Part shown: piece by piece, positions 1 through 64,000 of the stretch
How positions within the stretch are numbered: position 1 is the stretch's first letter
Layout of the letters: the number at the start of each line of letters is the position of its first letter
NCBI GenBank assembly: GCA_964016885.1
Contig: OZ024740.1
Span: 143,406,001 to 143,470,000, forward strand
Source: Eledone cirrhosa
Taxonomy: Eukaryota
Reading direction: 5' to 3'
DNA: 64,000 nt
Made by a program: the position numbers and the translations under genes
Notes under the pieces: generated by a model
The model's input: the letters and a program-made list of their open reading frames with translations, nothing else
Database searches by the model: none
What the model was told of the DNA's origin: nothing

Positions 1-329
1 GGTTTGACTAGAAAAGCTCAAACTCTACTCTCTCCAATGCTGTCATAGCACTACCTTACCTTCATGATGTGGAAAATATTCCATCATCATTGCCCAGATG
101 ATGTTGGCATCACCTTTAAAATTCACATAGGGCTATCTGCCACTACAAAAATCAAACTCGCATCACATAACAACATTATAGTAGAATTATTTCACCTCAA
201 CTTGTCCAGCTCTCTTATTTACTATATATATATACACACGTATATATATATATATATATATATATATCGCAAAGCCACTGCTTCGGCTACTACTCCTTCA
301 GTTTAGACCTGGCTGTTTTCTGGTATGCT

Positions 330-2365
330 AAATGGACTACAGAGTTGGAGAGTCTGAGCACTCAATGACAATGTCAAAGATAAAGATAAATTCACCTCCC
401 CCTGCCGGACGAGAATGCAAGGACTCCTCTTTATTTCAGACATGGAAGATCAACATAATTCCGTCACCACTCCCTGTGCCCCCAACCCATCCCTTCCACC
501 CACCAAGCAAAATCCAAAACTTCAGAGTTGGTACCATGAACATTGAAAGGTCGCTCAAATGAGGTTGTAGAGATGCTTGAACGTAAGGAAGTTGATGTTT
601 GTTGTATTCAAGAGACTAGGAGGAGGGGTCGGTCTGCCAGATTCATTGTGGGTAAAAAACAATGCTATAAACTTTTCTGGATGTGAAATGACAACGGGCT
701 GGGGGAAGTAGGAATTATGTTAGCAGAAAAATGGGTAGATAAGGTAATTGCCGTAAATAGAGTGAACGATAGAATAATTAAAATAAGACTAGTTCTAAAT
801 AGAACAACTGTGTTGATAATATCTGCTTATGCATCCCAATCTGGCCTACCTGATGTTATAAAAGACAGATTCTATGAGTCGCTAATGCTCACTACCTCCC
901 AAATAACCGACAGTGACTACATAATTATTGGTGGTGACCTTAATGGTCATGTTGGACAACATTGTGATGGCTATGACGGGATCCATGGAGGCTATGGGTT
1001 TGGTACTAGGAATGAAGAAGGCTTCAGAATCCTGGAATTCTGTGATGCTAATAACCTAACTATCTGTAACACAAACTTCAAAAACCGAGACAATCACTTG
1101 ATCACTTATAGATCAGGGGAACACACCAGTCAGATAGATTATATCCTTACTAGAAGACGTGACAGAGTGTCTGTTGTAAACACTAAGTCCCTCCCCTGTG
1201 AAGAATGCACCTCCCAACATAGCCTAGTAGTTAGTGATCTAATACTCAGGACTAGACGTACTCGATGACAGCGGAGGACTACCTTGAGGAGAAGAACATG
1301 GAAGCTGAAGGACCCTACAGCCAGTGACAAATTTAAAAGCTTATTACTTGATGATTTTGACAGTAAGGAAGAGCAATTAGAGACGTACAATATAGAAGTA
1401 CAGTAGGAATTCATGAAAGTTAACCTGCTGAAGGCGACAGACGAAATCTGTGGCTGGAGCAGACCTATAGGCAGGAGGAGAGTAACTTGGTGGTGGAACA
1501 GTAAAGTGGAGGAGACAATGAAGGCTAAAAAGCAGGCTTGGAAAGTATAGCAGGATGGGGGTAGTAGAGAACACTATCAAGTGTCCAGGAGAGAAGCTAG
1601 GAGACAAGTGTACCTTGCAAGAAGGGAAGCAGAGCATAGAACGTTCAAGCATGTTCTACAAAACGAGGACCAAAAACATGAGGTGTTCAGGATTGCAAGA
1701 CAATGTGTCAAGGAAAACCGTGATATTATCGGGGAGAAGTGTGTCTGTAATGATGATGGTGTACTTGCCCTCACTGATACTGATAAGAAGGTAGCTTGGA
1801 AGTGTCACTACGGGAGACTACTAAATGAGGAGAATAAGTGGGAAAAAGATAGTCTGCCCCAAATCGATCCAATAGAGGGACCAGCGATGCAAGTTAAAGG
1901 TTGTATAATAAGTAAGGCAATCAAAGATATGAAGACAGGCAAGGTGGCTGGGCCTTCGGAGATAGTTGTTGAGATGTTGAAAGCATTTGGAATGATGGGA
2001 CATACTATGGCCACCCGGATAATAAACCAAGTAATACAGAATGGGGTCATATAAAAAGTCTGGCGTAGCAGCATCATCGTTAACTGCTACAAGAGTAAAG
2101 GAGATGATCTAGATAGGGGAAACTATAGAGGCCCCTCCAAACCAAACATACACCCCAACCCACTCCCACCAACACTAACCTTTCTCTATAAAGTTATGTT
2201 GGTACCACAACATCCAGTCCAAACTAATGAGATCGTGTAGGTGTCACGACAAAAAAGCTCCCAGTCCACTCTGTAAATGCGGTTGGTGTTAGGAAGGGCA
2301 TCCAGTCGTAGAAAACCTGCCAGATAGTCCTATACAAGCGAGACATGTTCACCCGACCAATCTTG
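330..2365 (+). mobile_element. Decayed, internally deleted RTE-clade LINE (family A)
   Basis: APE endonuclease motifs (GDLNGHVG, QIDYIL) with stops and frameshifts. It jumps from NYRG (about 2131) to the 3'UTR, losing the RT core. Confidence 0.9.
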
Positions 2366-2850
2366 CTGGACACCACCAGAGGGTGTTAGACGCTGGTGTT
2401 TGCATAGTTACGGCTTCCTAAATGTTTCCTGTAAACATACCGTGTTTCTTTAGAAATACGAAATTTCTATAAATATTTGCATAAAGTTGTACTTGAAGCA
2501 AAATCCTATTTCTATTCTAGTTGAGCCAACTTATGCAGCTTCATATACAAATGAGATTAATCACCTCATTTACACAGATGAGAAAACTATATATTCTCGA
2601 CTGTTCTCAAGTCCAGCAGTTGCAAGCGGTGGGAGGGACCATCCTGACGAAGGCCAGTCAAGCCTGAAATGCATAGACGGTTGTCCTCCTTGCTTCTGCT
2701 GGACACCACCAGAGGGCGTTAGCATCCAGTGTTTGCATAGCTATGGCTTCCTAAATGTTTCCTGTAAACATGCCGTGTTTCTTTATAAATATAAAATTTC
2801 TATACATATTTGTATAAAGCTATGCTTGAAGCAAAATCCTATTTCTATAT
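2365..2850 (+). mobile_element. Penelope-like pseudo-LTR remnant
   Basis: Partial tandem repeat (about 2365-2515 vs 2697-2848) containing a hammerhead motif. Confidence 0.55.
2632..2689 (+). ncRNA. Type I minimal hammerhead ribozyme motif
   Basis: CTGACGA, then stem II AGGC/GCCT, then GAAA-TGCA-TA. Stem I is GGAGGGACCATC / GACGGTTGTCCTCC. Confidence 0.7.
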
Positions 2851-2940
2851 ATATATATATACATAGATATAGATATCGATATATATAATAGTATAATTAT
2901 TATAAAGAATGAGGAATCACAATTTATTAACATATTACAT

Positions 2941-3239
2941 GGCGGCACATGGCTTAGTGGTTAGAGAATTGGCTTTGCAATCGAAAGGTTGTGAGTTCAA
3001 TTCTCAGACCGGGTGATGTGTTGTTTCCTTGAGCAAGACACTTTATTTCACATTGCTCCAGTTTACTCACTGCAAAAGTGGTTGTGGAGGTGCCACGGCA
3101 AAAAAGCACCCAGCACTCACTGCAAATGAGGTTGGTGTTAGGAAGGGCATCCAGCTGTAGAAATCAAGCCAGAATCAGTTCCCGTCCCACCCTTGCAAGC
3201 AGGGAAAAGTGGACGTAAAATGATGATGATGATGATGAT
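2941..3239 (+). mobile_element. tRNA-derived SINE (family 1) with RTE-type tail
   Basis: A-box TGGCTTAGTGG, B-box GAGTTCAATTC, central CCTTGAGCAAGACACTT motif, (ATG)n tail and ATTACAT TSD. Confidence 0.85.
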
Positions 3240-3314
3240 TACATATGTTTCTCCATCGATCAGCTCGAGACAAGATCTGTTATAGATCGAACCCGACTCT
3301 GCATTCGAAGGGTC

Positions 3315-3369
3315 TATATATATATATATGAGTGTGTGTCTATGTATATATATATATATATATATACAC

Positions 3370-3402
<33 letters not shown>

Positions 3403-3473
3403 TACACATATATATATATAAATATATATGTATATATATATACACACATATATATATGTATATATATATAAAA

Positions 3474-3532
<59 letters not shown>

Positions 3533-3615
3533 TATATGTATATATATATACACACATATATATATGTATATATATAAAAAATATATAAAAATATATATAT
3601 ATATATATATATATA
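3315..3615. repeat. (TA)n-rich microsatellite
   Basis: Directly visible; source of the spurious YI-repeat ORFs. Confidence 0.95.
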
Positions 3616-3857
3616 GTAATAATAATAAATTTGAAGACTAAAATCCAAAGAGGGCTCGATAAGAATAAATATATATCAAATATATAAGAACCGTAGAGCA
3701 AATATTTATTAAAATAACAGATTAAAGTTTAAGCAAAGAATCGCTGCTTTCACCCTTAACGGGATCTTCTGAAACTAAAAAAATCAATCTGTGAACGCAG
3801 AAGTAAATATTTCGAAAAACGTTGCAACCGAAAGAAGACAGGAAGACGATACTTTGA

Positions 3858-4033
3858 TTCGTGGAAACGTTCCCTGCCAAAGAACGTAAAAAAACGAAGA
3901 TAATTCGTCCTAATTTGGAGCGGTGAAAACAATTACGTGGTATTGTTTTTGCGTGTAATTGTTTTCAAAGCTCCAAATAATGACGTATTATCTTCGTTTT
4001 TTTACGTTCTTTGCCAGGGAACGTTTCCACGAA
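3858..4033. repeat. Inverted repeat, arms about 64 bp
   Basis: ttcgtggaaacgttccctgcc...ttggagc and its near reverse complement gctccaa...aacgtttccacgaa. Confidence 0.8.
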
Positions 4034-4044
4034 CCAAAGAATTG

Positions 4045-4642
4045 ACGATGGTTGCTGGACACTACGGCTTAATACGGGATGTTTGTTTACAAACACACCG
4101 AGCATTATAATAAATGTTCGGTGAATCCATACGTACATATATATATGTGTGCATGTATGTATATATATATACATACTACTGTACGTCTGTATACATATAT
4201 GTATGTACGTGTACATACTTATATTTAAGTAACAGCCGTACTAAGAGTGGGAAATGAGATTTCGTTTCATTTTTCCCGTTTATCGTTTTCGGTGCACCCG
4301 GCCGATTAACCCACTCGATATGCAAATTGGGCTACTCAGCCGTTAATATGCATAAGGTAAGTATATACGTTCAGCAATCTGGCAGGAAGGTATACGTTGC
4401 TGACGATAGCTAATAAGCTTGAAACTAGTACAGCGTTCCTTTGTCAGTGTTGAACAAACGAGCAACGATGGTTGCTGGACACTACGGCTTAATACGGGAT
4501 GTTTGTTTACAAACACACCGAGCATTATAATAAATGTTCGGTGAATCCATATGTACATATTTATATGTGTGCATGTATGTATATATATATACATACTACT
4601 GTACGTCTGTATACATATATGTATGTACGTGTACATACTTAT
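4045..4642. repeat. Direct repeat, about 180 bp (4045-4222 / 4465-4642)
   Basis: Near-identical acgatggttgctggac...gtacatactt copies flank a CpG-rich unique segment. Confidence 0.85.
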
Positions 4643-5550
4643 ACATATTTGTTATGTTATACTGTAACTCTTTGCTCTAAAGATGGCGTCAGACTCTCTA
4701 CCGATACTGCCATTCCACCACCACAGTTTATATTTGTTATTTAAGCATTTGTAAAGTTATTTGTGTATATATTTAAAACATATTTGCTATGTTATTCTAT
4801 CGTAAATTTATTTATATGCTTTGTATATATTATGTGTTTATATTTTCATTTTAATGTTATTTATACAATTGTGAAGAAATATTACACCAAAAAGTGAAAA
4901 TAGGAAAGTTAGGCGCAAGTAGTATCTCCTGCTGCGAAAACAATTCATAGTGCATCAGATTTAAATTCCAAGCAGTCAGGAGAACGGTTGTCTCTAACCG
5001 GAGATTGTAAGACGGGTGTCGGCGAAAGTCTCAATGAGGAAGCCGACATCCTGAGGACCAGAATTCTGTCTGCAAAAACAACCACACGTATTGGATATTG
5101 GAACATAAGAACTATGTACCAACCATCCAAACTTGCACAAGTTATCGGAGAAATAGAGGCCTACACAATTAACATCCTGGGCCTCAGCGAGGTCCGCTGG
5201 ACTGACTCTGGGAAGTTTGTCCATGAAAACAAGACCATCCTGTTCTCAGGCCGTCAGAACGGGACCCACCGAGATGGAGTTGCAATCATCATGGACAGGG
5301 CTGCCAGCGGTGCCCTTGAGGAGTGAACTCCTATCAACGAACGCCTAATGACAGCAAGATTCACCACATCACATGCAAAGGTCACCATAGCTCAGTGCTA
5401 TGCTCCAACCAACGAACATAACGATGATGACAAGGACGCTTTCTACCAGCAACTACAAGATGTTGTAAACAAAACCCCACGTCATGACATCCTGATCATC
5501 ATGGGAGACATGAACGCACAGATCGGGGGAAGCAGGGTTGGCTTTGAACA

Positions 5551-6777
5551 TATAGCGAGATTACTGGTTGCATGAATGTAACAAAACGAGACAATGTTTG
5601 TGTATATAATATTTAATTAACGGTAGATAGAATACTTGACATGTCAAAGATAGATGTTAGAATGAAACAAAGTTAGTAGTTACCGTTTTGATTGCCAGGC
5701 AAACGCGGCTGGCAGAGGGCGCCTGGCCTTAGCCAGGCGCCTGTTGGCCATGTTGGCCAAATTAATGGCAGAGCCAAATGAGAAGACTCTTGACCTGGTG
5801 CCGAAAAGGCAAAGAGAGAAAGGAAGCTCAAAGCCGCCAGTTTTATAGGGCTCTGACCGGAAGTCGCAGAAAGGGCTCCACCTCCCGTCCAGATCCCAAC
5901 CAAAACAAGGGAGGCAACCGCTACATAACCTCCCGCCAGAATTTTAGTGTATAAAAATCGAAATGAAAATATGTAGCAAGTTGGCGAGAATGTTGTAACA
6001 GGCATGAAAATTACGACAAAAGAATGTTTGGAAAAATCAATGCTAGATATCAAGGTAGTAAAGTAAGGGAAGGGCTCAAAGTTCAAAATATAGTTCACAG
6101 GTGTGCAATCACATGACAGCAGGAAAGAAAGTGTGTTCCAGAGAATGAATGCAGGTGGTTTCTGTTCTGTGGTACATCGTGAAATTTCCAACCTCCGAAT
6201 GGATTTTCTCACAGGAAGAGTGCTGCAAAAATAAATTCTCTGGCTTTGGTGAAGCTGTGTTGATGTATTGCTGTTGCTGTTATATTGCTGTTGCTGCTGC
6301 TGTTGTCTCGCTGAGTGAGCGTATTCGGTGTTTAAATTCACAGTAAAAAAATTTTTTTTTAGAAAAAAAATGAGTTGCGCAAAGTGCTAGAAATAGCAGC
6401 CGAAGTTGATGGTCGATGTTGAGAATGCGTTGACCTGGAAGGGTCAAGAGGCCAGCGACCAGAGAAATAAGCATTCTTAATAAATGCGCGGTTATCAACG
6501 GTAAATTTACATTGTAAATTTATAAACCGGCAAATAGAAGAATATAGCTTAAGGCTGAAGAATCCCTGGTGATAAATGGGGTGCGGCTGTCTGAGTAGAG
6601 ACATCTCAGTGAATCGAGAATTTATGCTGCCTACACGTGCCAATACAAGGTTGAAAAAAAATATTTCTAACGCGCGATAAAATGATAGTGCAATTTTGAA
6701 AGTGACCATGATGAAAAAGAAAGGCTTCCATCAGCATAATTATAGGTGTGAACTTTGGAAAAAAAACAAAAAACTAG

Positions 6778-6808
<31 letters not shown>

Positions 6809-7531
6809 GTGTTTTGAAAGAGTTCGTTGTAAGAAACGAGAAACATATATATATATATATCGTGAAATGTTTTTTTTTTTTTTTTGTTTTGTAAGTGTTC
6901 GTTGTAAGAAACGAGAAACATATATATATTGGTGAAATGCGACAGTTAATTGATGCGTGAGAGAAAAAGTATGTCTGTGCGAATTCCACATGTGCGTGTG
7001 TGCGTGTCCTTGAGTATTTTCATAGTTTGTCGCTAAATTTGCTGTGTATTCGTAATGTTACTCACAAAACCAGATGTGCTATTTTTTTCTTTTTTTGGGG
7101 GGTGACCACTTATAGCGATGAACGGCTGCGTGTTCGTATCACGTCAGGGTTACCAATATGGCGAGATTACTGGTTGTTTGAATGTAACAAAACGAGACAA
7201 TGTTTGTGTATATAATATTTAATTAACGGTAGATAGAATACTTGACATGTCAAAGATAGATGTTAGAATGAAACAAAGTTAGTAGTTACCGTTTTGATTG
7301 CCAGGCAAACGCGGCTGGCAGAGGGCGCCTGGCCTTAGCCAGGCGCCTGTTGGCCATGTTGGCCAAATTAATGGCAGAGCCAAATGAGAAGACTCTTGAC
7401 CTGGTGCCGAAAAGGCAAAGAGAGAAAGGAAGCTCAAAGCCGCCAGTTTTATAGGGCTCTGACCGGAAGTCGCAGAAAGGGCTCCACCTCCCGTCCAGAT
7501 CCCAACCAAAACAAGGGAGGCAACCGCTACA
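5551..7531 (-). mobile_element. Non-autonomous LTR retroelement (375-bp LTRs at 5551-5925 and 7157-7531; 4-bp TSD AACA)
   Basis: LTRs differ at only about 3 positions. Minus-strand start TGTAGCG, PBS next to the 5' LTR, purine tract GGCGGGAGG before the 3' LTR, no pol. Confidence 0.9.
7124..7155 (-). promoter_or_regulatory. tRNA-Trp primer-binding site (extended, 32 nt)
   Basis: The + strand reads GGCTGCGTGTTCGTATCACGTCAGGGTTACCA, matching the metazoan tRNA-Trp 3' end including CCA (recalled consensus). Confidence 0.8.
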
Positions 7532-10214
7532 AACATGTCCTTGGCCCCCATGCTTATGGAAACCGCACGGACAACGGGGACAGGTTTGTCCAGTTCTGTG
7601 CCATGAACAATATGAAAATCGGCTCGTCACTATTTGACCACAAGAACACCCACAGGTCACATGGGCTTCGAACGACCACAGGACCAAGACGCAAATAGAC
7701 CACATTGCGATTGGCCCAAGTTGGAGAGCTCCTTGCCTGCAGGACGTCCGAGTCTACCGGGGCGCAGATGTCTGCAGTGACCACTATCTGTCTGTTACCA
7801 AACTTAAAATCAGACTGAGGAAGCAGAAAAAGAGAGCACTCACTACAAGGCGTTTTGACACTACCAAGCTGAAGAACGGTGACACAGAGGCACAGTTCGA
7901 GGCTGCTTTGAGGAACAGATTTGCTGTCCTTGAGGAGTCTGCACCAGGATCGGTCAATTGGTGGGAGGAAATGAAGAAGACCATGGAAGCTGCAGGGGAA
8001 GAAATCCTGGGCTACAGGAAGTCCCTCAGAGAAGCTTGGGTCAGCGACAACACCTGGCAGCTGATTAATGAAAGGAAAACCCTACATCAGCAGAGGCATG
8101 CCACTACCCCAGAGGCCATCAAGGTATATCAGCAGTATGTTGACAAGGACAAGGAGGTGAAACGCAGCGCACAAAAGGACAAACGCATGTGGATTGAGGG
8201 TAAGGCGGGGGAGGCGGAAGCAGCTGCGGCACGCAATGACATGCGCTCTGTGTACCAAATTGCCAAGAAAATCACCGGCAGCTCTAGAGCTAACTCAGGC
8301 CCGGTGAAAGCGAAAGATGGTACGCTGCTTTCCAAGGGTGAAGAAAAGTTAGACAGATGGGCTGAACATTTCAAGGAAGTCCTCAACCGACCGGAGCCAC
8401 GTGTGCCAGCAGACACTAAGGAACCTACTAGTTTGTTGCCTATCAATACTGATGACTTCACCGAGAAGGAAGTCCGCATGGCCATAAAAACCCTTAAGAA
8501 TAACAAGTCACCAGGTATGGATGGCATTTCTGCTGAAATGCTGAAGTCAGGAGGCGAAAGCATGGTCAAGTGGATGGGCCACTTATGTAATCTTGTGTGG
8601 AACACGGGTGAAGTCCCAGCAGATTGGAGAAACGGAGCGGTTGTCTGTATCCCCAAGAAGGGCAACCTTGCCGATTGTGACAACTGGAGGGGAGTGACAC
8701 TTCTCTCCATACCAGGGAAGGTCTATTGTCTGATGATCCTGAACCGCATACGTGGCATGGTAGACCGGGAACTGCGAGAACAACAGGAAGGGTTCCGACC
8801 AAAACGTTCCTGTGCAGAGCAGATCTTTACCTTACGCCGCATCATTGAGAGGTACAACGAATTCCAGAGGCCCCTCGCCGTCAGCTTCATCGATTTCTCC
8901 AAAGCATTCGATAGCTCTCATCGGCCGTCACTCTGGAGCACCATGCATGAGTATGGTCTGCTCCAGAAAGTCATTTCGGCAATCAAACAGATTTACGCAG
9001 ACTCCAAGTGCTGCATACGGACAGAGGATGGTTACAGTGACTGGTTTGAGGTGGTTACTGGTGTGCGTCAGGGTTGCTCGCTCTCTCCAATTCTCTTTGC
9101 CATAGCCATTGACTGGGTACTAAGAAGAGCGTCTAAAGACCAGGGTATATCTTGGGTGGGAGAGCAAAAGTTGTCTGACCTGGACTTTGCGGACGATATT
9201 GTTGGACTTGCAGAGAGCACAGCTGACCTGCAAATCATTATGAACAATATCAATGTCGAAGCAGGAAGCTTAGGTCTCAATATCAGTGCTAAGAAGACCA
9301 AAAGCATGTTATCTGGGACACACCCATCACCAACTGGTGTTTTCATTGAACAGGGGGGGGGGGGGAGATAGTGGACAACTTCACCTACCTAGGAAGCTCC
9401 ATTGACAATGGGGGCGCCATGGACAGTGAATTGCAGTGTAGAATGGGAAAGGCTTCAGCAGCATTTAACCAGCTTGTCAAGATCTGGAAGAGCAGGAAGT
9501 TCACCCTCAAAACAAAGATGAGATTCTACAACAGCAACGTGCTGTCCACACTCTTGTACGGAAGTGAAACATGGCACCTTAAGACCAGCCAAGAGAAGAA
9601 GTTGGACGCATTCGATTCCAGGTGTCTGCAAAAGATCCTGGGGATTAAATGGAGTGACCATGTAACAAACCAGGAAGTCAGGAACCGCACCAACCAGCAG
9701 CTGGTCTCTTCTGCCATCTGCAAGCGACGCCTGGGCTGGTTTGGACACGCTTTGAGACTTCCCCCGGAGAGACTGGCGAACCAAGTACTTAAATGGAACC
9801 CACAGGGAAGCAGACGGAGAGGGCGACCCAAAATGAACTGGCGCCAGACAGTTGAAAGGGACCTGCGAGCGACAAACAGACAATGGCGGGACGCTGTGCA
9901 ACTGGCTGCTGACCGAACGCGGTGGAACACTATGATTGCCTCATGTGTCGCAAGACGCGGGAGCTTCTGAGTCAGAGTCTGAGAGAGAGAGAGAGAGGGG
10001 GATGATTGCGACGCAAACGAGTAAGTAATCCAATTCGTTTAACTCTTTTGGCTATATAAAACTAAATATATACATACGTAAACATGTCTTATGTCCGTAT
10101 TTCTTGCAGTAATGTTGACTTTCGTGCCTCTTGTAACAAGTGAACGGTTTACTTGTGTTGAATCGTATTTTCTTTCGTTTTCTTTTTATATTTTTATATC
10201 CTGGATATATTTTT

Positions 10215-10500
10215 TATCCTGGATGCTGCGATTAGGACGAGAGCCATAGCTTCCGCAGCAGAGCGGAGTAAGACCCTCAAATACTCTGATCTGTCGGTCA
10301 GCTACATTTTTCAGCCTGTGGCTTTCGAGACGTTTGGGGGGAGTCGGACCCCTGACTGCGAGGTTCCTCTCTTCACTGGCGGCTCGCCTAATAGAGGTAA
10401 CTGGCGAATCTCGCGAGGGCGCTTGACTGTTCCAGCGCATTAGCCTCGCCATCATCCAAGGCAACACTGCGAGTGTGCTGACTTGCCTCAAAAAGTCATT
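10215..10500 (+). mobile_element. CRE-clade LINE 3' (restriction-like endonuclease) fragment; duplicate at about 57945-58230
   Basis: + frame reads AAERSKTLKYSDL..FQPVAFETFGG..LFQRISLAIIQGNTASVL. Confidence 0.75.
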
Positions 10501-11590
10501 AGAGAGGTTGCCCAGTACTCCTCGCGACGCTGCTGTCTTTTGCTCTGGTGTTGGCTCGGTTGTTCACCCCTTTCTTTACATTTTCTTTAATATTGCAACA
10601 TTAAAGGAATATATCCTTCTGAAAGAATCGCGAGCAATTTATAATGTTATCTAAGCATTTGTAATGTTATTATACTGTAAATTTAATTATATGCGCTGTT
10701 TATATCATATGTGTTCGTATGTTCACTCCATATGTCTAAACCGTGTATAATAACACAATAATATAAACTCATTGAACAAAAATAAAGGAAAGAAAAGGAA
10801 GGAAAAAAAGGGGGGGGGGGGTTCACCACCAAGTGTGATATTCGGCCAGACCTCACACTATATCAATCATGTAATTTTATTTTGTATATAAATATCATTA
10901 CAAATAATTAAAAAAGAGAAAGAAAGGGGAAAGTAAAAAAGAAAGAAAAAACACACATACATCTAGGACCACATACAACCAAAGGCAGGCGAACGAGGTG
11001 GACACGAAGAAGATTCAACACAATAAAATAAGGGCAACTAGTTATATTTATGGATTATACCTCTATTTCAAAGAATTAGAAGCCACGGGTAGAATTAATT
11101 TTTGAAGCAAGCCAACACTCTATTCGTGCTGCCTTCTAGCTTATTCTAAAGTCTATAGAAAACGTTTGCTGGTGTTGGTTTAAACAGAGCTCCTCGCTCC
11201 AAAAACTGTTTAAACCAAAACAAAAATCGAATAGATATTTCTGACGCTGTTTTATATGAATGCCCTCATTTATTATAATTCTTTAATGTAATTACAATTC
11301 AAGAACATGTTTGATGACCCTGTGATAAACAAGTGAAACTCAGAGTAACAAGACTCCCTATTTAGCCCTAATAAAATTAACATTATAACTCTACTTCGGC
11401 ATTGAGTACTCCTTTCTCTTAGTCGTCAACCACATAGGGATATATATATCCCTATGTCACACGAAGTCGTCTTCCTCACTGATTAACTTTTAAGTTAACA
11501 CTCTAATCGGTTGGGTTCGAATTTTAATAATTCCACAACTATATATCTATGTATAAATAAATAAATAATTATTTATTTATTTATTTATTA

Positions 11591-12265
11591 TCTATGTATA
11601 TATATAAAGTTGTAGTTCCTGTTTGTTTGTTTGTTCACGAACTCCTCATATGGTTTTCGAGATAGACCCCCTTAACCATATATATTCTGAAACTACATTG
11701 CCCAGGGTACTTGGATAAGTACATTTTAATCAACCCTCGTTGAAATTTTTTTCCTTTCGATTTATATGAGATTTAAACCATAGGTAAATGACAGGATAAG
11801 ATGCCTATTCACAAAAGTTTTGAATTGATATTTTGAAAAAAATTATTTACAAGAAAGAAAATAAGAATAAGATTTAATAATGTAATTTTGATTTGATATA
11901 TTACAAAAAATAATTGTTTCTACTTTTGGCACAAAGCCAACAATTATTCCAGTGCATTACTGGTACTTTATTTTATCAACCCCGTAAGGATGAAAGGCAA
12001 AGTTAACCTGGCCGGGATTTGAACTCAGAATGGCAAGGGCCGTAACTCTGCGTCAAAGCATGGCGTCCGACCCTCTACCGATACTGCCAATCCGATATTA
12101 CAAAAAATAATGTTTTCCAATTTTTCATGCATTACATTTTACATTGAGTAATATTGAAATGCAGAGTTTTTCTCCATAAAATTATATCACTGATTTAAAA
12201 TCAATCATCATTTTCTTACAAAAAAAAATGTGTGAAACGCAGCAAGGCGCGGGTAATTCGGCTAG
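11591..12265 (+). mobile_element. Non-autonomous Helitron-like element
   Basis: 5' TC, (GTTT)n near the 5' end, subterminal GC hairpin cgcagcaaggcgcggg, 3' CTAG, and an A^T insertion site. Confidence 0.7.
11911..12094 (-). mobile_element. SINE family 2, nested in the Helitron
   Basis: B-box GAGTTCAAATCC and GCCTTTCATCCTTACGGGG motif on the minus strand; 17-bp TSD ATATTACAAAAAATAAT. Confidence 0.8.
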
Positions 12266-12689
12266 TAAATATATATACTTCGTTTTTGTATTTGTTTTTC
12301 TAGATTTATTATCTGAAAACGTGTGTTGAAATAGATATTGTTATACTTTGGGAGGGTCATTCTGCCAATAAAAACATGCACCTCCTGGTTTTCATTTCAA
12401 TTTATTATATAAACTTTCAGTCAGTTCATTTAATAACTGGATGGTTGTTTAGGTCTTGAATTTCAAAGCTTTTCGGGCACACATTCTGTAACTTCAGTGA
12501 CTACCTTTGTTGTTATTTTGTGTCCCGCCTTTGTTCTGTCCTACAGAATTTTGTTTTTGTGAGCTGTGTACTTGGGCTGTGCATGTATTATATCTAGGTT
12601 TGTGTGTGTGTGTTTTTTTCTTTATACGTTTATTTACTTGTCACTAGTTGGTTGATTGTTCTATCTGTGTGTGTCAGTCGAGATGTCAT

Positions 12690-13400
12690 CCTCTGTTCAG
12701 TTAAGAAGGCCCCTCAGCTTTACCACTTTGCTTGGCAAGATTATCAGGAGCCCTCCTACTTCTCCTTCGGTGACCATTTCATCCTATCTGCCACAGGGGT
12801 CTGACGGTGACACGCTCAGACCAGCTGGGTATTGATGACGTCACCAAGATGGGAGTTGACCTGGATTTGAATGTCTGGTATCTGGATGATGCTTGTTTGG
12901 GGTGTTCTCCAGATAAGATTCATGGAACCGCAAAGACGATTGAGGAACTGAGTTGCAGGGGCTTTCATGTCAACAGTTCCAAATGCGAGCTCTGGTCCCT
13001 CAACCACCCAGCTTCACATCAACAGACTGTTGACCTGTTTACAGAGTCCTTCCCCTCTATCACGGTTCCTCCCTCATCAGCGTGGTGCTCTCTTGGAGCC
13101 CTAATTACTGACCAAACCTTCGAGTCCATCTTTCACTCTAAGTTGGCTAATCTTGAGCAAATTTTAAAAAATCTCGAAGCTTCACCAAAGTTTTTTTATA
13201 CTTATGAATTACATCAATTCCTAAATTGTTGTATTTCATCAGAATTAGCCCCTCTTACAAAATTTCGTCAACTCTCCAATACTTTGATGACTTAATATTC
13301 AATGAGCTCAAGGGCTTGGTCAATGTCTCTCTCCAGAATCCCACAACCAGGCTCCCTTGCCTAAACAGTTTGGAGGTCTGAGAATTGCTATCACTTGATC
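12690..13400 (+). mobile_element. CRE-clade LINE RT fragment; duplicate at about 60405-61110
   Basis: ILSATGV..., LNVWYLDDACL and VNSSKCEL motifs; degenerate. Confidence 0.7.
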
Positions 13401-13999
13401 CTTTTCTTACTCATGTCTGCGATGAACATGACTTATATTCCTTTCTGCATATACTGTAATGAAACAAAAAACGTTTTTCAGCTATGGCTAGCCACAATGT
13501 TCATGCAACACACATGAAAGTTGTTTAGATGAAGCAATGCCTGTGTTTGAAGCTTTTTTAAGAAAGACCTTGCACTGGGCCAATCCCACTCTGAACAACT
13601 GTGATAGGTATCCAGAAACAAGAACAGGTCAACATCATTGGCTGCCATTGAGTCACAGGTTTTACATCAGTTTTCCTTCTAGAATGATGTCCTAACAAGG
13701 CCTAAGGGTCTCACACTTCCGGTGGGCTAAACACACACTCAGGCACCAAACCGAGTACTCAAAGTACCTGCATATATATTATATTATGTATATATAAGAG
13801 AGTGTTGTAGTTTGGTTGAAGCATTGTCTGTAGTGTTATTTGAAGGCTATGACAATGCAAAATGAATGATAAATTTTTAAAATGAAAGCAAAGAAGATTT
13901 TTGTGTTACCTGGTAGTTTATTTATCAGTCTTTATATTTCAGGATTAAAAAAACAAACTAGTTCAGAGCTGTACATTTTGTTTGTTATAGAATCGCCAT

Positions 14000-15010
14000 C
14001 TTACTTTCTTTGTTTGGAAACGATGGTTTATTTATAACTGCCAGAAATGGTGGAAGATTGGCATTATATGTGGACTACTATATGTGTGTACATTTTTATG
14101 TCAAATATAGGTTTCCTCGTAGTGAAGGGCTGGAGAGAGCTAACTGTGTATCTAGTCCCTCCTTGCAGATCACCATGGTTATTTTTTTGCTGAAGTGTAG
14201 TAACTCCAGAAAGCAGGTGTTGGAGGAGGTCTTACATTTCCAGCATTTTGGACCCCGAAGACGACTTTTGATGAATGTTGGATATTCATTGGTCTCTAGG
14301 AAGTGTGCGGTGTAGGGGACCTGGTCCTCTGCCTTGCTGCATTTTTTTCCAGGAATGTGTGAATTTATTCCTTATGTATCAGGTTTTAGCACCAATGAGC
14401 AAACAGGTCTCTGCAATTGGTTTTTCTGTAGAAGTTATGGATGTCACCTTCTGTTATCCTGAGTTGGTAGTCAAGTAGAGACAGGGATCCAGGGCAGTTA
14501 TGGTTTTCTACGCTGAACTACATGTTATCATCCTTGTTTATGAACATGGTAGATATTCCATTGGCCTCTTCATCAGAGAATGTGAGTAAGAGTACGTCAT
14601 CTATGTATCTAGTGAAGAAGGTACAGGAGCGACAGGTGTTGAACGTTTGATGTTCTAGCTGGTCATGTAGGTGATGGCTAATAGGCCTGAAAGATTGGAT
14701 CCCATGGGTAGACTTGTTTGTTTGTAGGTGTGGTGATGGAAGGTGAAGTATGTGTTTTCTACAATACTGATAGGAGGTGGTGAGGCCAAAGTTGTATAGG
14801 TCGGAAGAAATGATGCAATCAGTCACAAGGTTGACCACTGGGTGAGTGGGTACTGATGTGTAGGAGACAACATTGAGGCTAAAGGTGTATCTGTTAAGTT
14901 TAAGTTGACCTGTATTTGTTAGGAAGTTGTCTTTGCCTACAGATATCAGCCTAGACTCTGTTAATGTGGTCTTCAATTTGGGTTGATGTTGTCTATTATT
15001 TCCGAAATAA
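14000..15010 (-). mobile_element. Decayed Penelope-like RT fragment; duplicate at about 61715-62725
   Basis: FSLNVVSYTSVP, FFTRYIDDVLL and SLSLLD motifs. Confidence 0.7.
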
Positions 15011-16061
15011 TCCATTGTTGCTGTGGTATTCAAATACCAGCTTGTTGTAGATGTCACAAGTGACAATGCAAAATTCTTTCCCTTAAATCACAAATTAAGG
15101 TACAAAGCAACGTATATATACAAAAATTATGTGTCAGTGTATAAACAGAAACTAAGTACATTTCATAATTTCTTTGTTTGTTTTTTGTTTTTTTTATTTT
15201 CAACATATAGATACAATAGAAAATAACTTTCTTCCTGTTTCCACCATTCATCTATGGTTCTTGTGATGTTTTGTGTTCTTCAGATTCACTTGTACAAGAT
15301 ATGTAATTCCTGTCATTTTCTCTGCTGAAAGATGGGGCAAACAATGCATGCAAAGACAAGGTGAACTCTCTAACTGTTAGAATATTTTATATGAATAGAC
15401 TACACAAAGTTGTGACAAAGTTCTTTGACATGTCTACTACTGCTGGTCCTGATTGTGGCAAAGCAGAAATAATATATTAAAAATTTCAAGATACCATGGG
15501 TCAACTGTGTTGGCTTGGGGGTAGACAATTGCTGCATAAACATGGGACAACCTAATTTAGTCATGTCTAGAATTCACAATATAAACAGTGCTTTAATTTT
15601 TATTAAGATACCCTTGTCATCTCATACATGACATTGCTTCCTTTCAGTCAAATTTAAAGATGTATGTGGTTTTTGACTTTTGCATTGATCTATTTTACTT
15701 TTTGGATAAGAGTACAAAATGAAAGGAGGAGTTAGAAGAGTTTTGTTGCTTTTACGATAGAGAATATAGGGGAATTTTAAAGAATGTCAACAAGGTGGTT
15801 AAGCCTAGAAATGGCAATTAATTGGGTTCTACTTTTTGATGCACTGCAGTTTTTTTCATATCCTGTGATAAGCATCTCAACTTTATATGTTTGAAAGCAC
15901 CCCTTCTAAACTCTCATGTTAAAAATATATTTACTATTCTATCAGGTTGTTCTGCCATCTTTCACCAATTTTAATAAAGACCTTTCCATTCACCTGCTAG
16001 ACTGAATTACATTCTTTTTTGGTAGAAACTTTTAAGTAAATTTATAAAGTCGAAAGCTATC

Positions 16062-16870
16062 TATCTATATATATAAAACTGAGGATGTGTGTGTGTATGT
16101 GCATACCCACATAACTTCCACAGTTTGCAACCGACTTTCTTCAAATTTGGAACAAACATGCATTATGTTCCCAGGAGTGTTTTGGACTCATAAAATTTCA
16201 AGTTTTTGTCTAATGTGGCCCCTAGATAAATATTAGTTGGTTGCATGAAAACTACACACATACATATACATCTAAAGAGAGAGAGAGAGAGTGAGATAGG
16301 CCGTTATACAGAGAGAGATAAAGATATTCAGATAGAGAGAGAGAATGGCGACGAACGCTGGTTTACACATGCACACACATAAAGAGAGAGATATCTGTGC
16401 GTTCTTGATTGTTCTTCATTCTGTAGAGAAAGATAGAGAGGGTATGAGAAAAAAGAGAGAGAGGGGTTCAGAAAGAAAGAAAGATTGTAGGGGGTTGGGG
16501 AGGGAAGAAAATGATAGCAGCGTTCAATAACTTTAACTTTTATTTATTTATTTATTCTTTAGAAACTAAAAAAAAAGAATCAATCTGTGGACACAGAAGT
16601 AAATATTTTTTTAAATGTTACAACCGAAGGAAACCAGGAAGATAATACTTTCGTTCGTGAAGATGTTCCCTGGCAATAAATGGGAAAAAAGCGAGGATAA
16701 TTATGTCGTTGTGTGGGGTGATGAGAACAATGTCTTGAAAAGACAAAAACACGTTTATGGTTTAAATGGAGACGTTAGACTTATATTCTATTTAGAATAA
16801 CTGGATGATTCTCGGCTCCGGAGTTTAAGAATAATGTAAATAAAGTTGTTAAACGGAAATGACAGAGGCT
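16062..16870 (+). mobile_element. Helitron/HINE-like non-autonomous element
   Basis: TCTATATATATAAA start, (TG)n tract and ccgactttcttcaaattt motif. Related pieces at about 3770-3930 and 39115-39245. Confidence 0.5.
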
Positions 16871-16889
16871 ATTAAAATAGTAAAAGTAA

Positions 16890-17073
16890 ATAATTGTTTT
16901 TACTTTTTGGCACAAAGCCAGAAATTATTCCAGTGTATACTGGTACTTTATTTTATCGACCCCGTAAGGATGAAAGGCAAAGTTAACCTCAGCGGGATTT
17001 GAACTCAGACCATAAAGAGCCGTAACCCTTTGCTGCAAAGCATGGCGTCAGGCTCTTTACCGATACTGCCAAT
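16890..17073 (-). mobile_element. SINE family 2
   Basis: Same sequence family as 11911-12094. Confidence 0.8.
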
Positions 17074-17699
17074 CCTCCGATTTAGGCCAGTGCATAAATA
17101 TGCGCTGACGCATACATACGCATCATACATATATATATACACACACAAATATACTTATATGAGCAGCCAGTTTGAACAGAAAAAGATGAGAGAATTCTGG
17201 TCAGATATGGCTGGTTTATGCTAGTGTGGAAGATAGACGTTAAACGATGATGATGATGATGATATATATATAATATACTTACATATACACACATATATAC
17301 ATGCACACATACACATATACAGATACACACATACATATACCTACATGTATAGGCCTAAAAACATATATATATATACACACATACACAAATTCACATATGT
17401 ACATACATACATATGCATATATACATATAACACATACACATACATATATATATATACATGCATATATACACATATTCATATACATACATACACATGACTG
17501 CTATTTAATACCCTCTGCTAGTTTTAAGTAGAATATCTTGTTTGAAAGAAGACTATGTAAAAAAATAAAGAAAATCATATGAGCTGTATGGATGTCTTTA
17601 TTGGAATTATAACTCTCCTAAAACACAGAGTGAGTTTCTAGAGAATGCATCTCTTGTTTTCTGACACTTCCATATATATAGGTGAGCTATGAGGCCCTC

Positions 17700-18755
17700 T
17701 TACCAGCACTTTCCCTTCCACCCACACACGTCAGCCACCCACCCCTGATGCCGCTCGGTGCCCCACACCCCATCCCCCATCCCTCCAAGCTGACACCTGC
17801 TGCATTTGCAGCACCACTAACAAACGAAAGAGGGGCCGGAACTGTTTGGGGTGCGGCTGCTTCCACCACCTCACCTGTGTTGGCTTGACTCGTCGAACTT
17901 CCAATGCCCTCGCAGCGTGGAGGTGCAGGAGCTGCCCTTCCCCACGACTTCCCAGCCACGGCCGTCTGGCACACCACCACATGGGACATGGAGCTTGCCT
18001 GACGCCCGAGCCTCGCTGGTCAACATCGCTCGGCTCAGGCGGTTCCGGAAGATCACACTCAGGATCCCGAGAGCGGCACAGGTGCCGGTAGCTGATGCCC
18101 TCGCTTCCTCAATTGAGAGCGCCCTGGACTCCAATCGAGCCAGTGACTGGGAGCGGCTGTTCTATTTCACCCCACTTGCCTTCGGCCTCCCCAGTTCTGG
18201 CGCTGAATGGGGCGGCCGGTCAACAGCAGCCTTCGTCAAGGCAATATCAAACACCCTGGGCCACCCACTGATCTCAGACCCATACCCCCACCCGACTCCC
18301 ACTTGCTCCTTGTGGCTTCTGATGCAGACATCAAGTCCTTCCCAGCTAGCAGCTGTGGAAGTGAGGATGGTCTCCGACCAGGCCACCTCAAGGAGTTCAC
18401 ATCCCCCCTCTCCGCTGAGGCCGGGTGCCGCCTTCTGAGTGCAATTGTGGCGCTCACCAATAGGCTCATCCATGGTGCCCTGGACTCTTACGCCCGAGGC
18501 CTCTTTTTTGGGGCCAGCCTCACCGCTCTCAGGAAGAAAAAGGGTGGCATACGCCCCATTGCTGTGGGCAATGTCTTCCGGAGGCTGGCTGCCAAGGTGA
18601 TCTGCAAGTCCGTAACACACAAACTGGGTGTCGGCATGTCCGGTGGCTGTGAGGGGGCCGCTCATGCAACCAGGCAGTTCTTCAACAGCTGCCGCTTGGA
18701 ACCGGCATCCAGGGACTCCAGGCACCTCATTGTCAAGCTTGACATGAGGAGAATC
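17700..18755 (+). mobile_element. CRE-clade LINE 5'/RT fragment with PHD-like finger
   Basis: GC-rich. GCGCFHHLTCV...WRCRSC, then DGLRPGHL, GGIRPIAVGNVFRRL, LGVG..GGCE and VKLD. Confidence 0.75.
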
Positions 18756-18802
18756 TTTGCCGTTGAATGATGATTTTTTGAGTTGTACAGGTTTTACTTG
18801 TA

Positions 18803-21800
18803 ACATCTCCCACACCCCTTCCTGTGCCTCCAACCTATCCCTTCCACCCACCCAACGAAATCCAAAACTTCAGAGTTGGTACCATGAATGTAGGCACTTT
18901 GAAAGTTTGCTCTAACGAGGTTGTAGAGATGCTTGAACGTAAGGAAGTTGATGTTTGTTGTGTTCAAGGACTAGATTCATTGTGGGTAAAAAACGATGCT
19001 ATAAACTTTTCTGGGTGGGGTGGTGTAGGAATTATGTTAGCAGAAAAATGGGTAGATAAGGTAATGCCGTAAATAGAGTGAACGACAGAATAATTAAAAT
19101 AAGACTAGTCCTAAATAGAAGTACTGTGACAATAATATCTGCTTATGCATGTTTCTTGGTCCATTTACCTATCAGTATTTAAATTGTTATTAATCTGTTA
19201 TATGTTTGTTTAACTTAGAATCTAATCTTTTCAATATTATCGATAAATCTGTTGGACCCTCAAAAATAATCTTCTCGCATTTAAACTCCTATTATTTGTT
19301 ATATGCTCGTTTAACTTTTCAATAATAAATTTGAATCTGTCAGACCTTTATAAAAATAATCTTCTCGTAAACTTTCCCATTTCTCCCCCCCCCCCTTCTT
19401 TGACAATGTCAAAGGTAAAGATAAATTCACCTCCTGTTGTCGGGCGAGAATGCAAGAACTCCTCTTTATTTCAGGCACGGATGGCCAAAATAATCCCATC
19501 TCCCACACCCCTTCCTGTGCCTCCAACCTATCCCTTCCACCCACCCAACGAAATCCAAAACTTCAGAGTTGGTACCATGAATGTAGGCACTTTGAAAGTT
19601 TGCTCTAACGAGGTTGTAGAGATGCTTGAACGTAAGGAAGTTGATGTTTGTTGTGTTCAAGGACTAGATTCATTGTGGGTAAAAAACGATGCTATAAACT
19701 TTTCTGGGTGGGGTGGGGTGGTGTAGGAATTATGTTAGCAGAAAAATGGGTAGATAAGGTAATGCCGTAAATAGAGTGAACGACAGAATAATTAAAATAA
19801 GACTATTCCTAAATAGAAGTACTGTGACAATAATATCTGCTTATGCATCTCAATCTGGCCTACCTGATGTTATAAAAGACAGATTCTATGAGTCGCTAAT
19901 GCTCACTACCTCCCAAATAACTGACAGTGACTACATAATTATTGGTGGTGACCTTAATGGTCATGTTGGACAACATTGTGATGGCTATGACGGGATCCAT
20001 GGAGGCTATGGGTTTGGTACTAGGAATGAGGACGGCTTCAGAATCCTGGAATTCTGTGATGCTAATAACCTAACTATCTGTAACACAAACTTCAAAAACC
20101 GAGACAATCACTTGATCACTTATAGATCAGGGGAACACACCAGTCAGATAGATTATATCCTTACTAGAAGACGTGACAGAGTGTCTGTTGTAAATACTAA
20201 ATCCCTCCCCCGTGAAGAATGCACCTCCCAAGTGCACCGCCTCATAGTTAGCAACCTCATACCCAAGACTAGACATACTCGACAACAGAGGAGAAGAATA
20301 TGGAAGTTGAAGGACCCCACAGCCTGTAACAAATTTAAAAGTATATTACTTGATGCTTTTGACAGTAAGAAAGAGCAATTAGAGACGTACAGCATCTGGA
20401 ATGGTGGGACACACTATGGTCACCTGGATAGTAAACCAAGTAATACAGAATGGAATCATACCAAATGACTGGCGTAGCAGCATCATCATTAACTGCTACA
20501 AGGGTAAAGGAGATGCTCTAGATAGGGGAAATTATAGAGGCATTAAGTTAGTTGACCAGGTCATGAAGGTCACAGAAAGAGTTATAGTGCAACTAATCAG
20601 AGAGCGAATTGATCTAGATGAAATGCAGTTTGGGTTTGTGTCAGGTAAAAGTACCACACACTCTTTTCATTGTACGACAACTACAGGAGAAGTACCTAGA
20701 TAAAAGTAAACCCCTCTACTTAGCTTTTATTGACTTGGAGAAAGCCTTTGACAGAGTCTCCCCACCCCCCTTCATTATCTGGTGGACTCTTAGAAAACTT
20801 GGTGTTGATGAATGGCTTGTGATAGCTATACAAGCCATGTATAGAGGAACAGTCAGCAAGGTTAGAATTAACAATAAATATAGTGAAGAATTTAGCATCA
20901 AAGTTGGTGTTCATCAAGGCTCTGTCCTTAGCCCCCTCTTATTTATTATTGCCCTTCAAGCTATAACAGAGGAGTTCAAGACCGGCTGCCCATGGGAACT
21001 TCTATATGCAGATGATCTAACTCTCATAGCTGAATCGATGGCTGAACTAGAGAAGAAATTCCAAACATGAAAGCATGGCCTAGAATCAAAAGGCCTTAAA
21101 GTTAACTTGTCTAAGACTAAAGTTCTAGTATGTAGAAAGGAAAATAGGGCACAGGTGCCCTCTGGGAAATGACCATGCTCAGTGTGTAGGAAAGGAGAAG
21201 GCAGAAATTCCATTTTATGTCCCAAATGCAAACTATGGGTACATAAAAGATGTAGTGGGATCACAGGTAAATTATCTAAGAACGTAGATTTTATATGTGG
21301 TCGATGCTCAGGTTCAATAAGTAGCAAGTGCCCACAGGATACTAGCTCCTTCTATTGCCCAGATGGTTCTATAGAAATAGTGGACACTTTCCGTTGCCTG
21401 GGTGACAAAATCAGCAGTGGTGGAGGGTGCTCTGAAAGTACAGTAGCCAGAGTCAGAACGGGATGGAAAAAGTTCAGAGAGCTTATACCATTATTGGCCA
21501 CTAAAGGTTTCTCTCTAAAAATGAAAGGTAGATTGTAAGATGCCTGTATACAAACAGCAATGTCTAATAGTAATATACGCGAATGGCAAAAGATAAATGA
21601 ACTAAGTGAGAAATTAGGAATAAGAGGGATCAGATGCTGTTTACTTCAGAGAAGACTATGTTGGTATGGTCACGTGATGCACATGAAAGACGACAGCTGT
21701 ATAAAAAAGTGCAGGGCGATCAAAATTGATGGAAGTTACAGAGTAGGTAGACCCAGAAAAACCTGGGATGATTTGATAAATTCCGACCTTACACACTTAC

Positions 21801-22267
21801 ACCTCTCTAAGACAATGTTACTGGACCGAGATCTTTGTGCATAGTGAAACCTTCAGTCAGTAGGCACCGCTTAACCAACGCCTTGCCTATGTGCATAGTG
21901 AAACCTACAGTCAGTAGGCACTGCTTAACCAAATATACACCCCATCCTACTACCCCCTACTCCACCCTCCCACTCCCGCCAACACCACCCTTTCCCTGTA
22001 AAGTTATGTTGGTACCACAACATCCACTCCAAAATAAATGAGGTTGTGTAGGTCTCATGATAAAAAAACACAGTCCATGCTGTAATGTGGCCGTGTAGGT
22101 AACACAGTAAAAAGCTCCCAGTCCACACTGTAAATGTGGTTGGTGTTAGGAAGGGCATCCAGCCGTAGCAAACCTGCCAGCCAGTCCTATACGAGCAAGA
22201 CACGGTCACCCGACCGTCTAAACCCATGCTAGCGTGGAAGATAGACATTAAACAATGATGATGATGA
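18803..22267 (+). mobile_element. RTE family A LINE (about 19398-22267), plus a duplicate of its 5' part (18803-19150)
   Basis: APE, RT (GVHQGSVLSP, YADD), Cys finger and (GAT)n tail, with stops and internal deletions. Confidence 0.9.
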
Positions 22268-22663
22268 CATTTCTTGTATTCAAAGACAAACAGAAGAGTA
22301 AAGACTTCTGGTTATGAACATCAGAAAGAGTAAAGAACTTAGAGAAATTAATGGATGTTCATTGATTTCATCTGTCCAGTAAAATCGGCTGCAATAATAT
22401 ACAAACGGTGTAAAATATAAACTTCAGGTATCAACATTTACATATGACTCATTTTTATTTGAGTATTGACAATAAATCATCATCATCATTTAATGTCTAT
22501 TTTCCATGCTAACATGGGTTAGACGAGTTGTCCCATTTGAAGCAAGTCAGGTAAGATGTTACAGTGTTTCTCTCATTGATAATTCGACAATCACAAAAAT
22601 AATGTTTAAAAAAAAATCTTGTATTTTGAACTAAAATATTTTGCTTTTTCATTTTTTCAGATA

Positions 22664-22703
22664 ATGAAGATTCTACCACTACTCTATTTGCTGGCAATGA
22701 CTT
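22664..22703 (+). CDS. Coding exon 1 (signal peptide N-part, MKILPLLYLLAMT)
   Basis: Acceptor ttttttcag ends at 22660, ATG at 22664, donor GTAAGT at 22704, phase 1. Confidence 0.85.
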
Positions 22704-25700
22704 GTAAGTGATTTATCACCATCACCATCAACATCATCATCACCGTTTTACATCTGCTTTTCTATGCTTGCATGGGTTGGAAGTGTCTTTTCTAGCACAA
22801 CCTCCTTCTACTCATTGTGGTACTTCGTCATCTCTGGTACCTTCAGCAATTTCAGATGAGCACTCAAAACCTCTGCCCTGATCTGCCTTGGACGCTTAAT
22901 GCAGCTTTCTTCCACTGGCATTTGTGCATCCAAACGGAAGACGGGTAAATTCGTATATTCGGCCACAGGCTTCGAATGCAGTCAACTTAAAGTCGGAAGA
23001 TTTGATGGGTATTTGGTGATAAGCTGCCTTTAGATCTATTTTCGAGAAATACGTGTTTTGAAATTTTGTTGAGTAGGTCTTCGATTATGGCATTAGTGGT
23101 GTGTAACGATTTATAGTGCCTGAGTAGTCTATGACAAGCCTTTTTTTGTTTTCTTGATCTATTACGAAACACTGCGCTCTCCATGGGCTTCTGCTCTGTT
23201 GAATTATTCCAGCTTTAAGCATTCTGTCGATTTCCGTTTTAATGAATTGCTGATCTTTATTGTATTTTCGAGGAGGTATAGATAATGGTTTTAATTTTGT
23301 AGTATCGATTCCAGGCATTAAATCATATTCTTCACAATTCAGAGTTTGCATTGACATACATATCGTGACTGCTCTCATGTCCCCTGCATATTTTATTGTT
23401 AAAGACTTATGCCTTTTAAGTATATCAAGAGCCATAACTACTGGAGCAAAGAGTTTGTCAACCACCATTAGATCGATGTGGTATTCTCGGCCCTCCCATT
23501 CTAATGTTGTTTCAAATGTACCTCGTATTATGAGTTTACTGTTGTCGGCTAAAATTACACTCTTATTCTTAGTTTTCTTGAATTTACTTTGCCATTTCGA
23601 CAAGTGGTTCATGTCAATGAAAGACTTGTCTGAGCCTGTGTCAAGTAAACCTTCTGTTTTATGTGAATTGACATAAATTGTTAAAAAGTTTGTATTATGA
23701 TTCACGGAAGCAAGTTTATAGCAGGCAGCAAGATTACTGCCATCATTGGAGCCCTCGTTATTATTCAAGACTGCTGCGTGTTTTATCTTCTTTAGTACCT
23801 TCTTATTTTTAACAAAACATACTGTTGCCCAGTGGCCTTTCTTGTGGCAGAAATTGCAAGTTGAATTTTTTGCAGGGCACTCTGATTTTTGGTGATATGT
23901 ACTACCACACCAGAAACATTTTAATGAAGAAGCAGCGAATACGGGTTGTGACGGCGGTTGTATTGTTGTTGTTGACAGATTTTGTGCGTCTTCTATTGCC
24001 AGTTCTAATGTGAGAGCGGTTTGGAATGTTTTATCTAGATTTTTGAAACTCCTACCTGTATCTTGAATACATCACTAAACTCATTACCTGCTCTCATTTT
24101 ACTGACAGCACCTTTGTACATAGCTTGCATGGCTCTCATAACCCACTCATCTACACCCAGCTTCCTTAAGGACCACCAGATAACAGATCAATGTATAATT
24201 CTCTCTACAAGTATTAAATGTGTTATTATTCTAACAAAAGTAGAAATCCAGTTTTTCTTATCTGTAATTCAGCAACAAGCCTTTTAAGACCATTTTCCTT
24301 GCTATATTAAGGGTTATCCCTTCATGGCATCCTTTTTGAGGCAATATTTTACAGCCACATTCCCTTCCTGTTGAAACCTCTTTTAGTCACCTCTTACAAC
24401 ACACATGGTTATGTAAAATCTGAAAATATATTTTCATCTTTTATAGATATATCAATGGTCAATGCAAAGCTTAACATTGAAGCAAATGGTAATTGTATTA
24501 TAAAAATCTTTGATTTTAAAACCAGATGCTATCTTTTCTACTCTGCTTTCTGCTTCTTTCTCATAGTTAATAATCTTTAGTCACTAAATATATTTCCTCC
24601 TTTGAATGGGCAAAATTTCATCTTCAGAGCCCAAAAGACAATAATGATTATAAATATGATTGTGATTATAATATTGATTGTAGTAATACAAACTGTTATC
24701 TTAAAATATCAATTTGACAAAACTGTAGAAAGTAACTAAAGACTATTTAGTAAAAACAAATGTATATATATATATATATCAGCAGCAGCAGCAGCACTTA
24801 ACATCTATTTTCCCTACTTTTGAGGATTGAATAGGTCGTTATAGAATAAGTCAGTACTTAATTGAAGCCAATAGCCTCTCAACAAGTCAGGTATCACATC
24901 TCACTTACATACATTCCTGAAATGTACATGTTGTAACAGATGCATTTTATCATGGCACCAGCTCTAGAGGGGTTTTTGTACCCTTGATAAAACTGAAGAG
25001 GCTTCACAACTCTTTGTTGGCCCAGTTTTCTATGACTGAATACCCTTCCTATCACCAACCACCTTATAGAATGTACTGGCTGGTTTTCTCATGTTGCCAA
25101 CACTAGAGGGGTTTTCATGCCCTTAACACAACTGAAGCGTCCTCTTGACCCTTTTTTGGTGTGGTTTTTCCAGCTGGACGCCTCTCCTATCACTAACCAC
25201 CTTACAAAGTGTACTGACTGCATCTTTTGTGGCACCAGCACTAGGGCAGTAGTCACGGTGTAGTCCTACAGATGGAAGCTCTTCCTAACACTAACCACTT
25301 TGATGGGGGAGGTAAGAAGGATGATGTATATATGTGCACACACATACATATTACATATATGAATACATGTTCAGAATTCTGTACATTTTTGGAGACACTT
25401 GTGATCTGTACATAAGTTGGTATAACATGTGAGTAATGTAGCATGTCATCAGGGTCATGGTCCTTGAAAGACTTTCAGTTGTCTCCAATGGTAACATGAC
25501 ACAAGATGATTAAAACTTAAGGATCTGCTGCAATATCTTCCGTCTTCTTCGTCATTATGTGAGTTAATTTAACACCTGCTTTATCACTATTGAAGATTGA
25601 AGACAATGAAACGCATTTAGTCTGAATCCTCACCCTCAACTTTGCAATCTTTAAAGACCCTACTAGGAGGACAAACCTTCTGATGACATCACTGTCAAGG

Positions 25701-28317
25701 TCTGATGAACATGCAAGCTTCTCCACCACATCATAGTAGATCTCTCATTCAATTTCTCATTAGTTCTGATAATCTTTATTATATATTTTTACTTTTAATT
25801 TCCATTATAAATATATCAAAGCTGATAAAAACTTAAACTTAAATCAATAAATTTAATATATCTATTTCAGGAACAATTTGGTTAGGGGAAGAAATAACTC
25901 TTAAAACTCCAATCAGTGCTAATACTTCGGCTATTACATGGAAAAGTGAAGGAAAGAATATTGCATGTGACAAAAGTTGCGGTGGGAATGAAGACTACAA
26001 AATTACTAGGGGAAATGGTTCATCTACCCTTTGGATAAGAAATGTTTCTTGGCAATATCGTACATGGACAGTTATTGAAAATGATTTGGAAACTGATGAC
26101 TTCACTATGGATATAAATGGTAAGGAAATAATTTCTGATGATAATAATCATGGAGCAAGTATTTTATGGTGTTAAATCAAAGTCAACATTTGTATTTTAA
26201 TGATTTATTTTCTATCTTGAATTGTAATATTTCTGTAATATATAATAATGTGGGATAGTTAACTAAATGAACTGGTTAGATTAACCCCTATGTCCTTGTT
26301 CTAATATCTTGACCACATTTCCAATAATTAGGTGTCTATATTACCACTTAATTGTTATATGGTTGACAATCTTTCGGTATCTTCTAATATCTTAATCACA
26401 TTCCCAGTGGTCACTTATCTAATGTTATATAACCCCTATAAAATAAGCTAATTTGTCAGACTGCCATATTTGTGTTTAAAATGTTTGTTTTTTGAAATTC
26501 AGATGTTATGTTGATTTTATTTATTTTTTTTTTTTATATAGAATTTTAAATAATAACATTCTTATTCCTTTTCTATCTCTAAGAATGATTCCACATTCCT
26601 TAGTACAGATGTATTGGAAGGTTTTATCTCTGAATGGTTTAGAAATCATATAAACACAAATTTAGCAGTATGTCTTATTTTATATAGTTTTCACAGAATT
26701 TTGAATCTCATAACTTGTTTGGTTTTAATATTGCAGTGAACTTTGTATATTTTCTGTTAGCCATGTGATGTTATAGACTATTTCCAACTCTCCTTATTTT
26801 CTGATAACTTTTTCTTGGAGTTGAAAACTGTGAAAACAACCACACATTAAGAGAACCCGCTTAACATTTGCAGAGATAGGAGAAATCAATCTAAATATAC
26901 CTACAGACTAACAAAGAACAGTCTGTCTGAGGAACAATTTGTCCTCTATATATGATTATATACACTTACAGACTGATGAGGATTCTTTGTTACTAAAATA
27001 TACATAAAACAACTTTATACTGATATTATTCTTGTTTTTTTTCTTTCCTTTTTTCAATTCTTGAAATGACAAAGAAATTGGTCTTATTTTTCATTGATCA
27101 GAACCTTTTTCCAAATTCTCACTGCAAACAAATCTATTGTAACCAAATCTTGACAATACAGTGTGGGAATAAAGAATCTGTAAATTAAAAAAGTAGCTTG
27201 TGGTAGCAATAATAATAAAGGCTTACCTTGCTTCCAGAATTCACTTAGAGGAATTTTTAATAGCAGCTCTTTCATGCTAAACAGCTTAAAACACCACACT
27301 TTTCTGTGAGTCTCACACTCACATACACACGCAACCATACTTTGAAAAAAATTCTATGTTGAAAGAGGATTGGAGTTCTGTTCCTTCACTAACCTGGCAC
27401 TATTTCCCTCTCATACTTCTGGCTCTTAACCCACAATACTACATACATTTTAAAAGACGGTATCATAGAAGCAACTAATTCATTATCGCTGGCAGGGCCT
27501 ATGAGAGGGGGTCCAACTAGTACTTTGTTCCGGGGGCCCAAGACCTAAGAAGGCCCCACAGCAACCATGCAACATCCATTTTGAGAATTTGCCTGCTTCA
27601 GAGCAAAATTTCTCCTGGAAGCCCTGATCGCAGGCACAGTTTTTTCTTTGGCAATTTCAGTATTGAAAAGTCTTCTAGTAGATGTTTCTCAAATGAGATG
27701 GAGGTGGGTGCAAATATTCTAAAATGCTGCTATTCGCACCAGAAATCAACATTCTCTGTTAACTGTTCTCTCTCATTTTCTGCATCATCATCATTGAACA
27801 GCCATTCTCCCTGGTAGCAAGTGTTGGACAGGTTATTACAGAATGAGTCAGTGCTCAAGTAGAGCTACTGACCTCTCAGATGGGTCAGAGGCCCACATCG
27901 TGCTTACATATATTTCCATACTCTATAGAGTGCACTTTATTGTGGCGCCAACATTAGAAAGGTTGTCATGACTTTGACACTGCTGAAGAAGCCTCTCAAC
28001 CCTTTATTTGACCAGTTTTCTATGACTGAATACCTTTCCTATCACCAACCACCTTTCAAAATGTACTGAGTTTGTTTAATTAAGTCACCAACACTAGAGA
28101 GGTTGTACCTTTGACGTAACGGAAGAATTCTTTTGACTCTTTTTAACACGGTTTCTATGACAGGATTCTCTTCCTATTGCCAACCAAGTCACAGGTTGTA
28201 CTGGGCGCATTTTTTGTAGCACCAACATTAAGGAGGTTATTGGTAATTGAGTTAACTGAAGATCCCTCTCTACTCTATGGGAGGGGATGTTAAAAAGGAT
28301 GGTAAGTATAATGCATG

Positions 28318-28350
<33 letters not shown>

Positions 28351-31300
28351 TTGTATGTATAATATGTACACATGATATATTTTGCAGTGAAGCCAACGAT
28401 TCATTTTGAAATCAAACCAAATTGTGACTACAAAATAAAAACGACTTGTTCTAAACCCAAGACAAATATAACATGTCTCTACGATGTAAGTAAATGGAAT
28501 TGGGTTTTTACCTGTTTCTCTTCCTATCAACTTGTCTGGGGTTCTTGTTTCTGAAGAGAGGTGCATCCTCATAAGCTAGAGAGAGTACTTTGCTGATCCT
28601 GGGTCACAATAGTTAATGTACATGAGTAGTGTCTAACCTTGCGAAGGCTGTGGTCACCAGAGCAATTAAAGTGCTCAAATGTGGCAAGGCCTCTGAGGAA
28701 GATGAAATTGGGCCTGAGGTTTAAAACCTTAAATAGAAAAGGTATGTTCTGGCTGACTCATGTGTTAGGTGGCCTGAATCTCTGTGAAGGCACCAAAGCA
28801 CTAGCAGCAGGGAGTGATACAATTTTAGAAGAAGTGAGATTGCTCTAATTATTTGTTGTTAACACAATATAAACTATAATAAAGTAAGAAGCGCGGGATT
28901 GCTTAGTAAAATAAGTTGGTTTACTTTGAATAAATAATGAATGAATATTACATAATTTATCTACTAAATTTCGTGGCTGTTCATTAAATATATTTTATTA
29001 TTTATTTAAAGATTCGCTTCTTTAAAATTTTCAAATGTAAACACTTCCGATCGCTTAAATAAATACTCATATATTTCCTTCACTAATTTTCTCCTAATGC
29101 AGTTTATATATAGTATCGTCTTTTTTAATGTATCATGGATTACATTACTGATTAAATAAGACAGTGTAACACAGTCTTCGTTCAATTTCTGTGTATATTG
29201 TCAATTACGATTTTATTTGATGTATCATATCTACATGCATATATACTTGCGTAAAATATCAATATACACACTAAACATACTAGCAGAAAACCACCCGAAG
29301 GGTGGTTTTTCTGCTAGTTTATTTAATGAATATGATTTACAGAATAAACAAATCAATAGAAATTAATTAGAGAAAGAAAAAACAAAAAACAAGAGAAGAT
29401 GGGTACACTCAATTGCATGCTACAACAGGGAATGTTCGTATTTCCCTAAAACATTTTGAGGTAATCAAGACACTCATGACATTGCTGCTGGAATAGCCAA
29501 GCACTCTTATGAGCATCACCTGATACTTCAGTAAGATGAGCTGCCAACAATGACAAGAACCTTATTGTCAGCAACCCTGCTACCACCAAATATTTTGAAT
29601 GCTTCAGGCTGAAACATGGATTACCAATAATTCACTGTATTTCAGAATTTTATTTCGTTTGGCTATGGTTGCAGTGACCCCCATTTTTTCTGCAGCATCT
29701 AATATATGAGGAGCAAAAGCATCACTGACTGTGGTGCCCCATAAGATGCATCTACTTTTAGCCTGAGGGCAAAGAGTAAGACGAATGAGCCTCTTTCCAT
29801 TAACCCTGGACAGTCCATTTCTAACAGAATTTGGAATTTCAAAATATTTTCCACTTACTATAGCTAATCTTCCAGCTCTAATCATATCATCTAGATAGAA
29901 AAATATATTTACTATTATCGATGGGGGATGGGGCTGGAGTGTTGTAACACTTTTCTGCTTGTTCGAGTTTAGGGTGGGGGGAGGTAGTGGATTAGCTAAC
30001 CTGCTTCTGCTGCATGCATTCCACTTGCATGAGAGGCGAGTTCTTCATATTACAGAATTTTTCTCAGTCCTGGATCATCTCCTTTATGGGATTTAACTGC
30101 ATGAGGTCGGCCTTTATGACACCATCTCATCACAGAATTTCCTAGGTCTTCCTCTTCCAAGGGTTCCTTTGACTTCAGGAGCCCTACATTTCTTTATGCA
30201 GCTGTCATCCTTCATACATATTACATGTTCATACTATCGCAATTTCTTCTCATGAACACTACACATGATGCCTCTTATGCCCAGCTTTACTCTTAGCTCA
30301 TTGATATTTCATCGCTCTTATATATTACTATTATACATTCATCGGAGCATGCTCATCTCATTTCTTTCCAATCTTTGTAAGTCCTCCATACACAAAGCCA
30401 AAGTCTAACTACAATGTAGCATTGCTGTTCGTACACAAGCAGCATACAGTCTGCCATTCACTCTGAGGCAGAAACCTTTTGTAGCTAGCAGTGACAGTAG
30501 CTCCCTGACTTAACTTTTTCCAACCAGTCCTTATTCTGGCTACTGTACTTTCAGAACACCCATTCCCACTACGAATTTGATCCTCTAGATAGCAGAAACT
30601 ATTGACTATTTCTAGGAAGCCCTCTGAACATTTAATAGGGCGTTTCATGTGTGCTCTTGTTACTTACTGCTTCTGTGCATTGGTTACATACAAAGCCTAC
30701 ATTTTTAACCTGGTGTAAAACCAAACTGCATCTTGTCTATGTTAATTCTATCCTGAATTAGTTGTGCAATAACTATTTCAGTAACTTTCATGACTTGGTT
30801 CATCAACTTGATGCCTCTTTAGTTTCCTCTGTCTAGTGTGTCTCCTTTGCCCTTGATGCTGCTATGCCAGTCATTAGGTATGACACCATCCTGTATTACT
30901 TGATTTACTATGCACATAGTGTGTGCCCCACTCAACCAGATACTTTTGGCATCTGAGCTACTATCCCTGATGGCCCAGCTGCTTTACTTGTCTTCATATC
31001 CTTCATTGCCTTACTTACTACACAGTTGCTAACTTGGCTCACCAGACCCTCTGTTGAATCTGCTTGAGGCAGGCCTTCTTTCTTCTCAGCAACAATGAGG
31101 GCAAGTCAACCACTGTCATTTTGGACACAATTCTCCCCAACAACATCTTGATTTTTCCCTCACATCTTGCAATCCTGAACACCTCATGCCTATGGTCCCC
31201 ACAGTGCAGAACATGCACACATTTCTTGTTTTCTGCTTTCCTCCTTCCTAAGTATACCTGTCACTTGGCTTCTCTTCTACCATCTTGATACTGTTCTCTG

Positions 31301-34300
31301 CTTCCCCCATTTTGCCAATCTTTCCATGTCTGTTTCTTAATTCTAGCTGTCTCATCTACTCTTCTATTCCACCACCATGTCACTCTATGGCATCCAGGGG
31401 CCTTGTTTTGAAGTATATGGGGACAGGGAAGGTTCTGTGGTATGAGTTAATTGGATTTGGTGCCTGGGATGTAGTGAGTTTGCATGGCATTTCAGTCATA
31501 TTTCTGAACATGGTGTGGTACTTCAGCCCCTTTTCTAAAATGATCTACCTCATTTATATCGCTTATCCAGATTGATCAGACAGAAAACTGTTGGTGGTGG
31601 AAAGGGGATGGAAGAGAGGTTTCTGATGAGGTTTAGGGAAGAGGAGGAGAATAGAATTTAGGAAAAGAAAGATGGCAAACATGGATAAAATAGAACAGGA
31701 CAAGAGAGATCTGAAGAAGTAAATTTTAGGGAAGAAAGATGAGATAGATTGAAAACAGCAAGCAAAAATAAAATGAAATATTTATGAACAATACAAGAGA
31801 GAGAGTGAGAAATGAATTGTAGGGAAGGAAGAAAAATGAGAAATATATAATGTATATGGCAGAATTTGCAGAAAAGAGGAGAATAGGATTTATGAAAAGA
31901 GAGATAGCAAACATCACTAAAAATAGAATATTCATAAGATATAAGCTTTAAGGAAGAAAGATGAGATAAGAAGAAAATATATACTGTATATACTCAAATA
32001 TAAGCCACCACCACCCCTATTTTATGTCTGAGAAATGAGCAAAAATCCAACTGATCAACACATTATGTTTAGATAGAATGGTTTTGAAATTCTCGTGATT
32101 ATAAAATATAGTTACAAAGTTTTAATATTTTGATGTTTAAAATATAGTTTTTGTTTCACACCTCCATTGGGTAATGAGTTTCCATTACGCTAAGTTTCAA
32201 CAAGTTTCTCAAATGTTTGTTTACTTCTGGCCACTCACATGCTACAAGTACTTTGAAAGCAAGAAATCAACTAAGAAAGCATTGTATTAGAATAGAAGAA
32301 GGAGGGGGTGACAGCAAGTGAGAGATGGCAATAAAATAATATTAGAAGAAAGATTTCAATTTTACAGAACATTGAAAGAAAAAGTATTATTAAGTCAGAG
32401 AAAAACATGTATGTGTGTGCACATGTGCATATGTAATTCTGTATAAGATATTTATGTATTAAAAAATTCAAATTATAAAACTTTGTTGGAAATATTTTCA
32501 TGGGAATGCATAAAAAACACTAATGATGATGTAAATGAAGCAAAACAGTTTCATTGTAAAATAATCACTCCATATATTTTAACACCTTATTTCTGGTGAA
32601 AATCAGCAAAATATAAGCTGACACCCATTTTACCATTGATTCTTTTTGTCACATATTTATTAGCTTATATTCAAGTATATATGGTATATGTGACTGTGTT
32701 TGAAGGAAAAGGTGAGGGCTTACAAGAATTAGTCACATAGTGTTATGTATATGCGGATGAAGTACAGAGGATATTATATGTAATATATTCTTGATTTGTG
32801 TAATGTTTATATTTTGGTTTAATGAAATTAAGCTATATCGTCAAGCACTTATTTCAGAATATTTGCAAGCTCTTTTAGTAATGGGGAATGAACTTTGACA
32901 CGGGATTGGGGATCAAGTTTCATGTGACAAGGCCTAGTTTCAAAAAGGGATTTATATCATGTTGGTATCCTCTATATAGAAATATGTATAATGAGTGTTC
33001 TACCACATTCAGACTATAATCACTGTACTATGTCCAGCTCCACCACTTGTTCTGTTACCAATATAACAGAACTTATCAATAATATAGAAGATATCATTGT
33101 AAGCCTTGCATGTGTCATAGTTGAAATTATGGTAACTTTCCAGATTGTCTCAATAATGTTATACCTTATGACTGTTTGAACAAGCTAAGTAACTTAAATA
33201 GAAATAAATTAAGTATTAAATGTAATAAAGTAAAAGTTTAGTCCTTGAAAATTAGTTACTGGGGAAAAATCATTTGAGCCAGTCAAAATCTCACAAAAAC
33301 TTTGAAATTCACTTTTATCATTTATTTATTGTTGTCAAACTTTTCCTTGCATTGATTATGACCAAGTTACTGACACAGTTTCACTGATAAATATAAAATG
33401 AATTTAAGTTTCTTAAGTCTCAACACAAGCTCAATCAAGTCACATACCAACCAAGTACAACTCTGAAATTAATAATGATTTCTTTAAATATTCTTCTTTA
33501 TTTTACTTTCTTTCTCAGAAAGATCTGAAACTTACACACGAATCTGAACCTTGTAATAATCGAAGTAGTAAATTAAACCCTCCTGATGTAAAGTTAATAC
33601 ACCAATCAACTACACCTGGGAAAATCAAATGTGATGTCCATCTTGATAGTCTTTTACTGTTTACTGTAAATAAAGAATTTGAATGTAAGGGCATGATTTT
33701 ATCATTTTTATAAATAATATTGGAAATTGTTTTCAAATGTTCTTTGTTTAGATATATTCACTTCTTAGAATCTGCTCCCACCATCACTGTACTCCCCCAA
33801 TTCCACCCCTTCCACTCATCACCCTGTCAAACCCCAGCACACCTATCTTATACCCATAACATATTCTCTTCACCTTTTTACTTCCTCACATCACCACTTG
33901 AAGCCAGGCATGGAACCTATCACTCTCCACCTCTTGTCACCTATGATATACCTAATATCCTTTTTACATCCTTCATCGTCTCTCCCCAAATAAGTTGAGT
34001 GATTGCATAAATGCTGCATCATTGGCTCTAAAGGACTGTAGCATTACTTCTTCACATGAAGGTAACTTAGACAAACTATAACCACTTGATTTCTTGCAGC
34101 TATTAAATAAATAACAATATATTGGTTTTCTTTTGCAGGCACTAGCTCTTCAGTGAAGCCTCTTACTACAATGACAGAGGATATTATTACAATGACACCT
34201 TTTACAATAGCGTCTATTTCGGGTAATAGTGCAAAATCATGCATTTCCAGAATTTGGATGGAACTTATTATTGGGATCATCATTACTGTTATCTGTTTAA

Positions 34301-34308
34301 GATATTAA
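22664..34308 (+). CDS. Spliced gene, join(22664..22703,24447..24488,25871..26119,28388..28485,33519..33684,34139..34308): predicted GPI-anchored two-Ig-like-domain cell-surface glycoprotein, 254 aa
   Basis: All five introns are GT-AG with pyrimidine tracts, and the phases (1,1,1,0,1) join into a 765-nt stop-free frame: MKILPLLYLLAMTYISMVNAKLNIEANGTIWLGEEITLKTPISANTSAITWKSEGKNIACDKSCGGNEDYKITRGNGSSTLWIRNVSWQYRTWTVIENDLETDDFTMDINVKPTIHFEIKPNCDYKIKTTCSKPKTNITCLYDKDLKLTHESEPCNNRSSKLNPPDVKLIHQSTTPGKIKCDVHLDSLLLFTVNKEFECTSSSVKPLTTMTEDIITMTPFTIASISGNSAKSCISRIWMELIIGIIITVICLRY*. The Ig-fold and GPI calls are motif-based inference. Confidence 0.85.
22930..24050 (-). mobile_element. Gypsy/Ty3 gag-pol fragment in an intron of the Ig-like gene
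   Basis: Zn knuckle C..C.KKGHW..VC, protease LLDTGS, and RT start SPWRA..KRLVIDYS. Confidence 0.85.
24447..24488 (+). CDS. Coding exon 2 (42 nt; signal cleavage VNA|KL)
   Basis: ttttcatcttttatag acceptor and GTAATT donor, phase 1-1. It is required: splicing exon 1 directly to exon 3 would create TGA. Confidence 0.8.
25871..26119 (+). CDS. Coding exon 3 (V-like Ig domain)
   Basis: tctatttcag acceptor, GTAAGG donor, 249 nt open, phase 1-1. Ig-like motifs GEEITL, ITW and STLWIRNV. Confidence 0.88.
28388..28485 (+). CDS. Coding exon 4 (second domain, N-half)
   Basis: tttgcag acceptor, GTAAGT donor, phase 1-0; VKPTI...TCSKPKTNITCLYD. Confidence 0.85.
29460..29890 (-). mobile_element. CRE-like RLE endonuclease/3' fragment (related copy at about 41760-42150)
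   Basis: GLSRVNGKR..LTL.P..RC..W.TTVSDAFAP..AAE..K..KY. Confidence 0.6.
30050..31400 (-). mobile_element. Highly decayed RTE family A LINE
   Basis: EIVNSFCYL..GCSESTVARIRTGWKK and further homologous pieces. Confidence 0.8.
33519..33684 (+). CDS. Coding exon 5 (second domain, C-half)
   Basis: Long pyrimidine tract ending tttctcag, GTAAGG donor, phase 0-1, open frame containing GKIKCDV. Confidence 0.85.
34139..34308 (+). CDS. Coding exon 6 (S/T stalk and GPI-type signal, stop TAA)
   Basis: ttttcttttgcag acceptor. S/T-rich stalk, small residues SGNSA, then hydrophobic IWMELIIGIIITVICL, and only RY before the stop. Confidence 0.85.
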
Positions 34309-34724
34309 AAAGTAATAGATAGAGATGGTATGTATTATCCACTATTTTTTTGCATGAATTTGATGGGTTTTCACCCTCACAGCTTACTTTCAACTTGCTC
34401 CAACAATTTGAGATCAGCATCTCACCACTTCAGTCAAAGTCTTCCTTAGTCTTCTCTTCCACATCTTTCTTCCTTGGATTCTCTTAGTTCTTCTTGACCC
34501 AACGATCATTATGCATCAGCATCACATGTCCTTACCAGTGCAATCTTCTCTCTTGCACATTTGATTCAACTTATGCCCAGTTTTTCACTCAATTCATTTG
34601 TGCTTCATCATTCATGCATACTAACATTACACATTCTTAAAGAGCATGTTTGATTTGTTTCTCTGCAGTCTTCACACATTCTCTGTATTCACTGCCCATG
34701 TCTTACTACAATGCTGTATCACAC

Positions 34725-35590
34725 TTAAGAGACGTGCAACCAAGCAAATACCCTCCATCAGGCATCTACCATACTCTGAATGCCTTGCTTCCCTGGGCAT
34801 GGATACATTGAAGCTCCGACGTCTGGCAATTGACTTGGTAAACACCCACAAAATTATTAACCATCTGAGCACCTTTTTGATTTCCATGTGTCTAACACAC
34901 ATGGGCATGCCTACAAAGTCAGAAAACAGCACAGCTCCCATGACTTTCGGAAAAAATTTTTCATGCTCAGAGTTGCTGAAGCATGGAACAAACTCTGCAT
35001 CAGTTGTTAGCTGCCGAGACACAACATGCTTTAAAACCTCCATGCTTCCTGAAATTTGCCAACACTATACTTGATATCCCTCCTCCATACACATGCACAC
35101 ATATATATCATGACTCATACACTGTTCACTTTCCTGGCATTTGTACATCATTCTATGTACTATAAATGCACCTTTGATGAATCGTAGTGCACCTGAGCAC
35201 TGTACACAATAAATTCATTATTATTATATATATATAATGAAATTATTGTGTGGAGTGCTCAGGTGCACTACAACTCGTCAAAGGTGCATGTATAGTACAT
35301 AGAATAATACACAAATGTCAGTGAAGTGAATAGTGTATGAGTCATGATATATATGTGTGTATGTGTATGGAGGGGGAACATTAGGTGTAGTGTTGGCGAA
35401 TCTCGGGAAGCATGGAGGCCTTAAAGGATGCAGTGTCTCGACAGCTAACAACCGATGCAGGTAGTTTGTTCCATGCTTCAGCAACTCTGAGCGTGAAAAA
35501 ATGTTTTCGAAAGTCATGGGAACTGTACAGTTTTCTGACTTTGTGGGCATGTCCACATGTGTTAGACACATGGAAATCAAAAAGGTACTC
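34725..35590. mobile_element. Two CR1-type LINE 3' ends, tail-to-tail (inverted repeat centred about 35230)
   Basis: RRATKQIPSIRHLPYSE.L on +, and TCGHAHK..RKHFFTLRVAEAWNKLP on -. Arms are about 350 bp. Confidence 0.85.
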
Positions 35591-35748
35591 AGGGTTGTTA
35601 TATGCAGGAATCATACAATCTACGCTTCAGATGTAGAGAAAAACCCTTGTTATCAACAAATATTTCAGTGTTACCTCTTTTCTCACTATTACCTCAGACA
35701 AAGAAGAATCCATCTTTAAAAATTTATAAATAAATTTTTTTTAATGAA

Positions 35749-38060
35749 ATCATCATCATCATTTTACGTCCGCTTTTCCCTGCTTGCAAGGGTGGGACGG
35801 GTCTTATTCAGCACAGCATCTCTCCACTCGTCACAGTCCCTCGTCATCTCCACAGTGAGCTTCAATGATCTGAGGTCTGTTCTCACCACCTCCGCCCATG
35901 TTTTTCGTGGTCTACCTCTACCACGTCTTCCTTCAACTGGCATTTCCTGGCACTTCTTCACCCATCGGTCATCCTCCATGCGCATCACATGTCCATACCA
36001 CCTCAGTCTCCTCTCCCGTACACTACATTCTATCCCTCTCAGACACAGTTTCTCTCTCAACACATTTATGCTGGGTCGTTCACGCACATTTACACTGCAC
36101 ATCCAACGGAGCATGCTTGCCTCATTTCTCTCCAGCCGTCGCATATCCTCTGCGGTTGCTGCCCATGTCTCACTACCATGCAGCATCGCGCTCCTCACAC
36201 AGGCATCATACAACCGGCCTTTCGTACGCAGGGAGAAACCCTTCTTCGTCAACAGAGGAAGCAGCTCCCTAAACTTCTTCCAACCCGTCCTTATTCTAGA
36301 TACTATGGCCTCGGAACACCCTCCTCCCATGCTAATCTGATCTCCTAGGTACCGGAAGCTATCCACCACTTCTATAGCGCCCTCTCGCATTTGAAAAATG
36401 TGTCTATCAGTGCGACTTCTACTGTCTAATTTCCCTATACACCATATATAGCCTGATTGATGATGCGTGCAACCAGTTTAGTGCCTACGTCCCCTGATGC
36501 CTTCAGCATCTCAGCAACTATTCCCGATGGTCCGGCCGCCTTACCATTTTTCATTTCCCTAATCGCCTCTTGGACCCTATATTCGTCAATCTCAATAGCT
36601 GGTCCCTCTGTCGGATCTACCAAGGGTAATTTCTCTCTCTCCCATTCGTTCTCCACATTCATCAGTCTCTCATAATGACATTTCCAGGCCTCCTTTTTCT
36701 GGTCATTCGTGACACTAAGTACACCGGCATCATCCCGGACACATTTATCTCCAACAACATCCTGATTTGCATTGACACACTGCCTTGCAATGTGGAACAC
36801 CGCACGCCTCTGATCTTCCCGTCGCAGAACATTGGCAAACCTCCTACTCTCTGCCTCCCTGCGTGCTAAGTACACCTGACGTCTAGCTTCTCTCTTAGTG
36901 GCTGTATATTCTTCCCTACTCCCACCCTTTTTCCAAGCCTTCCATGCTAGTCTTTTGTCTCTAATAGCCTTATCTACTGTGCTGTTCCACCACCAGGTCA
37001 CTCTCTGTCTGGTTGGAGCTCTGCTCCAGCCACAGGTTTCATCAGTAGCCTGCAGCAAGTTGTCACGTAAGAACTTCCAGTTATTATCTATGTCATACGT
37101 CTCTAAATTGTCTTCTTTTTCGTCATATACATCTTGAAGGGCTTTCCTAAATTTGTATTTTAGTGAAAGGTCTTTTAGCTTCCAGACCTTTCTTCTCCAC
37201 ACCTTCCTATATGTCTCATTCTATCTCTTGCTTACTGAGATATCACTAACAGCTAACCTATGCTGTGGGGTACATTCTTCCCCAGGGTATGCCTTGGTAT
37301 TAGACACTATCTGCCTGTCCCGCTGCCTAACTAGCAGGAAGTCAATCTGGCTTATGTGCTCACCAGATTTGTAGGTTATTAGGTGATTGGCAGGTTTCTG
37401 GAAGTTTGTGTTGCAAATAGTCAATGTACTCGCATCACAAAATTCAAGAAGTCTCACTCCTTCTTCATTTCTTGAACCGTAACCGTGCCCACCATGTACC
37501 CCAGTGTAACCATCCTGGAGCTGTCCAACATGACCATTGAAGTCTCCTGCTAGCATAACGATGTCTCCGTCCTCTGTCATTGTGGTTGTTTGCAAAAGTT
37601 GCTCATAAAAGCAGTCTTTCTCATCTTTGCCTAGGCCTGCTTGGGGAGCATAGACCGAGATGATTGTCAGTAGTCTCCTACCTACAACTAATCTAAGCTT
37701 AATTATTCGATTACTAACTCGAACTACCTCTATTGTCTTATTGATCCATTTCTCAGCCAGGAAAATGCCTACTCCCCCTAACTCATCATCATTACCTACC
37801 CAGAATAGCTTATAGCTAAGACGCTTGCCTACAACTAGTCTCGCAGAGGCACCTCTCCATCTCACCTCTTGCACGCAGCACACATCCACCTGCCTTCTCT
37901 CCAGCATCTCTGCTATTTCAGCAGATCTACCTCTGAGAGTGCCAACATTAAGTGTTGCAACTCTGAGATGCGACGTCTTCATATTTTCCTATGCTGTTTT
38001 GTTGCTGTGCTGATAAGCTTTTTGGCATTGATACACTGGTTGGATGCCCTTACTAACACC
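35749..38060 (-). mobile_element. RTE LINE (related to family A), well preserved but with the RT core deleted
   Basis: ORFs 37221-37982 (APE), 36435-37202 and 35764-36390; (ATG)n tail; no YADD region. Confidence 0.92.
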
Positions 38061-38860
38061 AGCGCCACTTTACAGCATGGACTGGGTGCTTTTATTTGTG
38101 CCACCAGCACTAGAGAGGATGTCTTACTAGACTCAAGGGCCCTCTCTACCCCTCCATTTTACAGCATGGTCATTAAAAAAAAAAAAAAAAAAAAAAACTT
38201 ATTGACACGACTCACACACCAATACTCATGCATTGGCTGCTTCAATTGTGATGACTGAACTTTGGATTCCAGGTTGTACCCATATGCTCATATCTCGTCT
38301 CTAGTTATCACAATATTCAGGAACTCAAAATCCTTGTTAGCAGTATCCAGCAGGTCCAGTGCAACTTCAAGATGAAGTTTTGTTGCTCCCGAGAAAGCAA
38401 CTTGGGCACAAATTTTGCTGCTATTCTGCACATGACCAAATCCTTTCTTAAAATTGCATATGCAGAATTTTTACTGATCACAGCCTTCATCACAAATTTC
38501 CCACACTGTCAAATGATGATTCTTCATTATCAAGTTCTGCACTTTCTCAATAATAACTGCCTTTCGACCTGTTCTACCATTAGTAACCTGCATGTTGAAT
38601 TTTACAAATTATTTCTGCTTGGATATATTTTGGAGAAAAATTTGATACAAGCTCATTGCTGTTCTGTCAGCATGAACAAAATTGAAATGGCTCAACAAAA
38701 ATCATGCAGCTCCATTTTGCATGCTTTTGTCTCCCTAACATCACTACTTCTCACAAGAAAAAATAAGTGTGATATGGTTTTGACAAACATTACATATAGT
38801 TTCATAATATTCATACAAATTTTGATGACTCATTTTGTTATTCATTTTTGTTAATTTCAG

Positions 38861-38930
38861 GTCACTGCAAAGACATAAGGAATGCTTAAAGACTTTTTAA
38901 ATAAAGACTTTTTAAATAACTGTGTTTTAG
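38861..38930 (+). other. Candidate non-coding terminal (3'UTR) exon with polyA signal
   Basis: Donor GTATGT at 34328, 19 nt after the stop. Acceptor tttttgttaatttcag ends at 38860. AATAAA at 38900-38905, followed by a GT/T-rich tract. Confidence 0.45.
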
Positions 38931-39010
38931 TTACTCTCAATTCTTGAATAATCTGGTATGGGTGTCCCGTTTACTTGTTCCAGCCATCCGGCTGAGGCGA
39001 CCGCAGATTA

Positions 39011-39113
39011 TCTATATCTATATACTACTAAAACTCTGTGATTGCTTGCTTGCCTGTAATACATTACAAAAAAGCTGAAGTGAACGTGACCCAACGGTTC
39101 ACGGGTGGTCTAG
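39011..39113 (+). mobile_element. Miniature Helitron-like element (about 103 bp)
   Basis: 5' TC, hairpin cgtgacc-caac-ggttcacg, 3' CTAG, inserted between A and T. Confidence 0.55.
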
Positions 39114-40477
39114 TATAATATAAAAGAGAGATATTTATTAGTTGGTTGAATCACACAAAAACTACACATACATCTAAAGAAAGAGAGAGATAGGCCATTA
39201 TACAGTGAGAGATACAAGTGTTAAATATTCAGAGAGAGAGAGTGACATCCCACAAAAGTATAGAATCAGCTTAAACTATAGATGCTTTGATCCATAAGAA
39301 GGTTTAACAATATTGCATTAGCTTTTATAAAGTAGTTTTACAGTCTTTGATTTTACAGAACAAAGAAAAATTGATATTTGAAATTAATCTACCCTCTAGC
39401 TTGTATCCATATACTACTTACAGTCTGTACTAACGGAGCAACACTTCAGAAGCAATGGTGCGTTTCAGATGATGTCCTTTGGAGCTGAAAAAGATCATAC
39501 TGACTGGTTATTTCACATTTAAAATCCAAGGCCAATGCTACCATTTAATCAGCAGTTTACTCCTCCATCTAATCCATGCTAGCGTGGAAGAACGGACGTA
39601 AAACGGTGATGATGATGATGATCTACACAGTTTTGGTTACTAATTATCATCTGCAGTAGCATTTAATATCCACTTTCCATGCTTGTGTTGGTTAGACAAA
39701 TTGTCACGTTATGAGACAATACAGGTCAAGTAACCAGGACTGGATTTAGACCATGGGAGTACCCCCTTCCTTACACAAAATGCAAAAAACTGACCAATAA
39801 TACATAAATATAATAGAGATACATACATAGACATTAAATGGAAATATACATAATATATACACAATAGGTAAATGTTAAATATTATATATAAATGTAGACA
39901 TATTAGTGTCAGAGCTGGTACAAAGATTTTCGCATATATGTACTAGAGGTTTTGGCCAAAGCGTATCAAACCACCATAATGTGGTTAAATGCATCTATCA
40001 ATGAAAATCTATCGTTGCCTAAACTAAGTACAGTAAGTTATATCTACATATTCAGAACACTGCTCTCTACATCCTGTAGGGAGAGAGCACTTAGTATTTT
40101 GTGGGTCATAATGATTGTCAGTTAAATCTTTATGAGTGCTAATTTGCTGAATGATCTCTCTCCTGAACTCTTTACTATCAAATATATCATAAGAACTATA
40201 TCAACACTTGGAAAGGTATCAGCAAGCCAATCATAGAGTAACACTGCCTGTTGAGATGGCATGAGACATGACCTGAAAGTTTTAATCAAGGAATTGAATA
40301 TATTTTAACCATAAACCCTGTAATTTTGACATGTACTATATTTCTAATCTGAAGAGAATGATGCATTCATCCCACAGAAAGATGAGCCTTTGTAATTTAA
40401 ACTTGTATAAGGAAGAAAAAAGGGAATAAAAAGAAAATTTATTGTATATAAACTTTGTTGCACTTACTGACATTACA

Positions 40478-40812
40478 TCATCATCATCATTTTACGTCTG
40501 CTTTTCTCTGCTTGCAAGGGTGGGACAGGAACTGATTCTGGCTTGATTTCTACAGCTGGATGCCCTTCCTAACACCAACCTCATTTACAGTGAGTGCTGG
40601 GTGCTTTATTGCCATGGCACCTCCAAGACCACTTTGCAGTGGAATGATATGGACCCCAGTCCCTATCATCTCATTTCTACAGCTGAGTAAACTGGAGCAA
40701 TGTGAAATAAAGTGTCTTGCTCAAGGAAACAACACATCACCCAGTCTGTGAATTGAACTCACAACCTTATGATTGCAAGGCCAATGCTCTAACCACTAAG
40801 CCATGTGCCTCC
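40478..40812 (-). mobile_element. SINE family 1
   Basis: Reverse copy of 2941-3239 with CATTACA TSD. Confidence 0.85.
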
Positions 40813-42721
40813 ATTACACATGTTTAAATTTTAGAATATAGGCCTTGTTTTGAGCAAAGTATGAGATTTCTAAAAAAAAACATCCCTAAACTAATAAAAA
40901 ATGAAAATCTGCAGTTCAAACACAGCATCAAAGTTTCAAATCCTTTTGAGAGATGTCTGGGAGAAATAGAGACAGATTTACCACAGTATTTAAGTAGTTT
41001 ATTCTCACCTCCACTCTAGAAGAGAGATTTTTCAATGTTCTTTATACGTTCATAGCAGACAGTTCTCCATTTTCCAGTCAGCAGCTAGGGCTTCAAACGA
41101 AGTAAGATATGTTCCCTGATTTAAAATTGTACTTCAGTTTGTCTTTTTATCTGAATAATAGTCTGCTTACATTACTTGCACCATTATGAAGTTGACTGTA
41201 TAACAGTACCTTGGGTGTGCTGTCGTCAATCATACATAGAACATGACCAGCCCATATATATATATGTGTATAATCATTGATATATATGTATACTGAACCT
41301 TAAGGACATCAAAGCACATGTATATAGAGTGAGTCTGCAGTGCTGAGACCGGGGAGTCCACTAATCATGAGAGTGTATATATATATATTTATATTTGAAA
41401 AAGGAGTAAGGTTCTATACAAAACAGGTTATAGAGAAAAAGTAGGATTGGAAACAGCACGGGAAATAACGGGAAATAAATTTAAAGAATCTGGGTTTTTT
41501 TTACTTCTTTGATCCGTCAATTTGAAAAATGTACTGTCAATGTACTGTCTTAGCTATAAAGATGTCATAATGTGTATAAATAATAGAATTATGTCCCTCT
41601 TTAAGAAAACAAGAATAGTATAAAAGTAAAAACCCAATTTATATAATAAATATGATTTTCAAAAGAAACAAATCAATAAAAATCAGTCAATGAAAAATAA
41701 CAGAAAGCACACTTAATGACAAACTACAACATAAAATGCTGGTATTGCCCTCTAAAAATGTTTGAGGCAAGCCAAGACAGCATTACTGAGAGTGATAGTG
41801 AGGCTAAGATGCTGGAATAGCCAAGTGTCCTTATGAACATCATCTGATAATTAACTGTCAACGGCCCAGCTTCCCTTAACATTCTCAAATGTTACAAGCT
41901 AAAAATGTCATTCACTGATAAATCACAGTATTTCAGTAATTCATTCTGTTTATGAAAAGATATAACAACATTAGAAGATATTTCCTTGTGACTTTTATGA
42001 ACAGTATAATACTTTTCAAATTGAAATGGTTGATATGTTATATTTGAAAACCCAGAGTCGACAGTTACATGTGATATAAAGAAAATTAAAGATTTAATGA
42101 ACATAAGTAATTTGAAATTGCTAATCAATATTAATTCTATTCTCCACCACAATCTGAAGTCAGTGATTAATCAGATTGTAATAATACATGTCTATGTATT
42201 TAGTTTTGTTTTAGATCTTTTATCTAAAAATATTTTAATATATCTTTTGTAGTAACTTGTGTTTGGGTGACACTTCATCTGTAGTAAGACTATCCAAGCA
42301 GTTAAATATTTAATAACTTTTGAGAGAGAAACACTTTAGAAATGTTTACCAGTATTATTAGGCTTCCATTAGCAGAAACTAACTTTTCTATATAATCATA
42401 CATAATAGTTTAGAGAATGATCTAAAATAAGCTTATTGATTTATCTCATTGTTTAATCACTAATTTCAAATTTTGTAGCTTTGGTTAGATGTTCTACATA
42501 TTAAATGATAATATAATAATTTAAGAGTAAACCAGATTTATTAAAATTACAGGTTACTAAAATTTATTCTAAAAGAGTGATGCAGTAAAAATTAATGATT
42601 CAGAGCCTCACAGCTGAGATGACAAAAGGTTGAGGAAATGTGGTGATATCATTTAAGACAGATATGTCTAACTAATACTATTGATGTAGTCATTCTTCTG
42701 TAGTAATACAGACATGTGTAG

Positions 42722-43258
<537 letters not shown>

Positions 43259-43814
43259 CTAATATGTTTTCTTTTAGCACAACATGGATACTTTTTTTGT
43301 TTTCTTTCTTATATATTATTGTGTTAATGAAAATATTCCTCCTACTGTATTTTCAACAACTGGTTTTTGTTGACATTTGAAGATGGTTACAAAAACTTTT
43401 ACAAGTTTAATTAGAATGCATAATCATTTTGTATACATTTCCAGACTGTAGAAGGGAAATGTTGCTATTAATCCCTGAGTAGAAAATATTTCATTGTAAT
43501 TCTACCAGAGATTTATATAAACAGGGCTATATCTTCCTTTAGTCTTTAAATGATAAATATTGATGATGTATTTCAAATACCAAAAAATTCTGTTATGCCA
43601 ATATCATCTGAAATTCTGAAATAATAGAAAAACAGAATAAGATATAAAAGATACTGAAAGTGAAGATTTAACAGTGAAAATGTTACTACATTTCTCATTT
43701 CTATATTAATAAACTGTAGATATAAATCTTTAACTGAACAATTGAACTTTACTTTTTAATTTATTACAAAAATTACATCATACAATTTTGTTTAGTGTTT
43801 ACATATTTGTAGAC

Positions 43815-43983
43815 TACCGCTACACCTTCAGATAGTGTAACATTATATGGGTTACGTCCCTTTATGATCTGAGTTCAAATCCTGCCGAGGTTAACTGCCT
43901 TTCATCCTTACGGGATCAATAAAATAAAGTACCAGTAATACACTGGGTAATTGCTGGCCTTGTGCCAAAAGTAGAAACAATTA
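43815..43983 (+). mobile_element. SINE family 2
   Basis: GAGTTCAAATCC...CCTTTCATCCTTACGGG...AAAGTAGAAACAATT. Confidence 0.75.
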
Positions 43984-45329
43984 TATATATTTCTGAGTGT
44001 ATCTAATTTAGAACAGGTACACAGTATCTCTGCATGTCAAATGAGGAAACTAAAGAGAGTTGGCCCCGGGAAGAGCATCCAGACATAAAACATTGCCATA
44101 AGTATGAAACCTGTCATGGAGCCCACATAGCTAAACTCTGCTCTAGAACATCACCAAATAGGAGTCACATGATCATTGGCAAGCTTGGTGCAGTTTTTTC
44201 TTCTTTAAAGATTGTTTTTAGTATTCATTTCCAAAACAAACTAGTCTCATGTACTTTAAAAATTTTCATTTGTAAGGCAAGTAGCAAACATGGAGAATTA
44301 AGTAGATGTATATCTTCCACTCATTTATTTGAAAATCTTTGAATATTTTCCATAATGCTGGCTCTATTCCTAGCTAATTTTGTAGCAACTGAATTTGTTA
44401 CACTTTGAGAATTTCTTCGCCATCACTACAAATTGTCCAACCCATACCAGCATGGGAAATGGACATAAAAATTATGATGATATTATAAAATATACTGTTG
44501 GTGGGTTATCACACTAATACATCACCTTTTCTGTGTAAAAATATTTATAGGTATATAAAATATTTCTTTTCATGGAATGAATTTTGACAATACAGCAACA
44601 CATACTACTTGAATTTTGGTAAATACTAGATATATCAATGAAAAATGAATTGAACAAAATTATGAATGTAAAACACATGACGTAGTGCTTTTATCTCAAC
44701 ACAGGAGATTATGAATATAGATACTTTCTCATGTAAGGAATATTTGAAGCAACGTTTTTTGGTTGTTGAAGAGGATGATAAACACGACAAATACAATAAT
44801 TTGGGTTAGATATATAAAGTTTGATGGTAGCACTCACAAATGAATACAGTGTTTAAAAAAGGCTTCTGTGTTGTGCTGGAGAATCTTGTTTAATATGCTA
44901 CATTGATTGCAAAGTGACAAGTTGTAGTCAGACAGTATTAGCATCTGTGTGTTAAGGCCACAGGACAGCCTATTTATAATGATGGCTAGTCATTTTTGAT
45001 AAATAACAGATAGTTCTAGGATATGTTCTCCTTCATAGGAATGGTGCTGTAAAATTTAGCCTCTGGAGAATTTATCTGTTGTCTTCTCTGTGAGGTCGCA
45101 GGTCACTTCTTGGTGGCCGTGTCTGTAAGAGATTACCAGGGGAAAATATTTCTTTCGCTACATGTTGATAAAATTATTAGATTAGAGCACAGAAAAAGAT
45201 CAAAATTCATTTAAAAAATTAGATATATCCATGAGAAAAAAGGAAAGTTTCCTCTAAACAACAAAAATTAAGTATTAAGCTGGCTGTGCTGTATTTGTCA
45301 CATCCAAGATGTTGGCATTAATACAGTTA

Positions 45330-45810
45330 GCCTTCTCTATGTATGCATAAATCTAATTATGTGATTTATATGAGAGAATGATTTACCACAGATGTCAGTG
45401 ATGTGGCTTCTCTCCTGTATGAATGCATTTGTGAGTAACAAGAATGATCCCCCACAGATATCAACAATATGGTTCCTCACCTGTATGAATACGCCTACGA
45501 TTAGTTAAGTGACCAGTTTCAGAGAATGATTCCTTACAGATATCACAGTGATATGTATTTCCTCCTGTATGAATACATTTGTGTTATTATTTATTTTAAA
45601 GAATGATTTACCACAGATATCACTGATATAATTTCTCATTTGTATGAATATGTTTGTGTTTAAACAGGTTACTTTTTCAGAGACGTATGTTTTATAAATA
45701 TAACATTGGCATGATGATTTTCCTATCTCTATCGGTATGTCTTCTGAAAAGAAACAATCCTTTAAGTTTCTCATTGAATTAATTTTCATATAATTTCCTT
45801 TTCCTACCAC
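45330..45810 (-). pseudogene. Second, more decayed C2H2 zinc-finger pseudogene
   Basis: DICGKSF and TGEKP remnants with many indels. The upstream sequence is similar to that of the first copy. Confidence 0.75.
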
Positions 45811-46289
45811 AACATTTGGATGTTTTTCTTGTTTTCTTTTTTATATATTCCTACAGTGATGGAAATATGTTTATGAATTGTGTTCTTTGTCGGTATCTGA
45901 AGATGTTTGCAAACTACTTTGTAAATCTATCACAGTTCAATTAAAATGCAAAATCATTTTGAACTGTAAGAAAAGAAATGTTGCTTTTAACCTCAGTTTA
46001 GAAAAATATTTCACAGTATTTCTACTAGAGATTTATATACCTGTCGTGTATAGCATCTTCTTAAAGTCTTCACAAGATGGTATGTATTAATAATTTCAGA
46101 ATTTTGAACTTCTCAGAGGAAATGAGCAATGAGTGCAACAAGTGGTGAGATGTTTTGGAGAGGAGAAACCAAAGCCATGGAAGCATGGAAAAGCAGACTT
46201 AAAAATGATGACAATATATACATGATTGGTTCCATTGTATGGCACCTGGGGGAGGTATTTCCTACTATAACTCCACGATGACCAATGCT

Positions 46290-47397
46290 TTGAGAGTAAA
46301 TTTGGTAGATAGAACTGCATGGGAAGAAATTAGTTTGCCCCAAGTCGACCCAACAGAGAAACCGGCTGTGCAAGTTAACAGTAGTATAGTAAGTAAGGCA
46401 ATCAAGGATATGAAGACAGGCAAAGCAGCTGGACTTTCCAGGGTAGTTGCCAATGGGTCACACCATAGTCACCTGTATTATAAACCAGGTACTACAAAAC
46501 AGTGTCATAACCAATGACTGGCATAGCAGCACCATTGTCAACTGCTACAAGGGCAAAAGAAATGCTCTAGACAGAGAAAACTATAGAGGCATTAAGTTAG
46601 TTGACCAGGTTATGAAGGTCACAGAAAGAGTTATTGCACAGCTGATTAGGGACTGAATTAACCTAAATGAAATGCAGTTTGGATTTGTAAGGCAACTACA
46701 GAAGTACCTAGCTAAAAGCAAACCCATTTACTTAGCTTTTGTTGACTTGGAGAGAGCCTTTGACAGAGCATTCCGCTCCATTATATGGTGGGCTCTTAGA
46801 AAACTTGGTGTTGATGAATGGCTTGTGAGAGCTATACAAGCCATGTATAAAGAAAACTAGGAGTAGATGAGTGGCTTGTGAAAGCCATGTATAGAGGGAA
46901 AGTCAGCAAGGTTTAGAATTAACAATGAATATTGTGAAGAATTTAGTGTAAAAGTAGGTGTTCATCAAGGCTACGTCCTTAGCCCCCTCCTGTTTATTAT
47001 TGCCCTACAGGCTATAACAGAAAAGTTTAAGACTGGCTGCTCATGGGAACTTCTATATGTAGATAATCTAATTCTCATAGCTGAATCTGTGGCAAAACAA
47101 GAGAAGAAATTCCAAACCAAATAAAGTTAACTTGTCTAGTATGTAGAAAGGAAAATAGGGCCCAGATTCCCTCTGGGAAATAGCCTTGTTCAATACACAG
47201 GAAAGGAGTAGGTAGAAATTCCATTCTATGTCCCAAATGTAAACTATGGGTACATAAAAGGTGTAATGGGATCACAGGCAGGCTATCAAAGAACAGGTTT
47301 ATATGCAGCCGATGCACTAGTGCAGTAAGTAGCAAATGCCCACAGGATACTATCTCCTTCAACCTCCCAGATGGTTCTATAGAAATAGTGGACAATA
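46290..47397 (+). mobile_element. Decayed RTE family A LINE fragment
   Basis: NYRGIKLVDQVMK, AFVDLERAFD and Cys-finger remnants. Confidence 0.85.
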
Positions 47398-48577
47398 GGT
47401 GGAGAATGAGAGGTCGGAGGCTGACCATTTATCACATAGTCGTTCCACCAAGCAGGTCTCTTGGTCGTTCGACGCATGCCACCGCCACCTAGAGTGGACT
47501 AGGTTAAAGTGGTGGCAACTTTAGCAATTGGTAATCGCCGGTGATAGTTCGGTCGAAACATCGGCCACCGGCGGGTTGAACGAATACCTAGGTGGGCTGT
47601 GCACGAGGACGAAGTAAGGGGTGAGCAAGGGGAGGGATAGAAAGTGGAGAAGGGGTGAGAAGATTATGAGTGCGTGGAGATGAGTGTGGTCATGTGAGAG
47701 ACAGTTAAATACAGTGGGAGAGAAAGAGCACTGAACATGCAAAGAGAAGGAAAATAAAAAGGCTAGAAATACAAACTCTAAGGCTGTGAGTTTGCGTAAT
47801 AGTTCGCATGGGTAAATCCGCAGTAAAAACCGAAATTGTGAGTTTGTGTAAAAAATAAAAAAATAAAAAAAACACATGGGCAAGACTTCAGTAAAATCAA
47901 AACCTGAATGATAGTGACACAAGATGTTTACAATTACAGAGTGATTACATTACTGGACCTGAATTCTATCAAGTGGTCAAAGCTTCTAATTCTGTGAAAT
48001 AGAATGGAAGTCTGGATTGACCTTTCAGTCACACCTGACTATAAATAGATTCAGGTTATTTGAAGAGGGAGATGGGATGGTGCCATGTGTAATCTCTTCT
48101 TGTGAAGCTAGTGGTAGTTCCTCGCCATTTATAATTATTTATTTTTATTTTATATTTGGGGGGTTTGTATTTGAAAAATTGTAAGTGTATGTTAAGGAGG
48201 AATGTATAATTGTGTGATACAATTGCTCCAGGTTGGTTCCCTGCGTTGTTACCACAACCATTCCTTTAAAATTTTGTTTTTTTCCTCCGAAGATCTGTTG
48301 TTCTCTGTCTGAATTTCTGGATTTGTTTTTTTCTTTCCAGCGTGGTGGGGAAAATAAGGTGTTTCAGATATATACAAGTACAAATTCCAAATATAAAATG
48401 ACGATAACTTATATATATCAATGTGATTGATTTCTTGTTTTTGGTGGGTAGTCGCACGTGGCTGTATGTGTTGCTTATGTTGACTTTGTTTGAAAGTAAT
48501 CAAGAATTTGGAAGGATTTAATTAAACAACCTCTCCAATATCTAAAAACAGATTTGTTAATTCACATATATATAGTA

Positions 48578-49986
48578 GCTGTTCTCAGCCCCCTACTATT
48601 TATTATTGCCCTTCAGGCTATAACAGAGGAGTTCAAGACAGGCTGCCCATGGGAACTCCTATACGCAGACGACCTGACACTCATAGCGGAATCAATGGCC
48701 GAGCTAGAGAAGAAATTCCAAACATGGAAGCACGGCCTAGAGTCAAAAGGACTTAAAATTAACCTGGCTAAGACCAAAGTTCTAGTTTGTAGGAAAGAAA
48801 ACAAGGCGGCGGTCCCTTCTGGGAAATGGTCGTGCTCGGTGTGTAGGAAAGGCGTAGGTAGAAACTCCATTTTGTGTCCTAAATGCAAAGTATGGGTGCA
48901 TAAAAGATGTAGTGGGATCACAGGTAAGCTAACTAAGAACATAGATTTTACATGTGGCCGGTGTTCTGGTGCAATAAGTAGCAGCAAGTGCCCACAAAAT
49001 ACTAGCTCTTTCAATTGCGCAGAGGGTTCTATAGAAATAGTGGACAGCTTCCGTTACCTGGGCGATAAAATCAGCAGTGGGGGAGGGTGCTCTGAAAGTA
49101 CTGTAGCTAGAGTCAGAACTGGTTGGAAAAAGTTCAGAGAGCTTATACCACTATTAGCTGCTAAAGGGTTCTCCCTAAAAATGAAAGGCAGGTTGTACGA
49201 TGCCTGCATACGAACAGCAATGTTGCATGGCAGTGAGACCTGGGCATTGTGTGCAGAGGATATACGCAGACTAGAGAGGAACGAAGCTTGCATGCTCCGC
49301 TGGATGTGTAACAGTAATATACGTGAACGGCAAAGCATAAACGAACTAAGGAAAAAATTAGAGATAAGAGGGATCAGATGTTGTTTACTCGAGAGAAGGC
49401 TACGTTGGTATGGACACGTGATGCGCATGAAAGTCGATAGCTGTATAACAAAGTGCAGGGCAATAAAGATAGACGGTAGCCACGGAATAGGCAGACCTAG
49501 AAAAACCTGGGACGAGCTGATAAACTCCGACCTCACACACTTACACCTCTCCAAGACAATGTCACTGGACCGAGACCTTTGGCGGTACTCAGTAACAGAG
49601 AAGACCCGCCTTGCCAGTAGGCATCTCTAACAAAATACACCCCGTCCCACCACCCCCACCCCATCCACACCACCCCGTCCTATGTAAAGTTATGTTGGTG
49701 CCGCGCCATCCGGGCCGAAACAAATGAGATCGTGTAGGTGTCACGACAAAAAAACACACAGTCCACGCTGTAATGTGGCCGTGTAGGCAACACGGTAAAA
49801 ACCTCCCAGACCCACACTGTAAATGTGGTTGGTGTTAGGAAGGGCATCCAACTGTAGAAAACCTGCCAGACAGTCCTATGCGAGCAAGACAATCACTCTT
49901 GCCTCAAGTGGGACTACCCCCGTCCAAACCCATGCAAGCGTGGAACACGGACGTTAAACGTTGATGATGATGATGATGATGATGAT
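48578..49986 (+). mobile_element. 5'-truncated young RTE family A LINE
   Basis: Uninterrupted ORF from LSPLLF through YADD and the C4HC3 finger to the stop at 49630; (GAT)n tail. Confidence 0.93.
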
Positions 49987-50264
49987 AGTATGTTTAATAA
50001 TGGAGAGATCCCTGTGGAAATTTCACTAAACTAAAGACTAGTTTTTAATGTGGTGCAGCCATAGTGAGGGGTTTTTTTTTTCTCTCGTGTATATATTTTT
50101 TATGTTGCAGATATATAATCCACATTTTCCAAAATGCAGATTACGATTATAATTCTTATATATATAGTGGTAGAACACTGGAAGGTAATATCCATAGTGG
50201 TAGAGCACTCAGTCCATGGGTCGAGTTAGGTAGAAGTGGTTACACAACAGTTAGTTCACTATAC

Positions 50265-50305
50265 CTAGAACAATTGTTTCACCTTAGCGGATCCTCAGCT
50301 CGTGA
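50265..50305 (-). ncRNA. Hammerhead ribozyme-like motif
   Basis: Minus strand CTGAGGA-tccgctaaggt-GAAA-CAATTG-TT. Confidence 0.5.
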
Positions 50306-51521
50306 TGGACATGGTTATACGGAACAGGAAGACAACCGTACGAACGCGCATGTGCAGAAACGATCACTTCACACAGGCAATACTAAAATGCGTGCAAGAA
50401 GTGTAAGGGAGATAACTGCGAAAGTCTGAAAAGTTTCTAGTTGATAAGAAAATTAGGATGTTGTTGTTATTCAATCCGGAGCTTTGGAGTTATGTAAGAG
50501 GTGTTTCGAGACATGTGGACAACATGTGAAAAATTCATTTCTTGCGTTTAGGAAATCTCTATTGCGTAATCTCTTTAGAATATATATTCATTCGTCGATA
50601 CATAGTCCACACGACGGATTGCCCCTTGCGTATGGCTTGGACTTAGTGATGGCTTTTCATTGAATGGAGTAGTCTATACTTGAGTCCTTGAGGGACCACA
50701 CATGGCTCGCGAGTTTCGTGGATAAACGTCTGTCCGGGCACCTAAAGGTCGACTGGTGGTTCAGGAAGCATTCCTTAAATCGGCCCTCCGCCATACCCAC
50801 ATAGGATTTGACCTCCTGTGGTTGATTTGGTCGGTTGGAAGTGACCACAGCTTCATAAACTACAGCGGGTGTATTGCATTGCTGTTGTAGGGGACAAGCT
50901 TCAGGCTTACGGCAAGAGCACCCTGGTGGGGTGTTGCTCTTAGGGCTGTTGGTGATGTGGGCCTTCATGTTCTTAGCGCAGGAGTATCCTAGTTTTACTT
51001 TGTGTCGGTTAAAGATGGGGTGGTATTTATGACCAATGGGAAAGTGTCTATCTAAGAGGGCTAAACATATTTTGCCTACATTGGTTTTAACGTTGAGTGA
51101 GAAGGGAGGAGAGAACCAGATAGTTTGTCTATTGTTACGCTTTCTTATCTTATGCTGTTGTTGATAGTGGGTGAGTAAGTGATAGGTTGCGAGAATATAT
51201 ATATATATATATATACACACATACAGACACACTTCTTTGTCAATTTTTCAAAAAAATTAGATATACTTTCAAAAATTTAAACACAAGTCTAAATATTTCC
51301 TGCTTTTTAATTATAGAATTTTTTCATACAGTAATTACCTAAGCCTGACCTACGCCTTTATAAGATGCACAGTGATTTTGAGGGGCAAATTTTGAAAAAA
51401 AAACAAAATATATATATATATATAGAGAGAGAGAGGTGGGTAGAACACTGGTGGCTTATATCCACAGTAGTAGAGCACTCAGTTCATGGGATGAGTTTGG
51501 TAGAAGTAGTGCCACACCATT

Positions 51522-51563
51522 TCTGAGAACAATGTTTCACCTCAAACGGATCATCAGCTCGGT
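51522..51563 (-). ncRNA. Hammerhead ribozyme-like motif
   Basis: Minus strand GAG-CTGATGA-tccgtttgaggt-GAAA-CATTG-TT-CTC. Confidence 0.55.
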
Positions 51564-51703
51564 TTAAATGAGATATACGGAAAAGGAAAACCATGGCACA
51601 AATAGACATGTGCAGAAGATATTCTCAAAGGGGAGATAACTCACGTTAGATCGATGCATGGAGGTAACTGCAAAAGATCAGAATACAATCATTCATGATA
51701 CTC

Positions 51704-53570
51704 GGTCTATAGATGTGCTAGAAATAACGGCTACATCAGCTAAGCAGGGGGAACATCAGGTCTATATGTGTTCTAGAAATAGCAGCTAAAGGGGGGGGGG
51801 GCGTTATGGTGGTCCGTAGGTGTGCTAAAAATAGCAGCTACATAAGCTAAATAGAATGAACCTCATGGTGGATGATAGGTGTGCTCCAAATAGCAGCTAA
51901 ATAGCCTTATGGTTGTCCATAGGTGTGCTCGAAATAGCAGCTAAGTAGGAGGACCCATATGGTGGTCCATAGGTATGCTAGACATAACAGCTAAAAAAAC
52001 TTCATGGTGGTCCAAGTGTGTGCTAGAAATAGCAGCTGCATCAGCTAAAAAAGGGAATCTAATGGTGGTCTATAGGTGTACTAGAAATAGCAGTTAAATA
52101 GGGGGATCATTATAGTGGTATATAGGTGTGCTACAAATAGCACCTAAATAGGGGAACCTCATGGTGGTCAATAGGTGTGCTAGAAACAGTAGGTAAATAG
52201 CGGAACCTCATGGGAGTACATAGGTGTGCTAGAAATAGCAGCTGCATCAGCTAAACAAGGGAATCTCATGGTTATCCAAAGGTGTACTAGAAATAACAGC
52301 TAAATAAAGGGAACTTCATGGTGAACTGTGTCCTAGATATATTAACTAAATACGGGGAACCTCATGGTGTTCCATATGTGTGCTAGAAATAGCAGCTATA
52401 TAGGGGAACCACATGGTGATCCATAGGTGTGCTAGAAATAGAAGCTGCATCACGTAAACAGGGGGAATCACGTGGTAGTCCATAGTTGTGCTAGAAATAG
52501 CATCTAAGTAAAGGGAACCCATGGTGGTCTATAGGTGTTCTAGAAATAGCAGCTAAATTAGGGGAACCTCATAGTGGTCCATAGTTGTGCTAGAAATAGT
52601 AGCTAAATAGAGGGAACCTTATAGTGGTCTATAGCTGTGATAGAAATAGTAGTTAAATAAGAGGAACCTTATGGTGGTTCTTAGGTGTGCTAGAAAGGGC
52701 TGTTACATCAGCTAAGCAGGAGGAACCTTATGGTGTATGTAGGTGTGCTAGAAGGAGTAGCTAAATAAAGAGAACCTCATGGTGATTCATAGGTGTGCTA
52801 GAAATAGCAGCAAAATAGGGGGATCCTTATGGTGGCCCATATGTGTGCTAGAAATAGCAGCTAAATACGGCGATCCTCATGTTGGGCCACACGTGTGCTA
52901 GAAATGGGAACTACACAGTGGTTCATAGGTGTGTTAGCAAAAGCATCTAAATTGTTGTAACCCTTTTAGTGGTCGATAGGTGTGCTAGAAATAGCAGCTG
53001 CGTCAGGTAAACAGGGGAATATCATGGTGGTCCATAGGCGTGCTAGAAATAGCATCTAAATTAAGGGAAACCCATGGTGGTCTATAGGTTTCCTAGAATT
53101 AGCAACTAAAAAGGGGGAACTTCATGGTGGTCCATAGGTATGTTAGAAATAGCAGCTAAATAGGAGGAACCTTATAATGGACCATAGATGTGCTAGAAAT
53201 AGCATCTACATCAGCTAAACAGGAGCAACGTCATGGTGTCCATAGCTGTGCTAGAAATAGCAGCTAAATAAGGTCAACCTCATATGTATCCATTTGTTGT
53301 GCTAGAAATAGCAGCTAATAGGGGGAACCTCATAGTGGTACCTATGTGTGCTACAAATAGTAGCTAAATAGGAGGGACCTTATAGTGGTCCATATCTGTG
53401 CTAGAAATAGCAGCTTGGTGGAGAGGAACCTGATGATGGTCCATGGGTGTACTAGAAATAGCAGCTACATCAGCTAAGCAGGTGGAACTTAATGGTTGTC
53501 CGTAGGTGTGCTAGAAATAGCGGCAAAATAAAGTGAACATCGTGGTGGTCCATAGGTGTCCATAGGTGTC
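51704..53570. repeat. Minisatellite, about 49-bp monomer with an about 10-bp-longer variant
   Basis: Consensus GGTGGTCCATAGGTGTGCTAGAAATAGCAGCTAAATAGGGGAACCTCAT, repeated roughly 35-40 times. Confidence 0.95.
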
Positions 53571-53669
53571 TCTTCTTTGTCAATTTTGTTATACTATACC
53601 ATAGGGGAGTAATTAACAAATCAATTTAAGATCTATATATCTATAAACAAGTATAGACATATGTTCAAG

Positions 53670-55030
53670 ACCATGCTGACAAAAACCTTCCTAACAATGC
53701 TTAGCAGCAAGATGCCTTGGTAGCTATTGCAGTCACTTCGGTCACCTTTGTTCTGAGAGAAGGTGACAATGATACAGTCTCTCATGTCTTGCGGGACTGT
53801 TCTGTCTTCCCAGCACTAACACAGTAGTTTCAACAAGGGGCTAATTAGCACTCCTTTTGCACACCTGATGACCTCTTGGAGGATGCCGTCAGATCTTGGT
53901 GCCTTCCCAGCAGGTAAACCAATCAATGGCTCTGCACAGTTCTTCAGCAGTCGACAACACATCTAGCTCCTCCATGACAGCTAGGTGTTTCATGGTGTCT
54001 AGCATGTTGTCTGAGATACTTTTTTTCCTTGCCATACAGTTTGAAGTAATATTCCACCTATCTCTCCAACCGCTCTCTTTTTCCTTTGATGACCTCACCT
54101 GTTCTTGATTTGAATGGAGGAGTCTTGCTCTGGGTTGGGCCAATGGCTTTCTTGATGCCCTCATACATTCCCCAAATGTTACTTGTGTCAAATAACAGCT
54201 GGATGCATTTGAATAACTGTAACCAGTAGTCATTTGCACAGTGACTCGTAATCTTTTATGTCTTGTTCCGAGCTCATCTCAATGCTCATAGTGTTGCTCT
54301 GGTGGGTGAGTGTTTATGCTTCAACAGGGAGCATGCTTCTCCTCCATGGTCGCATTGAACTAGTCATGTGTCATTCTTCGATTCTTCCTGAAGATCTCTT
54401 CAATGCAGTGTCATGGATGGTGCCTCTGAGAAAGTTCCATCTTTGCTGAACACCACCTTCCAGAGGTTCTGCAAGGAGGATGTCTTCCAGTGACTTGAGG
54501 AATACAGGTACTTTGACTGACTGCTGGGTCACAGTAGCCTTGATATGCTGTATGACAAGAGGCTTAGCATAGTGCATTTTTGGTTGGAGTTTGAGATTGC
54601 AGCAAACCAGGGAGTGATCTGTGCCAAAGTCAGCGCTCCAAAAGGACCAAGTCAAGAGTACATTTCTCAAGTGGTTGTGTCTTATGAGGATCAGATCTAG
54701 CTGGTGCCTGTGCTCTGAGCGAGGATAACGCCAGGAAACTTTGTGTTGAGCTTTGGCCTGGAAGTAGGTGTTGGTGACACATAATCCATGGAGCATACAG
54801 AGCTCAAGCAGTTGTTGCCCGTTGTCATTCATGTTACCGACCCCATGCTGTCACAGTTACCCTGTCCAGGAGTTGCGGTCGGTTTCCACTCTGGCATTGA
54901 AGTCACCAACTAACACCAGCTGTTCTCCATATGGGATTGCCTGTATTTTTCTGGAGAACTGATTGTAAAACTTATCCGTGTCATCTTGTGTGTAATAGAG
55001 GGTTAGGGCATAAGCACTGACAAGGTTGAC
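53670..55030 (-). mobile_element. Decayed RTE (BovB-like) LINE fragment
   Basis: SAYALT, GDFNARV and NGQQLLELC..TNTYF..VSWRYPRS..QLDLIL motifs. Confidence 0.8.
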
Positions 55031-55359
55031 AAGACAGGAGCCTCCCAAAAGTCAGCTTGAAGGTAACACAGAGGAGACTGAGGTTAACTGGACATGCTCA
55101 GAGTTGACACTGCACTCAATGGTCCTGTGGGAGCCCCTACATGAACACACTAGAAGAGGGAAACCAAGGATGACATGTATTGATACCCTAAGGACAGACA
55201 CTGGTCTCTGGGAGACACAGGCCATGGAAGCGATGATGAAGAACAGAGACCGCTGGAGAGAACTCGTACATGGATCTCGGGAATTTTACTCGCCCTAGAT
55301 AGATATATATGCATATATATATATGTGTGTGTGTGTAATTATGTGTTTTATATCAAATA

Positions 55360-55552
55360 ATAATTGTTTCTACTTTTGGCACAAGGCCAGCAATTACCTA
55401 GTGTATTACTGGTACTTTATTTTATCGACCCCATAAGGATGAAAGGCAAAGTTAACCTCGGCGGGATTTGAACTCAGAATGGCAAGGGCCGTAACTCTAT
55501 GCATCAAAGCATGGCGTCTGACCCTCTACTGATACTGCCAATCCACCGCCCT
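55360..55552 (-). mobile_element. SINE family 2, full length
   Basis: Starts GGCGGTGGATTGGCAG on the minus strand; B-box present; flanked by a repeat containing TATCAAATAATAA. Confidence 0.8.
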
Positions 55553-56249
55553 ATTATTATCAAATAATAATAATATTCGATTTGTTTGCAAGCAGACAGT
55601 CTCATTATGCTATGTTTTGTTTTTGATGGCCATCATCATCCGTTCAACAGCAGCATTGAAGAACAATCAACAGGTTTCTGGGTTATTGTTCTTCATCAGG
55701 ACTGTACTTCTCTGCTACTCGTTTGAACTGTTGAAAATATATAGTATTTTCTAAACTATACATTGGCTGATTAGCTTCATTTGCATAACAAGTGATTTTA
55801 CAGCTGGGCTTGCCGAAAAACAAAATTAGAATTTGATTTTCTGCTCTAACATAGCAGATTACATAAATGTAATTATGGATTTTATATTGAATATTAATAA
55901 TAAGGTCAGCCGTATAATTGCTTGGTATGCACTATTCTTGTCATTAACCAACAAACCTAATACAGCTGCTTCACTAGCCCCAATATATTTTTACTTAATA
56001 CACAAAGTGTCAGCCTTTTCATCAATGCAGAAAAATGGAAGATCCAATTCTTTGAGGTTTGGGTTACCAACCATCCACACCATATCCCTTTCTTCATCCT
56101 AACTGAGACCCATTTTAACGTCTCCCACTTGGAAACTGAAGTGAGGGTGAGAAATTTTACAACCATCTGCGTGGATCATGTTGGCAGAAGAAAAAAACAA
56201 AACTACCATTTCCTGCATGATTCTTTTATGGCTGATGAAAATAACATAT

Positions 56250-56960
56250 TCTCCAATGGTTATTATGAATCAGTTTCTGTGCACAACAAAGCCAATGATT
56301 TGATTGTAGCTTGGGCTCTATAAGCCTCCCCAAACACCTCTACCGTGCTTCAAAGAATGCCTCAACAGCATTAGGTGTTTTATCCAACAGTGTGATTCTG
56401 GGGGATTTGATAGGTGACTTCAATCTACCCTGTGTTGATTGGTCTACAAACAGTTGAAATCAGGTCCTTCTTCCTCAACCCCTAAGTAGTTTTTCCTGTC
56501 CTAACTTGTGCTTGCACCAACAAGATATCACAAAAACATTTTAGATTTAGTATTTAGTAACCACACTAAAACTATCCGCATTATTGCAGTAGTAAAAGCT
56601 CTCCTCTCAGACCATGACATGGTACTTTGTAACTTGAGGTTCCACCAGCCAAAAGTTTAACCTGATGATTCTTTCCAGCCCACTTATGTAATAACATTGA
56701 TCTTCATAATGTAAACTGGTCTTTCACACACAGCCACCAACATCAAAACATGAATGATGACCTTCATCAATAACCAACAGACTGAGTCATTGACAAAATT
56801 AAACTCAAATCCAAAATGTTCTTTCCATTTGCCAAAAATCACAAGACTGCTGTCACAACCATTGGGCTTCTGTTTGATGAAAATGGCACACTCCAAAAGA
56901 ATGCTAAAAGCATGGGTGAAATACTGCAGAAAAAATACTGCTCTGGGCTGTATCAGTGAT
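56250..56960 (+). mobile_element. CR1-like endonuclease relic
   Basis: GDFNLP.VDW, NILDLVFSN and SDHD motifs in broken frames. Confidence 0.55.
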
Positions 56961-56979
56961 ATTAACCCCCTACACACCA

Positions 56980-57455
56980 TTGCCACTGGGGCATAGATTT
57001 CTTTATTTGCCCCTTTTTTGTTTGTTTGTTTTTTTGCGATTTATTAGCCTTTTGGGGTCACACACACCCCCGTAGAAAGCGTGCGACCTTTCTGCCAGGG
57101 AGTACAGAGAGAGGGGGGTACTCTCTTCTTCTCTTACCTGTACAAGCCGATATAGAGAGATGGCCCACTTACACGGGCCATTATTGCTACTTTCACTCGA
57201 AAAAGGCTCTCAGTCCCAGCTAATTCCATGAAAGATGGGTGAAAGTAGCAATAATGGCCCGTGTAAGTGGGCCATCTCTCTATATCGGCTTGTACAGGTA
57301 AGAGAAGAAGAGAGTACCCCCCTCTCTCTGTACTCCCTGGCAGAAAGGTCGCACACTTTCTACGGGGGTGTGTGTGACCCCAAAAGGCTAATAAATCGCA
57401 AAAAAACAAACAAACAAAAAAGGGGCAAATAAAGAAATCTATGCCCCAGTGGCAA
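56980..57455. repeat. Near-perfect palindrome: 217-bp arms (56980-57196 / 57239-57455), 42-bp spacer
   Basis: The arms are reverse complements with one visible mismatch (gaaagcgtg vs gaaagtgtg). Confidence 0.93.
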
Positions 57456-57787
57456 ATAAATCGCAAAAAAAAACCCAATAAATAAATCTATATTTCTTTT
57501 AACGGCTAAAAAAAGGGGAATGTAAATTTGTTGGAATAGCCTCATACATTGAAGTAAGCAGCAACTGCAGCAAGTAAGCGGCATTTAGACAGCTAAAATT
57601 GGATATCGCCATATTTTCATTTTATACAATTGTGAAGAAATATTATACAAAAAGTGAAAATAGGACAGTTAGGCGGAAGTAGTATGAAAGTGTGGGGGAG
57701 AGATAGACAAATGATTGCGACGCAAACGAGTAAGTAATCCAATTCTCTATAAAACTAAATATATATGTTTCTTTATTTATTTATTTA

Positions 57788-60700
57788 TAAACTAAATATA
57801 TACATACGTAAACATGTCTTATGTCCGTATTTCTTGCAGTAATGTTGACTTTCGTGCCTCTTGTAACAAGTGAACGGTTTACTTGTGTTGAATCGTATTT
57901 TCTTTCGTTTTCTTTTTATATTTTTATATCCTGGATATATTTTTTATCCTGGATGCTGCGATTAGGACGAGAGCCATAGCTTCCGCAGCAGAGCGGAGTA
58001 AGACCCTCAAATACTCTGATCTGTCGGTCAGCTACATTTTTCAGCCTGTGGCTTTCGAGACGTTTGGGGGGAGTCGGACCCCTGACTGCGAGGTTCCTCT
58101 CTTCACTGGCGGCTCGCCTAATAGAGGTAACTGGCGAATCTCGCGAGGGCGCTTGACTGTTCCAGCGCATTATCCTCGCCATCATCCAAGGCAACACTGC
58201 GAGTGTGCTGACTTGCCTCAAAAAGTCATTAGAGAGGTTGCCCAGTACTCCTCGCGACGCTGCTGTCTTTTGCTCTGGTGTTGGCTCGGTTGTTCACCCC
58301 TTTCTTTACATTTTCTTTAATATTGCAACATTAAAGGAATATATCCTTCTGAAAGAATCGCGAGCAATTTATAATGTTATCTAAGCATTTGTAATGTTAT
58401 TATACTGTAAATTTAATTATATGCGCTGTTTATATCATATGTGTTCGTATGTTCACTCCATATGTCTAAACCGTGTATAATAACACAATAATATAAACTC
58501 ATTGAACAAAAATAAAGGAAGGAAAAAAAGGGGGGGGGGTTCACCACCAAGTGTGATATTCGGCCAGACCTCACACTATATCAATCATGTAATTTTATTT
58601 TGTATATAAATATCATTACAAATAATTAAAAAAGAGAAAGAAAGGGGAAAGTAAAAAAGAAAGAAAAAACACACATACATCTAGGACCACATACAACCAA
58701 AGGCAGGCGAACGAGGTGGACACGAAGAAGATTCAACACAATAAAATAAGGGCAACTAGTTATATTTATGGATTATACCTCTATTTCAAAGAATTAGAAG
58801 CCACGGGTAGAATTAATTTTTGAAGCAAGCCAACACTCTATTCGTGCTGCCTTCTAGCTTATTCTAAAGTCTATAGAAAACGTTTGCTGGTGTTGGTTTA
58901 AACAGAGCTCCTCGCTCCAAAAACTGTTTAAACCAAAACAAAAATCGAATAGATATTTCTGACGCTGTTTTATATGAATGCCCTCATTTATTATAATTCT
59001 TTAATGTAATTACAATTCAAGAACATGTTTGATGACCCTGTGATAAACAAGTGAAACTCAGAGTAACAAGACTCCCTATTTAGCCCTAATAAAATTAACA
59101 TTAAAACTCTACTTCGGTATTGAGTACTCCTTTCTCTTAGTCGTCAACCACATAGGGATATATATATCCCTATGTCACACGAAGTCGTCTTCCTCACTGA
59201 TTAACTTTTAAGTTAACACTCTAATCGGTTGGGTTCGAATTTTAATAATTCCACAACTATATATCTATGTATAAATAAATAAATAATTATTTATTTATTT
59301 ATTTATTATCTATGTATATATATAAAGTTGTAGTTCCTGTTTGTTTGTTCACGAACTCCTCATATGGTTTTCGAGATAGACCCCCTTAACCATATATATT
59401 CTGAAACTACATTGCCCAGGGTACTTGGATAAGTACATTTTAATCAACCCTCGTTGAAATTTTTTTCCTTTCGATTTATATGAGATTTAAACCATAGGTA
59501 AATGACAGGATAAGATGCCTATTCACAAAAGTTTTGAATTGATATTTTGAAAAAAATTATTTACAAGAAAGAAAATAAGAATAAGATTTAATAATGTAAT
59601 TTTGATTTGATATATTACAAAAAATAATTGTTTCTACTTTTGGCACAAAGCCAACAATTATTCCAGTGCATTACTGGTACTTTATTTTATCAACCCCGTA
59701 AGGATGAAAGGCAAAGTTAACCTGGCCGGGATTTGAACTCAGAATGGCAAGGGCCGTAATTCTGCGTCAAAGCATGGCGTCCGACCCTCTACCGATACTG
59801 CCAATCCGATATTACAAAAAATAATGTTTTCCAATTTTTCATGCATTACATTTTACATTGAGTAATATTGAAATGCAGAGTTTTTCTCCATAAAATGATA
59901 TCACTGATTTAAAATCAATCATCATTTTCTTACAAAAAAAAATGTGTGAAACGCAGCAAGGCGCGGGTAATTCGGCTAGTAAATATATATACTTCGTTTT
60001 TGTATTTGTTTTTCTAGATTTATTATCTGAAAACGTGTGTTGAAATAGATATTGTTATACTTTGGGAGGGTCATTCTGCCAATAAAAACATGCACCTCCT
60101 GGTTTTCATTTCAATTTATTATATAAACTTTCAGTCAGTTCATTTAATAACTGGATGGTTGTTTAGGTCTTGAATTTCAAAGCTTTTCCGGCACACATTC
60201 TGTAACTTCAGTGACTACCTTTGTTGTTATTTTGTGTCCCGCCTTTGTTCTGTCCTACAGAATTTTGTTTTTGTGAGCTGTGTACTTGGGCTGTGCATGT
60301 ATTATATCTAGGTTTGTGTGTGTGTGTTTTTTTCTTTATACGTTTATTTACTTGTCACTAGTTGGTTGCTTGTTCTATCTGTGTGTGTCAGTCGAGATGT
60401 CATCCTCTGTTCAGTTAAGAAGGCCCCTCAGCTTTACCACTTTGCTTGGCAAGCTTATCAGGAGCCCTCCTACTTCTCCTTCGGTGACCATTTCATCCTA
60501 TCTGCCACAGGGGTCTGACGGTGACACGCTCAGACCAGCTGGGTATTGATGACGTCACCAAGATGGGAGTTGACCTGGATTTGAATGTCTGGTATCTGGA
60601 TGATGCTTGTTTGGGGTGTTCTCCAGATAAGATTCATGGAACCGCAAAGACGATTGAGGAACTGAGTTGCAGGGGCTTTCATGTCAACAGTTCCAAATGC

Positions 60701-63700
60701 GAGCTCTGGTCCCTCAACCACCCAGCTTCACATCAACAGACTGTTGACCTGTTTACAGAGTCCTTCCCCTCTATCACGGTTCCTCCCTCATCAGCGTGGT
60801 GCTCTCTTGGAGCCCTAATTACTGACCAAACCTTCGAGTCCATCTTTCACTCTAAGTTGGCTAATCTTGAGCAAATTTTAAAAAATCTCGAAGCTTCACC
60901 AAAGTTTTTTTATACTTATGAATTACATCAATTCCTAAATTGTTGTATTTCATCAGAATTAGCCCCTCTTACAAAATTTCGTCAACTCTCCAATACTTTG
61001 ATGACTTAATATTCAATGAGCTCAAGGGCTTGGTCAATGTCTCTCTCCAGAATCCCACAACCAGGCTCCCTTGCCTAAACAGTTTGGAGGTCTGAGAATT
61101 GCTATCACTTGATCCTTTTCTTACTCATGTCTGCGATGAACATGACTTATATTCCTTTCTGCATATACTGTAATGAAACAAAAAACGTTTTTCAGCTATG
61201 GCTAGCCACAATGTTCATGCAACACACATGAAAGTTGTTTAGATGAAGCAATGCCTGTGCTTGAAGCTTTTTTAAGAAAGACCTTGCACTGGGCCAATCC
61301 CACTCTGAACAACTGTGATAGGTATCCAGAAACAAGAACAGGTCAACATCATTGGCTGCCATTGAGTCACAGGTTTTACATCAGTTTTCCTTCTAGAATG
61401 ATGTCCTAACAAGGCCTAAGGGTCTCACACTCCCGGTGGGCTAAACACACACTCAGGCACCAAACCGAGTACTCAAAGTACCTGCATATATATTATATTA
61501 TGTATATATAAGAGAGTGTTGTAGTTTGGTTGAAGCATTGTCTGTAGTGTTATTTGAAGGCTATGACAATGCAAAATGAATGATAAATTTTTAAAATGAA
61601 AGCAAAGAAGATTTTTGTGTTACCTGGTAGTTTATTTATCAGTCTTTATATTTCAGGATTAAAAAAACAAACTAGTTCAGAGCTGTACATTTTGTTTGTT
61701 ATAGAATCGCCATCTTACTTTCTTTGTTTGGAAACGATGGTTTATTTATAACTGCCAGAAATGGTGGAAGATTGGCATTATATGTGGACTACTATATGTG
61801 TGTACATTTTTATGTCAAATATAGGTTTCCTCGTAGTGAAGGGCTGGAGAGAGCTAACTGTGTATCTAGTCCCTCCTTGCAGATCACCATGGTTATTTTT
61901 TTGCTGAAGTGTAGTAACTCCAGAAAGCAGGTGTTGGAGGAGGTCTTACATTTCCAGCATTTTGGACCCCGAAGACGACTTTTGATGAATGTTGGATATT
62001 CATTGGTCTCTAGGAAGTGTGCGGTGTAGGAGACCTGGTCCTCTGCCTTGCTGCATTTTTTTCCAGGAATGTGTGAATTTATTCTTTATGTATCAGGTTT
62101 TAGCACCAATGAGCAAACAGGTCTCTGCAATTGGTTTTTCTGTAGAAGTTATGGATGTCACCTTCTGTTATCCTGAGTTGGTAGTCAAGTAGAGACAGGG
62201 ATCCAGGGCAGTTATGGTTTTCTACGCTGAACTACATGTTATCATCCTTGTTTATGAACATGGTAGATATTCCATTGGCCTCTTCATCAGAGAATGTGAG
62301 TAAGAGTACGTCATCTATGTATCTAGTGAAGAAGGTACAGGAGCGACAGGTGTTGAACGTTTGATGTTCTAGCTGGTCATGTAGGTGATGGCTAATAGGC
62401 CTGAAAGATTGGATCCCATGGGTAGACTTGTTGTTTGTTTGTAGGTGTGGTGATGAAAGGTGAAGTATGTGTTTTCTACAATACTGATAGGAGGTGGTGA
62501 GGCCAAAGTTGTATAGGTCGGAAGAAATGATGCAATCAATCACAAGGTTGACCACTGGGTGAGTGGGTACTGATGTGTAGGAGACAACATTGAGGCTAAA
62601 GGTGTATCTGTTAAGTTTAAGTTGACCTGTATTTGTTAGGAAGTTGTCTTTGCCTACAGATATCAGCCTAGACTCTGTTAATGTGGTCTTCAATTTGGGT
62701 TGATGTTGTCTATTATTTCCGAAATAATCCATTGTTGCTGTGGTATTCAAATACCAGCTTGTTGTAGATGTCACAAGTGACAATGCAAAATTCTTTCCCT
62801 TAATACACAAATTAAGGTACAAAGCAACGTATATATACAAAAATTATGTGTCAGTGTATAAACAGAAACTAAGTACATTTCATAATTTCTTTGTTTGTTT
62901 TTTGTTTTTTTTATTTTCAATATATAGATACAATAGAAAATAACTTTTTTCCTGTTTCCACCATTCATCTATGGTTCTTGTGATGTTTTGTGTTCTTCAG
63001 ATTCACTTGTACAAGATATGTAATTCCTGTCATTTTCTCTGCTGAAAGATGGGGCAAACAATGCATGCAAAGACAAGGTGAACTCTCTAACTGTTAGAAT
63101 ATTTTATATGAATAGACTACACAAAGTTGTGACAAAGTTCTTTGACATGTCTACTACTGCTGGTCCTGATTGTGGCAAAGCAGAAATAATATATTAAAAA
63201 TTTCAAGATACCATGGGTCAACTGTGTTGGCTTGGGGGTAGACAATTGCTGCATAAACATGGGACAACCTAATTTAGTCATGTCTAGAATTCACAATATA
63301 AACAGTGCTTGATTTTTATTAAGATACCCTTGTCATCTCATACATGACATTGCTTCCTTTCAGTCGAATTTAAAGATGTATGTGGTTTTTGACTTTTGCA
63401 TTGATCTATTTTACTTTTTGGATAAGAGTACAAAATGAAAGGAGGAGTTAGAAGAGTTTTGTTGCTTTTACGATAGAGAATATAGGGGAATTTTAAAGAA
63501 TGTCAACAAGGTGGTTAAGCCTAGAAATGGCAATTAATTGGGTTCTACTTTTTGATGCACTGCAGTTTTTTTCATATCCTGTGATAAGCATCTCAACTTT
63601 ATATGTTTGAAAGCACCCCTTCTAAACTCTCATGTTAAAAATATATTTACTATTCTATCAGGTTGTTCTGCCATCTTTCACCAATTTTAATAAAGACCTT

Positions 63701-64000
63701 TCCATTCACCTGCTAGACTGAATTACATTCTTTTTTGGTAGAAACTTTTAAATAAATTTATAAAGTCGAAAGCTATCTATCTATATATATAAAACTGAGG
63801 ATGTGTGTGTGTATGTGCATACCCACATAACTTCCACAGTTTGCAACCGACTTTCTTCAAATTTGGAACAAACATGCATTATGTTCCCAGGAGTGTTTTG
63901 GACTCATAAATTTCAAGTTTTTGTCTAATGTGGCCCCTAGATAAATATTAGTTGGTTGCATGAAAACTACACACATACATATACATCTAAAGAGAGAGAG
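57788..64000 (+). repeat. Segmental duplication, copy B (runs off the window end)
   Basis: Offset about 47.71-47.73 kb from copy A, with scattered SNPs and small indels. It contains the same CRE, Helitron, SINE and Penelope relics. Confidence 0.97.

Follow-up and report, generated by a model that had tools for sequence, protein, structure and literature searches.

Does the long direct repeat found in a stretch of the Eledone cirrhosa genome reflect a recent tandem duplication, and has this multiplied an immunoglobulin (Ig)-like gene lying between the copies? The stretch, hereafter the window, comprises 64,000 nucleotides of contig OZ024740.1 (assembly GCA_964016885.1, positions 143,406,001 to 143,470,000, forward strand). 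A sequence-only reading had proposed a tandem duplication with a period of about 47.7 kb, as part of an expanding cluster of GPI-anchored Ig genes interleaved with C2H2 zinc-finger relics, reminiscent of the gene-family expansions of coleoids.

The direct repeat and its limits

Self-BLAST of the window yielded one long direct repeat, 9989-16285 against 57698-64000 (6,321 columns, 98.8% identity, E=0). Its near-identical core, aligned from 10059/57789, spans 6,230 columns with 6,188 matches, 21 mismatches and 21 gap columns, the last falling into six indel events, each in a microsatellite or homopolymer context. The proposed recurrence in the same orientation is thus borne out, as is the period, the offset between the copies being 47,730 at the start of the core and 47,714-47,718 further on. 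Chance is excluded as the origin of a 6.2-kb repeat, which surpasses both the length (>1 kb) and the identity (>90%) by which recent segmental duplications are recognised. Substitution divergence of the core amounts to 0.34% (21/6,207; 95% CI 0.21-0.52), and the 13 transitions and 8 transversions seem to resemble biological substitutions rather than consensus errors.

With regard to the proposed limits, the left start of the near-identical core at 10058/57788 stands, except that homology goes slightly further left in a more diverged form. Position 16285, taken as the right limit, is where copy B meets the window edge and hence no boundary, so that the repeat is at least 6.2 kb long, or 13% of the presumed 47.7 kb. 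A histogram along the alignment shows no decay of identity toward this edge. The window consists of the letters A, C, G and T only, with no N throughout, although a filled gap would not show. Copy A stands 6.4 kb upstream of the first coding exon of the Ig-like gene.

Table 1. Features of the window, with positions counted from its first letter.
Feature	Position	Strand	Remarks
Left half of old homology, copy A side	4860-4925	+	split from right half (10002-10036) by LINE
LINE (endonuclease-RT)	4926-9985	+	A side only; ~5 kb; RVT_1 E=9.4e-31 and DUF6451
Copy A	10058-16285	+	right end open; non-coding; decayed mobile-element pieces and unassigned DNA
Broken RT/endonuclease-like frames in copy A	about 10160-10600, 12720-13700, 13950-15090		
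Short dispersed repeat within copy A	11881-12093		
Ig-like gene, coding exon 1	22664-22703	+	ATG
Ig-like gene, coding exon 2	24447-24488	+	end of signal peptide-like stretch; phase 1-1
Ig-like gene, coding exon 3	25871-26119	+	V-like Ig domain, CxxxC motif, no other cysteine; phase 1-1
Ig-like gene, coding exon 4	28388-28485	+	first half of second Ig domain; phase 1-0
Ig-like gene, coding exon 5	33519-33684	+	second half of second Ig domain; phase 0-1
Ig-like gene, coding exon 6	34139-34308	+	Ser/Thr-rich stalk, hydrophobic C-terminal tail, stop
C2H2 zinc-finger relic 1	42677-43255	-	in-frame stop
C2H2 zinc-finger relic 2	45340-45673	-	frameshifted; with flank 69% identical to relic 1
Near-perfect palindrome	56980-57455	.	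arms 56980-57196 and 57239-57455, 216/217 complementary; 42-bp spacer
Left junction of copy B	57621-57787	+	older diverged homology to 4860-4925 and 10002-10036
Copy B	57788-64000	+	aligned bases 99.7% identical to those of copy A; truncated at window edge

The left junction and the origin of the repeat

The structure of the left junction is new here. On the copy B side, 57621-57685 is 94% identical to 4860-4925 (3 mismatches and 1 gap in 66 columns) and 57711-57745 matches 10002-10036 exactly over 35 bp, with an empty LINE site between them at 57686-57710. A rearranged 42-bp stretch follows (57746-57787), which repeats AAACTAAATATATA, and at 10058/57788 divergence falls sharply, from 3/65 to 21/6,207 mismatches (Fisher p=0.0018), as a crossover point inside diverged repeats would predict. 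No third copy of the left homology was found in the window by nhmmer. The palindrome ends 165 bp left of the junction homology, and together with a 65-bp imperfect repeat and a 14-bp repeat it makes for a complex junction. A templated origin of the 21-nt filler at this junction was discarded, the best local match (16/21) being equalled in 19/72 control windows.

The LINE of the copy A side, presumably RTE-like, is interrupted by an in-frame stop, by two frameshifts and, at 5552-7531, by a nested insertion. Dating by the nested direct repeats was rejected: their divergence does not differ significantly from that of the core (3/376 against 21/6,207; p=0.15), and the three differences are all confined to the first 23 bases. 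This comparison gives no proof that the LINE predates the duplication. A third unit on the upstream side of copy A was also discarded: the only 16-mers common to 1-10057 and 50000-57787 come from simple repeats, a single satellite-like word and the junction homology (72 matches). Beyond about 170 bp, sequence left of copy A shows no homology to the unit end, so that no third unit lies upstream.

The reading that we favour, at somewhat better than even chances, is that the window shows the beginning of a recent duplication in which the whole unit 10058-57787 was copied head to tail, with an older short repeat as its seed. This short repeat would already have existed in two diverged copies, one near 4.9/10.0 kb and the other near 57.7 kb, which either unequal crossover or a replication template switch aided by the adjacent palindrome may have joined. 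Such joining would leave a hybrid junction, its left part derived from the downstream repeat (diverged and LINE-free) and its right part from the upstream repeat (near-identical). Passages of PMC2583991 state that short repeats can be NAHR substrates and that palindromes may stimulate template switching. The locus resembles the NAHR, FoSTeS or MMBIR duplications treated there in its long high-identity direct repeat, its junction in short older homology and its palindrome at the breakpoint; it differs in that the left junction alone is visible and is known from assembly sequence only. A duplication of the whole unit would likely carry a second Ig-like gene at about 70.4-82.0 kb, with exon 1 at about 70,379, beyond the window. 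Against this reading, homology reaches only a short way left of the core, its 35 exact bp being below the usual need of efficient NAHR, the right part of the partner repeat is out of view, and the comparable 6.2 of 47.7 kb include nothing of a second gene copy.

The divergence, too, tells against it, as it lies within octopod heterozygosity and would equally suit an assembly artefact, an uncollapsed haplotype, which the sequence-only reading had already named as the alternative and which is on balance the less likely, though not a remote, origin. Copy B would then be the other allele, LINE-empty and with a different upstream flank, joined gaplessly behind the first haplotype, perhaps through a fold-back read at 56980-57455, and any second downstream gene would be an allele and not a paralog. 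Near-perfect fold-backs at a junction can stem from chimeric reads, the palindrome (1/217) is of the same young age as the repeat, and the presence or absence of a LINE, as seen at the boundary, commonly distinguishes alleles. In the heterozygosity data drawn from PMC9795677, O. bimaculoides stands at 0.08% and three other octopods at 0.95-1.10%, and the published value for O. vulgaris is 1.22%. Since 0.34% falls inside this range, divergence cannot separate paralog from allele, yet it is below the roughly 1% of four of the five published octopods. Part of the O. sinensis genome, 1.74% according to an excerpt of 10.1101/2020.09.15.298695, has been flagged as hemizygous. In the sections of Ko et al. 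2022 (PMC9516828) that concern false heterotype duplications, 61-92% of the false duplications remaining in long-read assemblies lie on the same scaffold, and some are joined gaplessly by wrong gap filling. The present repeat shares with them the scaffold and orientation, the allele-level divergence and the LINE difference at the boundary. It departs from them in having no N gap between the copies and a divergence that is low, whereas the false duplications described in those sections are enriched at above-average heterozygosity. Alleles would, moreover, need at least 4.8 kb of non-homologous sequence left of 4860.

A shorter real duplication is unlikely. A break near 57.7 kb would have been repaired by copying a tract from 10058 that ended before or inside the gene, multiplying only non-coding DNA, possibly with upstream regulatory sequence. 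When direct repeats lie tens of kb apart on the same chromosome, they mostly belong to tandem duplications of a whole unit, and the constant identity up to the window edge speaks against a tract that ends early. Within the window the right end has no fixed position, however, and the complex junction is of the kind that passages of PMC2583991 describe for template-switch events. The region also has other small young duplications, namely 4045-4223/4465-4643 (2/179 mismatches) and 18804-19150/19497-19848 (1 mismatch, 5 gap columns).

The duplicated segment itself is pieced together from several decayed elements of unrelated kinds, with all junctions common to both copies, which is not what two insertions of one simple transposon would give; the homologous left flanks likewise argue against copies of a single transposon. 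The broken frames of copy A, which we take to be CRE-like and Penelope-like, gave no significant Pfam match, and an Rfam search returned 0 matches. Separate insertion, on two occasions, of a large composite mobile element (a Helitron with captured fragments, for instance) would agree with a segment made largely of mobile-element debris but is scarcely credible, as such insertions would not give homologous flanks before both copies and no intact transposase or RT frame was found in the segment.

The Ig-like gene and its Octopus relatives

The 254-aa Ig-like gene proposed from the sequence holds up as a model of six coding exons on the + strand. A splice acceptor 3 bp upstream of exon 1 implies an unlocated 5' non-coding exon, for which a search from the N-terminal extensions of six relatives gave only noise. 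The gene appears once: tblastn for a second copy or relic exon gave one match only in the window, and the family domain-1 profile, run on 2,037 six-frame pieces of the window, found one match at E=5.9e-33, the next being at 0.034.

The model of domain 1 (pLDDT 93) adopts an Ig beta-sandwich fold, with V-set domains as its top structural matches (Z 10.6, rmsd 1.9 A over 81 residues), although the best Foldseek match was at E=1.8e-3, with none at or below 0.001. The conserved strand-C tryptophan is present as W51 and is invariant in 18/18 alignment rows (column W23). The canonical V-set B-F disulfide is absent, as C60 and C64, in a CxxxC motif, are the only cysteines of domain 1. The first domains of the CD2 family are likewise not known to carry it. 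The second domain was modelled in the relative P0160 rather than in the 254-aa protein; the two-domain model of P0160 best matched butyrophilin (E=1.5e-9). Compared with the vertebrate V+C proteins of the Ig superfamily (butyrophilin/B7, CD2/CD48/CD58), identity is only 9-18%, and the likeness in fold shows neither orthology nor function.

Both termini of the protein are hydrophobic. By inspection the hydrophobic stretch at the C-terminus, beyond which only 2-3 residues follow (3 after the best hydrophobic 15-mer), is GPI-signal-like, in line with the anchor type proposed earlier, and N228-S229-A230 presumably fits the omega-site rules. The product is predicted to contain two Ig domains and to be held at the cell surface by a GPI anchor, with a likely role in cell-cell or ligand recognition.

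Judged by its sequence, the protein is a divergent member of an uncharacterised family with two Ig domains. It matches P0124 at E=6.5e-34 and P0135 at 2e-28, over residues 1-248 and with cysteines aligned, and this full-length similarity with conserved cysteines places it in the V+C subfamily, alongside the uncharacterised Octopus proteins LOC106868859, LOC106876057/058 and LOC115211991. Further uncharacterised relatives in Octopus (LOC115225109/115/116/458) have 1-5 V domains. Likeness to the relatives extends to the full-length alignment, the CxxxC motif, a second domain with six cysteines and a hydrophobic C-terminus; all nine V+C relatives have 2 Cys per V-like domain, and CxxxC occurs in 70/73 V-like domains of the family. 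On the other hand, identity to the nine two-domain members is no more than 28-38%, and the PNMKRP and YECD motifs of the family are missing from the protein. In a tree of 17 of the 42 family proteins plus the 254-aa protein, the latter groups with two-domain members at 98/98, on a long branch (1.89) and with no supported ortholog. Nine of 29 hits had been set aside as non-family (8 long, weakly matching proteins and P0141, Ig-like with two repeats), and 2/42 family proteins have no domain-1 match.

All 31 profile matches are from Octopus, with several loci on one contig, and 11 family hits carry no species name. The family is multi-copy in three Octopus species, where members share contigs and some have neighbouring LOC numbers; by these signs, rather than by coordinates, the relatives appear to have multiplied by local duplication. 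Database names are only 'uncharacterized' or 'hypothetical', and Pfam gave no match above the curated cut-off on nine relatives. A PDB sequence search with the family profile returned one weak match, myotilin (E=0.0064), and a word-based homolog search of exon 3 against longer proteins passed 0/12 candidates. Twelve LOC identifiers of the family gave 0 papers in searches of open-access text, and topic searches of that literature listed no paper whose title or abstract start describes the family.

Significance and coleoid gene arrays

A young 48-kb tandem duplication is ordinary in a repeat-rich octopod genome, and a haplotype artefact would matter for assembly curation only. The value of the repeat is as a pointer to the Ig-like family, the lead worth following. 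Pfam barely recognises the Ig fold of this family, its domain number and anchor vary, and three octopus genomes carry it in several copies. Should it prove to be an expanded family of Ig receptors, it would be a candidate for a part in immune or cell recognition in octopuses. Given that the relatives apparently multiplied by local duplication, a whole-unit duplication here would be one birth event in the family, and if it includes the gene, two near-identical copies would offer a direct view of the first steps of paralog divergence.

It is conceivable, as something of a long shot, that we see here a new copy being born in an octopod family of Ig-superfamily surface receptors, fast-evolving and so far undescribed, which might spread by local duplication in zinc-finger-rich regions and provide a self/non-self or cell-identity code, as a counterpart of CD2/B7- or Dpr/DIP-type receptors. 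On the same speculative footing, its members would replace the canonical disulfide by a CxxxC loop and would have 1-5 V domains or V+C, GPI or transmembrane anchors and many splice isoforms.

Known coleoid expansions comprise protocadherins, C2H2 fingers, GPCRs and crystallins. The proposed cluster of GPI-Ig genes agrees with the clustering of the family in other octopuses, but the window has one gene copy and two copies of non-coding DNA. The word 'immunoglobulin' is absent from the main text of Albertin et al. 2022 (PMC9068888) and Jiang et al. 2022 (PMC9795677). The arrays of protocadherins, C2H2 zinc fingers and S-crystallins treated in parts of these two papers differ from the present case in that here one gene copy is seen, encoding an Ig-domain protein; the likeness lies in the octopod setting, which supports the coleoid-type context suggested earlier, and in the proposed growth by whole-gene duplication. 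The two broken C2H2 arrays of the window, now confirmed as relics, add a further likeness to the arrays in those parts, as they adjoin another expanded family.

The direct repeat and its left junction

Self-BLAST of the window gives a single dominant direct repeat, 9989-16285 against 57698-64000 (6,321 columns, 98.8%, E=0), confirming the repeat seen in the sequence-only reading. The coordinates proposed there, 10058-16285 (copy A) and 57788-64000 (copy B), also prove correct by self-BLAST and alignment, the core from 10059/57789 onward (6,230 columns, 21 mismatches, 21 gap columns) being 0.34% diverged (95% CI 0.21-0.52). Global alignment yields 31 substitutions and 10 indels in total, of which 10 and 4, respectively, fall in the first 70 bases. 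The core substitutions, 13 transitions and 8 transversions, are evenly spread, all six core indels lie in microsatellite or homopolymer contexts, and the copies are offset initially by 47,730 and elsewhere by 47,714-47,718. The right end of copy B is the window edge, not a true repeat boundary.

The repeated segment is non-coding within the tests applied and also includes unassigned AT-rich DNA; repeats elsewhere in the window account for 425 of its 6,228 bases. The broken frames of copy A, presumably CRE-like and Penelope-like, gave no significant match in a Pfam search. Since several unrelated decayed pieces keep identical junctions in both copies, the segment appears to have been copied as one block.

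Left of the core, 57711-57745 in copy B is identical to 10002-10036 in copy A, and 57621-57685 matches 4860-4925 with 3 mismatches and one gap. At the position of the LINE on the A side, the B side shows an empty site of 25 bases. Divergence in the left junction piece exceeds that in the core (3/65 versus 21/6,207, p=0.0018), and 10037-10057 and 57746-57787 are unlike in length and sequence. Homology ends beyond 4860/57621 (a few extra bases by eye), 1-10057 and 50000-57787 share simple repeats and the junction homology alone, and nhmmer detected the junction sequence nowhere else in the window. Further left lies a palindrome whose 217-bp arms are complementary at 216 of 217 positions and which stops 165 bp short of the junction homology.

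A hybrid copy, formed by crossover or template switching within two older repeats that had already diverged, would fit the drop in divergence from about 5% to 0.3% at a single position. Short repeats occasionally act as NAHR substrates, and palindromes are possible stimuli for template switching (PMC2583991, in excerpt). Under the crossover reading, and since homology stops left of 4860/57621, copy A would be the first unit, with the upstream sequence outside any array. Nested in the LINE, an insertion at 5552-7531 has direct repeats of ~375 bp that differ by 3 mismatches, a target duplication of 5 bp (AACAT) and an apparently non-coding interior of ~1.2 kb; it looks like a young non-autonomous LTR-type element, which we take to be TRIM-like, and a 17-base word from the unit of the satellite array at 51700-53560 recurs within it at 6384-6400.

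Features of the window and their coordinates
Feature	Coordinates	Strand	Remarks
Ig-like gene, six exons	22664-22703, 24447-24488, 25871-26119, 28388-28485, 33519-33684, 34139-34308	+	AG/GT at every internal site
LINE, 5.06 kb	between 4860-4925 and 10002-10036		A side only; RVT_1 E=9.4e-31; one stop, two frameshifts
Broken reverse-transcriptase-/endonuclease-like frames	~10160-10600, 12720-13700, 13950-15090		copy A; frame inspection
Short dispersed repeat	11881-12093		further copies elsewhere in window; self-BLAST
Presumed Helitron-like short elements	11590-12267, 16065-16230, 39000-39115		TCTAT.. start, CTAG end; by eye
C2H2 relic 1	42677-43255	-	in-frame stop
C2H2 relic 2	45340-45673	-	frameshifted
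LINE frames with PHD fingers	17690-18790, 48500-49630		one finger N-terminal in a broken LINE element (E=0.0027); the other C-terminal to RT (E=2.2e-6), LINE family with several window copies
Older inverted repeat (87%), two LINE-like 3' ends	34865-35592		just 3' of the gene's stop codon
Satellite array	51700-53560		period ~50 bp, some 30 copies, ~70% identity

True duplication or two alleles

The duplication is probably real, and a tandem copy of the whole unit (10058-57787), Ig-like gene included, has a slightly better than even chance; these gradings, and the two that follow, are judgements rather than computed values. An assembly artefact, with copies A and B as two alleles, seems unlikely; the 0.34% divergence is also compatible with it, and a fold-back at the join can arise as a read artefact. 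Heterozygosity, according to excerpts of the sources, is 0.96% in A. fangsiao, 1.10% in O. sinensis, 0.95% in H. maculosa and 0.08% in O. bimaculoides (PMC9795677), and 1.22% in O. vulgaris (10.1101/2023.05.16.540928). A LINE on one allele alone is a normal allelic difference; 1.74% of O. sinensis DNA is hemizygous (10.1101/2020.09.15.298695, in excerpt). Ko et al. (PMC9516828, in excerpt) use as marks of false duplication halved read depth, a gap separating the copies, discordant pairs and k-mers present in single copy; most such duplicates had a gap between them, some had wrongly filled sequence, and they arose where heterozygosity was 1.5-1.8x average. Against the artefact, no gap separates the copies, the window holding no N; the other marks need reads.

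The duplication, likely real, is one more case of a common type of event; that it includes the gene is likely and hinges on the next 45 kb and on reads, and a real but shorter copy is improbable. Two small young direct duplications, at 4045-4643 (179 bp, 2 mismatches) and 18804-19848 (~350 bp, 1 mismatch), show frequent local duplication or local mis-assembly.

The Ig-like gene and its octopus relatives

The spliced gene has an open 254-aa frame that is hydrophobic at both ends and contains ten cysteines and six motifs for N-glycosylation. Exon 3 matches the Pfam I-set weakly, under the cut-off (E=0.0068). Because the spliced protein aligns full-length with two-domain family members (best 36.5% over 178 residues, E=6.5e-34), the predicted gene model is independently confirmed. 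AlphaFold gives a beta-sandwich (pLDDT 93) for domain 1, which lacks the canonical B-F disulfide; Foldseek returned no match at E<=0.001, every listed row being an Ig domain, and VIA-align placed V-set domains on top (Z 10.6, rmsd 1.9 A over 81 residues). By inspection, a GPI anchor is predicted, and fold and topology would suit a recognition or adhesion role. In intron 1, a 328-aa frame at 23085-24071 (-) matches a zinc knuckle and an aspartyl protease of retroviral type, both under the cut-off, and is probably a gag-pol fragment of an LTR retrotransposon.

An exon 3 HMMER search gave 29 matches, 20 of them assigned to one family by inspection. A profile built from eight such matches and three window exons retrieved 31 proteins, all from Octopus (sinensis, vulgaris, bimaculoides), a taxonomic range that may in reality be wider, and all annotated 'uncharacterized' or 'hypothetical'. 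The nearest Atlas clusters are unnamed; 5-8 of their members have a record, and the phylum most frequent in these is Mollusca. Two forms occur in the family, proteins with between one and five V-like domains and proteins that pair a single V-like domain with a six-cysteine domain; of the 73 V-like domains recognised in 40 of 42 proteins, 70 carry CxxxC. Their tails are a transmembrane stretch with a short cytoplasmic part or, as in the window protein, a terminal hydrophobic stretch. In the tree, the window protein sits on a long branch without a supported ortholog. In its closest relatives, P0124 and P0158, the C-terminus is long and bears several hydrophobic stretches rather than a single tail, which indicates a switch of anchor type within the V+C subfamily. 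For the O. vulgaris relative P0160, two Ig domains are predicted (pLDDT 86; best match butyrophilin, E=1.5e-9). O. sinensis LOC115225115 (P0121, P0150, P0151) has isoforms, their numbers reaching X16, that contain 4-5 similar V domains; this suggests that the family has a second route to diversity in exon duplication combined with alternative splicing.

Clustering of the family and C2H2 relics

Coleoids are described as having multi-megabase tandem arrays of protocadherins, C2H2 fingers and crystallins, besides arrays of unknown genes (excerpts of PMC9068888, PMC9795677 and PMC12513265); 'immunoglobulin' is absent from the main texts of these three papers. In open-access main text no paper was found for twelve family LOC identifiers, and topic searches listed none on the family by title or abstract start; the family is provisionally called undescribed. 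This unnamed octopod Ig family is a better lead than the duplication; that the window catches the birth of a copy in an undescribed octopod Ig-receptor family serving a self/non-self or cell-identity code is improbable.

Four O. sinensis loci (LOC115225109, 115, 116, 458) share a 21,331,139-bp contig, six O. vulgaris clusters of the family a 34,562,309-bp contig, and O. bimaculoides LOC106876057 and 058 a 127,476,059-bp contig. Since each of these two O. bimaculoides loci pairs with a relative from another species in the tree, they represent an old duplication. The repeat of the sequence-only reading is confirmed and its interpretation partly supported, a 'recently expanding cluster' being no more than a proposal for this locus, where the window has one gene copy.

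The two window relics with their flanks are 69% identical by self-BLAST, and the best matches to a relic include Octopus proteins (up to 76% identity). The DNA probably comes from an octopod. Contigs of four lengths on which family members lie also yield C2H2 matches in a search with the relic, weak evidence of association because C2H2 genes are very numerous and coordinates absent. The predicted protein P0137 fuses a C2H2 array to the family's V exon, which suggests that the two may lie closely adjacent in some genome.

Follow-up and report, generated by a model that had tools for sequence, protein, structure and literature searches.

The window, i.e. the whole 64-kb stretch of DNA analysed, contains a six-exon gene for a putatively GPI-anchored surface protein with two predicted Ig domains. 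The gene is spliced in the public run X4, and it is a diverged member of an unnamed multi-locus gene family of octopuses and argonauts. The six exons, which the initial annotation had already proposed to join in phase, gave a clean reading frame of 765 nt (254 amino acids and stop) when spliced at five GT..AG introns (Table 1). The introns were 1743, 1382, 2268, 5033 and 454 nt long, with phases 1, 1, 1, 0 and 1, respectively. An AG acceptor at 22661 precedes exon 1, which makes a non-coding exon upstream of it likely. Profiles of the homolog family, which contain the window protein itself, matched exons 3, 4 and 5 separately (E 5e-29, 4e-13 and 3e-11), and no further family exon was found in the 64 kb, as the profile scans gave only these three exons below E 0.01. 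In addition, residues 1–199 of the spliced product aligned to a homolog by blastp with 34% identity.

Table 1. Features of the gene (positions in the window)
Feature	Position	Strand	Content	Evidence
Exon 1	22661..22703	+	ATG at 22664; CDS part 22664-22703; first 13 signal-peptide codons	sequence
Exon 2	24447..24488	+	end of signal peptide and A strand of domain 1	X4 joint 24487/25870
Exon 3	25871..26119	+	domain 1, predicted Ig V/I type, residues 28-110	X4 joints, fold model, family profile
Exon 4	28388..28485	+	first half of domain 2 (C123, C131, C140)	X4 joint 26118/28387, family profile
Exon 5	33519..33684	+	second half of domain 2 (C155, C181)	X4 loose end at 33519, family profile
Exon 6	34139..34308	+	C199, S/T stalk, omega candidates, hydrophobic tail, stop	X4 joint 33684/34139
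Alternative acceptor	34221..34223	+	allele-dependent	X4 joint 33684/34223

Run X4, the kind of which is not recorded, stems from a different sample and has no matching DNA. Its contigs contained the joints 24487/25870, 26118/28387 and 33684/34139, all with GT..AG ends, which correspond exactly to introns 2, 3 and 5; none of these three joints was present in runs X1–X3. Intron 4 was supported by two X4 contigs, each carrying at 33519 a loose end of 12 letters identical to the last letters of exon 4 except for one. The joint of intron 1 was not among the 15 joints listed, so that its support consists of the sequence and of homologs with a signal peptide; a repeat at 22710-22748 was left out of the contig comparison. 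A retrocopy as the origin of the joints is unlikely, because they were missing from X1–X3 and because X4 contained two alternative 3' forms.

The second 3' form is represented by the joint 33684/34223, found in X4 and not in X1–X3. Base 34221 is a G in the window, where no AG is present, and an A both in X4 and in a second DNA contig of X1–X3. With this A, the joint reads as a GT..AG intron; no genomic deletion behind it was seen in X1–X3. Use of the acceptor removes 84 nt in frame, resulting in a form of 226 amino acids without the 28-residue stalk. This second acceptor in X4, created by a single base, is a new observation, and the stalk-less splice form had been missed by the initial annotation. 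Through this acceptor, which depends on the allele, the gene would also yield a shorter protein standing nearer to the membrane. CD48 function is described as dependent on the length of the ectodomain (PMC2195552), and the allele-gated loss of the stalk offers a natural experiment on ectodomain height.

Domain 1 is predicted to be an Ig sandwich of the V/I type. The model of exon 3 has seven strands (pLDDT 94.0, pTM 0.83), arranged as the Greek-key sandwich of the Ig superfamily (B, C, C', D, E, F, G), and the best match in the fold search reached Z 10.6 (rmsd 1.8, 81 of 82 residues aligned), with Z 9.6 for CD48 and 9.4 for CD58. The Pfam I-set match of exon 3 (E 0.0068) was short of the cut-off. 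Foldseek with domain 1 alone gave nothing at E ≤0.001, its best match (E 1.6e-3) and the other matches listed being Ig chains by title. For the C'' strand, only two single-residue C'-D bridges are present in the model, and V-set and I-set chains tie in the fold search. A homodimer prediction for domain 1, in which the alignment was not used, gave no answer (score 0.00).

The domain is marked by W51, a C60-x3-C64 loop and W93. The canonical disulfide between strands B and F (Cys23, Cys104) is missing, C60 and C64 being the only cysteines of exon 3; the B and F positions are T40 and V95 (mapped by motif), and the corresponding columns of the family (n = 60) contain I (44), T (12) and V (2), and F (56), V (2) and Y (1), respectively. 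Compared with the V-set feature list of PMC9546547, Gly16, Trp41 and Leu89 are present as G33, W51 and L81 by motif mapping, the C-strand W being at least 90% invariant in a family alignment that was not selected by motif. The Arg75-Asp98 salt bridge and the Tyr102 corner appear to be absent, with D69, Y90 and W93 at these positions (mapped by motif and not by coordinates). W occupies the tyrosine-corner position in 58 of the 60 family domains.

The fold of domain 2 rests on the model of a homolog, P0017, and not on the window protein itself; this model has a seven-strand second domain, and an Ig fold is predicted. Six conserved cysteines are present in the domain. The earlier proposal of two non-canonical Ig domains agrees with these models and with the unusual cysteines. 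In the two-domain fold search with P0017 (residues 18–198), nectin-3 D1D2 ranked first (Z 11.6, rmsd 3.4, 179 aligned), accompanied by Neph1 (11.4), Rst (11.3), CD200RLa (11.1), PD-L1 (10.8), CD58 (10.8), CD48 (10.4), Dpr-DIP chains (9.7–9.8) and SYG-1. Matches tied across so many Ig families give no pointer to function. CD48/CD58 and Dpr/DIP, whose layout had been suggested initially, were no closer in the fold search than nectin, Neph/Rst, butyrophilin, CD200R or PD-L1.

These matches also bear on the improbable alternative that the protein belongs to a known family (nectin/fasciclin-3, Kirrel or CD200/B7-like) as a strongly diverged ortholog. Nectin, Neph/Kirrel/Rst, butyrophilin, B7 and CD200R span the membrane as receptors and have the canonical disulfide in their V domains. 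They gave the best two-domain matches to P0017 (Z 10.8–11.6 over 169–183 residues, 9–17% identity), and Atlas feature matches of 0.88–0.89, which below 0.9 are leads only, include fasciclin-3-like and C2-set_2 clusters. However, the fold matches are tied at 9–21% identity, and neither exon 3 nor any of the 10 members scanned had a Pfam match that passed the cut-off. Unlike nectin, B7, butyrophilin and Kirrel, the window protein has only 2 residues after the hydrophobic run and no B/F cysteines. Sequence and Pfam searches gave no ortholog in a named family, as had been expected.

The other surface features of the initial annotation were found back in the 254-aa product. It contains six sequons (N27, N45, N76, N85, N137 and N157), and its signal peptide is likely removed after residue 20, which is one of 3 candidates in a (-3,-1) rule scan. 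The S/T-rich stretch covers residues 201–229, with the stalk at about 200–227. E240 is followed by 12 uncharged residues and a 2-residue end without cytoplasmic tail; small-residue triplets lie 26–27 residues from the C-terminus, and our own rule-based scan gave G227 and N228 as omega-site candidates. The GPI anchor, putatively added near G227/N228, is a rule-based prediction that we consider likely. Similar tails with 9–12 uncharged residues occur in the homologs P0017, P0050 and P0060; tails of close homologs are more polar still, and other members have 21–27 uncharged residues and cytoplasmic tails. A short transmembrane helix instead of a GPI anchor, or a shed or secreted protein, seems unlikely. 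Numerous family members are plainly transmembrane, a 19-residue hydropathy scan peaks at 2.18, and prediction is described as easily mixing GPI signals with transmembrane helices (PMC10084454), but the peak includes R236 and E240, the hydrophobic run ends 2 residues before the C-terminus and the three homologs share this type of tail.

The gene family comprises 16 loci in O. sinensis and 9 in O. bimaculoides, has further members in O. vulgaris and Argonauta, and accounts for 20 of the 29 phmmer matches and all 34 profile matches. No family match outside octopods was obtained in the phmmer and profile searches, and no squid match in the sequence searches. Members have 1–5 tandem domains and GPI-like or transmembrane tails, and paralogs are clustered on single contigs. 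All are annotated as 'uncharacterized' or 'hypothetical' except P0019, a zinc-finger-fused model. The suggestion of a lineage-restricted, uncharacterised family was thereby supported; its multiple loci, with transmembrane and tandem-domain members, had gone unnoticed.

Identity of the window protein to the members is at most 40% in domain 1 and 28–38% over two domains. In the domain 1 tree it forms a long branch within the D1+D2 clade (support 99/94), and it has the marks of this subgroup, W / CxxxC / W in domain 1 and six cysteines in domain 2. The same marks are found in O. bimaculoides LOC106868859 and LOC106876057/58/65, O. sinensis LOC115211991, LOC115210431, LOC118763661 and LOC115225115, and Argonauta hians GAB1602944/GAB1602345; the GPI-like tail resembles those of LOC106876057/65 and LOC118763661. 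The window protein has no 1:1 ortholog, and its C' strand departs from the near-invariant Y and E of the family. The orthologs P0050 and P0070 (O. vulgaris and O. sinensis) are near-identical (branch lengths 0.006/0.004), which counts against hypervariability in that paralog.

Eight long phmmer matches (P0007, P0013, P0016, P0018, P0022, P0026, P0027 and P0029) were dropped as repeat-driven by their Pfam content, and so was the only vertebrate Ig match, a snake protein (P0023, E 2e-4), at an hhalign probability of 3%. When exon 3 was compared with longer proteins by a word-indexed search, none of 12 candidates matched, and a search for long or fused forms (798–2275 aa) yielded none from 7995, which is weak evidence. 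No paper on the octopod family was found in titles and abstract starts of the openly searchable literature; six LOC ids gave no match in full texts, and six gave none in 3 supplements of PMC9712504. Lineage-specific Ig expansions as such are already a known theme.

X4 differs from the window by K56R, I58L, A59V and S78L in exon 3 and by D143G in exon 4. Three neighbouring variant residues, likewise a new observation, likely sit on the putative binding face of domain 1. Two of them, I58 and A59, are also the residues where the window protein departs from the C' strand Y and E, which are at least 90% invariant family-wide. Exon 3 has 5 changes in 249 nt versus 23 in 6693 nt of the listed intronic and UTR pieces (P about 0.002–0.003); counting the four clustered changes as one event (2/249, P about 0.2), the excess is gone. 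Two of the X4 changes, at 25955 and 28484, are A-to-G and could reflect RNA editing.

With moderate confidence we propose that this two-Ig protein, predicted to be glycosylated and putatively GPI-anchored, works much as CD48/CD58 do, as a recognition ligand without signalling of its own. Domain 2, with three likely disulfides expected at 123-199, 131-181 and 140-155, and an O-glycosylated stalk would hold domain 1 off the membrane, and the GFCC' face of domain 1, its C' strand stapled by CxxxC with an expected 60-64 pair, would bind a partner on another cell in trans; the AGFCC'C'' face is described as mediating CD2/CD58 binding (PMC2191747). The most likely partner would be another protein of the family, one that spans the membrane and from which any signal would come. 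The cytoplasmic tails found in the family are short, and a loose tyrosine motif within the last 40 residues occurred in only 5 of the proteins scanned, so that a signalling partner within the family is not evident. Rapid turnover of paralogs and changes in the C-C' hairpin may retune specificity.

Long branches, loss of 1:1 orthology and paralog clusters on single contigs would fit a receptor or decoy that faces pathogens on skin, mucus or hemocytes; domain 1 would bind microbes or parasite ligands instead of octopus cells, and an arms race would drive the turnover of the family. Pathogen recognition is described as the main setting of mollusc IgSF proteins (PMC11999971), but Pfam showed no lectin or fibrinogen domain in the 10 members scanned and the two-domain shape fits adhesion or co-receptor pairs, and we consider this role rather unlikely. 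Fast evolution, lineage restriction and a GPI-like surface form also fit gamete or mate-recognition proteins with a role like that of Juno, Bouncer or Izumo; many paralogs with tandem domains are atypical of that class, making such a role very unlikely. Returning to the recognition ligand, a self/non-self or host-defence role at the surface is weakly favoured over conserved neural wiring. Of the neural, immune and gamete contexts suggested initially, none gained evidence of its own in the analysis. An improbable extension is an octopod self/non-self code, in which clustered, fast-turning GPI ligands and transmembrane receptors, with alleles differing on the C-C' face and a stalk switch by a single synonymous base altering synapse height, would have converged on CD2/SLAM and Hydractinia Alr. 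If true, octopus allorecognition could be approached at the molecular level, and perhaps also skin-sucker self-avoidance, which is described as depending on a skin chemical (PMC9339708) and to which the window gene was not linked here.

C2H2 zinc fingers are one of the octopus family expansions usually discussed. Protocadherins are the other (PMC10084454). The octopod Ig family consists of surface proteins that annotation overlooks: in the present searches they were labelled uncharacterised and lay below Pfam cut-offs, although one species has 16 loci or more. The family provides concrete candidates for octopus cell recognition, and its ligand-like GPI and receptor-like transmembrane members can be tested against one another directly. 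We know of no described histocompatibility system in octopus. If the function is plain adhesion, the family is one further lineage-specific IgSF expansion.

Among known systems, the Wirins (Dpr/DIP/IgLON) share two Ig domains and a probable GPI anchor with the window protein, the Dprs being described with a GPI-like tail (PMC10084454), and the fold matches include chains of Rst, Neph1, SYG-1 and Dpr-DIP. A Dpr/DIP-like neural wiring code, with paralogs combinatorially expressed on neurons and binding one another, is nevertheless improbable: canonical cysteines are missing from domain 1, and Wirins are described as conserved across bilaterians (PMC10084454), whereas the octopod family had no matches outside octopods in the phmmer and profile searches. 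No named Wirin was among the sequence matches.

Hydractinia Alr (PMC9546547) is likewise a lineage-specific, clustered Ig family, invisible to Pfam and seen by fold prediction only, with a domain 1 lacking both pin cysteines. Unlike Alr, the window protein keeps the C-strand W. Most Alr domains retain an Arg-Asp bridge, which the window protein appears to lack, and neither an Fn3-like region nor a transmembrane helix nor an ITAM/ITIM tail is present in it. Alr has tens to hundreds of alleles with allele-specific homophilic binding; the comparison of the window gene covered at most two samples. A sequence link to Alr was not found.

CD48 is described as having a V domain without the canonical disulfide, a C2 domain with an extra disulfide and a GPI anchor (PMC12084948). 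The window protein resembles CD48 (SLAMF2) and CD58 in its V-like domain without this disulfide, its second Ig domain with additional cysteines, its GPI-type tail and the lack of a cytoplasmic part; it differs in the CxxxC loop, the W at the tyrosine corner, the number of domain 2 cysteines (six versus four) and the S/T stalk. Fold scores of CD48/CD58 (Z 9.4–10.8) are not above those of other Ig families, and no significant sequence link to CD2/SLAM was obtained (CD2, E 0.019, out of register). The protein likely works like CD48/CD58, yet outside the CD2/SLAM family.

The gene was initially annotated as six exons splicing in phase to an ORF of 254 amino acids with six N-glycosylation sequons. 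This structure is present: 5/5 introns are GT..AG (phases 1, 1, 1, 0 and 1, read from the sequence), and translation of the spliced exons gave 254 aa, six sequons and ten cysteines. Exon 3 was carried by four public sequencing runs (X1–X4; one study, two samples, run kinds unrecorded). In a check of the five proposed junctions against these runs, contigs of X4 confirmed introns 2, 3 and 5 by exact joints. Intron 4 was supported by X4 contigs that have, where exon 5 begins, a loose end equal to the last letters of exon 4 except for one mismatch. None of the joints of X4 was found in X1–X3, whose contigs continue through the introns; X4 thus behaves as RNA. The joint of intron 1 was absent among 15 joints listed of about 1100, so this intron is supported through sequence and homology only.

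Features of the gene and its surroundings (positions within the window)
Feature	Position	Strand	Evidence or remarks
Exon 1	22664-22703	+	sequence
Exon 2	24447-24488	+	sequence; intron 2 joint in X4
Exon 3	25871-26119	+	sequence; intron 2 and 3 joints in X4
Exon 4	28388-28485	+	sequence; intron 3 joint in X4
Exon 5	33519-33684	+	sequence; loose end in X4 at exon start; intron 5 joint in X4
Exon 6	34139-34308	+	sequence; intron 5 joint in X4
LINE reverse-transcriptase frame, 577 aa	7638-9371	+	RVT_1 E 9e-31; endonuclease and C-terminal pieces flanking
LTR-retrotransposon-type frame, 328 aa	23088-24071	-	antisense in intron 1; zinc knuckle, aspartyl protease E 6e-4, RT start
Inverted repeat, 728 bp, 87%	34865-35592		MITE-like; a short way downstream of the gene's stop codon
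C2H2 zinc-finger repeats	42725-43200 and about 45350-45840	-	84-bp period; frame breaks, Cys/His losses
Satellite, 50-bp unit	52042-53559		about 30 copies
Inverted repeat	56980-57455		
Direct repeat, 6.2 kb	10053-16285 / 57782-64000		99.3% identity; offset 47,729 nt; second copy reaches past window end

A phmmer search with exon 3 against 1.84 billion representative sequences gave 29 matches, comprising 20 members of an unnamed Ig family (19 assigned by name to Octopus or Argonauta and one unnamed), eight long repeat proteins, dropped as non-members, and one snake Ig protein, rejected because profile support was absent. The profile search gave 34 matches among 4468 candidates, all named Octopus. 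The proposal of a lineage-specific, uncharacterised family was supported. All named homologs are octopod, and the homologous gene models already in public annotation are unnamed. Neither search, both being limited in reach, gave a family match in squid, cuttlefish or other molluscs; unnamed mollusc clusters in the Atlas protein-cluster resource (feature score 0.92-0.94) may be distant kin. No description of the family was found in the literature, supplements included (subscription papers or further supplements may hold one), and octopus, cephalopod and squid appear nowhere in the main text of a 2025 review of invertebrate IgSF (PMC11999971). The family is real and apparently undescribed.

The LOC ids encountered correspond to 9 family loci in O. 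bimaculoides and 16 in O. sinensis; of the latter, 8 share a single 21.3-Mb contig, and several sit on small contigs and could be duplicates. Ten O. vulgaris family proteins lie on one 34.6-Mb contig. Two architectures occur: 1-5 tandem copies of domain 1 with a tail of transmembrane or GPI-like type, and domain 1 followed by domain 2 and a tail. Domain 1 copy number varies within the LOC115225115 isoform series, and in the LOC106876065 isoform models P0060/P0064 the signal peptide is followed directly by domain 2, without domain 1. Identity between the window protein and the two-domain members is 28-38%, and in the tree this protein forms a long branch inside their clade (support 99/94); its grouping with Argonauta may reflect long-branch attraction.

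The non-canonical character suggested for the Ig region was recovered by motif mapping of domain 1 onto the eight V-set residues listed in PMC9546547: Gly, Trp and Leu are kept, the two cysteines and the salt bridge are missing, the tyrosine-corner position is Trp, and a C60-x3-C64 loop follows the C' strand. The W, C and C occur in 60/60 domains of a motif-selected set (by selection) and in 90% or more of the unselected alignment. Domain 2, split over two exons in the window, was modelled through the two-domain homolog P0017 (pLDDT 77.6, pTM 0.60). The P0017 two-domain model matched nectin-3, Neph1, Rst, butyrophilins, CD200R, PD-L1, CD58, CD2 and CD48 with Z 10.4-11.6, in agreement with the two Ig domains predicted for the window protein. 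These scores are too closely spaced for a single Ig family to be picked, and hidden orthology to a known family is a rival reading. Six cysteines of domain 2 are retained in most of 18 aligned rows; motifs suggest pairs 131-181 (canonical B-F) and 140-155, and the joint loss of the first and last cysteine in P0015 is consistent with a 123-199 pair.

At the C-terminus, 12 uncharged residues beyond E240 precede a two-residue end, and small-residue triplets occur at G227, 27 residues from the C-terminus, and at N228, 26 residues from it. Tails of a similar kind, more polar still, are found in related paralogs, whereas in other members a stretch of 21-27 uncharged residues leads into a short cytoplasmic tail. 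Our own rule scan makes a GPI anchor probable, a rival being a different kind of anchor. In P0006/P0032/P0051 (the two-domain member LOC106868859 of O. bimaculoides and the corresponding O. vulgaris protein) the C-terminus has three repeated hydrophobic segments, possibly duplicated transmembrane exons.

Two isoforms occur in X4, where exon 5 is also joined to 34223 (short side 25 letters; contig depth 480 for the short and 559 for the long form, which is no measure of level). This alternative joint skips 84 nt in frame, giving a 226-aa product that loses the S/T stalk and retains N228 and the tail. Position 34221 is G in the window, hence AG is missing there; the A in X4, which is synonymous, creates the acceptor. 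Since ectodomain length governs CD48 function in T cells (PMC2195552), a functional stalk switch is plausible by analogy. The DNA-like runs X1–X3 each have a second contig with this A, too, at 19%, 38% and 33% of summed depth; a single-copy heterozygote should give half, and the lower shares are a weak hint of three copies.

With the exception of 34221, every X4 coding difference among the rows listed (135 more rows lie beyond them) is amino-acid changing, namely K56R, I58L, A59V, S78L and D143G. Three fall on the C-C' hairpin of domain 1, where Y and E, near-invariant across the family, are absent in the window protein. The coding excess over intronic differences reaches significance (P about 0.002) only with clustered bases taken as independent; otherwise P is about 0.2. 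The differences may represent an allele, a tandem paralog or, at two A-to-G sites, RNA editing; RNA recoding occurs in cephalopods. The 6.2-kb direct repeat could be a composite repeat, a haplotype assembled twice or the start of a tandem duplicate; in the last case a second gene copy could lie near 70.4 kb.

Many more LINE fragments are scattered across the window. The C2H2 repeats, apparently decayed, include one at 42.7-43.2 kb that resembles a counterpart in an O. sinensis model; by this likeness and by the octopod origin of all named family homologs, the window has the appearance of octopod genomic DNA. In the O. sinensis model P0019 zinc fingers are fused to family domain 1, so C2H2 and family genes may also lie close together in other octopods.

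For the role of the window protein we lean slightly towards a CD48-like ligand. A GPI-anchored ligand at the cell surface would bind in trans via the GFCC' face of domain 1, as CD2/CD58 do (PMC2191747); the partner would be a transmembrane paralog, and turnover of the C-C' region would tune specificity. Pathogen binding, neural wiring and gamete recognition are rival roles. The layout resembles that of CD48/CD58 as described in PMC12084948, but on sequence the window protein falls outside that family. The architecture of Hydractinia Alr, as given in PMC9546547, is absent from the window protein, but Alr is, like the octopod family, a hidden Ig family.
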